This document shows, piece by piece, positions 1 to 64,000 of a stretch of DNA of 64,000 nt; within the stretch, counting starts at the first letter, position 1; each line of letters starts with the position of its first letter. This DNA is from Haplodiscus bocki (lineage: Eukaryota). The stretch spans positions 3,844,001-3,908,000 of the forward strand of contig OZ296651.1 in the NCBI GenBank assembly GCA_965655095.1, written 5' to 3'. Below the pieces are notes generated by a model. The model did no database searches. It was not told where the DNA came from and saw only the letters and a list, made by a program, of their open reading frames with translations. A program made the translations under genes and the position numbers.

Positions 1-3000
1 AGAGGAGTATAATTGTTTCGTTTTGTAATGTGAAGCTTGTTATCAACGTTTTTCGAGGTTGAGACAATAATCTTTCTTCTTAGGAATAGTTTTTCATCAA
101 GTCTCCGATATCACTCTTGCTAACTAAGGTGTTCTTGAATATTGGAGGAAAGCTATCCAATTTCGATCTCAGATTTTCAGGTACTTCAATATCGCACTGC
201 ACATAGCCAAATAACTTTCCTTTCTTTATTTCTTTTGAAAGTTGCTCAGCTGCAATTGAACGCCTGTAAGGAAAGTGCTCTCGGATACGTTGTTTAACAG
301 TATTGTTTGTTTTATACACTCTCCGCCATCGCACTCCCACATTACAATAACCTTGAAGCCTTTCTCTTGTATACAGTATCCTCTCAATGCATAGAGCTCT
401 CTCTTCTTGCTACCACATTGAATATCCTCTTGGGAGAGAGAGGGACGCAGCTCTTGACAGAGACAGAAGTGGTAAAAGCAACCCATGGCCTCAAATGGAG
501 TGTTGCAATGAGAACAAAATCCTTCAACACTAAAGTTCTCAATTTTCCTCTGTCTGCCTCTTGCAAAGAAGTTTTCAATTACACATTCTGGTCTTGTTCG
601 TTGGAAATAGGACATGACCATGTGTTCAAAACTGCGGGTGTTGTTTTGTCGAGGCGTGAATGTACCCGTTTCTGAATCGAAATTCCAACGCGTATAATGA
701 CCGGTAGGCATGGGTTAACACATTGAGTAGGGATAGAGTTGTCTGGCAACAATCCCAACAGTAGATTTGCATATGTTTGGAGACTTTCGAATAAACGTTT
801 CATCAGCAACTGCTTTGCGTGTAAAAACGATTGATGGACCACCAACAGCATCTTCTCAAATTTTTCCAAAACGGTCCTTATCTCCTTCCTTGAATAGATA
901 TAATTTTCCATCAGCAAATGTCGGCCAGGTTTGGTAAAAAAACAACCAAGCTTTAACATATCGATATCTTTGTCATGGTAAAAAGCAATCTGTTTCTGCA
1001 TTGCTTCTGAAGTTGGCACAACATCTTGATTGTTATAGTCTTTGAATGAGCTCATTTGTTCCTGCTTCTATATTTGTTGTAGGTATTGGTACTTTTCAAT
1101 CCCAGTAGGAGTGGCTTTGAGAGTTTTAATTTGACGACGGCTTATTCCGTGGTCAATCCACTTTTCAAATGATAAACAAAGTCCGTGTATTTGGCTCCAA
1201 GATGTTCACAGCTACAATTTTTACTGTAAAAGGCGTCAGATTGGGGAAGTTGTGTATTCTGCATTTTGTCAGGGTGATCAAACCATTCGTAGCGAAAAAA
1301 AAAACGTTTTGGTTCTGAAGTTTTGTATGCCTTCAAGATTGAATCAAGGCGTCTTGCTCCGTCAAGAAAGTTCATTATATCCAAGAGCCGAATGTCACCA
1401 AGCTTGAGCGAGATGAACTGGTTCGCTTTCTTGATGACAGTGGGCTCAAGGTCTCGATCGTTAACAAGAATGGGTAGCAAATAGGATTTGAAAAAATTGA
1501 GGTCGTATTTTGCACTTTTGAAACCAACTACAGATAAAACGTTGCAATAACGTTCCAGAGAATCTTGAAGATCAATTAAATGGTTTTTTTGTATCTGTAG
1601 GAATTGGGTTGAGGCACAAATTGCGTTATCACAATCATCTTGACTCATGTCAAACCTCGCATGCCCTCGTCGTTTATGACGTTGAGTAAGTTTCTCCAAG
1701 ATGCTGCCCAGTTTAATCTTTATTGTTGTCTCGATATCAAGGAAAAAATTTTCATTTACGCTTTGCTTTGGGAAGCTAAATTTTCAAGAGCTCCAATAAA
1801 AGATGCAACGAGGTGATGAGGACCAGAGTTGCAGAGGAAAATTGGTTCTTCCACAAGGTTTGAAGAAATTGATACAGATATCGGGACATGTATCCCTATC
1901 CAAGTTGTTGGTTTCCTCGTGGACACAAATCGATTCAAAGTCGAAAATTGCTAAAGTTTTGAAGAGTTTTTGTTCACTCGTTTACTTATTACCGAAAGAG
2001 TCCAGCTTGTCAAAGGAAGTTTCTCGGATTTGATATACGTTCCGCGGAAAGACATTTCTCACTCGTTCACTGCATGTTGTTGAATGTCGCTCCAAATTGA
2101 ATGTTTTGTTGAAAAAATTGTCACAATTAGGGCAGCGAATAGATTGGAATTCTGCAATAATGTTGTTCACGTAGAATATGTGGTTGTTGTATCTTAGCAG
2201 CCTCACAGTATTTTCGTATTTCTGCACACTTCGTCTTGCAAGTTCTCCGACAAAGTTCCCATCCACATTATCTATATCATGCAGCAGAATATTGACAGTT
2301 AGAAGATCTTCAGCAGTAGGAATATTGTTCATGTGGACTCCTTGGAATTGATTGGGGCTCAGTCCATCCATTTTATTGATGAATAAATTGAACAATTTTG
2401 AAGTTTCTCCTTCCAGTCATTGATTTCCGTGCAAATAGTGAGCAACAGTTCAAAAAAGACAGAGGTTGTCGTTATAGGGTTGTCTTGTACTTTCTTCAAA
2501 CGTGAGACAATTGATTGTGTGATTTTTAGGCAGACGTTGGGGAAGACTGCGTTCTTGCACCCCATAGGTACTCTTTGAGTAAAGCAAATACAGTTAAGTT
2601 TGTTAACTTCTAGAACCTCCACTTTGTGCTCAATCTTTCTCTAATACACGACTAGATGACGTCAGACTTGATAAGAAAATCTTTTAGCTTCGCCAAGTCG
2701 TCCTGGTGCACACAAGTTTGGATCGATCCAGCAGGGTATTGTTTTCGTGTGCGTGAAAGCATCTGAATATTCCATCCTCTATGTTTTTCAAAAAGAAATC
2801 AAAAGCCAGATTCACTTATGCTGCACATTGAAAATTGTTGAAAAAATGATCAAATTTTCCGTTCACGATTGCTTCGTTGAGAGTTTCCACTGCGTAATTG
2901 AATACTTTGTGTCTCGCACTTTCAAAATCGGAATCCACCACGAAATGTTGACAAGATCGCTACTCTTTTCTCAAACTCTGATCCTCAACATCTCCCACTA

Positions 3001-3321
3001 TGTTTTCCACATCCACATCTCTTGTTCCGGATCCGATCTGCATACCGCGTTGACTGTTTCTATGTTGACGTAAAACATAAAATCCTGGAAACTCATGATA
3101 ACAAACTTTACACTTGAAGGTGACATCAGGTTTTGGGGCACTGTGCTTGATAGCAATATGGTAATTCACATCGCTTCGGGATTTTGTGAAGAAATTGGGA
3201 CACTGGGTACAATACAGTGTTCTAACTCAACATCTATTCTTGTGCCGTACAATATTGTTTCTTGTAGTTTGGGTACCACAATTTTCACATGTAATTTTTC
3301 TTTTCGAATTAACGAAAGCAT
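1..3321 (-). pseudogene. polB: Protein-primed family B DNA polymerase (pPolB), fragmented; continues beyond position 1
   Basis: Fragments in order from ATG 3321: three Zn fingers, DNLCLF...NNHIFY (OTU-like Cys/His), ExoI IFDFESIC (~1925-1950), ExoII GFKSAKYD, ExoIII YNNQDV, motif A region IVGI(D)A.QLYPYSMC.PMPTG (~700-770), Vsr-like segment, then GYVQCDIEVP/FPPIFKN. Many stops and frameshifts. Confidence 0.92.
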
Positions 3322-3590
3322 TTCATAATAGTAATTTAACAGAATAGTCTGAAAGAAACGTGAAGATTGAAGCGAATTGACTGTAGCGGGGCGAATGAAA
3401 TAATGGTGAAAAATTTATAAAAAAATTTTTATATTATTTTTCTCATTCATAGAAAAATCCATGAAAGGGAAAACCAACCAAAAAAGGCAAGACTAACCAT
3501 GAAAGGATTAACTGCAAGAGCTGTCAATAATTCTTTTTCATCCTGAAAAGCGACAGTAAATAAATAATTTTTTGATTAAATGTTTAGACC

Positions 3591-3830
3591 GCTTGTCTGT
3601 GAAAACATTTCATACGGAGCAAGTTCCTCTAATATGGTGACACGTTGTCTGAGAAAAATATTCATGTGGGTTAACAATTCCAGACAGCGTGTCTGAGCAA
3701 ACTACTCAAGTGGAACAAATTCCCTCGATAAGGCGACAGCTTGTCTGAAAAAATAACTCGAGTGGAACAATTTCCCCCGATAAAGAGTCAGCTTGTCTGA
3801 GAAATTTAATTTGTTTAGCTTGTCTTTTTG
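3591..3830. repeat. Degenerate ~52-bp tandem repeat with quasi-palindromic GACAGCTTGTCTGA core
   Basis: Core (g/c)(c/g)(t/g)TGTCTG at ~3591, 3643, 3687, 3739, 3791, 3818, in the intergenic region between divergent polB and plus-strand genes. Confidence 0.75.
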
Positions 3831-4097
3831 AGTCTCAATTGTCAATCAAAAAGATGTCCATAAAAGGAGCAAAAATTGAATTTTGCACAGATTGTACAGT
3901 GTAGTGGTTAAAAGCTTCCAATTCGAGAAATTATCAACATAAGTTCTTGCAGTGAACCAACCAAAGCGTCTAACCACTAAACCACGGCTTCTTATCTAAT
4001 TATCCAAAGAGAAAAATTTGAATCTGGTTGGTTAAAATTATTATCATTGAAAATCGAAATCCGCATTGTTTCCACCGATCAATTCATTTTCCAAAAT

Positions 4098-4743
4098 TTA
4101 CTAATCATAGAAAGTTGATGTCTGTCAAAATACAGATTCCCAGTTTGTGCAAAAATTATTCATTTTACGAAGAAATACCAGAGGAGTTTTTGGACGAAAC
4201 TGACGTAGATAGTTAATTTTACCACAACATTTTTGACATTTCCCAGTCACAGCATCGAATAGTCCGAGTTAGCAGAGGCTCCAACAAAAAATCATTTGCA
4301 ATCAAGTTGTTCAAGTTTTGCGATATAAAGACACAGCAACGTTATCTCCTCCAAGAAGAAGTGAATATCTCCAAAAGAGAACTCACTCGTTTGGTCGACA
4401 ACCTGCGCGACTTTCTCAAAACTTTTGGTCAAGCTAGCAAGTGCATAAAGGTTCCCCTACCGAAGCCAAAAGTTGAGATTGGATCTCAAAGTCGAAAGAC
4501 AATCTCTTTGCTCATCACTATAATGATATCATTGAACATCCAAATAGACATATTCGTTTATCATCGCGATTTGAAAAGCACAATTCTTGCATATTTTTCC
4601 TCAAAATGTTTGAACTACACGGCAATCAATTTATTCTTACAGAAATTGTCAACCTTAACCATCGTGAAATTCACCGTCTCTACAAGAACCGATATTACGC
4701 TGCATACATGTGTGAAATAATCGAGAGCAATTACAATGTGTAG
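4098..4743 (+). pseudogene. Accessory protein with two internally repeated putative PC4-like domains
   Basis: Joined across a stop (4214-4216) and a frameshift (~4485): RIVRVSRGSNKKSFAIKLFKF...QEEVNISKRELTRL and RHIRLSSRFEKHNSCIFFLKMF...TEIVNLNHREIHRL. Fold assignment is inference. Confidence 0.5.
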
Positions 4744-5209
4744 CGCACTCACCTTTTATTGTGGCTATAACAATAGCACTATTATTCTCATTAGGGACGT
4801 GTTTTGTCCAAATACAAAGTGTTCGGGTAAACTTTGCCTGTACAAAAAAACTTTTCAATCTCTCGGCACAAGCGGTTATCAATGTCCGCAATGCGCGTCT
4901 GTGTGTCAGGAGCGCAAAATTCCTTTTGAAGATCAAACAAAGTCCTTTTTCGTGTCAATTGGTCGAGGGCTTTACATTTTTGAAGAGACTCCAAAATCAT
5001 TTCAAGATGTTAAGGAATTGTGTTTTGTCCTGCTAACTATTGTTCCAACAGAAAGAAATGCGCATCTCTTGGCGGTTATGTAACAACTCCGAGATCTATT
5101 TATGGTTGTGGAGAGTGTAGAGTCCGGTTGTTTGTTCACAAAATCCATTTTTGTTACAAGAGTACGTAAAGACGACAAAAACAGACAAAACACGCTTTTT
5201 CTTTGCTGA
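4736..5209 (+). pseudogene. Cys-rich zinc-ribbon-like accessory protein, paralog 1
   Basis: DVFCPNTKC...YQCPQCASVC...IPFEDQ; internal stop at 5081-5083 and the frame continues to 5209. Confidence 0.6.
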
Positions 5210-5248
5210 AAAAGTCGACCTCTGTACACAACGAACAATTGTTAGTTA

Positions 5249-5706
5249 ATGCCCCATTTCAATCACCAAATATAGAAAGAAAGAATTGTGTGTGGACAAC
5301 AAAGTACGAGAGACTATTGGAGATGTGTATTGTCCAACACGTAGAAATGAAAAGTGTGTTTACATGTCAACCATTAAAACGACTAGTTTCTACGACTGTA
5401 AAAAATGAAAAGCCTGCTGCCACGTTTTGAATATTCCTTTTAAGGACCAAAAACGGACAATTATGTTGTTTGGCGGTAATGGTACACATTTTTTTCCAAC
5501 AAAAACAAGTCGCGACTACGAAAAAAAAGCCATCACCATTTTTGAAGAAATTTCTCCGCCAATCACATCCAAGCACATCCGAACCTGAACCAAAAAGGCA
5601 GAAGTTATTCTATTCATGGCATAATCTTGTCGACACCCCATTAGTTGATACTGTTAACGAAAACTTCATATACAATCACATTTTGTACACTTTCACTTTA
5701 CAGTAA
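5249..5706 (+). pseudogene. Cys-rich zinc-ribbon-like accessory protein, paralog 2
   Basis: Frame not in the ORF track: ELCVDNKVRETIGDVYCPT...YDCKK*KACC...IPFKDQ...FGGNG. Shifts into ORF 5470-5706 (PEPKRQKLF). Confidence 0.55.
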
Positions 5707-5744
5707 AGCAACATAATTCTCCCAGTCTCCAACTAGGGTATTGA

Positions 5745-6283
5745 GTGGTCTCTCGATTTTGGACCAGAGTCAGTGACTCTAACTGTGAAAGATCTCTTCC
5801 AAGAAACGACAATAAGCTCACAAGAAATAACTTTGGCAGCTTGGAGCTTGTTGTTGTTTCAAAGACAACAGTTTTTGAACAATCATCTGTTACCCCGAAC
5901 CAGCAAGGAAAACATGAGATGAGGGACGAAGTACTTTCAAGTGTAGGTGCACAAGAAGACTTGGACACAAGCGGGTATCAGGTGTCTGCTGATCTGGACG
6001 ATGTTGAATTCTGCTGGAAAAATGATTAGCTAGACGAGACGCTGTTTTTAGACCGGGCATTGATACTCCATTCTCACCAACAGCGTTTGACGACTTGGAG
6101 ATGGGAGGTTCATCAGAAGACTCCATTCTGCTCGACGAAGTGGAAGACAAGGAGAACTCACCTCCAACAACAACACCAGTCTCTGAGAGACCCACTCGAC
6201 CCCCTGTATTGTTGAGAATTCCTCAATTTGGAACAAGAAATGAAAATGTTCCTGATTATGTTTATAGAATCTTGTTTCAATAG
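5745..6283 (+). pseudogene. Acidic, probably disordered protein with KEN box and C-terminal RxLF motif
   Basis: ORFs 5745-6029 and 6095-6283 joined across a stop/frameshift; DKENSPP (KEN at 6149-6157), TP/SP sites, C-terminal YRILFQ. Confidence 0.5.
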
Positions 6284-6365
6284 GTTTAACGGTGTTTGTG
6301 TTTTAATACAAATTATAATCAACGTGTTTCAGTTAATCATAATCTTTTCCAAAAACTACTCAGAC

Positions 6366-6629
6366 ATGTGTGAGACAAAAACAGTTTTAGTATCTATATC
6401 AATAGTTTCACTAGTAGCAGCAAGTTTCCGGATATATCAAGCCCATACAGAGAAAAGAGTGGGTCACCATAGCAAAATCAAAAGTCAAGGTCCTTGCGAA
6501 AACGAGTACAAGAAGTTTTGTTTGAACGGTGGCGAGTGCCATTATCTAGTTGACGAAGAAATTGTAGGCTGTAACTGTACATGGTTATATGCAGGAGAGT
6601 GATGTGAAAAGTACATATGGCGGGCCTAG
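6366..6629 (+). pseudogene. Small secreted or signal-anchored EGF-like growth factor (EGFR-ligand/neuregulin-type spacing), one nonsense codon
   Basis: MCETKTVLVSISIVSLVAASF (hydrophobic leader)...CENEYKKFCLNGGECHYLVDEEIVGCNCTWLYAGE*CEKYIWRA. Pattern is C-x7-C-x5-C-x10-C-x-C-x8-C if TGA 6600-6602 is read as Arg. Confidence 0.85.
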
Positions 6630-6666
6630 GTTAGAATTTGGGATTTGAAAAAAATGAAATTTTTTA

Positions 6667-6860
6667 AATTCACTATCTGACACGTTAAAAATGTTTGATA
6701 CAAAATCCGACAAGTCGAAAAAAAAATTCAAAGTCTGACGCGTTGTCTTTGTTTCAATTCAAAATGTGACACGTTGTATTTTTTTCTATTCGAAATCTGA
6801 CGCGTTGTATTTCTTATTTTAAAATCTGCCACGTTGTAAAGATTTTTATTCAAAGTCTGC
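6667..6860. repeat. ~30-bp tandem repeat, 7 degenerate units, core AAATCTGAC(A/G)CGTTGT
   Basis: Cores at 6676, 6706, 6734, 6765, 6796, 6825, 6856. Confidence 0.85.
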
Positions 6861-6906
6861 TTTTCATATCCGCTCTGCAGATTCTAGCTGAAATATTATC
6901 AAAATG

Positions 6907-7590
6907 CTACCAACAGTAAAGAACAAATTGTTGGAAAATGACGACGGCTTGCGGTAAAAGATTTTTTACGAGTTTATGGCATAACTTTGTCTCACGTTTG
7001 ACACTACCTTTTTGGTTATTGCGTTCTTTATAGCAATTAGATTCTTGATGGGTATGATGACTACCAATTGCACTACCAATTTTTTTATACAAATTTTTTT
7101 GGAATTCAGAAAATGGTTAGTTCACAAAAGTTTTGTTCTAAAAGATATTAAGTTACTAGTATAGTTACCATGACCATCTAGAAAACAATCTACAAATTTT
7201 ATCAGATCTAACTCAAATTCAGTCATTTTAATTTGTTCAAGTCTGTTTGCAAAGAGTGATCCACTATTTTGCGTTGATTTGGTCTTTCGGAAGGAGCTCA
7301 ACAAATGTTCTTTGTACTTTTTCCTCAAGGGTCTCTTTTTCGCGATGCTGGGCATTCTGTCCACTCTTCTGTTTTGGTGGCTGAAATGAACGGCCACCAA
7401 AATTGAAAATCAAAAACTTGTCCAAACTTGACAACAATTTGGCCACTGGAGCGGTACTTGAAACGTTTATACAGACAGTCCACGTATTGGTAGTTGAAAC
7501 AGAATGCATCAAATTTCTGTAGCAACTCTTTAATGCTGCCCACTAGTGTAAGAGACATCTGCATTTGGGTAAGAAGCACATCTTGTCATC
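6907..7590 (-). pseudogene. One or two decayed hypothetical Polinton accessory genes
   Basis: Overlapping minus-strand ORF fragments (e.g. KELLQKFDAFCFNYQYVDCLYKRF...FWWPF; MTEFELDLIKFVDCFLDG). No recognisable family. Confidence 0.35.
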
Positions 7591-7810
7591 GTGGCGGGCA
7601 ATACAAAATTCTTTACTCACTTTAATTTTTTCATATACGTCTGCAGAAATAAAGAGGCTGTTTTTTCAATAATTTGTATAAAAGCTGGCAATCACTTGTT
7701 ACATTACAGCTACCATCTGATTGTTGCATCGTTTTATGAAAAAATAAATCTCAAAAGATACTGTTACTTTTTTAAAATCCCACCAAGAAAAGAAAAAGGG
7801 TCCATAAATA

Positions 7811-7887
7811 GAAATGTCACGTGACAATGACCAAAAATGAAAGAATCTCCTTTTATGGAAATGTCACGTGACAAGGACTAAAAATGA
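7811..7887. promoter_or_regulatory. Two perfect TGTCACGTGACA palindromes (E-box, USF/MiT-TFE type) in a 47-bp-spaced direct repeat; putative divergent promoter
   Basis: Palindromes at 7815-7826 and 7862-7873 within GAAATGTCACGTGACAA.GAC.AAAAATGA x2, between divergently oriented genes. Confidence 0.6.
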
Positions 7888-7990
7888 TACCTTTACAAGC
7901 AAAGAAATGCAACTCAACAATCAATCTTCAACTTTGATTCACAAAAGAAATCATTTTTTTTCACCTACCAGCATTCTATCTCGTTCACCC

Positions 7991-8560
7991 ATGGCTTACA
8001 GCACTACTGCTTCCTTGGACAAGTTAACTTGTACCGACTATGTGGACTTTGGCAAATGTCAAGACATATTTGAACGATTTTCTTGGTCCAAAAAAGATTC
8101 CAACTACTTGGATGTAAGACGCAAAGAGAGATGACAACCAAGAATTCCGACTTGCAAAAATCTTACAATGGGAGAAGCGGCTTCAAACCATTTTATGCGA
8201 TTGAGGAATCAGCAGGTCAATGCAGCAGAAAATTTTGCTAGAGAGGAAAATTTGACCCCAGTGCTGATACCTACATTGTCCAAAGGCATGGATGAACAAT
8301 TCAAACTGGCTCACAATGTAGCTGATGTTGTGGACCGAGCAAACAGAAAGATTTGTGAGACTCTGCTGTGGGTCAATGTGGACAAGCCTGAGAGTTTCTA
8401 TGCTCAAATCCGATTATTTGCTAGAAAGAATGAGGACGAGATGTTTCAACAAGTTGTCTATGTGAATTATAAACTTGAAGAATTTATCTATTTAATTGAT
8501 GTAATGAATTCTGTATGTGATAAAAATATTTTTAATCAACCCATTTGTAATGTTCTATAA
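7991..8560 (+). pseudogene. Accessory protein with two putative PC4-like repeats
   Basis: MAYSTTASLDKLTCTDYVDFGK...FSWSKKDSNYLDV [frameshifts] ...NRKICETLL...FYAQIRLFARK...FQQVVYVNYKLEEFIYL. Confidence 0.5.
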
Positions 8561-8613
8561 AAAGTACTTGCATCTGTTTACTCTTTATTAAAAATTTTTC
8601 TATTCGAATCAAG

Positions 8614-9033
8614 ATGAGTTGGAACATTGGAGATAATAGAAACCACTTTCTCAAGTTAAAATCAAAATTGGGACTCTATTATGTTGTACTTACAACTCCG
8701 AAAACTTCTCCCGAAAAACTTACACTGACTGTAAATGAAATGCAACAATTGCCAGACAATGATAAGACTATTTCCAAAGAAGAAAAATCTTGCCCAAAAT
8801 GGAAGATATATAAAGGTAGGAGAAAAATATGTTTGAACTTCCAGACTGATACAGACAAGCTAAATATTGTCGTGTACCCTTGCAGAAACAGTTTATACCT
8901 CAAAGATAAAGAAGTTGATTTGAAATTCACAGAATAACAGTCACTTCTGGCAGAATGAGTTTATCTCTTGAGCTACATTGACATTTTCAACAAGCGATGC
9001 ATTGAACTTTATGAAGCAACTATTCATAACTAA
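8614..9033 (+). pseudogene. Accessory protein with a single putative PC4-like domain
   Basis: RRKICLNF...KLNIVVY...LYLKDKEVDLKFTE*QSLL; frame continues through two stops to 9033. Confidence 0.45.
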
Positions 9034-9434
9034 AACAACCTTTGTCAAGAAGGGAAGAACTCTTTCCAATTGTACTCGGGATTAAAATTGTCATTTGAGC
9101 ACACTAGTGTTCGGAAAAACCTATTTGTAAGTGCATGTTTCTGTTGGGATTCTAGACTTTTTTTTAAAATTTTAAAATTGGAGAAATCATTGGTTATGGG
9201 AACTCGTATTTGGCGATTTTATTTCGTCATTTCAAAGTATTTAGACTACCGGGAAAACTACAGGATGCTGCTGGAGCAGTGCGGACACATAGTGGTAAAG
9301 GGCCTGGCTCCAGTGACATAATCGGACGAGGACCAAGTTCATGTCTGTTCGGTCAAGTGAATGGGCTACTCTTTTGCCTTCACGTAGAGCTCTTTCTGCC
9401 CTACTTTTTCAACTCTCTCGACTTTTGAAACAGT

Positions 9435-9857
9435 ATGTTTGGCATTGTAATAGATATTTAGTTGGCAGATAGAAACGTTTTTAAGGAACATGGAGTTTTT
9501 ATTGATGGCAAAGTTCAGGGATACTCATTTCTTCCTCCAAAAATGTACAATTCCATAAAACAAGAGTTTTGGTGCACAAGAAGCTTGCACGGTTTTTTGT
9601 GGAACAGTGGACGTTCTAGAGCTGTAAAGTGTGAATACTTTCCAAAAGGAACAAAAAAATACAAGATTCTTGGTAATTTATTGGATAAAGGGTTGGAAAA
9701 TTTGGAAGATCACGGCTGTCCCAAAGTTCAAGATCTCGCTGATGAAGTAAGTTGGATTTGCTCGAGTTACCCATTGAGACACACAACCACACTTTACTGT
9801 GCAGAGCGTAAAGCAAAAATGTTTGGTAACTGAATAATGCGACTTTTATTGTTGTAA
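9435..9857 (+). pseudogene. DEDD/DnaQ-like 3'-5' exonuclease-type protein with Cys/His-rich C-terminus
   Basis: MFGIVIDI*(E)LAD..VFKE.G, LHGFLWNSG, PKG..K, NLEDHGCP, C-x6-H-x5-CA. The TAG at the expected DxE glutamate is one substitution from GAG. Confidence 0.6.
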
Positions 9858-9965
9858 AGTTTGTAATGTGAAATGTATTGTCACACTCTACAAAAATAAA
9901 TTCTTTAAATAGATTCAATCGTTTTCTTCGAGATTCAATATTGAGAAAATGAGCGTACAAGACAG

Positions 9966-10225
9966 ATGACTGATCAAGAAAACAGTATTAATCTGATAAA
10001 ATTGTCTTTGACGACAACAATCAAGAGAGAAAATCGTGGGCTTGTTTGGGACAAACCTGTTCCAGATCTTTAATTGTGTTTTTGTCCCAACATTTTGTGA
10101 TTCTTTTTATTATCTTTGGTTGCATTTGGAGAATTCATCTTTCAAAAACTTGTAGCGAATCCACTGTTTGGGTGGTATTTCTGTGCATTTCAGCAGGATA
10201 CATTTTACCCTCACCAAGACTTTGA
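9966..10225 (+). pseudogene. Small two-transmembrane protein upstream of the ATPase
   Basis: After an early frameshift: SWACLGQTCSRSLIVFLSQHFVILFIIFGCIWRIHLSKTCSESTVWVVFLCISAGYILPSPRL*. Not in the ORF track. Confidence 0.65.
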
Positions 10226-11166
10226 ACAAGTCAATTTCTAAAAAAAAAGGCGTCTTTATATCATTGGTGGGTCCCCCGAGACGAGAAAGTCACAATTTGT
10301 TTACAATTGGCTCGAAAAAGGAACCTTTTAACCGACATTTGGCAAAATATACTTTTTTTATCAACACTCTCAGACACTTTATGATGTTATGCAAAATGAG
10401 ATTGAAAATCCCGAGTTTGTTCAAGGTGTACACTTTGAATTTATTGACCCGTTAAAAAACGACGGTACAGAATACTTAATAACTTTTGACGAATCATGTG
10501 AAGAGATTTGCAATTCAAAGCACTTGTTGATACTGCTACTGCTGGCAGACATCGTGGATTGATTACTATTTACATTAAGCACAACTTGTTTCATCAAAGC
10601 AAACTTGGGCGAGACGTTGAGCTCCAGAACAGGCACATTGTTTTTTTCAAGTCTCCCCGTGATGTGATGCATGTCACTACACTTAGGGTACAATTGGGAC
10701 TCGGATCAGAGCTAGTTGACTGGTATCGAGACGCAGCATCTGTTCCCTACGGTCAGTTATTGATTGACTTGTCGACTCGCACAGACGATCGATTACGTTA
10801 GTGTAAACACCGGATCCCATCCCTCAATTTTTTTTTATCTCGGACCGGCTAAAATGGTCCAAAAATTTGGGCGATGAACACACAAAATCTCTCTACTCTC
10901 CACTTGTTCCAACCTTTTTACCACAGATGCAAAAGAGTTCGTACGCAAAAGAGTTTATCCGGTTTCTTTGCGAATGCAAAGTAAATCTGCTCAAAGGAAA
11001 CTAGCAAAGCATAAAAAGACATCACGTGGCAAAATCTCAAAGCGAAATTAGAGTGTTGTCTCGAAAACGTACAACTTGTAAGCAAAGAAGAGACATTTTG
11101 GCTTCCGATAAAGGCTTATAGCTCAATAAAGTTATTACGGCTCACGTCATTAACCATTTGTCTTGA
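10222..11166 (+). pseudogene. A32/FtsK-like genome packaging ATPase (plus basic C-terminal region), fragmented
   Basis: Degenerate Walker A FISLVGP.ET(G)KSQ, Walker B YLITFDES, motif C AGRHRGLITIYIKHNLFHQ, IVFFKSPRD, PYGQLLIDL. Confidence 0.9.
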
Positions 11167-11167
11167 T

Positions 11168-11575
11168 ATGGAGCAGTTTATCCTTATTCCTGCTTCTGTG
11201 TACAACAAAACTTGATTACGCAGTCAGTTACAAAGCAGGAGCTTCCAGAGTACCAACCTTCACAAAATCCCACGTACCAAATTGATTCACTCAAGATAAA
11301 AATAAACAAAAAATTATTCTACAAAGCAGACTCTTTAGTAGAAAAAATTTCGTGTTGTCCACGTATCAAGCTCTCAAATTTACAAACCGTAATTCTGGAT
11401 GGTGTAAAAAACTGGAATTTTCTGTTGGACTTTGTTCAACAACTGCGTCGTAAAAACGCAGACGTTCCAGACATTTACTTTACTTTACTTGACGCAGCTG
11501 TTGTATCTCCGACTCTGACTTTGAATCAGAATGCCAGAGCCAAAGAGAGGATGCTGGGTCCCTTTGAAAATCTGA
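11168..11575 (+). pseudogene. Polinton hypothetical protein upstream of the integrase (copy 1)
   Basis: MEQFILIPASVY start, frameshifted into ORF 11212-; position between ATPase and integrase. Confidence 0.55.
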
Positions 11576-12466
11576 ACGTCAGAAACTGCAAAGGCTCTTC
11601 ACGAAAGGTGGTGCTGCTTATGGTTCTGTGCGGAAATTAGTGAAAGCTAGCAAACTGTCAGTATCAAAGGTGTGATAATTTTTGCATTCAAAACCTTCCT
11701 AAACAAAATGTACTCTTGCCACACGTAAATTCAATCGAAGGAAGGCATTTGCTTTATTCAAAAATGAAATTTGGTGTATGGATTTGGCATACATTGACAA
11801 ACTAGACAATGCTAAAAACGGTGTAAAAAATCCTCTATTTCGACAAGACCTTTTTGATAGGACTGTAGAGGCAAAAGAAAATGAAAACAAAAGATTCCAA
11901 AGAAACGGTTTGTGCATTTCTGACTATGATTACAGAAAACAATCGTCCCAGAAAAATTGGGTTGACAAGAGAACAGAATTTGCTGGAGAGTTTACAAACT
12001 ATTCAAAGCTGATGGAATACAAATTTACTGTACAATGAGTGAGACCAAGCCTGCATTTGCTGAACGTACAACACGATCGCTGAAAAAAAAACTTTACCGT
12101 TGCATGGAAGACAATGGATACAAGTACATTCACAAATTGACTCAATTTGTTACGACAATAAATTCTAGAAGAAATTGCTCGGTGGACTTGATCCCAAAAA
12201 ATCTAATGATTTCCGACTTTTTGTCCATTCTGTACAGCAAACCACTAAAAGAATTTAGAAAACCCCAGTTTATAACTGGAGACAGAGTTCTCAACTCGAA
12301 GTATGACTTACCCTTCAGGAAGTGTTACAAGCCACAGTGTACACAAGAGGTTTTCGAAATTGTTGCAATTTCTTCCAGAAAACCTCCAACATACACAATA
12401 AAAGTTGAACAATATGAAATTATCCGCGGTAAATTCTATCAGAAAGAGTTGCTCAAAGTCATTTAA
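11560..12466 (+). pseudogene. int: Retroviral-like (rve) DDE integrase, copy 1
   Basis: GGAAYGSV N-terminus, EIWCMDLAY (D), WVDKRTEF (D), AFAERTTRSLK (E), FITGDRV...FRKCY...EVFEI...GKFYQKEL. Stops and frameshifts; no chromodomain seen. Confidence 0.93.
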
Positions 12467-12468
12467 CA

Positions 12469-13268
12469 ATGGAAACGTTTACAATAGAGTTGATTTCAAA
12501 TGCAACTGCACAATTTTTTCCAGACAATACATTGAGCTCTTTTACAAGCCTCTTACCAGACCAACTGAGTCTAGAAGGTTAGTGGGAGGTTGCAATTTCA
12601 AGAATATCTTACCCATCAATGTACCAAAATGTCACAGAGGTAAAATTCAAGTTTTTCGGCAAGAAAATATCGAAGTCGTCAGAATTTCACTATCTGGAAC
12701 CTGGTGTTTACAGTTCCATTACGCATATTGTTGAAGCCATGAACACTCTCATTCAAGCAAGACACAATCACAGCGAGAACTGTATCACAGTTAAAATGTC
12801 TCGAAGAACGCAAAAAGTTGAGACTAACCTTGCAGATGAAAGATCTGGTGTTGCATTCTTTAGTGCGGATCTGACACATTTTTGGAAGCATTGTCGGTAA
12901 TGACTTTGAAGTAATGTTGAGAGGGGAAGGACCTTACAAACCAGAACTTGCTTACGATTTTGTCCGCATACACTCTCCAATGATATACACGGACCTGATT
13001 GAGTACAAAATCGTTGGCGACACGAAGGCATCATTGCGGTCTTGCTTTCTTTTTTTCGAAGCTCAAGGCTGGAGACATTCTAACTACTGGTCAGTACATG
13101 AACTATCAGACATTTAGCAACCTGCAATTCAGACCACTGCTCAAAAATTATTTTCACAGTATTCACATTGACTTGAGAAACACCAGCGGTGAAAAAATAT
13201 CCTTTGTATCTGTCGGTATTACTCGTCTTGTTTTGATGTTCAAAAAAGCCTCCAACATTCATTTCTAA
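12469..13268 (+). pseudogene. Minor capsid protein (penton), copy 1
   Basis: METFTIELISNA...FPDNTLSSF...LP..L.LEG*WEVAIS.ISYP; YTDLIEYKIVGDTKA.L; HSIHIDLRNTSGEKISF. Confidence 0.85.
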
Positions 13269-13286
13269 CCTGAAAGACGTTACAAG

Positions 13287-13670
13287 ATGCTTGCTTCAAG
13301 ACAAGTAGAGATTCCATACTATAGAGGTTTTGATCGACAACGTGGACGGGGATTCGGTGCACTTGCACAAGTTATTGGGAGAACCACAATTCCCTTTTTG
13401 CGTAAATATATCGTCCCTGCTGCAAATCGAGTGGGTGCTGACTTTTTAGAATTTGCTGTGCCAGAAATTGCAGAGGCTGTTAGTGATAGAAAAAAGTACA
13501 AGACTGCAAAGAGTGTGGGAAGACAAACTCTGAGAAAACAGTTGGGTGACGGGAGCCGCAAGTGGACGGGAAATAGCAGCAAAAGGAGTGCGAGCAGAGT
13601 TATTTCAACAAAATCCGCAAAACAAATCAGTCGGTCGCGAAGAGACATCCTTACAAAAATTTCTCACTAA
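13287..13670 (+). CDS. Basic pVII-like core protein precursor, copy 1
   Basis: Open 127-aa ORF, YYRG..RQRGRGFG (adenain-type cleavage context), Arg/Lys-rich, lying between penton and major capsid. Confidence 0.75.
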   Translation: MLASRQVEIPYYRGFDRQRGRGFGALAQVIGRTTIPFLRKYIVPAANRVGADFLEFAVPEIAEAVSDRKKYKTAKSVGRQTLRKQLGDGSRKWTGNSSKRSASRVISTKSAKQISRSRRDILTKISH

Positions 13671-13672
13671 TC

Positions 13673-14994
13673 ATGTCGAGTATTTTTCGGTACCAACCTT
13701 TTGTGGCAGTTTCTGGAAATCTTGGAGGGAATGTCCCCATAGTTGAAGATGTCTTGTCGTCCCATGAACAAAAAATCTATTCTACTACCTCACTCGATGA
13801 GAACTGCATAGAGTTCGATTTTCAAACGGAATGGAAATATTACGTTGATTTGAGACAGACGTACTTGGCTTCGAAACTGAAACTTGTCAGGGGTCGTGGT
13901 TACGATACTTACAATACCAAAGAAGTAAAAAAAGAACACAAAGAAGAAGCAAAAGCAAAAGAGGAAGAAACAGCGGATGAAGAGTATTTAATTTTTTGCA
14001 CTAATTTTTTTCCAATGTTGAAGTGTACATCAACAATCAGCAAATTTACAACTCTAATGGATTGTAAGCGCACAAAGCTTACATTTCCAACAACTTCAAG
14101 GGAGCCATCTCTGAATACAAGGGAGTTTTGCACTGCGAGGGGTACGACTATGAAGAATTTCCTGATGAAATTATGGAAGCGCCTTTGTCTGAACATTTTC
14201 TCACAAGGAGAATGAAAATGCTTAGCAGACCTGATGGCTTCATATTGTATGGTAAATTGGAGGTTGACTTTTTCTCCACTTCTGAATTGCTATATCCAAA
14301 TATGAAATTTAGGCTACGACTAATCAGAGCCAGACCTAATTTCTACATGATTAGCGACAACCCCAACGTTAGTCTTGGAATTGTTGATTGTTCATTTTAC
14401 ACTCGTCGTATTGATTTCAAGGATGATTATCACAAGAAACAAATGGACATGATTGCCTACACTCCTGTGGTGTTTAACTTTTTGGAGACTCTCGCAAAAT
14501 ATTTCATCATTCCTCCCAGACAAAACCAGTTCGTTCAAGAAAACATTTTCAACAATGCTCCAGTTCGTCGGATTGCTATTGCAATGAATACAAAATCTGC
14601 CCTCACTGGATCTTATACTGGAAATCCCTTCTGGTATCAACAATTTGAGCTCAGACAAATTAGAATAGTCAGAGGAGGTCAACCAAATGTAGACTTTGAT
14701 GCTGCTGAAATCTGTCGCCTTTATGTTACTACAAAGAAAGCAATGAACTTTTGAGTTGATATCCCCTCAATTCTACTCGGTAAATTCAAAGACCACTAAG
14801 TACTAGTGTTTGATTTGACTTCGATGCAAGATGCTACTGAAAATTGCCATTACCCAGAACTAGTTGCAGAACCATTGAGGCCGGAGCTCAACTTTACTTT
14901 TTCTCTAGAACACGTTATTGAACTCATTGTATTGGGAGAACGAATGTCTTCAGTTGCAGTTGACAGGTTTGGTGTTGTTGGAAAAAACATCTGA
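13673..14994 (+). pseudogene. Major capsid protein (double jelly-roll), copy 1
   Basis: CIEFDF...YVDLRQTYL..KLKLV; FSNVEVYINNQ; DFFSTSELLYPNMKFRLRLIRARPNF; NIFNNAPVRRIAIAM; GNPFWYQQF; FDLT. Deletion/frameshift near 13985 and stops. Confidence 0.88.
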
Positions 14995-14995
14995 A

Positions 14996-15264
14996 ATGGA
15001 AAATGTTTCTCTCCGGCAAAACTTCAACCGTATTCCACTACTCAAGTATCGGTACCGTGGCTCTTTTCCTTCCGACTCTGTTCCAACTCTTGACAATGAC
15101 ACTTTTGCCTTTATAAATACGCAACCCAGCAATACGCAGCGTGAGCATTGGATAAAGATTGCAAACTCTCGTCAAAAGTGTTTTTTGCAGACTTTCTTGG
15201 TCGTAAAATCTATAGTTTCCTCAAGCAGCAATATGAACAGATGATGCCAGAACCACTACAGTAA
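14996..15264 (+). pseudogene. Adenain-like cysteine protease, C-terminally truncated, copy 1
   Basis: YRGSFPSD, FINTQPS...EHW (His), FFAD.LG (Asp); ends at EPLQ* just before the expected catalytic CG motif. Confidence 0.85.
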
Positions 15265-15955
15265 ATGTGCAGGTTATAGAATGTCTCAGCTAAAATTCAA
15301 ACACTCTAATTGACATCTTTTACTTTAATACAATCTTTTTACATAGCAGTAAGTCAAATCAATATCCGCCCGCGCATTGAAAGATACGCATGCCTAATAA
15401 TTTATCCCCACGCGTAAAACTTTATCCGCAGGCGTAAAAAACTCTGCGGGTCCACAAAATGAATCTCCAAAAAAGGAAAAACTAGACCCGTTACAAACCC
15501 CACAATTGCAATGAACCCCTCCCCCGTTGTGAACACTCCAATCCACTCTACTACTTAGGAGCATTGCCTATCTTAATGCATAGTCCTGAACTATATCCTA
15601 TCTTAATACATTGACCCAAACTATACCCTACCTTAAAACATTGAACCGAACTTTACCCTATCTTAATACATTGCCGAACTATACCGTATCTTAGTACATT
15701 GGCGAACAGTATCCTATCTTAAAACATTGCCGAACTAAACCTAACTTAAAACATCGACCCGAACTATACCCTATCTTAACACATTGACCCGAACTATACC
15801 CTATCTCCATAAATTACTGTTGACAGCCAATCAAATTCGAGTATTACGTCACCCGAGTCGTCAGCCAAACGGAACCGTCACCCGAGAGCTCTACAGCTTA
15901 TCTTAATACATAGGGACCTCCAGTCCCCCCCACCTGATCTGCGCACTCTTCTACT
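15265..15955. other. Polinton right terminal (putative TIR) region, copy 1
   Basis: Non-coding. Terminus-like motifs at 15544-15555 and 15944-15955, CCAAT and TTACGTCA motifs at ~15827-15851. The partner TIR is not in the window. Confidence 0.7.
15567..15810. repeat. 28-30-bp minisatellite CCTATCTTAATACATTGACCCGAACTATA, copy 1 (9 cores)
   Basis: Direct inspection; cores about every 28-30 bp from 15568 to 15800. Confidence 0.92.
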
Positions 15956-18690
15956 GCTAAAGTTGTTTATACTAAATGGTTTAAAAGAAGGTGCCCTTTT
16001 CTAGCAAGTTGATAAAATTCATGGGTCGATAAATTCAAAATGATAAAATACAAAAATTTGTTAAATCATTGCCTCATGAGACGTTTACTGTGAACATAAC
16101 AATAAAAGAGAGATCAAATTTTTTGCATGATTGCACTGCTTTAGAAAGTTTTAGTGCAATAATAAAGCTTGACATTGGAAAAGCAAACGGCATTGATGGA
16201 ATTTCTTCTGAATTTTCGGAAACTTAGGCGCACGTTTCAGCCCAACTCTTTTTGGTTAAAAACAAAACTTCGTTTTCTCAAAGCAATTTCCCAGAATTCT
16301 TTAAAAATGGTACGATGACACCTATCCAATCTTCAATTGAATGTTGGAGAATTTTAAATCAATGACTAACATCGTCGTTAAGGCAAGCACTTGGGAAGAA
16401 CAAAGTACCTAAGGGGTAGAGAAAAAATGAGAACAAATTGTTTTCAGCATACCATGGGCTAAAATCAGTAAGTTTTAAAATCAAAAACTAAAAAAAAGCA
16501 TTCGATTTGTACAGCAACTTAGCTTCATCTACAAAAAGGTCATTTGTGATGTGTTGGCCATAGTATTTTCGATCACGAGCGCGTAAGAGAAACAACAGGT
16601 AACGAAGAATTGATCCCAGCGGAACACTGCTTTCAGAAGCGCCCCAACAAGAGATGGCCTTTCAAAGTATTAAACAATGATACCAGTTGAAACCAAATTA
16701 GCGCAACCAGTCGAGGGCAACATTTCTACTGCCGTATTGTGCTAAAGTCGTCAGTAGATGTTCCTAGTCTTTTGTATTGAATTTTTTCCTAATGTCCAAC
16801 AAAAACAAAAACCAATTTTATTTTTCTCAAATCCTAATTTTTCAGTTCTATCAACAAAAGCATCAGTGGTCGAAACATTAGTTTGAAACTCGAACTGCTT
16901 AATCTACAAAAACTTTGATCCAGTAAGAAACTTTGAATGCGGTTGTACATAGATTTACCAAACATTTTACTCAAGCTGAAGCATCATAGCTAGGCCTATA
17001 ACATGATGGCTATGGTTTTGATCCAGTTTTTTGTATGAGAGCTAACGTAGCGACTTTTGGGCAATCTGCAGAAACGCTTCAGAAAACGAAATTTTAATTT
17101 TAAGAAACAAAAGTGAAAATGAAACAAGCCCACAAGAAAGCTTCGAAAACCTTAATTGAAACTTCATCAATGCCGTTTGCGTTTCCCCTGTCAAGCAGTT
17201 TTAATGGACTAGAAAGATCTACAGTAGTGCATTCATGAATCATGCAAGAAAGCTCATCTTTCTTTGAATGGTATGTTCGCAGTAAAACAACCCAAGATGC
17301 AATGTTTCAACAGATGTTTGTATTCCAACACCTAGGGAAGAAATTATCCTTTTAAAATAGTCATCATATTTATCTCAATTTTAATTAGAAAACTTGAAAG
17401 ATTTAACAATTTTGGATAATCAGTTGGTGGTTTTCATCCACTCAGTTCTGATAAAATATAAATGTTTGAAAATGTTTGGTTCTCCTGAACTTTAAAAACT
17501 GGATGAAAAAGAGCAGCTTCTCGTCAAACCGGATAGTATAACCAAACCTATTATCATCTTTTTGTTTTGAGTCAAATCAGTCTCTTTTAGAAGAAGGAAA
17601 ACGTCATGATAAGGACTTAATCAAGTTTTGAGTTGGTTTCCGACACAAAAATCAAATCAAGATTTGTTGTTCTGCTTTTTCTCCATCTAGGAAAACTTTG
17701 TGTGTTCAACAGTTAATTGTCTGGGAAAATTAATTTAATGACTGACATCGTCGTTAAGCCAAGCACTTGGAAAAACAAAATACCTAGAGGATAGAAACAA
17801 TTTGAGAACATATTCTTTTCAGCATACCACGGGCTAATATCAGTGAGTTCTGAATTCAGAAATTAAAAAAAGTCTTGAATTTGTACAATAACCTAGCATC
17901 ATCTACAAAAACGTTAGGAGTGATGTGTTGCCGATAGTATTTCAGATCATAATCGTAAAAAAGGAACAACATAGGACAATGTATTGATCCCTATGGAACA
18001 CTGCATTCAATAGCATGCCAACAAGAGATAGCATATCAAATTATTAAACGATGATACCAGTTGAAAATATACTAGCGTGAGCAGTCAAGGGTTAAACATC
18101 TCACGCCGTTTTGTCCTAAAATCATCAGTTGTTCGAAGTCTGTTGTATCAAACGTTTTCCTAAAGTCAAGCAGAAAGCCAAAACCAACCGTACTTTTTGC
18201 TATCTTAATTTTTCAATTCTCCCAAAAAGAACCTCTGTGGTCGAAACAATAGTTTGAAACACAAACAGCCTAATCTAGAAGTTTTCTGATGGACATGAGA
18301 CACTTCGAAGGCAGTTTTACATAGATCTCTCAAAAAAATTACGTAAAGATGAAACAACAGAGCTACGGCTATATGTATCTGCCTATGGTTTTGATCCAAA
18401 TTTATGTGTGAGTGTTATCGTAGCAATCATAGGTCAATCTGGAAAAACGACTAAAAAGAGGAAGTTTTAATTTTAACCAGCAATGAATGAGCTCAAACGT
18501 GCGTACAAATTCTCAAAAATTGATTGAAGTTTCATCAATGCCATTGGCGTTTCCTCTGTCAAGCAGTTTTAATGGACTAGAAAGTTCTACAGTAGTGCAA
18601 TCATGAATCATGCAAGAAAACTGTTATTCCCTTAGTTGGTATGTTTGCAGTGAACGTCCCATGCGTCAAGGATTCAACAGGTTTTTTCTA
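15956..18690. repeat. LINE-RT-derived satellite flank (short inverted piece 15956-~16330, then ~1.7 monomers)
   Basis: Plus strand 16125-16330 reads FLHDCTA...KLDIGKANGIDGISS...FPEFFKNGTMTPI. The remainder matches the minus-strand RT monomers of the large array. Confidence 0.85.
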
Positions 18691-19206
18691 CTCCCCGTGA
18701 TGTGATGCATGTCAGTACACTTAGTGTACAATTGGGACTCGGATCAGAGCTAGTTGACTGGTATCGAGACGCAGCATCTGTTCCCTACGGTCAGTTATTG
18801 ATTGACTTGTCGACTCGCACAGACGATCGATTACGTTAGTGTACAAACACCGGATCCCATCCCTCAATTTTTTTTATTTCGGACCGGCTAAAACGGTCAA
18901 AAATGTTGGGCAATGAACAAACAAAAACTCTCTACTCTCCACTTGTTCCAATCTTTTTACCACAGATGCAAAAGAGTTCGTACGCAAAAGAGTTTATCCG
19001 GTTTCTTTGCGAATGCAAAGTAAATCTGCTCAAAGGAATCTAGCAAAGCATAAAAAGACATCACGTGGCAAAATCTCAAAGCGAAATTAGAGTGTTGTCT
19101 CGAAAACGTACAACTTGTAAGCAAAGAAGAGACATTTTGGCTTCCGATAAAGGCTTATAGCTCATTAAATTTAATACGGCTCACGTCATTAACCATTTGT
19201 CTTGAT

Positions 19207-19614
19207 ATGGAGCAGTTTATCCTTATTCCTGCTTCTGTGTACAACAAAACTTGATTACGCAGTCAGTTACAAAGCAGGAGCTTCCAGAGTACCAACCTTC
19301 ACAAAATCCCACGTACCAAATTGATTCACTCAAGATAAAAATAAACAAAAAATTATTCTACAAAGCAGACTCTTTAGTAGAAAAAATTTCGTCTTGTCCA
19401 CGTATCAAGCTCTCAAATTTACAAACCGTAATTCTGGATGGTGTAAAAAACTGGAATTTTCTGTTGGACTTTGTTCAACAACTGCGTCGTAAAAACGCAG
19501 ACGTTCCAGACATTTACTTTACTTTACTTGACACAGCTGTTGTATCTCCGACTCTGACTTTGAATCAGAATGCCAGAGCCAAAGAGAGGATGCTGGGTCC
19601 CTTTGAAAATCTGA
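19207..19614 (+). pseudogene. Hypothetical protein upstream of the integrase, copy 2
   Basis: Near-identical to 11168-11575. Confidence 0.55.
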
Positions 19615-20505
19615 ACGTCAGAAACTGCAAAGGCTCTTCACGAAAGGTGGTGCTGCTTATGGTTCTGTGCGGAAATTAGTGAAAGCTAGCAAACTGTCAG
19701 TATCAAAGGTGTGATAATTTTTGCATTCAAAACCTTCCTAAACAAAATGTACTCTTGCCACACGTAAATTCAATCGAAGGAAGGCATTTGCTTTATTCAA
19801 AAATGAAATTTGGTGTATGGATTTGGCATACATTGACAAACTAGACAATGCTAAAAACGGTGTAAAAAATCCTCTATTTCGACAAGACCTTTTTGATAGG
19901 ACTGTAGAGGCAAAAGAAAATGAAAACAAAAGATTCCAAAGAAACGGTTTGTGCATTTCTGACTATGATTACAGAAAACAATCGTCCCAGAAAAATTGGG
20001 TTGACAAGAGAACAGAATTTGCTGGAGAGTTTACAAACTATTCAAAGCTGATGGAATACTAATTTACTGTACAATGAGTGAGACCAAGCCTGCATTTGCT
20101 GAACGTACAACACGATCGCTGAAAAAAAAACTTTACCGTTGCATGGAAGACAATGGATACAAGTACATTCACAAATTGACTCAATTTGTTACGACAATAA
20201 ATTCTAGAAGAAATTGCTCGGTGGACTTGATCCCAAAAAATCTAATGATTTCCGACTTTTTGTCCATTCTGTACAGCAAACCACTAAAAGAATTTAGAAA
20301 ACCCCAGTTTATAACTGGAGACAGAGTTCTCAACTCGAAGTATGACTTACCCTTCAGGAAGTGTTACAAGCCACAGTGTACACAAGAGGTTTTCGAAATT
20401 GTTGCAATTTCTTCCAGAAAACCTCCAACATACACAATAAAATTTGAACAAGATGAAATTATCCGCGGTAAATTCTATCAGAAAGAGTTGCTCAAAGTCA
20501 TTTAA
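19600..20505 (+). pseudogene. int: rve integrase, copy 2
   Basis: Same DDE motifs and lesions as copy 1. Confidence 0.92.
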
Positions 20506-20507
20506 CA

Positions 20508-21313
20508 ATGGAAACGTTTACAATAGAGTTGGTTTCAAATGCAACTGCACAATTTTTTCCAGACAATACATTGAGCTCTTTTACAAGCCTCTTACCAGAC
20601 CAACTGAGTCTAGAAGGTTAGTGGGAGGTTGCAATTTCAGGAATATCTTACCCAGCAATGTACCAAAATGTCACAGAGGTAAAATTCAAGTTTTTCGGCA
20701 AGAAAATATCGAATTCGTCAGAATTTCACTATCTGGAACCTGGTGTTTACAGTTCCATTACGCATATTGTTGAAGCCATGAACACTCTCATTCAAAAAAG
20801 ACACAATCACAGCGAGAACTGTATCACAGTTAAAATGTCTCGAAGAACGCAAAAAGTTGAGATTAACCTTGCAGATGAAAGATCTGGTGTTGCATTGCAT
20901 TCTTTAGTGCGGATCTGACACATTTTTGGAAGCATTGTCGGTAATGACTTTGCAGTAATGTTGAGAGAGGAAGGACCTTACAAACCAGAACTTGCTTACG
21001 ATTTTGTCCGCATACACTCTCCAATGATATACACGGACCTGATTGAGTACAAAATCGTTGGCGACACGAAGGCATCATTGCGGCCTTGCTTTCTTTTTTT
21101 TCGAAGCTCAAGGCTGGAGACATTCTAACTACTGGTCAGTACATGAACTATCAGACATTTAGCAACCTGCAATTCAGACCACTGCTCAAAAATTATTTTC
21201 ACAGTATTCACATTGACTTGAGAAACACGAGCGGTGAAAAAATATCCTTTGTATCTGTCGGTATTACTCGTCTTGTTTTGATGTTCAGAAAAGCCTCCAA
21301 CATTCATTTCTAA
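20508..21313 (+). pseudogene. Minor capsid protein, copy 2
   Basis: Near-identical to copy 1, with a private 5-bp TGCAT duplication at ~20891. Confidence 0.85.
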
Positions 21314-21331
21314 CCTAAAAGACGTTACAAG

Positions 21332-21715
21332 ATGCTTGCTTCAAGACAAGTAGAGATTCCATACTATAGAGGTTTTGATCGACAACGTGGACGGGGATTC
21401 GGTGCACTTGCACAAGTTATTGGGAGAACCACAATTCCCTTTTTGCGTAAATATATTGTCCCTGCTGCAAATCGAGTGGGTGCTGACTTTTTAGAATTTG
21501 CTGTGCCAGAAATTGCAGAGGCTGTTAGTGGTAGAAAAAATTACAAGACTGCAAAGAGTGTGGGAAGACAAGCTCTGAGAAAACAGTTGGGTGACGGGAG
21601 CCGCAAGTGGACGGGAAATAGCAGCAAAAGGAGTGCGAGCAGAGTTATTTCAACAAAATCCGCAAAACAAATCAGTCGGTCGCGAAGAGACATCCTTACA
21701 AAAATTTATCACTAA
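21332..21715 (+). CDS. pVII-like core protein, copy 2
   Basis: Open 127-aa ORF, RQRGRGFG. Confidence 0.75.
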   Translation: MLASRQVEIPYYRGFDRQRGRGFGALAQVIGRTTIPFLRKYIVPAANRVGADFLEFAVPEIAEAVSGRKNYKTAKSVGRQALRKQLGDGSRKWTGNSSKRSASRVISTKSAKQISRSRRDILTKIYH

Positions 21716-21717
21716 TC

Positions 21718-23040
21718 ATGTCGAGTATTTTTCGGTACCAACCTTTTGTGGCAGTTTCTGGAAATCTTGGAGGGAATGTCCCCATAGTTGAAGATGTCTT
21801 GTCGTCCCATGAACAAAAAATCTATTCTACTACCTCACTCGATGAGAACTGCATAGAGTTCGATTTTCAAACGGAATGGAAATATTACGTTGATTTGAGA
21901 CAGACGTACTTGGCTTTGAAACTGAAACTTGTCAGAGGTCGTGGTTACGATACTTACAATACCAAAGAAGTAAAAAAAAGAACACAAAGAAGAAGCAAAA
22001 GCAAAAGAGGAAGAAACAGCGGATGAAGAGTATTTAATTTTTTGCACTAAATTTTTTCCAATGTTGAAGTGTACATCAACAATCAGCAAATTTACAACTC
22101 TAATGGATTGTAAGCGCACAAAGCTTACATTCCCAACAACTTCAAGGGAGCCATCTCTGAATACAAGGGAGTTTTGCACTGCGAGGGGTACGACTATGAA
22201 GAATTTCCTGATGAAATTATGGAAGCGCCTTTGTCTGAACATTTTCTCACAAGGAGAATGAAAATGCTTAGCAGACCTGATGGCTTCATATTGTATGGTA
22301 AATTGGAGGTTGACTTTTTCTCCACTTCTGAATTGCTATATCCAAATATGAAATTTAGGCTACGACTAATCAGAGCCAGACCTAATTTCTACATGATTAG
22401 CGACAACCCCAACGTTAGTCTTGGAATTGTTGATTGTTCATTTTACACTCGTCGTATTGATTTCAAGGATGATTATCACAAGAAACAAATGGACATGATT
22501 GCCTACACTCCTGTGGTGTTTAACTTTTTGGAGACTCTCGCAAAATATTTCATCATTCCTCCCAGACAAAACCAGTTCGTTCAAGAAAACATTTTCAACA
22601 ATGCTCCAGTTCGTCGGATTGCTATTGCAATGAATACAAAATCTGCCCTCACTGGATCTTATACTGGAAATCCCTTCTGGTATCAACAATTTGAGCTCAG
22701 ACAAACTAGAATAGTCAGAGGAGGTCAACCAAATGTAGACTTTGATGCTGCTGAAATCTGTCGCCTTTATGTTACTACAATGAAAGCAATGAACTTTCGA
22801 GATGATATCCCCTCAATTCCACTCGGTAAATCCGAAGACCACTAAGTACTAGTGTTTGATTTGACTTCGATGCAAGATGCTACTGAAAATTGCCATTACC
22901 CAGAACTAGTTGCAGAACCATTGAGGCCGGAGCTCAACTTTACTTTTTCTCTAGAACACGTTATTGAACTCATTGTATTGGGAGAACGAATGTCTTCAGT
23001 TGCAGTTGACAGGTTTGGTGTTGTTGGAAAAAACATCAGA
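21718..23040 (+). pseudogene. Major capsid protein, copy 2
   Basis: Near-identical to copy 1; extra A-run frameshift at ~21975 and the stop codon changed to AGA. Confidence 0.88.
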
Positions 23041-23041
23041 A

Positions 23042-23310
23042 ATGGAAAATTTTTCTCTCCGGCAAAACTTCAACCGTATTCCACTACTCAAGTATCGGTA
23101 CCGTGGCTCTTTTCCTTCCGACTGTGTTCCAACTCTTGACAATGACACTTTTGCCTTTATAAATACGCAACCCAGCATTACGCAGCGTGATCATTGGATA
23201 ATGATTGCAAACTCTCGTCAAAAGTGTTTTTTGCAGACTTTCTTGGTCGTAAAATCTATAGTTTCCTCAGGCAGCAATATGAACAGATGATGCCAGAACC
23301 ACTACAGTAA
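23042..23310 (+). pseudogene. Truncated adenain-like protease, copy 2
   Basis: Same truncation at EPLQ*. Confidence 0.85.
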
Positions 23311-23611
23311 ATGTGCAGGTTATAGAATGTCTCAGCTAAAATTCAAACACTCTAATTGACATCTTTTACTTTAATACAATCTTTTTACATAGCAGTAAGT
23401 CAAATCAATATCCGCCCGCGCATTGAAAGATACGCATGCCTAATAATTTATCCCCACGCGTAAAACTTTATCCGCAGGCGTAAAAAACTCTGCGGGTCCA
23501 CAAAATGAATCTCCAAAAAAGGAAAAACTAGACCCGTTACAAACCCCACAATTGCAATGAACCCCTCCCCCGTTGTGAACACTCCAATCCACTCTACTAC
23601 TTAGGAGCATT

Positions 23612-23740
23612 GCCTATCTTAATACATAGTCCTGAACTATATCCTATCTTAATACATTGACCCAAACTATACCCTACCTTAAAACATTGAACCGAACTTT
23701 ACCCTATCTTAATACATTGCCGAACTATACCCTATCTCCA
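23612..23740. repeat. Terminal minisatellite, copy 2 (5 cores)
   Basis: Cores at ~23613, 23643, 23673, 23703, 23731. Confidence 0.9.
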
Positions 23741-23889
23741 TAAATTACTGTTGACAGCCAATCAAATTCGAGTATTACGTCACCCTAGTCGTCAGTCAAA
23801 CGGAACCGTCACCCGAGAGCTCTACAGCTTATCTTAATACATAGGGACCTCCAGTCCCCCCCCCCACCTGATCTGCGCACTCTTCTACT

Positions 23890-26624
23890 GCTAAAGTTGT
23901 TTATACTAAATGGTTTAAAAGAAGGTTCCCTTTTCTAGCAAGTTGATAAAATTCATGGGTCGATAAATTCAAAATGATAAAATACAAAAATTTGTTAAAT
24001 CATTGCCTCATGAGACGTTTACTGTGAACATAACAATAAAAGAGAGATCAAATTTTTTGCATGATTGCACTGCTTTAGAAAGTTTTAGTGCAATAATAAA
24101 GCTTGACATTGGAAAAGCAGACGGCATTGATGGAATTTCTTCTGAATTTTCGGAAACTTAGGCGCACGTTTCAGCCCAACTCTTTTTGGTTAAAAACAAA
24201 ACTTCGTTTTCTCAAGGCAATTTCCCAGAATTCTTTAAAAATGGTACGATGACACCTATCCAATCTTCAATTGAATGTTGGAGAATTTTAAATCAATGAC
24301 TAACATCGTCGTTAAGGCAAGCACTTGGGAAGAACAAAGTACCTAAGGGGTAGAGAAAAAATGAGAACAAATTGTTTTCAGCATACCATGGGCTATAATC
24401 AGTAAGTTTTAAATTCAGAAACTAAAAAAAAATATTCGATTTGTACAACAACTTAGCTTCATCTGCAAAAAGGTCATTTGTGATGTGTTGGCGATAGTAT
24501 TTTCGATCACGAGTGCATAAGAGAAACAACAGGTAACGAAGTATTGATCCCAGCGCAACAGTGCTTTCAGAAGCGCCCCAACAAGAGATGGCATTTCAAA
24601 GTATTAAACAATGATACCAGTTGAAACCAAATTAGCGCAACCAGTCGAGGGCAACATTTCTACTGCCGTATTGTGCTAAAGTCGTCAGTAGATGTTCCTA
24701 GTCTTTTGTATTGAATTTTTTCCTAATGTCCAACAAAAACAAAAACCAATTTTATTTTTCTCAAATCCTAATTTTTCAGTTCTATCAACAAAAGCATCAG
24801 TGGTCGAAACATTAGTTTGAAACTCGAACTGCTTAATCTACAAAAAATTTGATCCAGTAAGAAACTTTGAATGCGGTTGTACATAGATTTACCAAACATT
24901 TTACTCAAGCTGAAGCATCTTAGCTAGGCCTATAACTTTGTGGCTATGGTTTTGATCCAGTTTTTTGTATGAGAGCTAACGTAGCGACTTTTGGGCAATC
25001 TGCAGAAACGCTTCAGAAAACGAAATTTTAATTTTAAGAAACAAAAGTGAAAATGAAACAAGCCCACAAGAAAGCTTCGAAAACCTTAATTGAAACTTCA
25101 TCAATGCCGTTTGCGTTTCCCCTGTCAAGCAGTTTTAATGGACTAGAAAGATCTACAGTAGTGCATTCATGAATCATGCAAGAAAGCTCATCTTTCTTTG
25201 AATGGTATGTTCGCAGTAAAACAACCCAAGATGCAATGTTTCAACAGATGTTTGTATTCCAACACCTAGGGAAGAAATTATCCTTTTAAAATAGTCATCA
25301 TATTTATCTCAATTTTAATTAGAAAACTTGAAAGATTTAACAATTTTGGATAATCAGTTGGTGGTTTTCATCCACTCAGTTCTGATAAAATATAAATGTT
25401 TGAAAATGTTTGGTTCTCCTGAACTTTAAAAACTGGATGAAAAAGAGCAGCTTCTCGTCAAACCGGATAGTATAACCAAACCTATTATCATCTTTTTGTT
25501 GTGAGTCAAATCAGTCTCTTTTAGAAGAAGGAAAACTTCATGATAAGGACTTAATCAAGTTTTGAGTTGGTTTCCGACACAAAAATCAAATCAAGATTTG
25601 TTGTTCTGCTTTTTCTCCATCTAGGAAAACTTTGTGTGTTCAACAGTTAATTGTCTGGGAAAATTAATTTAATGACTGACATCGTCGTTAAGCCAAGCAC
25701 TTGGAAAAACAAAATACCTAGAGGATAGAAACAATTTGAGAACATATTCCTTTCAGCATACCACGGGCTAATATCAGTGAGTTCTGAATTCAGAAATTAA
25801 AAAAAGTCTTGAATTTGTACAATAACCTAGCATCATCTACAAAAACGTTAGGAGTGATGTGTTGCCGATAGTATTTCAGATCATAATCGTAAAAAAGGAA
25901 CAACATAGGACAATGTATTGATCCCTATGGAACACTGCATTCAATAGCACGCCAACAAGAGATAGCATATCAAATTATTAAACGATGATACCAGTTGAAA
26001 ATATACTAGCATGAGCAGTCAAGGGTTAAACATCTCACGCCGTTTTGTCCTAAAATCATCAGTTGTTCGAAGTCTGTTGTATCAAACGTTTTCCTAAAGT
26101 CAAGCAGAAAGCCAAAACCAACCGTACTTTTTGCTATCTTAATTTTTCAATTCTCCCAAAAAGAACCTCTGTGGTCGAAACAATAGTTTGAAACACAAAC
26201 AGCCTAATCTAGAAGTTTTCTGATGGACATGAGACACTTCGAAGGCAGTTTTACATAGATTTCTCAGAAAAATTACGTAAAGATGAAACAACAGAGCTAC
26301 GGCTATATGTTTCTGCCTATGGTTTTGATCCAAATTTATGTGTGAGTGTTAACGTAGCAATCATAGGTCAATCTGGAAAAACGACTAAAAAGAGGAAGTT
26401 TTTATTTTAACCAGCAATGAATGAGCTCAAACGTGCGTACAAATTCTCAAAAATTGATTGAAATTTCATCAATGCCATTGGCGTTTCCTCTGTCAAGCAG
26501 TTTTAATGGACTAGAAAGTTCTACAGTAGTGCAATCATGAATCATGCAAGAAAACTGTTATTCCCTTAGTTGGTATGTTTGCAGTGAACGTCCCATGCGT
26601 CAAGGATTCAACAGGTTTTTTCTA
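23890..26624. repeat. LINE-RT-derived satellite flank, copy 2
   Basis: Near-identical to 15956-18690. Confidence 0.88.
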
Positions 26625-27127
26625 CTCCCCGTGATGTGATGCATGTCAGTACACTTAGTGTACAATTGGGACTCGGATCAGAGCTAGTTGGCTGGTATCG
26701 AGACGCAGCATCTGTTCCCTACGGTCGGTCCCTACTCGCACAGACGATCGATTACGTTAGTGTACAAACACCGGATCCCATCCCTCAATTTTTTTTATCT
26801 CGGACCGGCTCAAACGCTCAAAAATGTTGGGCGATGAACACACAAAAACTCTCTACTCTCCACTTGTTCCAATCTTTTTACCACAGATGCAAAAGAGTTC
26901 GTACGCAAAAGAGTTTATCCGGTTTCTTTGCGAATGCAAAGTAAATCTGCTCAAAGGAAACTAGCAAAGCATAAAAAGACATCACGTGGCAAAATCTCAA
27001 AGCGAAATTAGAGTGTTGTCTCGAAAACGTACAACTTGTAAGCAAAGAAGAGACATTTTGGCTTCCGATAAAGGCTTATAGCTCAATAAAGTTATTACGG
27101 CTCACGTCATTAACCATTTGTCTTGAT

Positions 27128-27535
27128 ATGGAGCAGTTTATCCTTATTCCTGCTTCTGTGTACAACAAAACTTGATTACGCAGTCAGTTACAAAGCAGGA
27201 GCTTCCAGAGTACCAACCTTCACAAAATCCCACGTACCAAATTGATTCACTCAAGATAAAAATAAACAAAAAATTATTCTACAAAGCAGACTCTTTAGTA
27301 GAAAAAATTTCGTCTTGTCCACGTATCAAGCTCTCAAATTTACAAACCGTAATTCTGGATGGTGTAAAAAACTGGAATTTTCTGTTGGACTTTGTTCAAC
27401 AACTGCGTCGTAAAAACGCAGACGTTCCAGACATTTTCTTTACTTTACTTGACGCAGCTGTTGTATCTCCGACTCTGACTTTGAATCAGAATGCCAGAGC
27501 CAAAGAGAGGATGCTGGGTCCCTTTGAAAACCTGA
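27128..27535 (+). pseudogene. Hypothetical protein upstream of the integrase, copy 3
   Basis: Near-identical to 11168-11575. Confidence 0.55.
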
Positions 27536-28426
27536 ACGTCAGAAACTGCAAAGGCTCTTCACGAAAGGTGGTGCTGCTTATGGTTCTGTGCGGAAATTAG
27601 TGAAAGCTAGCAAACTGTCAGTATCAAAGGTGTGATAATTTTTGCATTCAAAACCTTCCTAAACAAAATGTACTCTTGCCACACGTAAAATCAATCGAAG
27701 GAAGGCATTTGCTTTATTCAAAAATGAAATTTGGTGTATGGATTTGGCATACATTGACAAACTACACAAAGCTAAAAACGGTGTAAAAAATCCTCTATTT
27801 CGACAAGACCTTTTTGATAGGACTGTAGAGGCAAAAGAAAATGAAAACAAAAGATTCCAAAGAAACGGTTTGTGCAATTTTGACTATGATTACAGAAAAC
27901 AATCGTCCCAGAAAAATTGGGTTGACAAGAGAACAGAATTTGCTGGAGAGTTTACAAACTATGCAAAGCTGATGGAATACAAATTTACTGTACAATGAGT
28001 GAGACCAAGCCTGCATTTGCTGAACGTACAACACGATCGCTGAAAAAAAAACTTTACCGTTACATGGAAGACAATGGATACAAGTACATTCACAAATTGA
28101 CTCAATTTGTTACGACAATAAATTCTAGAAGAAATTGCTCGGTGAACTTGATCCCAAAAAATCTAATGATTTCCGACTTTTTGTCCATTCTGTACAGCAA
28201 ACCACTAAAAGAATTTAGAAAACCCCAGTTTATAACTGGAGACAGAGTTCTCAACTCGAAGTATGACTTACCCTTCAGGAAGTGTTACAAGCCACAGTGT
28301 ACACAAGAGGTTTTCGAAATTGTTGCAATTTCTTCCAGAAAACCTCCAACATACACAATAAAAGTTGAACAATATGAAATTATCCGCGGTAAATTCTATC
28401 AGAAAGAGTTGCTCAAAGTCATTTAA
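27520..28426 (+). pseudogene. int: rve integrase, copy 3
   Basis: Same DDE motifs and lesions as copy 1. Confidence 0.92.
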
Positions 28427-28428
28427 CA

Positions 28429-29231
28429 ATGGAAACGTTTACAATAGAGTTGATTTCAAATGCAACTGCACAATTTTTTCCAGACAATACATTGAGCTCT
28501 TTTACAAGCCTCTTACCAGACCAACTGAGTCTAGAAGGTTAGTGGGAGGTTGCAATTTCAAGAATATCTTACCCATCAATGTACCAAAATGTCACAGAGG
28601 TAAAATTCAAGTTTTTCGGCAAGAAAATATCGAAGTCGTCAGAATTTCACTATCTGGAACCTGGTGTTTACAGTTCCATTACGCATATTGTTGAAGCCAT
28701 GAACACTCTCATTCAAGCAAGACACAATCACAGCGAGAACTGTATCACAGTTAAGATGTCTCAAAGAACGCAAAAAGTTGAGATTAACCTTGCAGATGAA
28801 AGATCTGGTGTTGCTTTCTTTAGTACGGATCTGGGACACATTTTTGGAAGCATTGTCGGTAATGACTTTGCAGTAATGTTGAGAGGGGAAGGACCTTACA
28901 AACCAGAACTTGCTTACGATTTTGTCCGCATACACTCTCCAATGATATACACGGACCTGATTGAGTACAAAATCGTTGGCGACACGAAGGCATCATTGCG
29001 GCCTTGCTTTCTTTTTTTTCGAAGCTCAAGGCTGGAGACATTCTAACTACTGGTCAGTACATGAACTATCAGACAATTAGCAACCTGCAATTCAGACCAC
29101 TGCTCAAAAATTATTTTCACAGTATTCACATTGACTTGAGAAACACGAGCGGTGAAAAAATATCCTTTGTATCTGCCGGTATTACTCGTCTTGTTTTGAT
29201 GTTCAGAAAAGCCTCCAACATTCGTTTCTAA
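28429..29231 (+). pseudogene. Minor capsid protein, copy 3
   Basis: Retains in-frame DLGHIFGS, which is frameshifted in copies 1 and 2. Confidence 0.85.
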
Positions 29232-29249
29232 CCTAAAAGACGTTAAAAG

Positions 29250-29633
29250 ATGCTTGCTTCAAGACAAGTAGAGATTCCATACTATAGAGGTGTTGGTCGA
29301 CAACGTGGACGGGGATTCGGTGCACTTGCACAAGTTATTGGGAGAACCACAATTCCCTTTTTGCGTAAATATTTTGTCCCTGCCGCAAATCGAGTGGGTG
29401 CTGACTTTTTAGAATTTGCTGTGCCAGAAATTGCACAGGCTGTTAGTGGTAGAAAAAATTACAAGACTGCAAAGAGTGTGGGAAGACAAGCTCTGAGAAA
29501 ACAGTTGGGTGACGGGAGCCGCAAGTGGACGGGAAATAGCAGCAAAAGGAGTGCGAGCAGAGTTATTTCAACAAAATCCGCAAAACAAATCAGTCGGTCG
29601 CGAAGAGACATCCTTACAAAAATTTCTCACTAA
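29250..29633 (+). CDS. pVII-like core protein, copy 3
   Basis: Open 127-aa ORF, YYRGVGRQRGRGFG. Confidence 0.75.
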   Translation: MLASRQVEIPYYRGVGRQRGRGFGALAQVIGRTTIPFLRKYFVPAANRVGADFLEFAVPEIAQAVSGRKNYKTAKSVGRQALRKQLGDGSRKWTGNSSKRSASRVISTKSAKQISRSRRDILTKISH

Positions 29634-29635
29634 TC

Positions 29636-30957
29636 ATGTCGAGTATTTTTCGGTACCAAACTTTTGTGGCAGTTTCTGGAAATCTTGGAGGGAATGTCCC
29701 CATAGTTGAAGATGTCTTGTCGTCCCATGAACAAAAAATCTATTCTACTACCTCACTCGATGAGAACTGCATAGAGTTCGATTTTCAAACGGAATGGAAA
29801 TATTACGTTGATTTGAGACAGACGTACTTGGCTTCGAAACTGAAACTTGTCAGGGGTCGTGGTTACGATACTTACAATACCAAAGAAGTAAAAAAAGAAC
29901 ACAAAGAAGAAGCAAAAGCAAAAGAGGAAGAAACAGCGGATGAAGAGTATTTAATTTTTTGCACTAAATTTTTTCCAATGTTGAAGTGTACATCAACAAT
30001 CAGCAAATTTACAACTCTAATGGATTGTAAGCGCACAAAGCTTACATTTCCAACAACTTCAAGGGAGCCATCTCTGAATACAAGGAAGTTTTGCACTGCG
30101 AGGGGTACGACTATGAAGAATTTCCTGATGAAATTATGGAAGCGCCTTTGTCTGAACATTTTCTCACAAGGAGAATGAAAATGCTTAGCAGACCTGATGG
30201 CTTCATATTGTATGGTAAATTGGAGGTTGACTTTTTCTCCACTTCTGAATTGCTCTATCCAAATATGAAATTTAGGCTACGCCTAATCAGAGCCAGACCT
30301 AATTTCTACATGATTAGCGACAACCCCAACGTTAGTCTTGGAATTGTTGATTGTTCATTTTACACTCGTCGTATTGATTTCAAGGATGATTATCACAAGA
30401 AACAAATGGACATGATTGCCTACACTCCTGTGGTGTTTAACTTTTTGGAGACTCTCGCAAAATATTTCATCATTCCTCCCAGACAAAACCAGTTCGTTCA
30501 AGAAAACATTTTCAACAATGCTCCAGTTCGTCGGATTGCTATTGCAATGAATACAAAATCTGCCCTCACTGGATCTTATACTGGAAATCCCTTCTGGTAT
30601 CAACAATTTGAGCTCAGACAAACTAGAATAGTCAGAGGAGGTCAACCAAATGTAGACTTTGATGCTGCTGAAATCTGTCGCCTTTATGTTACTACAATGA
30701 AAGCAATGAACTTTCGAGATGATATCCCCTCAATTCCACTCGGTAAATCCAAAGACCACTAAGTACTAGTGTTTGATTTGACTTCGATGCAAGATGCTAC
30801 TGAAAATTGCCATTGCCCAGAACTAGTTGCAGAACCATTGAGGCGGGAGCTCAACTTTGCTTTTTCTCTAGAACACGTTATTGAACTCATTGTATTGGGA
30901 GAACGAATGTCTTCAGTTGCAGTTGACAGGTTTGGTGTTGTTGGAAAAAACATCTGA
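29636..30957 (+). pseudogene. Major capsid protein, copy 3
   Basis: Near-identical to copy 1, with the shared frameshift. Confidence 0.88.
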
Positions 30958-30958
30958 A

Positions 30959-31227
30959 ATGGAAAATGTTTCTCTCCGGCAAAACTTCAACCGTATTCCA
31001 CTACTCAAGTATCGGTACCGTGGCTCTTTTCCTTCCGACTGTGTTCCAACTCTTGACAATGACACTTTTGCCTTTATAAACACGCAACCCAGCAATACGC
31101 AGCGTGAGCATTGGATAATGATTGCAAACTCTCGTCAAAAGTGTTTTTTGCAGACTTTCTTGGTCGTAAAATCTATAGTTTTCTCAGGCAGCAATATGAA
31201 CAGATGATGCCAGAACCACTACAGTAA
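30959..31227 (+). pseudogene. Truncated adenain-like protease, copy 3
   Basis: Same truncation at EPLQ*. Confidence 0.85.
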
Positions 31228-31528
31228 ATGTGCAGGTTATAGAATGTCTCAGCTAAAATTCAAACATTCTAATTGACATCTTTAACTTTAATACAATCTT
31301 TTTACATAGCATTAAGTCAAATCAATATCCGCCCGCGCATTGAAAGATACGCACGCCTAATAATTTATCCCCACGCGTAAAACTTTATCCGCAGGCGTAA
31401 AAAACTCTGCGGGTCCACAAAATGAATCTCCAAAAAAGGAAAAACTAGACCAGTTACAAACCCCACAATTGCAATGAACCCCTCCCCCGTTGTGAACACT
31501 CCAATCCACTCTACTACTTAGGAGCATT

Positions 31529-31712
31529 GCCTATCTTATTACATTGTCCTGAACTTTACCCTATCTTAATACATTGCCGAACCATACCCTATCTTAATAC
31601 ATTGGCGAACAGTATCCTATCTTAAAACATTGCCGAACTAAACCTAACTTAAAACATCGACCCGAACTATACCCTATCTTAACACATTGACCCGAACTAT
31701 ACCCTATCTCCA
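31529..31712. repeat. Terminal minisatellite, copy 3 (7 cores)
   Basis: Cores from ~31530 to 31703. Confidence 0.9.
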
Positions 31713-31857
31713 TAAATTACTGTTGACAGCCAATCAAATTCGAGTATTACGTCACCCGAGTCGTCAGCCAAACGGAACCGTCACCCGAGAGCTCTACAGC
31801 TTATCTTAATACATAGGGACCTCCAGCCCCCCCACCTGATCTGCGCACTCTTCTACT

Positions 31858-34800
31858 GCTAAAGTTGTTTATACTAAATGGTTTAAAAGAAGGTGCCCTT
31901 TTCTAGCAAGTTGATAAAATTCATGGGTCGATAAATTCAAAATGATAAAATACAAAAATTTGTTAAATCATTGCCTCATGAGACGTTTACTGTGAACATA
32001 ACAATTAAAGAGAAATCAAATTTTTTGCATGATTGCACTGCTTTAGAAAGTTTTAGTGCAATAATAAAGCTTGACATTGGAAAAGCAAACGGCATTGATG
32101 GAATTTCTTCTGAATTTTCGGAAACTTAGGCGCACGTTTCAGCCCAACTCTTTTTGGTTAAAAACAAAACTTCGTTTTCTCAAGGCAATTTCCCAGAATT
32201 CTTTAAAAATGGTACGATGACACCTATCCACTCTTCAATTGAATGTTGGAGAATTTTAATTTAATGACTAACATCGTCGTTAAGGCAAGCACTTGGGAAG
32301 AACAAAGTACCTAAGGGTAGAGAAAAAATGAGAACAAATTGTTTTCAGCATACCATGGGCTAAAATCAGTAAGTTTTAAAATCAAAAACTAAAAAAAAGC
32401 ATTCGATTTGTACAGCAACTTAGCTTCATCTACAAAAAGGTCATTTGTGATGTGTTGGCCATAGTATTTTCGATCACGAGCGCGTAAGAGAAACAACAGG
32501 TAACGAAGAATTGATCCCAGCGGAACACTGCTTTCAGAAGCGCCCCAACAAGAGATGGCCTTTCAAAGTATTAAACAATGATACCAGTTGAAACCAAATT
32601 AGCGCAACCAGTCGAGGGCAACATTTCTACTGCCGTATTGTGCTAAAGTCGTCAGTAGATGTTCCTAGTCTTTTGTATTGAATTTTTCCTAATGTCCAAC
32701 AAAAACAAAAACCAATTTTATTTTTCTCAAATCCTAATTTTTCAGTTCTATCAACAAAAGCATCAGTGGTCAAAACATTAGTTTGAAACTCGAACTGCTT
32801 TATCTACAAAAACTTTGATCCAGTAAGAAACTTTGAATGCGGTTGTACATAGATTTACCAAACATTTTACTCAAGCTGAAGCATCATAGCTAGGCCTATA
32901 ACTTTGTGGCTATGGTTTTGACCAGTTTTTTGTATGAGAGCTAACGTAGCGACTTTTGGGCAATCTGCGGAAACGCTTTAGAAAACGAAATTTTAATTTT
33001 AAGAAACAAAAGTGAAAATGAAACAAGCCCACAAGAAAGCTTCGAAAACCTTAATTGAAACTTCATCAATGCCGTTTGCGTTTCCCCTGTCAAGCAGTTT
33101 TAATGGACTAGAAAGATCTACAGTAGTGCATTCATGAATCATGCAAGAAAACTCATCTTTCTTTGGATGGTATGTTCGCAGTAAAACAACCCATGATGCA
33201 ATGTTTCAACAGATGTTTGTTTTCCAACACCTAGGGAAGAAATTATCCTTTTAAAATAGTCATCATATTTATCTCAATTTTAATTAGAAAACTTGAAAGA
33301 TTTAACAATTTTGGATAATCAGTTGGTGGTTTTCATCCACTCAGTTCTGATAAAATATAAATGTTTGAAAATGTTTGGTTCTCCTGAACTTTAAAAACTG
33401 GATGAAAAAGAGCAGCTTCTCGTCAAACCGGATAGTATAACCAAACCTATTATCATCTTTTTGTTGTGAGTCAGATCAGTCTCTTTTAGAAGAAGGAAAA
33501 CTTCATGATAAGGACTTAATCAAGTTTTGAGTTGGTTTCCGACACAAAAATCAAATCAAGATTTGTTGTTCTGCTTTTTCTCCATCTAGGAAAACTTTGT
33601 GTGTTCAACAGTTAATTGTCTGGGAAAATTAATTTAATGACTGACATCGTCGTTAAGCCAAGCACTTGGAAAAACAAAATACCTAGAGGATAGAAACAAT
33701 TTGAGAACATATTGTTTTCAGCATACCACGGGCTAATATCAGTGAGTTCTGAATTCAGAAATTAAAAAAAGTCTTGAATTTGTACAATAACCTAGCATCA
33801 TCTACGAAAACGTTAGGAGTGATGTGTTGCCGATAGTATTTCAGATCATAATCGTAAAAAAGGAACAACATAGGACAATGTATTGATCCCTATGGAACAC
33901 TGCATTCAATAGCACGCCAACAAGAGATAGCATATCAAATTATTAAACGATGATACCAGTTGAAAATATACTAGCATGAGCAGTCAAGGGTTAAACATCT
34001 CACGCCGTTTTGTCCTAAAATCATCAGTTGTTCGAAGTCTGTTGTATCAAACGTTTTCCTAAAGTCAAGCAGAAAGCCAAAACCAACCGTACTTTTTGCT
34101 ATCTTAATTTTTCAATTCTCCCAAAAAGAACCTCTGTGGTCGAAACAATAGTTTGAAACACAAACAGCCTAATCTAGAAGTTTTCTGATAGACATGAGAC
34201 ACTTCGAAGGCAGTTTTACATAGATCTCTCAAAAAAATTACGTAAAGATGAAACAACAGAGCTACGGCTATATGTTTCTGCCTATGGTTTTGATCCAGAT
34301 TTATGTGTGAGTGTTATCGTAGCAATCATAGGTCAATCTGGAAAAACGACTAAAAAGAGGAAGTTTTAATTTTAACCAGCAATGAATGAGCTCAAACGTG
34401 CGTACAAATTCTCAAAAATTGATTGAAGTTTCATCAATGCCATTGGCGTTTCCTCTGTCAAGCAGTTTGAATGGACTAGAAAGTTCTACAGTAGTGCAAT
34501 CATGAATCATGCAAGAAAACTGTTATTCCCTTAGTTGGTATGTTTGCAGTGAACGTCCCATGCGTCAAGGATTCAACAGGTTTTTTCTACTCCACGACCT
34601 ATGGAGGAGAAGTTCTTCTGGAATTTCATCACATTTTTTTGTCATTTTCCATTGGAGAACCTGAAATTTTATCAAATTTGGATAGACTGTTACTGTTTCT
34701 CATCCACTCAGTTTCGAATGATAAGAAAACGCTTGAAAAACAAAGGTTGGTTCTCATGAATCTTGTAAACTTGGTAGAAAAGGGCAGCTTCTTTTTTAAC

Positions 34801-37800
34801 CGAAAAGCATAATCATTTTTCCTTTTCAATTGTCTGCTGTCATTCAATTCAAGCTCGTTAGGGAAAAGATTACTTCACGAGAAAAACTTTATCAGTTTTT
34901 GAGTAGGCTTTCGACAAAACAGTCAAACCAAGAATTAATTTTCGATTTTTTTTCACTTTAGAAAAATTTTGCGTATTCATCAATTGTTTGTTGTAGTGAA
35001 TTCACTTAACGAATGACATCGTTGTTAAGGCAAGCACTCGGAGAAAAAAGTAAATAGAAGATAGAAACAGTTCGAAAACATAACGTTTCCCACATACCAC
35101 GGATTATTATAAGTGAGTTCCAAATTCAGAAATTGAAAGAACATTAGATTCGTACAATACCTGAGTATCATCTACAAAAAGTTTAAGTGTGATGAAACGA
35201 CGACAGTACTGCAGATCATAGGCGTATTAAAGAAACAACAGAGGACAAAGTGTTGATCCATGTTGAAAAATGCTTACAACAGCAGCCCAACAAGAAAATC
35301 CAACCCAATTAATCAAACAATGACACCAGTTGTAGGAAAAAAAGCGCAACGAGTCAAGGGCAACATTTCTAAGGCCGTAATGTCCTAAATTCGTCTGTAG
35401 ATGTTCCTAGTCTTTTGTATCGAATTCTTTCCTAATGTCAAAAAAAAACAAAAACCAAAGGTACTTTTCTCACGTCCCAAATTTTCAGTTCTCTCAACAA
35501 GAGCAACAGTGGTCCAAACATTAGTTTGAACCAGTAACTGCATAATCTACAAAATTTTTGATTTAACTAGTAAACTTTGATTGCGGTTATACATAAATCA
35601 CTCAAACTATTTATCTAAAGATGAAACAACAGAGCTCCGCCTATATTTTTCTGCCTACAGTTTTGATACGCAACTTTGTTAGGGTGTTATTGTAGCGTTT
35701 TTAGGGAAATGTGGAAAAACGACTTAGTCAGCAAAATTTCAATTTCAACCAACACAAGTTGAGTGGAAACGTGCGCACAATTTCTCAAAGTTTGGATTGA
35801 CAATTCATCAATGCCATTTGCCTTTCCACTGTCAAAGTGTTTTAATGGGCTTCAAAGTTCTACAGCAGTGAAATCTTGAACTATGCAAGAAAACTGATTT
35901 TCCCTTAGTTGGTATGTTTGCAGTAAACCTTACATGAGTCAATGGTATCATATGTTTTTGTATTCCAACACCTACGGAAGAAAAAACTTTATGAGAGGTT
36001 TAATCACAGTCTTTTTCTCTTTTTTATTTGGGAGACGTGAAGTTTTTATCACTTCTGGATAAGCAGTTGATGTTTCCCTCCATTTAATTTTGACTGGTTA
36101 TAAAAGGCTTGAAAAACAAATGTTTGTTTCTCATGAAGTTTATCAATTTGGTAGAAAACGGTAACTTCAATTAAATCAAGAAAGTATACTCGTTTGTCTT
36201 TATCAATTGTTTTTTGTCAACCAATTTAAACAAGTTAAGAGAAAAGATCACTTAAGGATGAAGTCGCTATCAGACTTTGAGTAGGTTTTTGACAAAACAA
36301 TCAAACCAAGGTTTGTTTTTGGTTTTTTAATCAATTTAGAAGAAATTGCGAATTCACCATTTCTTTGTTGGAGAATATTAAATTGAAGTTTGACATCGTC
36401 GTTTACACAGCCACTTGGAAAACAGAAAATGACTAGAAATTGAAAAAAGTTTGAAAAAAATCTATTTTCAGCAAACCAGGGGCTAATATCAACTATTTCT
36501 GAATTCACATTTAGAAGAAAAATAGATTTGTACAATAACTTAGTATCATCTTCAAAAAAGTTAGGTGTGATGTGTTGGCGATAGTACTGTAGATCATAAG
36601 CGTACGAAAGAAACAACAGAGGACCAAGTGTTGATCTTTGTGGAACAATGCATACAACAGCAGCCCAACAAGAGGATCCATCCCAATTAATCGAACAATG
36701 ACACCAGTTGTAGGAAGAAAAAGCGCAACGAGTCAAGGGCAACATTTCTTAGGCCGTAATGTCCTAAATTTGTCTGTAGATGTTCCTAGTCTTTTGTATC
36801 GAATTCTTTCCTAATGTCAAAAAAAAACAAAAACCACAGGTACTTTCCTCAAGTCCCAAATTTTTAGTTCTCTCAACAAGAGCAACAATGGTCCAAACTT
36901 TAGTTTGAACCAGTAACTGCTGAATCTATACACTTTTTGATTTAACTAGTAAACTTTGATTGCGGTTATACATAAATCACTCAACCTGTTTACCTAAAGA
37001 TGAAACAACAGAGCTCCGCCTATATTTTTCTGCCTATGGTTTTGATACGCAACTTTGTTAGGGTGTTATTCTAGCGTTTTTAGGGCAATAAGGAAAAACG
37101 AATACGAAAACGAAAAAATAATTTCAACCAACAACAGTAAACTTTGATTGCGGTTATACATAAATCACTCAAACTATTTACCTAAAGATGAAACAACAGA
37201 GCTCCGCCTATATTTTTCTGCCTACAGTTTTGATACGCAACTTTGTTAGGGTGTTATTGTAGCGTTTTTAGGGAAATGTGGAAAAACGACTTAGTCAGCG
37301 AATTTTTGATTTCAACCGACAGAAGTTGAGCGGAAACGTGCGCACAATTTCTCAAAGTTTGGATTGACAATTCATCAGTGCCATTTGCCTTTCCACTGTC
37401 AAAGTTTTTTTTGGGCTTCAAAGTTCTACGGCAATGAAATCTTGAATTACGCCAGAAAACTGATATTCCCCTAGTTAGTATAATTGCAGTAAACACAACA
37501 TGAGGCAATGATTTGACAGGATTTTGTAATCCAACACGCATGGGAGAAAAAGTTTTATGAGAAGTTTCATCACAATCTTTTTCTCTTTTTTAATTAGGAA
37601 ACCTGAGTTTTCTATCAATTCTGGATAAGAAGTTGATGGTTCCCTTTCACTCAGTTTTGACTGATATTAAAAAGTTTCATAAACAATTGTTTGTTTACCA
37701 GGAAGTTTATCACTTTGGTAGAAAAGGGCAACTTCATTAAATCGGGAAAGTATAATAATTTTTCTTTCTCAAATGTTTTTTGTCAACCAATGTAAACAGG

Positions 37801-40800
37801 CTTAGAGAGAAGATAACTTAATGATGAAGTCGCTATCATGTTTTGAGTAGGGTTTTGACTAAACAATCAACCCAAGATTTAGTTTTGGTTTGTTAATCAA
37901 TTTAGAAGATTTTGCGAAGTCATCATTTTTTTCTTGGAGAATATTAATTTAATGACTGACATCGTTGTTTACACAAGCACTTGGAAAACAGAAAATAAGT
38001 AGATGATGCAAAAAGTTTGATTAAAAACATGCTTTCAGCGAACTATGCGGTAATATCAATTGTTTCTGAATTCAGAATTAGAAGAAAAATAGATTTGTAC
38101 AAAAACTTAGAATCATCTACAAAATAGTTATGTGTGATGTGTTGACGATAGTACTGCATATCATAAACGTTTGAAAGAAACAACAGAGGACCAAGTGTTG
38201 ATCCCTGTCGAAGAATGCACACAACAGCAGCAAAACAAAAGAATCCATCCCAAATATTTAAGCAATGATACCAGTCGGAAGAAAAATAGCGTAACCAGTC
38301 AAGGGCAACATTTCTAATGCCGTATTGTGCTAAATTTGTCAGTAGATATTCCTAGTCTTTCGTATCAAATTCATTCCTAATGTCAAAAAAAACAAAAACC
38401 AACCGAACTTTTATCAAATCCGAATTTTTCAATTCTTTAACCAAGGCATCAGTGGCCGAAACAATGATTTGAAAACCCAACCGTTTACTCTATGACATTT
38501 TTGATGTGCTTGAGATATTTTGAATGCGGTTATCTCTCAAAAAATTTACCTAAAGTTCCAACAACAGAGCTAGGGCTATATGTTTCTGCCGATGGTTTTG
38601 ATCCAGATTTTTGTGTGAGTGTTATTCTAGCAATTTTAGGGCAATCCGATAAAAACGCCTCAAGAAAACGTAAATATAACAATAACCAACAAAGTTTGAG
38701 CTGAAGCGTGCGCCAAAGTTATCACTTTTCAATTGAAATTCCATCAATGTCATTTGATTTTCCACTGTAAAGCTTTTAAACTTGAATAGAAAGTTCTATA
38801 GCAGTGCAATCATGCCAGAAATTTGATCTTTCCTTAATTGGTATGTTCGCAGCAAACGTAAATTGAGACACTGAGTTAACATTTTTTTGTATTCCAACAC
38901 CTATGGAAGAGAAAGTTCTGATTAATTTTTCATGACATTCTCTTTCATTTTTATTCAGTTAACCTGAAACAAAAATTAAATTTGGTTGAGCAGTAGATCG
39001 TTCTCGTCCACTCCGTCTTGAATGATAAAAGACGTTTGAAGAACAAACTTTTGGTCCTCATGAATTTTATCAGCTTGGTAAAAAAAAAGGCTGTTTCTTT
39101 TTCAACCCAACTGCATAATCAAAGTTCTTTCTCAAATGTTTGGTGTCATTCAATTGAAGCTCAATTAGAGAAAAGACAACAGAAAGATAAAGTCTCTATC
39201 AATTTGTGAGTAGGCTTTCGACAAAACAATCCAACGAAGACTTGGTTTTCGGTTTGTTCTTCACATCAGAAAGTTTTGCGTATTCATGATTTGTTCGTTG
39301 GAGAATATTAACTTAAGGACTCACATCGTCGTTTACAAAAACACTTGGAAAAATGAAAGTAATTGGAGGATAGAAACAATTTGAAAATAAACCTGTTTTC
39401 AGCATACCAGGGGCTAATATCAGTGAGTTCTAAGTTCGAAATCTGAAAAAAAATAGATTTGTACAATAACTTAGTATCATCTACGGAAACGTTGGGTGTG
39501 ATGTGTTGACGATGGTACTCCAGATCATAAGCGTAAGGAAGAAACAACAGAAGACCAAGTGTTGGTCCCTGTGGAACAAGGTATACAACAGCAGTCCAAC
39601 AAAAGAATCCATCCCAATTAATTAAACGATGACACCAGCTGTAAGACAAAAAGCGCAGGCAAGGATTTGCAACATTTCTGAAGCCGTATTGTGTTAAAAT
39701 CGTGAGTACATGCTCCTAGTCTTTTCTATCGAATTCGTTCCTAATGTCAAGAAGAAAGTTGAAACCAACCATCCTTTTTGCAAACCCTATTTTTTCAGTT
39801 CTATAACAAGGGAATCAGTCTCCGAAACAATGATATGAAACCCGAAAAGCTTACTCTATGAATTTTTTGATATGCTTGAGAAATTTTGATTTCGGTTATA
39901 CATAGATCTCCAAAAAAACTTACCTGAGGTCGAAACAACGAAGCTAAAGCTAAATGTTTCTGCCTATGGTTTTTGGTCCAAAGTTTTGTGTAAGTGTTAT
40001 CGTAGCAACTTTAGGGCAATCCGGAAATTCGTCTCAGGGAAACGAAAAATTAATATTTCTCAACAAAGTTTGAGGTGAAACTTGCGCTGAAGTTTTCAAG
40101 TTTTCATTTGAAACTCCGTCAATGACATTTGATTTTTCACTGTCAAGCTTTTCAAATTTTGAGTGGAAAGTTCTTCAGCAGTGGAATTATGCCAGAAATC
40201 CCATCTTTTCCTAATTGGTATGTTCGCAGCAAACGTAAACTGAGACACTGATTTAACAGGTTTTTCTATTCCTGTTTGAAAACTATGGAAAAGAAAACTC
40301 TATGAGAAGTTTCATCACAGTCTTTTTTTCTTTTTTAATTAAGAAACCTGAAGTTTTTATCACTTCTGGATAAGCAGTTGATGGTTCTCGTCCACTCCGT
40401 CCTGAATGATAACAAAACGTTTGAAGAACAAACGTTTGGTTCTCATGAAATTATTTATCAGCTTGGTAAAAAAACGCAGTTTCTCTCTAAACCGAATTGA
40501 AAAACCAATTTTTTTTCTCAAATGTTTGGTGTCATTCAATTGAAGCTCATTTAGAGAAAAGACAACAGAAAGATAAAGTCTCTATCAATTTGTGAGTAGG
40601 CTTTCGACAAAACAATCCAACGAAGACTTGGTTTTCGGTTTGTTCTTCACTTCAGAAAGTTTTGCGTATTCATGATTTGTTCGTTGGAGAATATTAACTT
40701 AAGGACTCACATCGTCGTTTACAAAAACATTTGGAAAAATGAAAGTAACTGGAGGATAGAAACAATTTGAAAACAAACCTGTTTTCAGCATACCAGGGGC

Positions 40801-43800
40801 TAATATCAGTGAGTTCTAAGTTCGAAATCTGAAAAAAAATAGATTTGTACAATAACTTAGTATCATCTACGGAAAAGTTGGGTGTGATATGTTGACGATG
40901 GTACTCCAGATCATAAGCGTAAGGAAGAAACAACAGAGGACCAAGTGTTGGTCCCTGTGGAACAATGTATACAACAGCAGTCCAACAAGAGAATCCATCC
41001 CAATTAATTAAACGATGACACCAGCTGTAAGACAAAAACTGCAGGCAAGGATTTGCAACATTTCTGAAGCCGTATTGTGTTAAAATCGTGAGTACATGCT
41101 CCTAGTCTTTTCTATCGAATTCGTTCCTAATGTCAAGAAGAAAGTTGAAACCAACCATCCTTTTTGCAAACCCTATTTTTTCAGTTCTATAACAAGGGAA
41201 TCAGTCTCCGAAACAATGATATGAAACCCGAAAAGCTTACTCTATGAATTTTTTGATATGCTTGAGAAATTTTGATTTCGGTTATACATAGATCTCCAAA
41301 AAAACTTACCTGAGGTCGAAACAACGAAGCTAAAGCTAAATGTTTCTGCCTATGGTTTTTGGTCCAAAGTTTTGTGTAAGTGTTATCGTAGCAACTTTAG
41401 GGCAATCCGGAAATTCGTCTCAGGGAAACGAAAAATTAATATTTCTCAACAAAGTTTGAGGTGAAACTTGCGCTGAAGTTTTCAAGTTTTCATTTGAAAC
41501 TCCGTCAATGACATTTGATTTTTCACTGTCAAGCTTTTCAAATTTTGAGTGGAAAGTTCTTCAGCAGTGGAATTATGCCAGAAATCCCATCTTTTCCTAA
41601 TTGGTATGTTCGCAGCAAACGTAAACTGAGACACTGATTTAACAGGTTTTTCTATTCCTGTTTGAAAACTATGGAAAAGAAAACTCTATGAGAAGTTTCA
41701 TCACAGTCTTTTTTTCTTTTTTAATTAAGAAACCTGAAGTTTTTATCACTTCTGGATAAGCAGTTGATGGTTCTCGTCCACTCCGTCTTGAATGATAACA
41801 AAACGTTTGAAGAACAAACGTTTGGTTCTCATGAAATTATTTATCAGCTTGGTAAAAAAACGCAGTTTCTCTCTAAAGCGAATTGAAAAACCAAATTTTT
41901 TTCTCAAATGTTTGGTGTCATTCAATTTAAGCTTTAGAGGCAAGAAAATATAACGATAAAGTCTCTATCATTTCTTGAGTAGGCTATTGACAAAATAATG
42001 AAACCATGGAATGTTTTTCGGTTTGTTCTTCACTTTAGAAGGTTTTGCGGACTCATCAAATACTTGTTGGAGTATATTAGCTTAATGACTGACATCGTCT
42101 TTGAGGCAAGCACTCGGAAAAAATATAGTAACTTGAAGATGGGGGCAGTTTGCAAACAAAAAGTTTTCAGCATACCATAGGTTAATATCAGTGAGTTCCA
42201 AATTCAGAAATTAAAAAAAGTATTAGTGTCGTATATTGACTTAGTACCATCTTGAGAAACGTTAGGTGTGATGTATCGACGATAGTACTGTATATCATAA
42301 GATAAAAAAGAAACATCAGGGGACGAAGTTTTGATCCCTGTGGTACACTGCCTTCAATAGCACCCCAACAAGAGAAAGCATAATAAAACATTAAACGATG
42401 ACACTAGTTGGAAATATATTAACGAAACTAGTCAACGGCAACATTTCTAATGCCGTTTTGTTTTATATTCATCAGTAGTTGCTCCTAGTCTATTATGTCG
42501 AGTGTTTTCCTAATGTCAAAACAAAACCAACCGTACTTTTTTCAAATCCTAAATTTTCATTTCTTTCAACAAGGCCATCAGTAGTCCAAACATTAGCTTG
42601 AAACGCTAACTGCTTAATCTAAAAATTTTTTGACCCATTCAAGAATATTTGAATGCGGGTATACATAGATCTATCAAATTACCCACCCAAAGATGAAACG
42701 AAAAAACTAGGCCTATATGTATCTGACTAGATTTTGATCCAGATTTATGTTTCAACGCAGTTTGGAAAAACGGCTAAGGTAATCAAAATTTTAGTATTAC
42801 CCAACAAAGTTTGAGCTGAAAAGTGCGCTAAAGCTTTCAAATTTTCAATTGAAATTTCATCAATGCCATTTGACTTTCCACTGTCAAGCTTCTTTATTTG
42901 AATAGAAAATTCTACAGCAGTGCAATCAGGCTAGAAGACTGATCACTCTTAAATTGGTATATTCGGATTAAACGTTCCATGAGGCAAGTTTTTAACAGAT
43001 TTCAAAATTTGAGTTTCAGCATCTGTGGAAGAAAAAGTTCTATTAAAATATTCAGCACAGTTCCATTAGAAATATTTCTACTTTGAAAAACGGAGATGTT
43101 TGTCAATTTCGGATTAGCAGTTGATGTTTTTTGTCCACTCAGTTTTGAATGACGACAAAACGTTTGAAAAACGAAAGTTTGTTCCTCACGAACTTTGGTA
43201 ACTTGCTGGAAAAAAGCAGCTTTTCCAGGCCGAACAGTAAAATCAACTTCTTCTCTCACTTTTTTGTGGTGACTCAATTTACTCTCACTTAGATAAAGTA
43301 TATCTTAACGATGCAGTATCGATCAATTTTGGAGAAGCCTTTCGACAAAATCATCAAACCAAAAATATTTTTCCTGATATAACTCCAGTTCCGCCAAACT
43401 CGTCTATTCATCATTTTTGTGTTAGAGAATTCCAACTCAAGGACTGAAATCATCGTTAACACAAGCACTTGGGAAAAAATAGTAACAAAAAGATAAAAAC
43501 ATTTCCAAAACAAAGTGTTTTCGGCATACCATGGGTTATTATCTGTGAGATCTTTATTCAGAAAGCGCAAAAAAACTTAGATTCGTACAATAAATTAGTA
43601 TCATCTGCAAACGTTTAGGCTTGATGTGTTGATAAAATTGCAGATCATAACCCTACTAAAGAAACTCCAGAGGACGAAATATTGATCTCTGTGGAACACT
43701 GCATATCAAAGCAAACTAAAAAGTAAATGCAACCTAAAAGTTTACACGATGGTACCAGCTAGAAGTATATTAGCGGAACCAGTCAAGGGCAACATTTCTA

Positions 43801-46800
43801 ATGCCGTATTGTGCTAAGTTCATCAGTAGTGTTTCGTATTCAATTATATCGAATGCTTTCCGAATGTCAAGGAGATAGCAAAACGCAACTGTACCTTTAG
43901 AAAGTATTTTTTTAAGTTCTATCAACAAGAGCATCAGTGGTTGCTACATTAGTTTGAAACCCGAATTGCCTAATCTAATAAATTTTTGGTCTAGTTAGGA
44001 AACTTTGAATACAATTAGGCATATTCAAACCACATGGTTTTCGCAAAGATGAAAGAACAGTGCTAGGCCTATAAGTTCCTGCTATAGTTTCGATACAGAT
44101 TTATTAATAAGTGTTATCGTTGCGCTTTTAGCGGAATGTGGAAAAACACCTTGGGAAACCGAAATTTTACTTTCAAATAAGAAAGTTTGAGCCGCAGCAT
44201 GCGCACAAGGTTTCAAATTTTCAATCAGTTTTTCGTCACGGCGATTTGCCTTTCCACTGTCAAGTTTCATTACTGGACCTGAGACCTCTACAGCAGTTCA
44301 ATCATGCAAGAAAACTGATCTATCTTTTATTGGTATGTTCAGAGTAAACGTTCCATCAGCCAAGTAGTTAAAAGGTTTCAGAATTTTGAATTTGAGCATC
44401 TGTGGAAGAAAAAGTTCTATTAAAAATTTCAGCACAGCTTTTTTCATCTTTACTTTGAAAAACTGAGATGTTTGTCATTTTCGGTTTAGCAGTTGATGGT
44501 TTTCGTCCACTCATCATTGAAAGATAAAGAAACGTTTGAAATACGAAAGTTTGTTCCCTATGAACTTAATTAACTGGCTGGAAAAGGGCGGCTTCTTTTT
44601 CAGCCGAACAGCGAAATCAACTTATTTTCTCACTTTTTTGTTAGGATTCAATATAGGCTCACTTAATGAAAGTATATCTCAACGATGCGGAATCGATCAA
44701 TTTTGGAGAATCCCTCCGACAAAATCAGGAAACCAAAAAGTGCTTTCCCGTTATTTCTCCAGTTCATCAATTCCTGTCTTTTCATCATTTTTGTGTTAGA
44801 GAATTTCGACTCAATAACTGACATCATCGTTAACACAAACATTCGGGAAAAAAATAGCAACAAAAAGATAGAAACATTAACAAAACAAAATGTTTTCAGC
44901 ATACGAAGCATTAATATCTGTGAGACTGTCATTCAGAAAGCGCAAAAAAACTTAGATTCCTACAAAAACTTCGTACCATCTGCAAAAGTTTAAGCATGAT
45001 GTGTTGACAATATTATTGCAGATCATAACCGTATTAAAGAAACACCAGAGGACGAAAATTTGTTCCTGTGGAACATTGCATACAATAGCGACCAAAAAAG
45101 AAAATGCAACCTAAAAGTTCACACGATGGTACCAGCTGGGATTATATTAGCCGAACCAGTCAAAAATAACAATTCTAATGCCGTATTGTGTTAATTACAT
45201 CAGTAGTGGTTCGTAGTCTAGCCTATTGAATGCTTCTCTAAAGTCAAGAAGAAAGCAAAAACCAACCGTACTTTTTGCAGATCTTTATTTTCCAGTTCTA
45301 TCAACAAGAGCATCAGTGGTCGAAACAATAGTTCGGAAACCGAACTACTTAATCTATAAAGTTTTTGATCTATTTAGGACACTTTGAATGAGGTTTTACT
45401 TACAACTCTCAAATCTTTCACTTGAAGATGAAACAACAGAGCAACGCCTATCACTTTCTGTCTACTGTTTTGATCGAGAATTTTGTATGGGTGTTATCGT
45501 AACGAGTTTAGGGCAATAAGGAAAAACGACTAAGAAAACGAAAGTTTAATTTCAACCAAGAAAATTTGAGCTGAAACGTTCGCAAAAAATCTCAAAACTT
45601 TGATTGGCAGTCCATCAATGCCATTTGCGTTTCCACTGTCAAAGTTTCTAATTGGGCTGGAAAGTTCTACAGCAATGAAATCCTGAATTACGCCAGAAAA
45701 TTGATAATCCCTTAGTTAGTATATTTGCAGTAAACACAACATGAGGCATTGATTTAACAGGTTTTTGTATTCCAACACGTTTGGAAGAATAAGTTCTATG
45801 AGAAATTTCAACACAGTCTTTTTTCTTTTTTAATTAGGAAACCTGAGATTTTTATCAATCCTGGATAAGCAGTTGATGGTTCCCTTCCAGTAAGTTTTGA
45901 CTGATATTAAACGTTTGATAAACAATTGTTTGTTTCTCATGAAGTTTTTCAATTTGGTTGAAAAGGGCAACTTCTTTTAAATCGGGATAAAATATTCACT
46001 TTTCCTTCTCAAATGTTTTTTGTCAACCAAATTAAGCTCGTTTAGAGAAAGGAAAACTCAACGATAACTTCTCAATCAATTTTTGAGTAGGCTTTTGACA
46101 AAACAATGAAACCAACGAATGTTTTTCGGTTTGTTCTTCAGTTTAGAACGTTTTGCGAACTCATCAAATACTTGTTGGAGTATATTAACTTAATGACTGA
46201 CATCGTCGTTAAGGCAAGCATTCGGAAAAAAAAGTAACTTGAAGATGGGAACAGTTTGAAAACAAAAAAAATTCAGCATACCATAGGTTAATATCAGTGA
46301 GTTCCAAATTCAGAAATTAAAAAAAATATTAGATGCGTACATTGGCTTAGTATCGTCTTGAGAAACGTTAAGTGTGATGTATCGACAATAGTACTGCAGA
46401 TCGTAAGCGTATGAAAGAAACAACAGGGAACGAATTTTTGATACCTGTGGAACATTAAATTCAATAGCACCCCAACAAGAGATAGCATATTCAAATATTA
46501 AACGATGACAGCAGTTGGAAAATTTTCAACGCAACTAAACGGCGGCAACATTTCTAATGCCGTTTTTGCGTTAAGTTCATCAGCAGTTGTTCCTAGTCTC
46601 TTATAACGATTGCTTTCCTCATGTCAAAAAAACCAACCGTTTTCTTTTCAAATTATAGTTTTTCAGTTCTCTCAACAAACGCATCAGTGGTCCAAATTTT
46701 TTTTGAAACGGTAACTGCTTAATTTATGAAAATTTTGATCTATTTAGGAAACTTTGCATGCGGTTAAAGATTGGTCTATCATATTACCCATCTAAAGATG

Positions 46801-49800
46801 AAACAACAAAGCTAGGCTTGTATGTTTCTGCCTGTGGTTTCGATCCAAGTTTAAGTTTTAACGCAGTTTGGTGAAACGGCTAAGAAAATCAAAAATTTAG
46901 TATTACCCAATAAAATTTGAGCTGAAAAGTGCGCTAAAGCTTTCAAACTTTCAATTGAAATCTCATCAAAGCCATTTGGTTTTCCACTGTCCGGCTTCTT
47001 TATTTGAATAGAAACTTCTACAGCAGTGCAATCACGCTAGAAGACTGATACTCTTAAAATGCTATATTCGGATTAAACGTTCCTTGAGGCAACTGTTTAA
47101 CAGATTTCAAAATTTGAGTTTCAGCATCTGTGGAAGAAAAAGTTCTATTAAAAAATTCACCACAGTTTTTTTCATCCTTACTTTGAAAAACTGAGATGTT
47201 TGTCAATTTCGGATTAGCAGTTGATGGTTTTCGTCCACTCAGTATTGAATGATAAACAAACGTTTGAAAAATGTAGGTATGTTCCCTATGAACTTTTAAA
47301 AATGCTAAAAAGCGGCAGCTTCATTTTAAACCGAACAGTGAAACCAACTACCTTTCTCACTTTTTTGTTATGATTCAATATAGGCTCAGTTAATAAAAGT
47401 ATATCTTAACGATGCGGAATCGATCAATTTTGGAGAACCCCTGCGACAAAACCATCAAACCAAAATTTGCTTTCCCGTTATTTCTCCAGTTCACAAAATC
47501 TTGTCTATTCATCATTTTTGTGTTAGAGAAGGTCAACTCAATGAGTGACATCATCGTTAACACAAACACTTGGCAAAAAAATAGCAACAAAAAGATAGAA
47601 ACATTTCTAAAACAAAATAATTTCAGCATAATTTGAGTTGATATCTGTGAGATCTTCATCCAGAAAGCACAAAAAAAACTTAGATTCCCACAATAACTTA
47701 GTACCATCTGCAAAAAATTAGGCTTGATGTGATGACAACAATATTGCAGATCATACCCGTTTTAAAGAAACACCAGAGGACGGAATTATGATCCCTGTGG
47801 AACACTGCATACAATAGCGACCAAAAAAGAAAATGCAACCTAAAAGTTTACACGATCGTACCAGCTGGGATTATATTATCGCAACCAATCAAAGGCAACA
47901 TTTCTAATGGTTTACTGTGTTAATTACATCAGTATTGGTTCGTAGTCTAGCCTATTGAATGCTTCTCTAAAGTCAAGAAGAAAGCAAAAACCAACCGTAT
48001 TTTTGCAGATCTTTTTTTTCCAGTTCTATCAACAAGAGCATCAGTGGTCGAAACATTAGTTCGGAAACCGAACTGATTAATCTATAGAAATTTTGATCTA
48101 TATAGGACGCTTTGAATGCGGTTTTACATACAACTCTCAAACCTTTCACTTGAAGATGAAACAACAGAGCAACGCCTATCACTTTCTGTCTACTGTTTTG
48201 ATCGAGAATTTTGTATGGGTGTTATCGTAGCGATTTTAGGGCAATAATGAAAAACGACTAAGAAAACGAAAGTTTAATTTCAACCAAGAAAATTTGAGCT
48301 GAAACGTTCGCAAAAAATCTCAAAACTTTGATTGGCAGTCCATCAATGCCATTTGCGTTTCCACTGTCAAAGTTTCTAATTGGGCTGGAAAGTTCTACAG
48401 CAATGAAATCCTGAATTACGCCAGAAAATTGATAATCCCTTAGTTAGTATATTTGCAGTAAACACAACATGAGGCATTGATTTAACAGGTTTTTGTATTC
48501 CAACACGTTTGGAAGAATAAGTTCTATGAGAAATTTCAACACAGTCTTTTTTCTTTTTTAATTAGGAAACCTGAGATTTTTATCAATCCTGGATAAGCAG
48601 TTGATGGTTCCCTTCCAATAAGTTTTGACTGATATTAAACGTTTGATAAACAATTGTTTGTTTCTCATGAAGTTTTTCAATTTGGTACAAAAGGGCAACT
48701 TCTTTTAAATCGGGATAAAATATTCACTTTTCCTTCTCAAATGTTTTTTGTCAACCAAATTAAGCTCGTTTAGAGAAACGAAAACTCAACGATAAATTCT
48801 CCATCAATTTTTGAGTAGTCTTTTGAAAAAACAATGAAAACAAGAAACGGTTTTCGGTTTGTTCTTCACTTTAGAAAGTTTTGCGGACTCATCTAAAACT
48901 TTTGGAGTATATTAACTTAATGACTGACATCGTCGTTAAGGCAAGCACTCGGAAAAAATAAAGTAACTTGAAGATGGGAACAGTTTGAAAACAAAAAGTT
49001 TTCAGCATACCATAGGTTAATATCAGTGAGTTCCAAATTCAGAAATTAAAAAAAAAATTAGATTCGTACATTAGCTTAATATCGTCTTGAGAAACGTCAA
49101 GTGTGATGTATCGACGATAGTACTGCAGATCGTAAGCGTATTAGAGAAACAACAGGGAACGAAGTTTTGATACCTGTGGAACACTACATTCAATAGCACC
49201 CCAACAAGAGAAAGCAGAATCAAATATTAAACGACGACAGCAGTTGGAAAAATTTCAACGGAACTAAACAGCGGCTGCAGTTCTAATGCCGTTTTCCGTT
49301 AAATTCAACAGCAGTTGCACCTAGACTTTCATATCGGAAGCTTTCCTTATGTCGAAAAAAAACCAACCCTTTTTTTTCAAATTATAGTTTTTCAGTTCTC
49401 TCAACAAGAGCATCGGTGGTCCATTTTTTTTCTGAAACGCTAACTGTTTTCTTAATCTACAAACTTTTTGATCTATTTAGGAAACTTTGAATGCGGTTAT
49501 AGACTGGTCTATCAATTTACCCACCTAAAGATGAAACAACAAAGATAGGCTTATATGTTTCTGCCTATGGTTTCGATCCAACTTTAGGTTTTAACGCATT
49601 TTGAAAAAACGCCTCAGGAAATCAAACAATTAATGTCAACCAACAAAGTTTGAGATGAAACGTGCGCTAAAGTTTTCAAATGTTCAATTGAAAATTCATC
49701 ATTGCCATTTGACTTTCCACTGTCAAGCTTCTTTAATGGACAACAAAAATCTACAGCAGTGCAATCATGCAAGAAAACTGACCTCTCTTGTTTTGGTATG

Positions 49801-52800
49801 TTCACAGTAAACGTTCATGAGGCAAATGTTTAACAGAATTCAGAGTTTTCAATTTCAGTAACTGTGAAAGAAAAAGTTCTATTGAAAAATTCAGCACAGT
49901 TTCTTTCATTTTCAGTATGAGAAATTGAGATGTTTGTCAATTTCTGGTTAGCAGTTGATGGGTTTCGTCCACTCAGTATTGAATGATAAAGAAACGTTTG
50001 AAAAACGAAGTTTTGTTCCAATGAACTTTATTAACATGCTAGAAAAGGGCGACTTCTTTTTCAGCGGAACAGTGAAATCAACTTCTTTTCTCACTTTTTT
50101 GTTAATATTCAATTTACGCACACTTAAAGCAAGTATAACCTAACGATGCGGAAATGACCAAATTTTGAGAAGCCTTTCAACAAAATCATCGAAACAAAAA
50201 TTGTTTTCCTGTTACTTCTCCAGTTCAGCAAATCTTGTCTATTCATAATTTTTGTGTTAGAGAAATTCAACTCAAGGACTGACATCATCGTTAACACAAC
50301 CACTTGGGAAAAAAAACAACAAAAGGTAGAAACATTTCCAAAACAAATTGTTTTCAGCATACCATGGATTAATATCTGTGAGACTGTCATTCAGAAAGCG
50401 CAAAAAAACAAAGATTCTTACAATACCCTAGTACCATCTGCAAAAGTTTAGGCATGATGTGATGACAATAATATTGCAGATCATACCCGTATTAAAGAAA
50501 CACCAGAGGACGAAATTATGATCCCTGTGGAACACTGCATACAATAGCGACCAAAAAAGAAAATGCAACCTAAAAGTTTACAAGATGGTACCAGCTGGGA
50601 TTAAATTATCGCAACCAATCAAATGCAACATTTCTGGTGCCGTATTCTACTAATTACATCAGTAGTGGTTCGTAGTCTAGCCCTTTGAATGCTTCTCTAA
50701 AGTCAAGAAGAAAGCAAAAACCAACCGTACTTTTTTTCCAGTCCTATCAACAAGAGCATCAGTGGTCGAAACATTAGTTCGGAAAGCGAACTGATTATTC
50801 TATAGAACTTTTGATCTATATAGGACGCTTTGAATGCGGTTTTACATACAACTCTCAAAACTTTCACTTGAAGGTGAAACAACAGGAAACGCCTATCACT
50901 TTCTGTCTACAGTTTTGATCGAGAATTTAGTATGGGTGTTATCGTAGCGATTTTAGGGCAATAAGGAAAAACGACTAAGAAAACGAAAAAATAATTTCAA
51001 CCAACAACAGTAAACTTTGATTGCGGTTTTACATAAATCACTCAAACTATTTACCTAAAAATGAAACAACAGAGCTCCGCCTATATTTTTCTGCCTATGG
51101 TTTTGATACGCAACTTTGTTAGGGTGTTATTGTAGCGTTTTTAGGGAAATGTGGAAAAACGACTTAGTCAGCGAAATTTCAATTTCAACCAACACAATTT
51201 GAGCGGAAACGTGCGCACAATTTCTCATAGTTTGGATTGACAATTCATCAATGCCATTTGCCTTTTCACTGTCAAAGTTTTTTTGGGCTTCAAAGTTCTA
51301 CGGCAACGAAATCTTGGATTACGCCAGAAAACTGATATTCCCTTAGTTAGTATAATTGCAGTAAACACAACATGAAGCATTGATTTGACAGGTTTTTGTA
51401 TTCCAACACGTTTGGAAGAATAAGTTCTATGAGAAATTTCAACACAGTCTTTTTTCTTTTTTAATTAGGAAACCTGAGATTTTTATCAATCCTGGATCAG
51501 CAGTTGATGGTTCCCTTCCAGTAAGTTTTGACTGATATTAAACGTTTGATAAACAATTGTTTGTTTCTCATGAAGTTTTTCAATTTGGTACAAAAGGGCA
51601 ACTTCTTTTAAATCGGGATAAAATATTCACTTTTCCTTCTCAAATGTTTTTTGTCAACCAAATGAAGCTCGTTTAGAGAAAGGAAAACTCAACGATAAAT
51701 TCTCCATCAATTTTTGAGTAGTCTTTTGAAAAAACAAAGAAAACAAGAAATGGTTTTCGGTTTGTTCTTCACTTTAGAAAGTTTTGCGGACTCATCTAAA
51801 ACTTGTTGGAGTATATTAACTTAATGACTGACATCGTCGTTAAGGCAAGCACTCGGAAAAAATAAAGTAACTTGAAGATGGGAACAGTTTGAAAACAAAA
51901 AGTTTTCAGCATACCATAGGTTAATATCAGTGAGTTCCAAATTCAGAAAATAAAGAATTATTAGATTCGTACGTTGGCTTTATATCGTCTTGAGAAACGT
52001 TAAATGTGTTGCATCGACAATAGTACTGCAGATCGTAAGCGTATTGAAGAAACAACAGGGAACGAAGTTTTGATACCTGTGGAACACTACATTCAATAGC
52101 ACCCCAACAGGAGATAGCATAATCAAATATTAAACGACGACAGCAGTTGGAAAAATTTCAACGGAAGAAAACAGCGGCTGCAGTTCTAATGCCGTTTTCC
52201 GTTAAATTCATCAGCAGTTGCACCTAGTCTTTTATATCGAAAGCTTTCCTTATGTCGAAAAAAAACCAACCCTTTTTTTTCAAATTATAGTTTTTCAGTT
52301 CTCTCAACAAGAGCATCGGTGGTCCGTTTTTTTTCTGAAACGCTAACTGCTTGCTTAATCTACAAACTTTTTGATCTATTTAGGAAACTTTGAATGCGGT
52401 TATAGACTGGTCTATCAATTTACCCACCTAAAGATGAAACAACAAAGATAGGCTTATATGTTTCTGCCTATGGTTTCGATCCAACTTTAGGTTTTAACGC
52501 AGTTTGAAAAAACGCCTCAGGAAATCAAACAATTAATGTCAACCAACAAAGTTTGAGATGAAACGTGCGCTAAAGTTTTCAAATGTTCAATTGAAAATTC
52601 ATCATTGCCATTTGACTTTCCACTGTCAAGCTTCTTTAATGGACCACAAAATTCTACAGCAGTGCAATCATGCAAGAAAACTGACCTCTCTTGTTTTGGT
52701 ATGTTCACAGTAAACGTTCATGAGGCAAAAATTTAACAGAATTCAGAGTTTTCAATTTCAGCAAATGTGAAAGAAAAAATTTTATTGAAAAATTCAGCAC

Positions 52801-55800
52801 AGTTTCCTTCAATTTCAGTATGAAAAACCGAGATGTTTGTCAATTTCTGATTGGCAGCTGATGGTTTTTGTCCACTCAGTATTGAAAGATAAAGAAACGT
52901 TTGAGAAACGAAGTTTTGTTCCCATGAACTTTATTAACTTGCTAGAAAAGGGCGGCTTTCTTTCAGCGGAAGAGTGAAATCAACTTCTTTTCTCACTTTT
53001 TTGTTAATATTCATTTTACGCACACTTAAAGCAAGTATAACCTAACGATGCGGAAATGACCAAATTTTGAGAAGCCTTTCAACAAAATCATCAAAACAAA
53101 AATTGTTTTCCTGTTACTTCTCCAGTTCAGCAAATCTTGTCTTTTCATCATTTTTGTGTTAGAGAAATTCAACTCAAGGACTGACATCATCGTTAACACA
53201 ACCACTTGGGAAAAAAGCAACAAAAAGATAGAAACATTTCCAAAACAAAGTGTTTTCAGCATACCATGCATTATTATCTGTGAGATTGTCATTCAGAAGG
53301 CGCAAAAAAACTTAGATTCCTACAATACCTTAGTATCATCTGCAAAAGCTTAGGCATGATGTGTTGACGATAATATTGCAGATCATAACTGTTATAAAGA
53401 AACACCAGAGGACGAAATATTGATCCCTGTGGGGCACTGCGTACAATAGCAACCTAAAACGAAAATGCAACCTAAAAGTTCACACGATGGTACCAACTGG
53501 GATTATATTAGCCGAACCAGTCAAAAATAACAATACTAATGCCGTATTGTGTTAATTACATCAGTAGTGGTTCGTAGTCTAGCCTATTGAATGCTTCTCT
53601 AAAGTCAAGAAGAAAGCAAAAACCAGCCGTACTTCTTGCAAATCTTAATTTTCCAGTTCTATCAACAAGAACAACAGTGGTTGAAGCATTAGTTCGGAAA
53701 CCGAACTGCTTAATCTATAAAATTTTTGATCTATATAGGACACTATAAATGCGGTTTTACATACAGCTCTCAAAGTTTTCACTTGAAGACGAAACAACAG
53801 AGCAAGGCCTATCACTTTCTGCCTATGGTTTTGATCAAGAATATTGTATGGGTGTTATCGTAGTGGTTTTAGAGCAATAAGGAAAAACAACACTAGGAAA
53901 CGAAATTTCTAATTTCAACCAAGAAAGTTTGAGCTGAAACGTTCGCAAAAGTTCTCAAAACTTTGATTGACAATCCATCAATGCCATTTGCGTTTCCACT
54001 GTCAAAGTTTTTTTTTGGGCTGGAAAGTTCTACAGCAATGAAATGATGAATTAAGCAAGAAAACTGATATTCTCTTAGTTGGAATTTTTGCAGTAAACAC
54101 AACAAGAAGCAATGATTTAACAGGTTTTGTATTCCAACACCTATGGAAGAAAACGTTCTATGAGAATTTTCATCACAGTCTTTTGTTCTTTGTTAATTAG
54201 GAAACCTGAAGTTTTTATCACTTCTGGATAAGCAGTTGATGGTTCTCGTCCACTCCGTCTTGAATGATAACAAAACGTTTGAAGAACAAACGTTTGGTTT
54301 TCATGAAATTATTCATCAGCTTGGTAAAAAAACGCAGTTTCTCTCTAAAGCGAATTGAAAAACCAAATTTTTTTCCTCAAATGTTTGGTGTCATTCAATT
54401 TAAGCTTTAGAGGCAAGAAAACATAACGATAAAGTCTCTATCATTTCTTGAGTAGGCTTTTGACAAAAAAATGAAACCATGGAATGTTTTTCGTTTTGTT
54501 CTTCACTTTAGAAAGTTTTGCGGACTCATCAAATACTTGTTGGAGTATACTAACTTAATGACTGACATCGTCGTTAAGACAGGCATTCGGAAAAAAAAGA
54601 AGTAACTTGAAGATGGGAACAGTTTGAAAACAAAAAGTTTTCAGCAAACCTTAGGTTATTATCAGTGAGTTACAAATTCAGAATTTAAAAAAAATATTAG
54701 ATTCGTACATTGGCTTAGTATCGTCTTGAGAAACGTTAAGTGTGATGTATCGACAATAGTACTGCAGATCGTAAGCGTATGAAAGAAACAACAGGAAACG
54801 AAGTTTTGATACCTGTGGAACACTACATTCAAAAGCACCCCAACAAGAGATAGCATAATCAAATAATAAACGATGACAGCAGTTAGAAAAACTTCAGCAC
54901 AACTAAACGGCGGCAACATTTCTAATGCCGTTTTTGCGTTAAATTCATCAGCAGTTGTTCCTAGTTTCTTATAACAAATGCTTTCCTCATGTCAAAAAAA
55001 CCAACCGTTTTCTTTTCAAATTTTATTTTTTCAATTCTCTCAAAAGAGCATCGGTGGTCCGAACTTTTTTTTGAAACTCTAACTGCCTAATCTATAAAAA
55101 TTTTGATCTATTTAGGAAACTTTGAATGCGGTTAAAGATTGGTCTATCATATTACCCATCTAAAGATGAAACAGCAAAGCTAGGCTTGTATGTTTCTGCC
55201 TATGGTTTCGATCCAAATTTAAGTTTTAGCGCAGTTTGGAAAAAAGGCTAAGAAAATCAAAAATTTAGTTTTACCCAACAAAATCTGAGCTGAAAAGTGC
55301 GCTAAAGCTTTCAAATGTTCAGTTGAAATCTCATCAAAGCCATTTGGCTTTCCACTGTCCGGCTTCTTTATTTGAATAGAAATTTCTACAACAGTGCAAT
55401 CACGCTAGAAGACTGATACTCTTAGAATGCTATATTCGGATTAAACGTTCCTTGAGGCAAGTGTTTAACAGATTTCAAAATTTGAGTTTCAGCATCTGTG
55501 GAAGAAAAAGTTTTATTAAAAAATTCACCACAGTTTTTTTCATCCTTACTTTGAAAAACTGAGATGTTTGTCAATTTCGGACAAGCAGTTGATGATTTTC
55601 GTCCACTCAGTATTGAATGATAAACAAACGTTTGAAAAATATAGGTATGTTCCCTATGAACTTTTAAAAATGCTAGAAAGCGGCAGCTTCAATTCAAGCC
55701 GAACAGTGAAACCAACTACCTTTCTCACTTTTTTGTTATGATTCAATATAGGCTCAGTTAATGAAAGAATATCTTAATGATGCTGAATCGATCAATTTTG

Positions 55801-58800
55801 GAGAAGCCCTCCAACAAAATCATCAAACCAAAATTTGCTTTCCCGTTATTTCTCCAGTTCACCAAATCTTGTCTATTCATCATTTTTGTGTTAGAGAAAT
55901 TCAACTCAAGGACTGACATCATCGTTAACACAACCGCTTGGGAAAAAAATAGCAACAAAAGGTAGAAACATTTCCAAAACAAAATGATTTCAGCATAATT
56001 TGAGTTGATATCTGTGAGATCTTCATCCAGATAGCGCAAAAAAACTTAGATTCCTACAATAACTTAGTACCATCTGCAAAAGTTTACGCATGATGTGATG
56101 ACAAAAATATTGCAGATCATACCCGTAATAAAGAAACACCAGAGGACAAAAATTTGATCCCTGTGGAACACTGCATACAATAGCGACCAAAAAAGAAAAT
56201 GCAACCTAAAAGTTTACACGATCGTACCAGCTGGGATTATATTATCGCAACCAATCAAAGGCAATATTTCTAATGCCGTATTCTGCTAATTACATCAGTG
56301 TTGGTTCGTAGTCTAGCCAATTGAATGCTTCTCTAAAGTCAAGAAGAAAGCAAAAACCAACCGTACCTTTGCAGATCTTTTTTTCCAGTTATATCAACAA
56401 GAGCATCAGTGGTCGAAACATTAGTTCGGAAACCGAACTGATTAATCTATAGAATATTTGATCTATATAGGACGCTTTGAATGCGGTTTTACATACAACT
56501 CTCAAACTTTTCACTTGAAGATGAAACAACAGAGCAACGCCTCTCACTTTCAGTCTACTGTTTTGATCGAGAATTTTGTATGGGTGTTATCGTAGCGGTT
56601 TTAGGGCAATAAGGAAAAACGACTAAGAAAACGAAAAAATAATTTCAACCAACAACAGTAAATTTTGATTGCGGTTTTAAATAAATCACTCAAACTATTT
56701 ACCTAAAGATGAAACGACAGAGCTCCGCCTATATTTATCTGCCCATGGTTTTGATACGCAACTTTATTAGGGTGTTTTTGTAGCGTTTTTGGGGAAATGT
56801 GGAAAAACGACTTTGTCAGCGAAATTTCAATTTCAACCAACACAAGTTGAGGGGAAACGCGCGCACAATTTCTCAAAGTTTGGATTGACATTTCATCAAT
56901 GCCAACTGCCTTTCCACTGTCAAAGATTTTTTTGGGCTGCAAAGTCCTACGGCAATGAAATCTTGAATTACGCCAGAAAACTGATATTCCCTTAGTTAGT
57001 ATAGTTGCAGTAAACACAACATGAGGCATTGATTTCACAGGTTTTTGTATTCCAACAGGTTTGGAAGAATAAGTTCGATGAGAAATTTCATCACAGTCTT
57101 TTTTTCTTTTTTAATTAGGAAACTTGAGATTTTTATCAATCCTGGATAAGCAGTTGATGGTTCCCTTCCAGTAAGTTTTGACTGATATTAAACGTTTGAA
57201 AAACAGTTGTTTGTTCCTCATGAAGTTTTTCAATTTGGTATAAAAGGGCAACTTCTTTTAAATCGGGATAATATAATCACTTTTCCTTCTCAAATGTTTG
57301 TTGTCAACCAAATTAAGCTCGTTTAGAGAAAGGAAAACTCAACAATAAATTCTCCATCAATTTTTGAGTAGGCTTTTGACAAAACAATGAAACCAAGGAA
57401 TGTTTTTCGGTGTGTTCTTCACTTTAGAAAGTTTTGCGGACTCATCTAATACTTGTTGGAGTATATTAACTTAATGACTGACATCGTCGTTAAGGCAAGC
57501 ACTCGGAAAAAATAAAGTAACTTGAAGGTGGGAACAGTTTGAAAACAAAAAGTTTTCAGCATACCATAGGTTAATATCAGTGAGTTCCAAATTCAGAAAT
57601 TAAAAAATTATTAGATTCGTACATTGGCTTTATATCGTCTTGAGAAACGTTAAATGTGTTGCATCGACAATAGTACTGCAGATCGTAAGCGTATTGAAGA
57701 AACAACAGGGAACGAAGTTTTGATACCTGTGGAACACTACATTCAATAGCACCCCAACAAGAGAAAGCAGAATCAAATATTAAACGACGACAGCAGTTGG
57801 AAAAATTTCAACGGAACTAAACAGCGGCAGCAGTTCTAATGCCCTTTCGCGTTAAATTCATCAGCAGTTGCACCTAGTCTTTCATATCGAAAGCTTTCCT
57901 TATGTTGAAAAAAAACCAACCCTTTTCTTTTAAAATTATAGTTTTTCAGTTCTCTCAACAAGAGCATCGGTGGTCCATTTTTTGTCTGAAACGCTAACTG
58001 CTTGCTTAATCTACAAACTTTGATACATTTAGCAAACTTTGAATGCAGCTATAGATTGGTCTACCAATTTACCCACCTAAAGATGAAACAACAAAGATAG
58101 GCTTATATGTTTCCGCCTATGGTTTCGATCCAACTTTAAGTTTTAAAGCAGTTTGAAAAAACGCCTTAAGAAATCAAACAATTAATGTCAACCAACAGAG
58201 TTTGAGATGAAACGTGCGCTAAAGTTTTCAAATAATCAATTGAAAATTCATCATTGCCATTTGACTTTCCACTGTCAAGCTTCTTTAAGGGACCACAAAG
58301 TTCTACAGCAGTGCAATCATGCAAGAAAACTGACCTCTCTTGTTTTGGTATGTTCACAGTAAACGTTCATAGAGGCAAAAATTTAACAGAATTCAGAGTT
58401 TTCAATTCCAGCAACTGTGAAAGAAGAAGTTCTATTGAAAAATTCAGCACAGTTTCTTTCATTTTCAGTATGAAAAACTGAGATGTTTATCAATTTCTGA
58501 TTAGCAGTTGATGGTTTTCGTCCACTCAGTATTGAATTATAAAGAAACGTTTGAAAAACGAAGTTTTGTTCCCATGAACTTTATTAACTTGCTAGAAAAA
58601 GGCGGCTTCTTTTTCGGCCGGAACAGTGAAATCAACTTCTTTTCTCACTTTTTTGTTAAAATTCATTTTACGCACACTTAAAGCAAGTATAACCTAACGA
58701 TGCGGAAATGACCAAATTTTGAGAAGCCTTTCAACAAAATCATTAAAACAAAAATTGTTTTCCTGTTACTTCTCCAGTTCAGCAAGTCTTGTCTATTCAT

Positions 58801-61800
58801 CATTTTTGTGTTAGAGAAATTCAACTCAAGGACTGACATCATCGTTAACACAACCACTTGGGAAAGAAAGCAACAAAAAGATAGAAACCTTTCCAAAACA
58901 AAATGTTTCCAGCATAACATGCATTATTATCTGTGAGATTGTCATTCAGAAGGCGCAAAAAAACTTAGATTCCTACAAAACCTTAGTATCATCTGCAAAA
59001 GCTTAGGCATGATGTGTTGACGATAAAATTGCAGATCATAACTGTTATAAAGAAACACCAGAGGACGAAATATTGATCCCTGTGGGGCACTGCGTACAAT
59101 AGCAACCTAAAACAAAAATGCAACCTAAAAGTTCACACGATGGTACCAGCTGGGATTTTCTTAGCCGAACCAGTCAAAAATAACAATTCTAATGCCGTAT
59201 TGTGTTTATTACATCAGTAGTGGTTCGTAGTCTAGCCTATTGAATGCTTCTCTAAAGTCATGAAGAAAGCAAAAACCAGCCGTACTTCTTGCAAATCTTA
59301 ATTTTCCAGTTCTATCAACAAGAACATCAGTGGTTGAAGCATTAGTTCGGAAATCGAACTGCTTAATCTATAAAATTTTTGATCTATATAGGACACTATG
59401 AATGCGGTTTTACATACAGCTCTCAAAGTTTTCACTTGAAGACGAAACAACAGAGCAAGGGCTATCACTTTCTGCCTATGGTTTTGATCAAGAATTTTGT
59501 ATGGGTGTTATCGTAGTGGTTTTAGAGCAATAAGGAAAAACGACACTAGGAAACGAAATTTCTAATTTCAACCAAGAAAGTTTGAGCTGAAACGTTCGCA
59601 AAAGTTCTCAAAACTTTGATTGACAATCCATCAATGCCATTTGCGTTTCCACTGTCAATGTTTTGTTTTGGGCTGGAAAGTTCTACAGCAATAAAATGAT
59701 GAATTATGCAAGAAAATTGATATTCTCTTAGTTGGAATTTTTGCAGTAAACACAACAAAAGGCAATGATTTAACAGGTTTTTGTTTTCCGACACCTATGG
59801 AAGAAAAAGTTCTATGAGAATTTTCATCACAGTCTTTTGTTCTTTGTTAATTAGGAAACCCGAAATTTTTATCAATCCTGGATAAGCAGTTGATGGTTCC
59901 CTTCCAGTAAGCTTTGACTGATATTAAACGTTTGAGAAACAATTGTTTGTTTCTCATGAAGGTTTTCAATTTGGTAGAAAAGGGCAACTTCTTTTAAATC
60001 GGGATAAAAAAATCACTTTTCCTTCTCAAATGTTTGTTGTCAACCAAATTAAGCTCGTTTAGAGAAACGAAAACTCAACGATAAATTCTCCATCAACTTT
60101 TGAGTAGGCTTTTGACAAAACAATGAAACCAAGGAATGTTTTTCGGTTTGTTCTTCACTTTAGAAAGTTTTGCGGACTCATCAAATACTTGTTGGAGTAT
60201 ATTAACGTAATGACTGACATCGTCGTTAAGGCAAGCACTCGGAAAAAATAACGTAACTTGAAGATCGGAACAGTTTGAAAACAAAAAGTTTTCAGCATAC
60301 CGTAGGTTAATATCAGTGAGTTCCAAATTCAGAAATTAAAAAATTTATTAGACTCGTACGTTGGTTCAGTATCGTCTTGAGAAACGTTAAGTGTGATGTA
60401 TCGACAATAGTACTGCAGATCGTAAGCGTATTAAAGAAACAACAGGGAACGAAGTTTTGATACCTGTGGAACACTACATTCAATAGCACCCCAACAAGAG
60501 ATAGCATAATGAAATATTAAACTACGACAGCAGTTGGAAATATTTCAACGGAACTAAACAGCGGCAGCAATTCTAATGCCGTTTTGCGTTAAACTCATCA
60601 GTAGTTGTTCCTATTCTTTCATATCGAAAGCTTTCCTAATGTCAAAAAAAACCAACCCTTTTGTTTTCAAATTATAGTTTTTCAGTTCTCTCAACAAGAG
60701 CATCGGTGGTCCATTTTTTGTCTGAAACGCTAACTGCTTGCTTAATCTACAATTTTTTTGACCTATTTAGGAAACTTTGAATGCGGTTATAGATTGGTCT
60801 ATCAATTTACCCACCTAAAGATGAAACAACAAAGCTAGGCTTATATGTTTCTGCCTATGGTTTCGATCCAACTTTAAGTTTCAACGCACTTTGTAAAAAC
60901 GCCTTAGGAAATCAAACAATTAATGTCAACCAACAGAGTTTGAGATGAAACGTGCGCTAAAGTTTTCAAATGTTCAATTGAAAATTCATCATTGCCATTT
61001 GACTTTCCACTGTCAAGCTTCTTTAATGGACCACAAAATTCTACAGCAGTGCAATCATGCAAGAAAACTGACCTCTCTTGTTTTGGTATGTTCACAGTAA
61101 ACGTTCATGAGGCAAATATTTAACAGAATTCAGAGTTTTCAATTTCAGCAACTGTGAAGGAAAAAGTTCTATTGAAAAATTCAGCACAGTTTCCTTCATT
61201 TTCGGCATGAAAAACTGAGATTTTTGTCAATTTCTGATTAGCAGTTGATAGTTTTCGTCCACTCAGTATTGAAAGATAAAGAAACGTTTGAAAATTGAAG
61301 ATTTGTTCCCATGAACCTTATTAACTTGCAAGAAAAGGGCGGCTTCTTTTTCAGCGGAACAGTGAAATCAACTTCTTTTCTCACTTTTTTGTTAATACTC
61401 AATTTACGCACACTTAAAGCAAGTATAACCTAACGATGTGGAAATGACCAAATTTTGAGAAGCCTTTCAACAAAATCATCAAAACAAAAATTGTTTTCCT
61501 GTTACTTCTCCAGTTCAGCAAATCTTGTCTATTCATCATTTTTGTGTTAGAGAAATTCAACTCAAGGACTGACATCATCGTTAACACAACCACTTGGGAA
61601 AAAAAGCAACAAAAAGGTAAAAACATTTCCAAAACAAAATGTTTTCAGCACACCATGCATTTTTATCTGTGAGATTGTCATTCAGAAAGCGCAAAAAAAC
61701 TTAGAGTCCTACAATACATTAGTATCATCTGCAAAAGCTTAGCCATGATGTGTTGACGATAATTTTGCAAATCATAACTGTAATAAAGAAAAAACAGAGG

Positions 61801-64000
61801 ACGAAATATTGATCCCTGTGGAACACTGCATACAATAGCAACCAAAAACGAAAATTCAACCTAAGAGTTTACACGATGGTACCAGCTGGGATTTTCTTAG
61901 CCGAACCAGTCAAATAAAACAATTCTAATGCTTTACTGTGTTAATTACATCAGTATTGGTTCGTAGTCTAGCCAGTTGAATGCTTCTCTAAAGTCAAGAA
62001 GAAAGCAAAAACCAACCGTATTTCTTGCAAATCTTAATTTTCCAGTTCTATCCACAAGAACATCAGTGGTTGAAGCATTAGTTGGGAAACCGAACTGCTT
62101 AATCTATAAAAATTTTCATCTATACAGGACACTATGAATGATTTTTATATACAACTCCCAAAGTTTTCACTTGAAGACGAAACAACAGAGCAATGGCTAT
62201 CACTTTTTGCCTATGGTTTTGATCAAGTTTTTTGTATGGGTGTTATCGTAGTGGCTTTAGAGCAATAAAGAAAAACGACACCAGGAAACGAAAGTTCTAA
62301 TTTCAACCTAGAAAAATTGAGCTGAAATGTTCGCAAAAGCTCTCAAAGCTTTGATTGACAATCCATCAATGTCATTTGCGTTTCCACTGTCAAAGTTTTT
62401 TTCGGGCTGGAAAGTTCTACAGCAATGAAATGATGAATTATGCAAGAAAACTGATATTCTCTTAGTTGGAATTGTTGCAGTAAACTCAACAAGAGGCATG
62501 GATTTAACAGCTTTTTGTATTCCAACACCTATGGAAGAAAAAGTTCTATGAGAATTTTCATCACAGTCTTTTTTTCTTTTTTAATTTCGAAACCTGAAAC
62601 TTTTATCAATTCTGTATCAGCAGTTGATGGTTCCCTTCCACTCAGTTTTGACTGAGACTAAAACGTTTGAAAATTAATTGTTTGTTTCTCATGAAGTTTA
62701 TCAACTTGATAGAAAAGGGCAACTTCTTTTAAATCGGGATAAAATATTCACTTTTCCTTCTCAAATGTTTGTTGTCAACCAAATTAAGCTCGTTTAGAGA
62801 AAGGAAAACTCAACGATAAAGTCTCCATCGACTTTTGAGTAGGTTTTTGACAAAACAATGAAACCATGGATTGTTTTTCGGTTTGTTCTTCACTTTAGAA
62901 AGTTTTGCGAACTCATGAAATACTTGTTGGAGTATATTAACTTAATGACTGACATCGTCGTTAAGGCAAGCACTCGGAAAAAATAACGTAACTTGAAGAT
63001 CGGAACAGTTTCAAAACAAAAAGTTTTCAGCATGCCGTAGGTTAATATCAGTGAGTTCCAAAATCAGAAATTAAAAAAATTATTAGACTCGTACGTTGGC
63101 TTAGTATCGTCTTTAGAAACGTTAAGTGTGATGTATCGACAATAGTACTGCAGACCGTAAGCGTATTAAAGAAACAACAGGGAACGAAGTTTTGATACCT
63201 GTGGAACACTACATTCAATAGCACCCCAACAAGAGAAAGCATAATCAAATATTAAACCACGACAACAGCTGGAAAAATTTCAACGGAACTAAACAGCGGC
63301 AGCAATTCTAATGCCGTTTTGCGTTAAACTCATCAGTAGTTGTTCCTATTCTTTCATATCGAAAGCTTTCCTAATGTCAAAAAAAACCAACCCTTTTGTT
63401 TTCAAATTATAGTTTTTCAGTTCTCTCAACAAGAGCATCGGTGGTCCATTTTTTGTCTGAAACGCTAACTGCTTGCTTAATCTACAATTTTCTTGACCTA
63501 TTTAGGAAACTTTGAATGCGGTTATAGATTGGTCTATCAATTTACCCACCTAAAGATGAAACAACAAAGCTAGGCTTATATGTTTCTGCCTCTAGTTTCG
63601 ATCCAACTTTAACTTTTAACGCAGTTTGGAAATCAAACAATAATGATTAACCAACAAAGTTTGAGACGAAACTTGCGCTAAAGATTTCAAATGTTCAATT
63701 GAAAATTCATCAATGCCATTTGACTTTCCACTGTCAAGCTCCTTTATTGGACGAGAAAATTCTACAGCAGTGCAATCATGCAAGCAAACTGGTCTCTCTT
63801 GTTTTTTATGTTCACAGTAAACGTTCATGAGGCAAATATTTAAGAGAATTCAGAGTTTCGAATTTCAGCAACTGTAAAAGAAAAAGTTCTATTGAAAAAA
63901 TCAGCACAGTTTTCTTCATTTTCAGTATGTAAAACAGAGATGTTTGTCAATTTCCAATTAGCAGTTGATGGTTTTCGTCCACTCAGTAATGAAGGATAAA
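31858..64000 (-). repeat. Macrosatellite of ~23 head-to-tail ~1.35-1.39-kb monomers derived from the RT region of a non-LTR retrotransposon (CR1/L2/Jockey-like ORF2); all degenerate
   Basis: Landmark GACATC(G/A)TCGTT at ~32267, 33641, 35014, 36391, 37955, 39320, 40706, 42090, 43445, 44818, 46197, 47545, 48922, 50278, 51826, 53180, 54560, 55911, 57476, 58831, 60211, 61567, 62947. Minus-strand remnants: KLDSGKANGID, YRP.SV, QFGF, LD..KAFD, VPQGS.LGPLLF..Y..DL, F(A/V)DDTKL, LGLI. The first ~380 bp are inverted. Confidence 0.93.

What the first reader, a model, noticed from the sequence alone, without database searches (positions are those of the whole stretch)
31858..64000. Macrosatellite built from just the reverse-transcriptase core of a LINE
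Seen: at least 23 same-orientation, gap-free monomers of ~1.37 kb. Each runs from the EN-RT linker through RT domain 7 (LGLI) and rejoins the linker of the next, with no endonuclease, ORF1, 3' UTR, tail or TSD visible. Neighbouring monomers are strongly diverged yet length is held at ~1350-1390 bp. Established: retrotransposed LINE copies keep their 3' ends, so an internal fragment in tandem must have amplified at the DNA level (rolling circle or unequal exchange). Inference: an old TE-derived satellite, possibly centromeric/heterochromatic, or a strand-uniform source of anti-LINE piRNAs covering the most conserved LINE region.
Basis: partly seen in the sequence, partly recalled or inferred. 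Interest (0 to 1): 0.75.

Follow-up and report, generated by a model that had tools for sequence, protein, structure and literature searches.

The report
Single-locus tandem array from dead LINE
A 1.37-kb inner piece of one long-dead jumping gene (a LINE) was copied head-to-tail about 25 times at one spot in this probable coral genome and has since decayed as junk DNA, which is a clean but ordinary way for a repeat array to arise.

Summary
From window 32,245 to 66,896 (2.9 kb past the window end) lie about 25 head-to-tail units of 1,336-1,388 bp. Three units are about 1,560 bp because they share an internal duplication.

Each unit is an inner piece of LINE ORF2, encoded on the minus strand. 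It runs from about 40 aa after the endonuclease domain to about 30 aa before the end of the RT domain, and it is full of stops.

All units share one junction with no tail or target-site duplication. They form one clade, and their sister is a fragment outside the window (-4,345 to -2,121). That fragment holds the LINE's own 3' end, a deleted first unit, a true unit junction and a further unit. So the array grew in place on one LINE copy.

An 18.1-kb Maverick/Polinton-like element later split the array. Then 8 kb of that junction was triplicated (window 10,642-34,596), and blocks of two and four units were re-copied.

Diversity is equal at the three codon positions. There is no conserved box, CpG content matches the flanks, and the array exists at this locus only. 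No RNA data exist.

The centromere and piRNA ideas have no support. The scan has already reported several similar arrays elsewhere in this genome.

The parts
32245..64000 (-). Main tandem array of LINE-ORF2-derived units. It starts with a partial unit, then full units begin at 32321, 33692, 35063, 36444, 38010, 39372, 40758, 42146, 43497, 44870, 46250, 47597, 48979, 50328, 51883, 53230, 54618, 55964, 57533, 58883, 60269, 61621 and 63004. It continues outside the window to 66,896. The RT sense is the minus strand.
   Evidence: RT homology
39372..40757 (-). One unit in its natural phase ('rot' 1-1374), from the parental left breakpoint to the right breakpoint. It equals about aa 683 back to aa 242 of a reference ORF2.
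44870..64000 (-). Younger part of the array. Type A units (about 1,380 bp) alternate with type B units (about 1,350 bp). Dimers (2.73 kb) and a four-unit block of about 5.65 kb were re-copied at 83-92% identity.
36948..37289 (.). 174-188-bp internal duplication (rot 510-683) in unit m04. The same boundaries recur in m14 (50,828-51,194) and m18 (56,476-56,842).
31862..32230 (+). Inverted copy of the array sequence that lies left of the Maverick insertion. It is LINE-derived, rot 899 to 620 in the opposite orientation, and 82% identical to -2,628..-2,351. Copies of it lie at 15,960-16,328 and 23,894-24,262.
1..15959 (+). Maverick/Polinton-like element inserted into the array. The whole element spans -2,120 to 15,959 (18.1 kb). 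It has terminal inverted repeats of about 1 kb that carry a 30-bp minisatellite (15,567-15,806).
10642..34596 (.). Three tandem copies of an 8-kb segment, 97-98% identical. Each copy holds the last 5.3 kb of the Maverick-like element, the inverted flank copy and 1.7 array units.
16343..18694 (-). 1.7 array units inside 8-kb copy 1. The same piece lies at 24,277-26,628 in copy 2, and 32,245-34,596 is its counterpart in copy 3.

Best explanation
This is a single-locus macrosatellite that grew in place on one copy of an old, now extinct, endonuclease-type LINE family. The steps below are marked as shown or inferred.

1. **Insertion (shown).** One LINE copy inserted on the minus strand. Its 3' terminus survives at about window -4,345.
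2. **First duplication (shown that it happened; mechanism inferred).** Very early in that copy's history, a 1,374-bp inner stretch of ORF2 was duplicated head-to-tail. The stretch runs from just after the endonuclease domain to just before the end of the RT domain. The join lies in a short imperfect microhomology (TAAYTT). The cause may have been replication slippage or microhomology-mediated repair, or possibly a template jump by the reverse transcriptase during insertion.
3. **Growth (inferred from pattern).** Unequal exchange or slippage between units enlarged the array.
4. **Decay (shown).** The units then decayed neutrally to about 26% mean pairwise difference.
5. **Later events (shown).**
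   - An 18.1-kb Maverick/Polinton-like element inserted into the second unit, with an inverted copy of its left flank at its right end.
   - Blocks of two and four units were re-copied in the right half of the array.
   - One unit was duplicated (96% identity).
   - An 8-kb piece spanning the Maverick/array junction was triplicated (97-98% identity).

No present function is indicated. I read the array as neutral DNA.
For: - **One origin.** All 27 units, including the two in the 8-kb copies, form one clade (support 97/95). The off-window left-edge fragment is their sister, separated from 7 dispersed family copies with 100/100 support.
- **Attached to its source.**
  - Region -3,527..-3,391 runs colinear with dispersed copies across the left breakpoint, from the ORF2 C-terminal side into unit positions 1-118.
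  - Region -3,339..-3,100 spans a true unit-to-unit junction.
  - The fragment ends at the 3' terminus shared by all seven family copies examined.
- **Internal LINE fragment.** Dispersed copies continue on both sides of the unit, into EN on one side and into the RT C-terminus and tail on the other.
- **One junction.** The same junction, with microhomology, is present in every unit.
- **Neutral decay.**
  - Diversity at codon positions 1/2/3 is 0.245/0.269/0.261.
  - Stops occur in every unit.
  - There is no convincing conserved window: permutation p = 0.22, 0.015 and 0.7 for 20, 30 and 50 bp.
  - CpG observed/expected is 0.82, against 0.66-0.86 in the surroundings.
- **Single locus.** Genome searches with a unit and with a dispersed copy find the array only here. 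Elsewhere they find single dispersed copies at 66-76% identity.
- **Early start.** The stem of the unit clade is 0.025, against tip depths of about 0.21-0.25 and 0.23 for the left-edge copy.
- **The interrupting element.** It is colinear with two 18.8-kb copies that have 1-kb terminal inverted repeats and 6-bp target-site duplications.
Against: - The right edge is not parental. The array stops abruptly at unit position 1,177 against 1.36 kb of unique DNA. No LINE 5' part lies within 27 kb. So a later deletion, or a 5'-truncated insertion that already carried the duplication, must be assumed.
- No target-site duplication of the parent copy could be recognised.
- The microhomology is read from sequences that are about 30% decayed.
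- Function cannot be excluded without RNA and chromatin data, and none was available.
- The LINE clade was not determined.
- The assembly of the repeats was not verified with spanning long reads. The four runs laid down gave only short contigs.
Confidence: 0.85

Rival explanations
1. The first duplication was made during retrotransposition itself. The reverse transcriptase jumped back on its RNA template, or a master copy already carried the duplication. The insertion was then a 5'-truncated LINE that already held 1.86 or more units, and DNA-level exchange only enlarged it later.
For: - The array ends at unit position 1,177 directly against unique DNA, as a 5'-truncated insertion would.
- The LINE's 3' end is intact at the other side.
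- The deepest split among units is almost as old as the split from the left-edge copy.
- The junction has microhomology, which is also typical of template switching.
Against: - No target-site duplication flanks the whole structure, although its age makes this inconclusive.
- No dispersed copy of the family shows the duplication, so a duplicated master is unlikely.
- The locus has suffered several other rearrangements, so a deletion at the right edge is not far-fetched.
Confidence: 0.25
2. The fragment was excised as a circle, amplified by rolling-circle replication, and reintegrated as a ready-made array.
For: A single uniform junction occurs in all units. The right edge abuts unrelated unique DNA.
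Against: - The left edge is colinear with the parental LINE's own C-terminal region and 3' terminus. A reintegrated array would not show this unless it landed back in its source.
- The edge unit is the most divergent and the inner units are layered, as expected for in-place unequal exchange.
Confidence: 0.05
3. The array has a present function, either as a centromeric or heterochromatin-forming satellite or as a one-stranded piRNA source against LINEs.
For: All units lie in one orientation. The array has persisted for a long time. TE-rich surroundings such as Mavericks and old repeats resemble piRNA-cluster territory.
Against: - It is a single 35-kb locus, 3.9 Mb from a chromosome end.
- Diversity is neutral and position-independent, and there is no convincing conserved box.
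- CpG content matches the flanks.
- The target family is extinct and shares only 0.25% of its 20-mers with the array.
- The nearest living LINEs are about 36% identical at the protein level over a 165-aa piece.
- No RNA run holds the array.
Confidence: 0.05
4. Serial independent LINE insertions side by side, or an assembly artefact that inflates a short repeat.
For: None for serial insertion. For an artefact: the repeats are hard to assemble, and the available runs gave only short contigs.
Against: - No tails, 3' UTRs or target-site duplications lie at the joins, and the junction is identical everywhere.
- The units differ from each other by 4-33%, so they are distinct sequences that an assembler cannot invent by collapsing or expanding.
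- Contigs from four runs (two samples) cover every 190-bp bin of a 5.6-kb stretch at 95% identity or more.
Confidence: 0.02

Closest known systems
Satellites derived from LINE ORF2: PROsat of Phodopus roborovskii (L1 ORF2), Pvc20 of harbour seal (L1 ORF2), and chicken HinfI/SCR1 (CR1 partial ORF2 plus 3' UTR), as listed in PMC9659126
   Same: The tandem repeat unit is a piece of a LINE coding region. It was amplified as DNA, not by retrotransposition, and it is non-coding after decay.
   Different: Here the array is a single 35-kb locus rather than a genome-wide satellite. The unit is long (1.37 kb, nearly the whole RT core). The array is still joined to the parental copy's 3' end, so its birth can be read directly.
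Other in-place LINE-fragment arrays already reported by this scan in the same genome (s1-359328, s1-359373, s1-382584, s1-354063, s1-376407)
   Same: Same genome and same kind of object: kb-sized inner or terminal LINE pieces copied tens of times at one spot, with layered block duplications, judged neutral.
   Different: This array comes from a different LINE family. Neither a unit nor a dispersed family copy finds another array. It is split by a Maverick/Polinton-like insertion, and its edge has been triplicated. I did not compare unit boundaries between the arrays.
Tandem TE dimers as seeds of satellites (McGurk and Barbash 2018, PMC5932611) and satellites arising from tandem repeats inside retrotransposons (Vondrak et al. 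2020, PMC7004042)
   Same: A small initial tandem duplication of TE sequence is enlarged by unequal exchange into an array.
   Different: The seed here is not a double insertion of whole elements, since the joins carry no termini. It is also not a pre-existing repeat in a UTR. It is a duplication of a coding segment inside one copy.
Primate alpha-satellite-type higher-order repeat organisation
   Same: Old divergent units lie at the edge. Younger blocks of two and four units were re-copied in the interior.
   Different: No centromere association, no multi-chromosome distribution, no conserved protein-binding box, and a unit eight times longer.

Membership tests
TE-derived tandem array (macrosatellite born from an internal TE fragment) | Head-to-tail copies in one orientation with one and the same junction | tested here: met
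TE-derived tandem array (macrosatellite born from an internal TE fragment) | The unit is homologous to an internal part of a dispersed TE family whose copies continue on both sides of the unit | tested here: met
TE-derived tandem array (macrosatellite born from an internal TE fragment) | No TE termini or target-site duplications at the joins, which rules out serial insertion | tested here: met
Classical satellite DNA | High genomic abundance, with long arrays at many sites or in blocks of heterochromatin | tested here: not met
   One locus of about 35 kb, plus two 2.35-kb pieces in the 8-kb copies
Endonuclease-type LINE (parent family) | RT domain with conserved motifs, colinear with the ORF2 of intact LINEs | tested here: met
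   A Pfam RVT_1 hit on single stop-free pieces was only marginal (E = 0.051).
Endonuclease-type LINE (parent family) | Apurinic-type endonuclease domain upstream of the RT in family copies | tested here: met
   tblastn hits to EN aa 5-68, 107-192 and 113-207 in dispersed copies L014 and L011.
Endonuclease-type LINE (parent family) | Common 3' terminus with variable 5' truncation among copies | tested here: met
   Seven copies end at the same terminus. The copies differ in their 5' extent.
Endonuclease-type LINE (parent family) | Assignment to a named clade (CR1, L2, RTE and so on) | not tested
   No reference set was at hand, and all family copies are degenerate.
Centromeric satellite | Presence at the centromere of one or more chromosomes, with CENP-A binding | not testable with these tools
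   The position, 3.9 Mb from the end of a 121-Mb chromosome, and the single 35-kb size argue against it. No ChIP data were available.
piRNA cluster | Produces abundant 24-31-nt RNAs | not testable with these tools
   No RNA run holds the stretch.
piRNA cluster | Sequence complementarity to active elements | tested here: not met
   The family has no intact copy. Only 21 of 8,506 20-mers from dispersed copies are shared.
Maverick/Polinton (the interrupting element) | Length of 15-20 kb, long terminal inverted repeats and a 6-bp target-site duplication | tested here: met
   Two family copies are 18.8 kb, with terminal inverted repeats of about 1 kb and target-site duplications TACAAA and GTTACA. 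The window copy is 18.1 kb but lacks a target-site duplication.
Maverick/Polinton (the interrupting element) | Retroviral-type integrase, protein-primed DNA polymerase B, packaging ATPase, capsid and protease genes | tested here: inconclusive
   - rve integrase: E = 2e-8.
- Pox_A32 ATPase: E = 1e-4, just under the cut-off.
- The 828-aa ORF resembles DNA_pol_B_2 only by language-model features and has no Pfam hit.
- Capsid and protease were not sought.

The most novel reading that the evidence does not exclude
This array may be one product of a lineage-specific, still active process that turns arbitrary kb-sized pieces of transposons and endogenous viruses into 25-75-kb single-locus arrays.

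- The scan holds about 95 'macrosatellite' notes for this genome.
- A 99.8-99.9% identical 3 x 1.41-kb array of Maverick-related sequence lies only 15-19 kb upstream of this window.

In this case the process may have started at or right after LINE insertion, for example by polymerase template switching. If so, the genome would be a natural system for watching satellite birth at every stage.
Probability: 0.15. Interest if true: 0.6.

Novelty: new member of a known kind. Interest (0 to 1): 0.25.

Why it matters
The locus preserves, in readable form, every stage of how a transposon fragment becomes a tandem array:
- the parental 3' end;
- the first junction with its microhomology;
- old edge units and younger multi-unit blocks;
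- a later mobile-element insertion;
- a very recent 8-kb triplication.

That makes it a good teaching case and a calibration point for satellite-birth models. It does not change what is known, because ORF2-derived satellites and in-place TE-derived arrays are already described, including in this same genome. The broader question is why this genome holds so many such arrays. That question may be worth a systematic study.

Tried and rejected
- **Pfam on window ORF pieces.** ORF pieces of the 8-kb unit and of the first 10 kb gave nothing. Stop-free pieces of the units gave only a marginal RVT_1 hit. RT identity therefore rests on tblastn with this genome's own intact ORF2s and on the dispersed family copies.
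- **Intact parent.** None was found. All family copies are degenerate.
- **LINE 5' part to the right of the array.** None lies within 27 kb. The same-family copy at +88.4-90.3 kb groups with the dispersed copies, not with the array.
- **Target-site duplication of the parent insertion.** Not significant.
- **Hidden similarity past the right edge.** None.
- **Conserved box.** None is convincing.
- **Residual codon-position bias.** None among the units, nor among the dispersed copies, so that planned positive control was uninformative.
- **Rfam.** No match in the window.
- **RNA evidence.** No run on record as RNA holds the array. The four holders are of unknown kind and gave only short contigs, so they say nothing about expression, strand or array length.
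- **Other LINE arrays.** A search for the other 1.38-kb LINE arrays noted by the scan, to compare unit boundaries, found no locus with my queries.
- **Consensus sequences.** I built no consensus of the LINE or of the Maverick-like element. All comparisons use natural copies.
Full report
**Setting.** The window is G000:C4:3,844,001-3,908,000 of a 1.5-Gb eukaryotic assembly with about 12 large chromosomes. Earlier scan notes call it a coral. C4 is 121 Mb long, so the locus lies 3.9 Mb from one chromosome end.

**Observation.**
- Self-BLAST gives a dominant tandem period of about 1.37 kb from about 32.2 kb to the window end.
- Mapping one unit back on the window and its flanks places full units at regular starts from 32,321 to 65,722. 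The array begins with a partial unit at 32,245 and ends at 66,896, which is 2.9 kb beyond the window.
- Unit lengths are 1,336-1,388 bp. Three units of 1,555-1,569 bp share one 174-188-bp internal duplication with the same boundaries.
- Mean pairwise identity is 74%, with a range of 67-96%.

**What the unit is.**
- Intact 923-aa ORF2 proteins from this genome (EN aa 22-200, RVT_1 aa 478-715) hit the units on the minus strand at aa 467-680, with E down to 1e-9.
- The motifs YRP, FGF, LLDxxKAFD, VPQGSxLGPLLFL and xxDD are readable and are interrupted by stops.
- Pfam on single stop-free pieces is only marginal.
- A genome search with one unit finds single dispersed copies at 66-73% identity on many chromosomes. 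A dispersed copy finds at least 239 first-look candidates at 68-76% identity.
- Six of these copies were fetched. They run colinear through the whole unit and continue on both sides. One side leads into endonuclease-homologous sequence, and the other into the RT C-terminal part and a 3' end shared by all.
- All family copies are degenerate. The nearest living LINEs are about 36% identical in a 165-aa piece. The clade was not determined.

**The junction.** Aligning the unit joins with both parental breakpoints, taken from dispersed copies and from the parent copy itself, shows one and the same join in every unit. There is no tail, filler or target-site duplication. The crossover lies in a short imperfect microhomology, TAAYTT.

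**Origin in place.** Outside the window, at -4,345 to -2,121, lies a fragment in the same orientation. It consists of:
- the family's 3' terminus and C-terminal ORF2 region, running without a break into unit positions 1-118;
- a 52-bp gap;
- unit positions 1,314-1,374;
- a true unit-to-unit junction at -3,267;
- a further unit up to position 1,141.

In a maximum-likelihood tree all units form one clade (97/95). This left-edge unit is their sister, separated from seven dispersed copies with 100/100 support. The array is thus still attached to the 3' part of the very LINE copy it grew from.

The stem of the unit clade is short (0.025) compared with tip depths (about 0.21-0.25) and with the left-edge branch (0.23). 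So the first duplications happened early in the copy's history.

**Right edge.**
- The array stops at unit position 1,177 against 1.36 kb of unique DNA followed by old repeats.
- No LINE 5' part lies within 27 kb. A same-family copy at +88.4-90.3 kb is an independent insertion.
- No target-site duplication was detectable.
- Either a deletion removed the right edge, or the insertion was 5'-truncated and already carried the duplication through a reverse-transcriptase template jump. I put about 0.25 on the second reading. Both lead to the same later history.

**Later history.**
- The tree and block identities show two unit types. Old, diverse units sit on the left (m01-m09). A/B dimers and a four-unit block of about 5.65 kb were re-copied on the right at 83-92% identity. 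One unit pair is 96% identical.
- The gap between the left edge and the main array is an 18.1-kb element (-2,120 to 15,959). It is colinear at 80-86% identity with two 18.8-kb copies elsewhere. Those copies have terminal inverted repeats of about 1 kb, containing a 30-bp minisatellite, and 6-bp target-site duplications.
- Family copies of that element encode an rve integrase (E = 2e-8) and an A32-like ATPase (E = 1e-4). They also encode an 828-aa protein whose language-model features resemble protein-primed polymerase B. I call it Maverick/Polinton-like.
- The window copy has no target-site duplication. Its right end is followed by an inverted copy of its own left flank (15,960-16,328). This indicates a repair event that copied the left end and flank.
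- Finally, an 8-kb piece spanning the element's last 5.3 kb, the inverted flank and 1.7 units was triplicated at 97-98% identity (10,642-34,596).

**Tests for function.**
- Diversity among units is the same at the three codon positions (0.245/0.269/0.261), so the units decayed without coding constraint.
- A sliding-window scan finds no convincing conserved box. Permutation p is 0.22, 0.015 and 0.7 for 20, 30 and 50 bp, uncorrected.
- CpG observed/expected is 0.82, within the range of the flanks and of dispersed copies.
- Only 21 of 8,506 20-mers and 3 of 8,478 24-mers from seven dispersed copies occur in the array. Small RNAs from the array would therefore match almost nothing, and the family is dead anyway.
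- Rfam finds nothing.
- No RNA run holds the stretch. Four runs of unknown kind, from two samples of one study, cover it with short contigs at 95% identity or more. This shows only that the sequence exists in reads of the organism.

**Comparison with what is known.**
- LINE ORF2-derived satellites are on record: PROsat, Pvc20 and chicken HinfI/CR1 (PMC9659126).
- Growth of arrays from small TE tandem seeds is an established model (PMC5932611, PMC7004042, PMC12628747).
- The scan has already followed up several in-place LINE-fragment arrays in this same genome (s1-359328, s1-359373, s1-382584, s1-354063, s1-376407) and judged them ordinary. This one comes from a different family, since my searches found no other array of it.
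- It fails the abundance criterion of a classical satellite. It is best filed as a single-locus macrosatellite of TE origin.

**Verdict.**
- The DNA-level amplification reading is supported and sharpened: the array grew in place and is still joined to the parent's tail.
- The centromere and piRNA readings are unsupported.
- Novelty: a new member of a known kind.
- Interest is low to moderate. The main value is as an unusually complete record of array birth, and as one more data point for the open question of why this genome makes so many kb-unit arrays.

Noticed in passing
window 1-15959 (whole element -2120..15959; family copies L029+L030+L028 and L031+L032+L026): An 18-19-kb Maverick/Polinton-like element family with terminal inverted repeats of about 1 kb, which carry a 30-bp minisatellite, and 6-bp target-site duplications. 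Family copies encode an rve integrase, an A32-like ATPase, a C2H2 zinc-finger ORF and a probable protein-primed polymerase. The first look gave more than 14,000 candidates in the genome.
   Followed up: partly
window 15960-16328 versus -2628..-2121 (L010 7372-7879): The window's Maverick-like copy has no target-site duplication. Its right terminus is followed by an inverted copy of the sequence left of its left terminus, 82% identical and with about 140 bp missing. This suggests break repair that copied the left end and flank.
   Followed up: partly
L019 985-5216 (window -19016..-14785; C4:3,824,985-3,829,216): A very young tandem repeat, 3 x 1.41 kb at 99.8-99.9% identity. Part of each unit matches the Maverick-like element (window 14,288-14,853). 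It abuts a second, inverted copy of that element at -15,351..-9,352.
   Followed up: no
window 36948-37289, 50828-51194, 56476-56842: Three units carry an internal duplication with identical boundaries (unit positions 510-683). The two copies are 94% alike in m04 but only 75-77% alike in m14 and m18, and m04 does not group with m14/m18 in the tree. This points to either gene conversion or a recurrent event.
   Followed up: partly
G000:C2:147,396,345-147,443,511: Four RT-homologous hits with an open 208-aa frame, spaced exactly 15.6 kb apart. This may be another large-unit tandem array.
   Followed up: no
L017 (window 82342-82541): A 200-N assembly gap lies 15 kb to the right of the array. It was left untouched.
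   Followed up: no
L018 411-2348 (window 88411-90348): An independent 3' fragment of the same old LINE family, in the same orientation as the array. In the tree it groups with the dispersed copies.
   Followed up: yes
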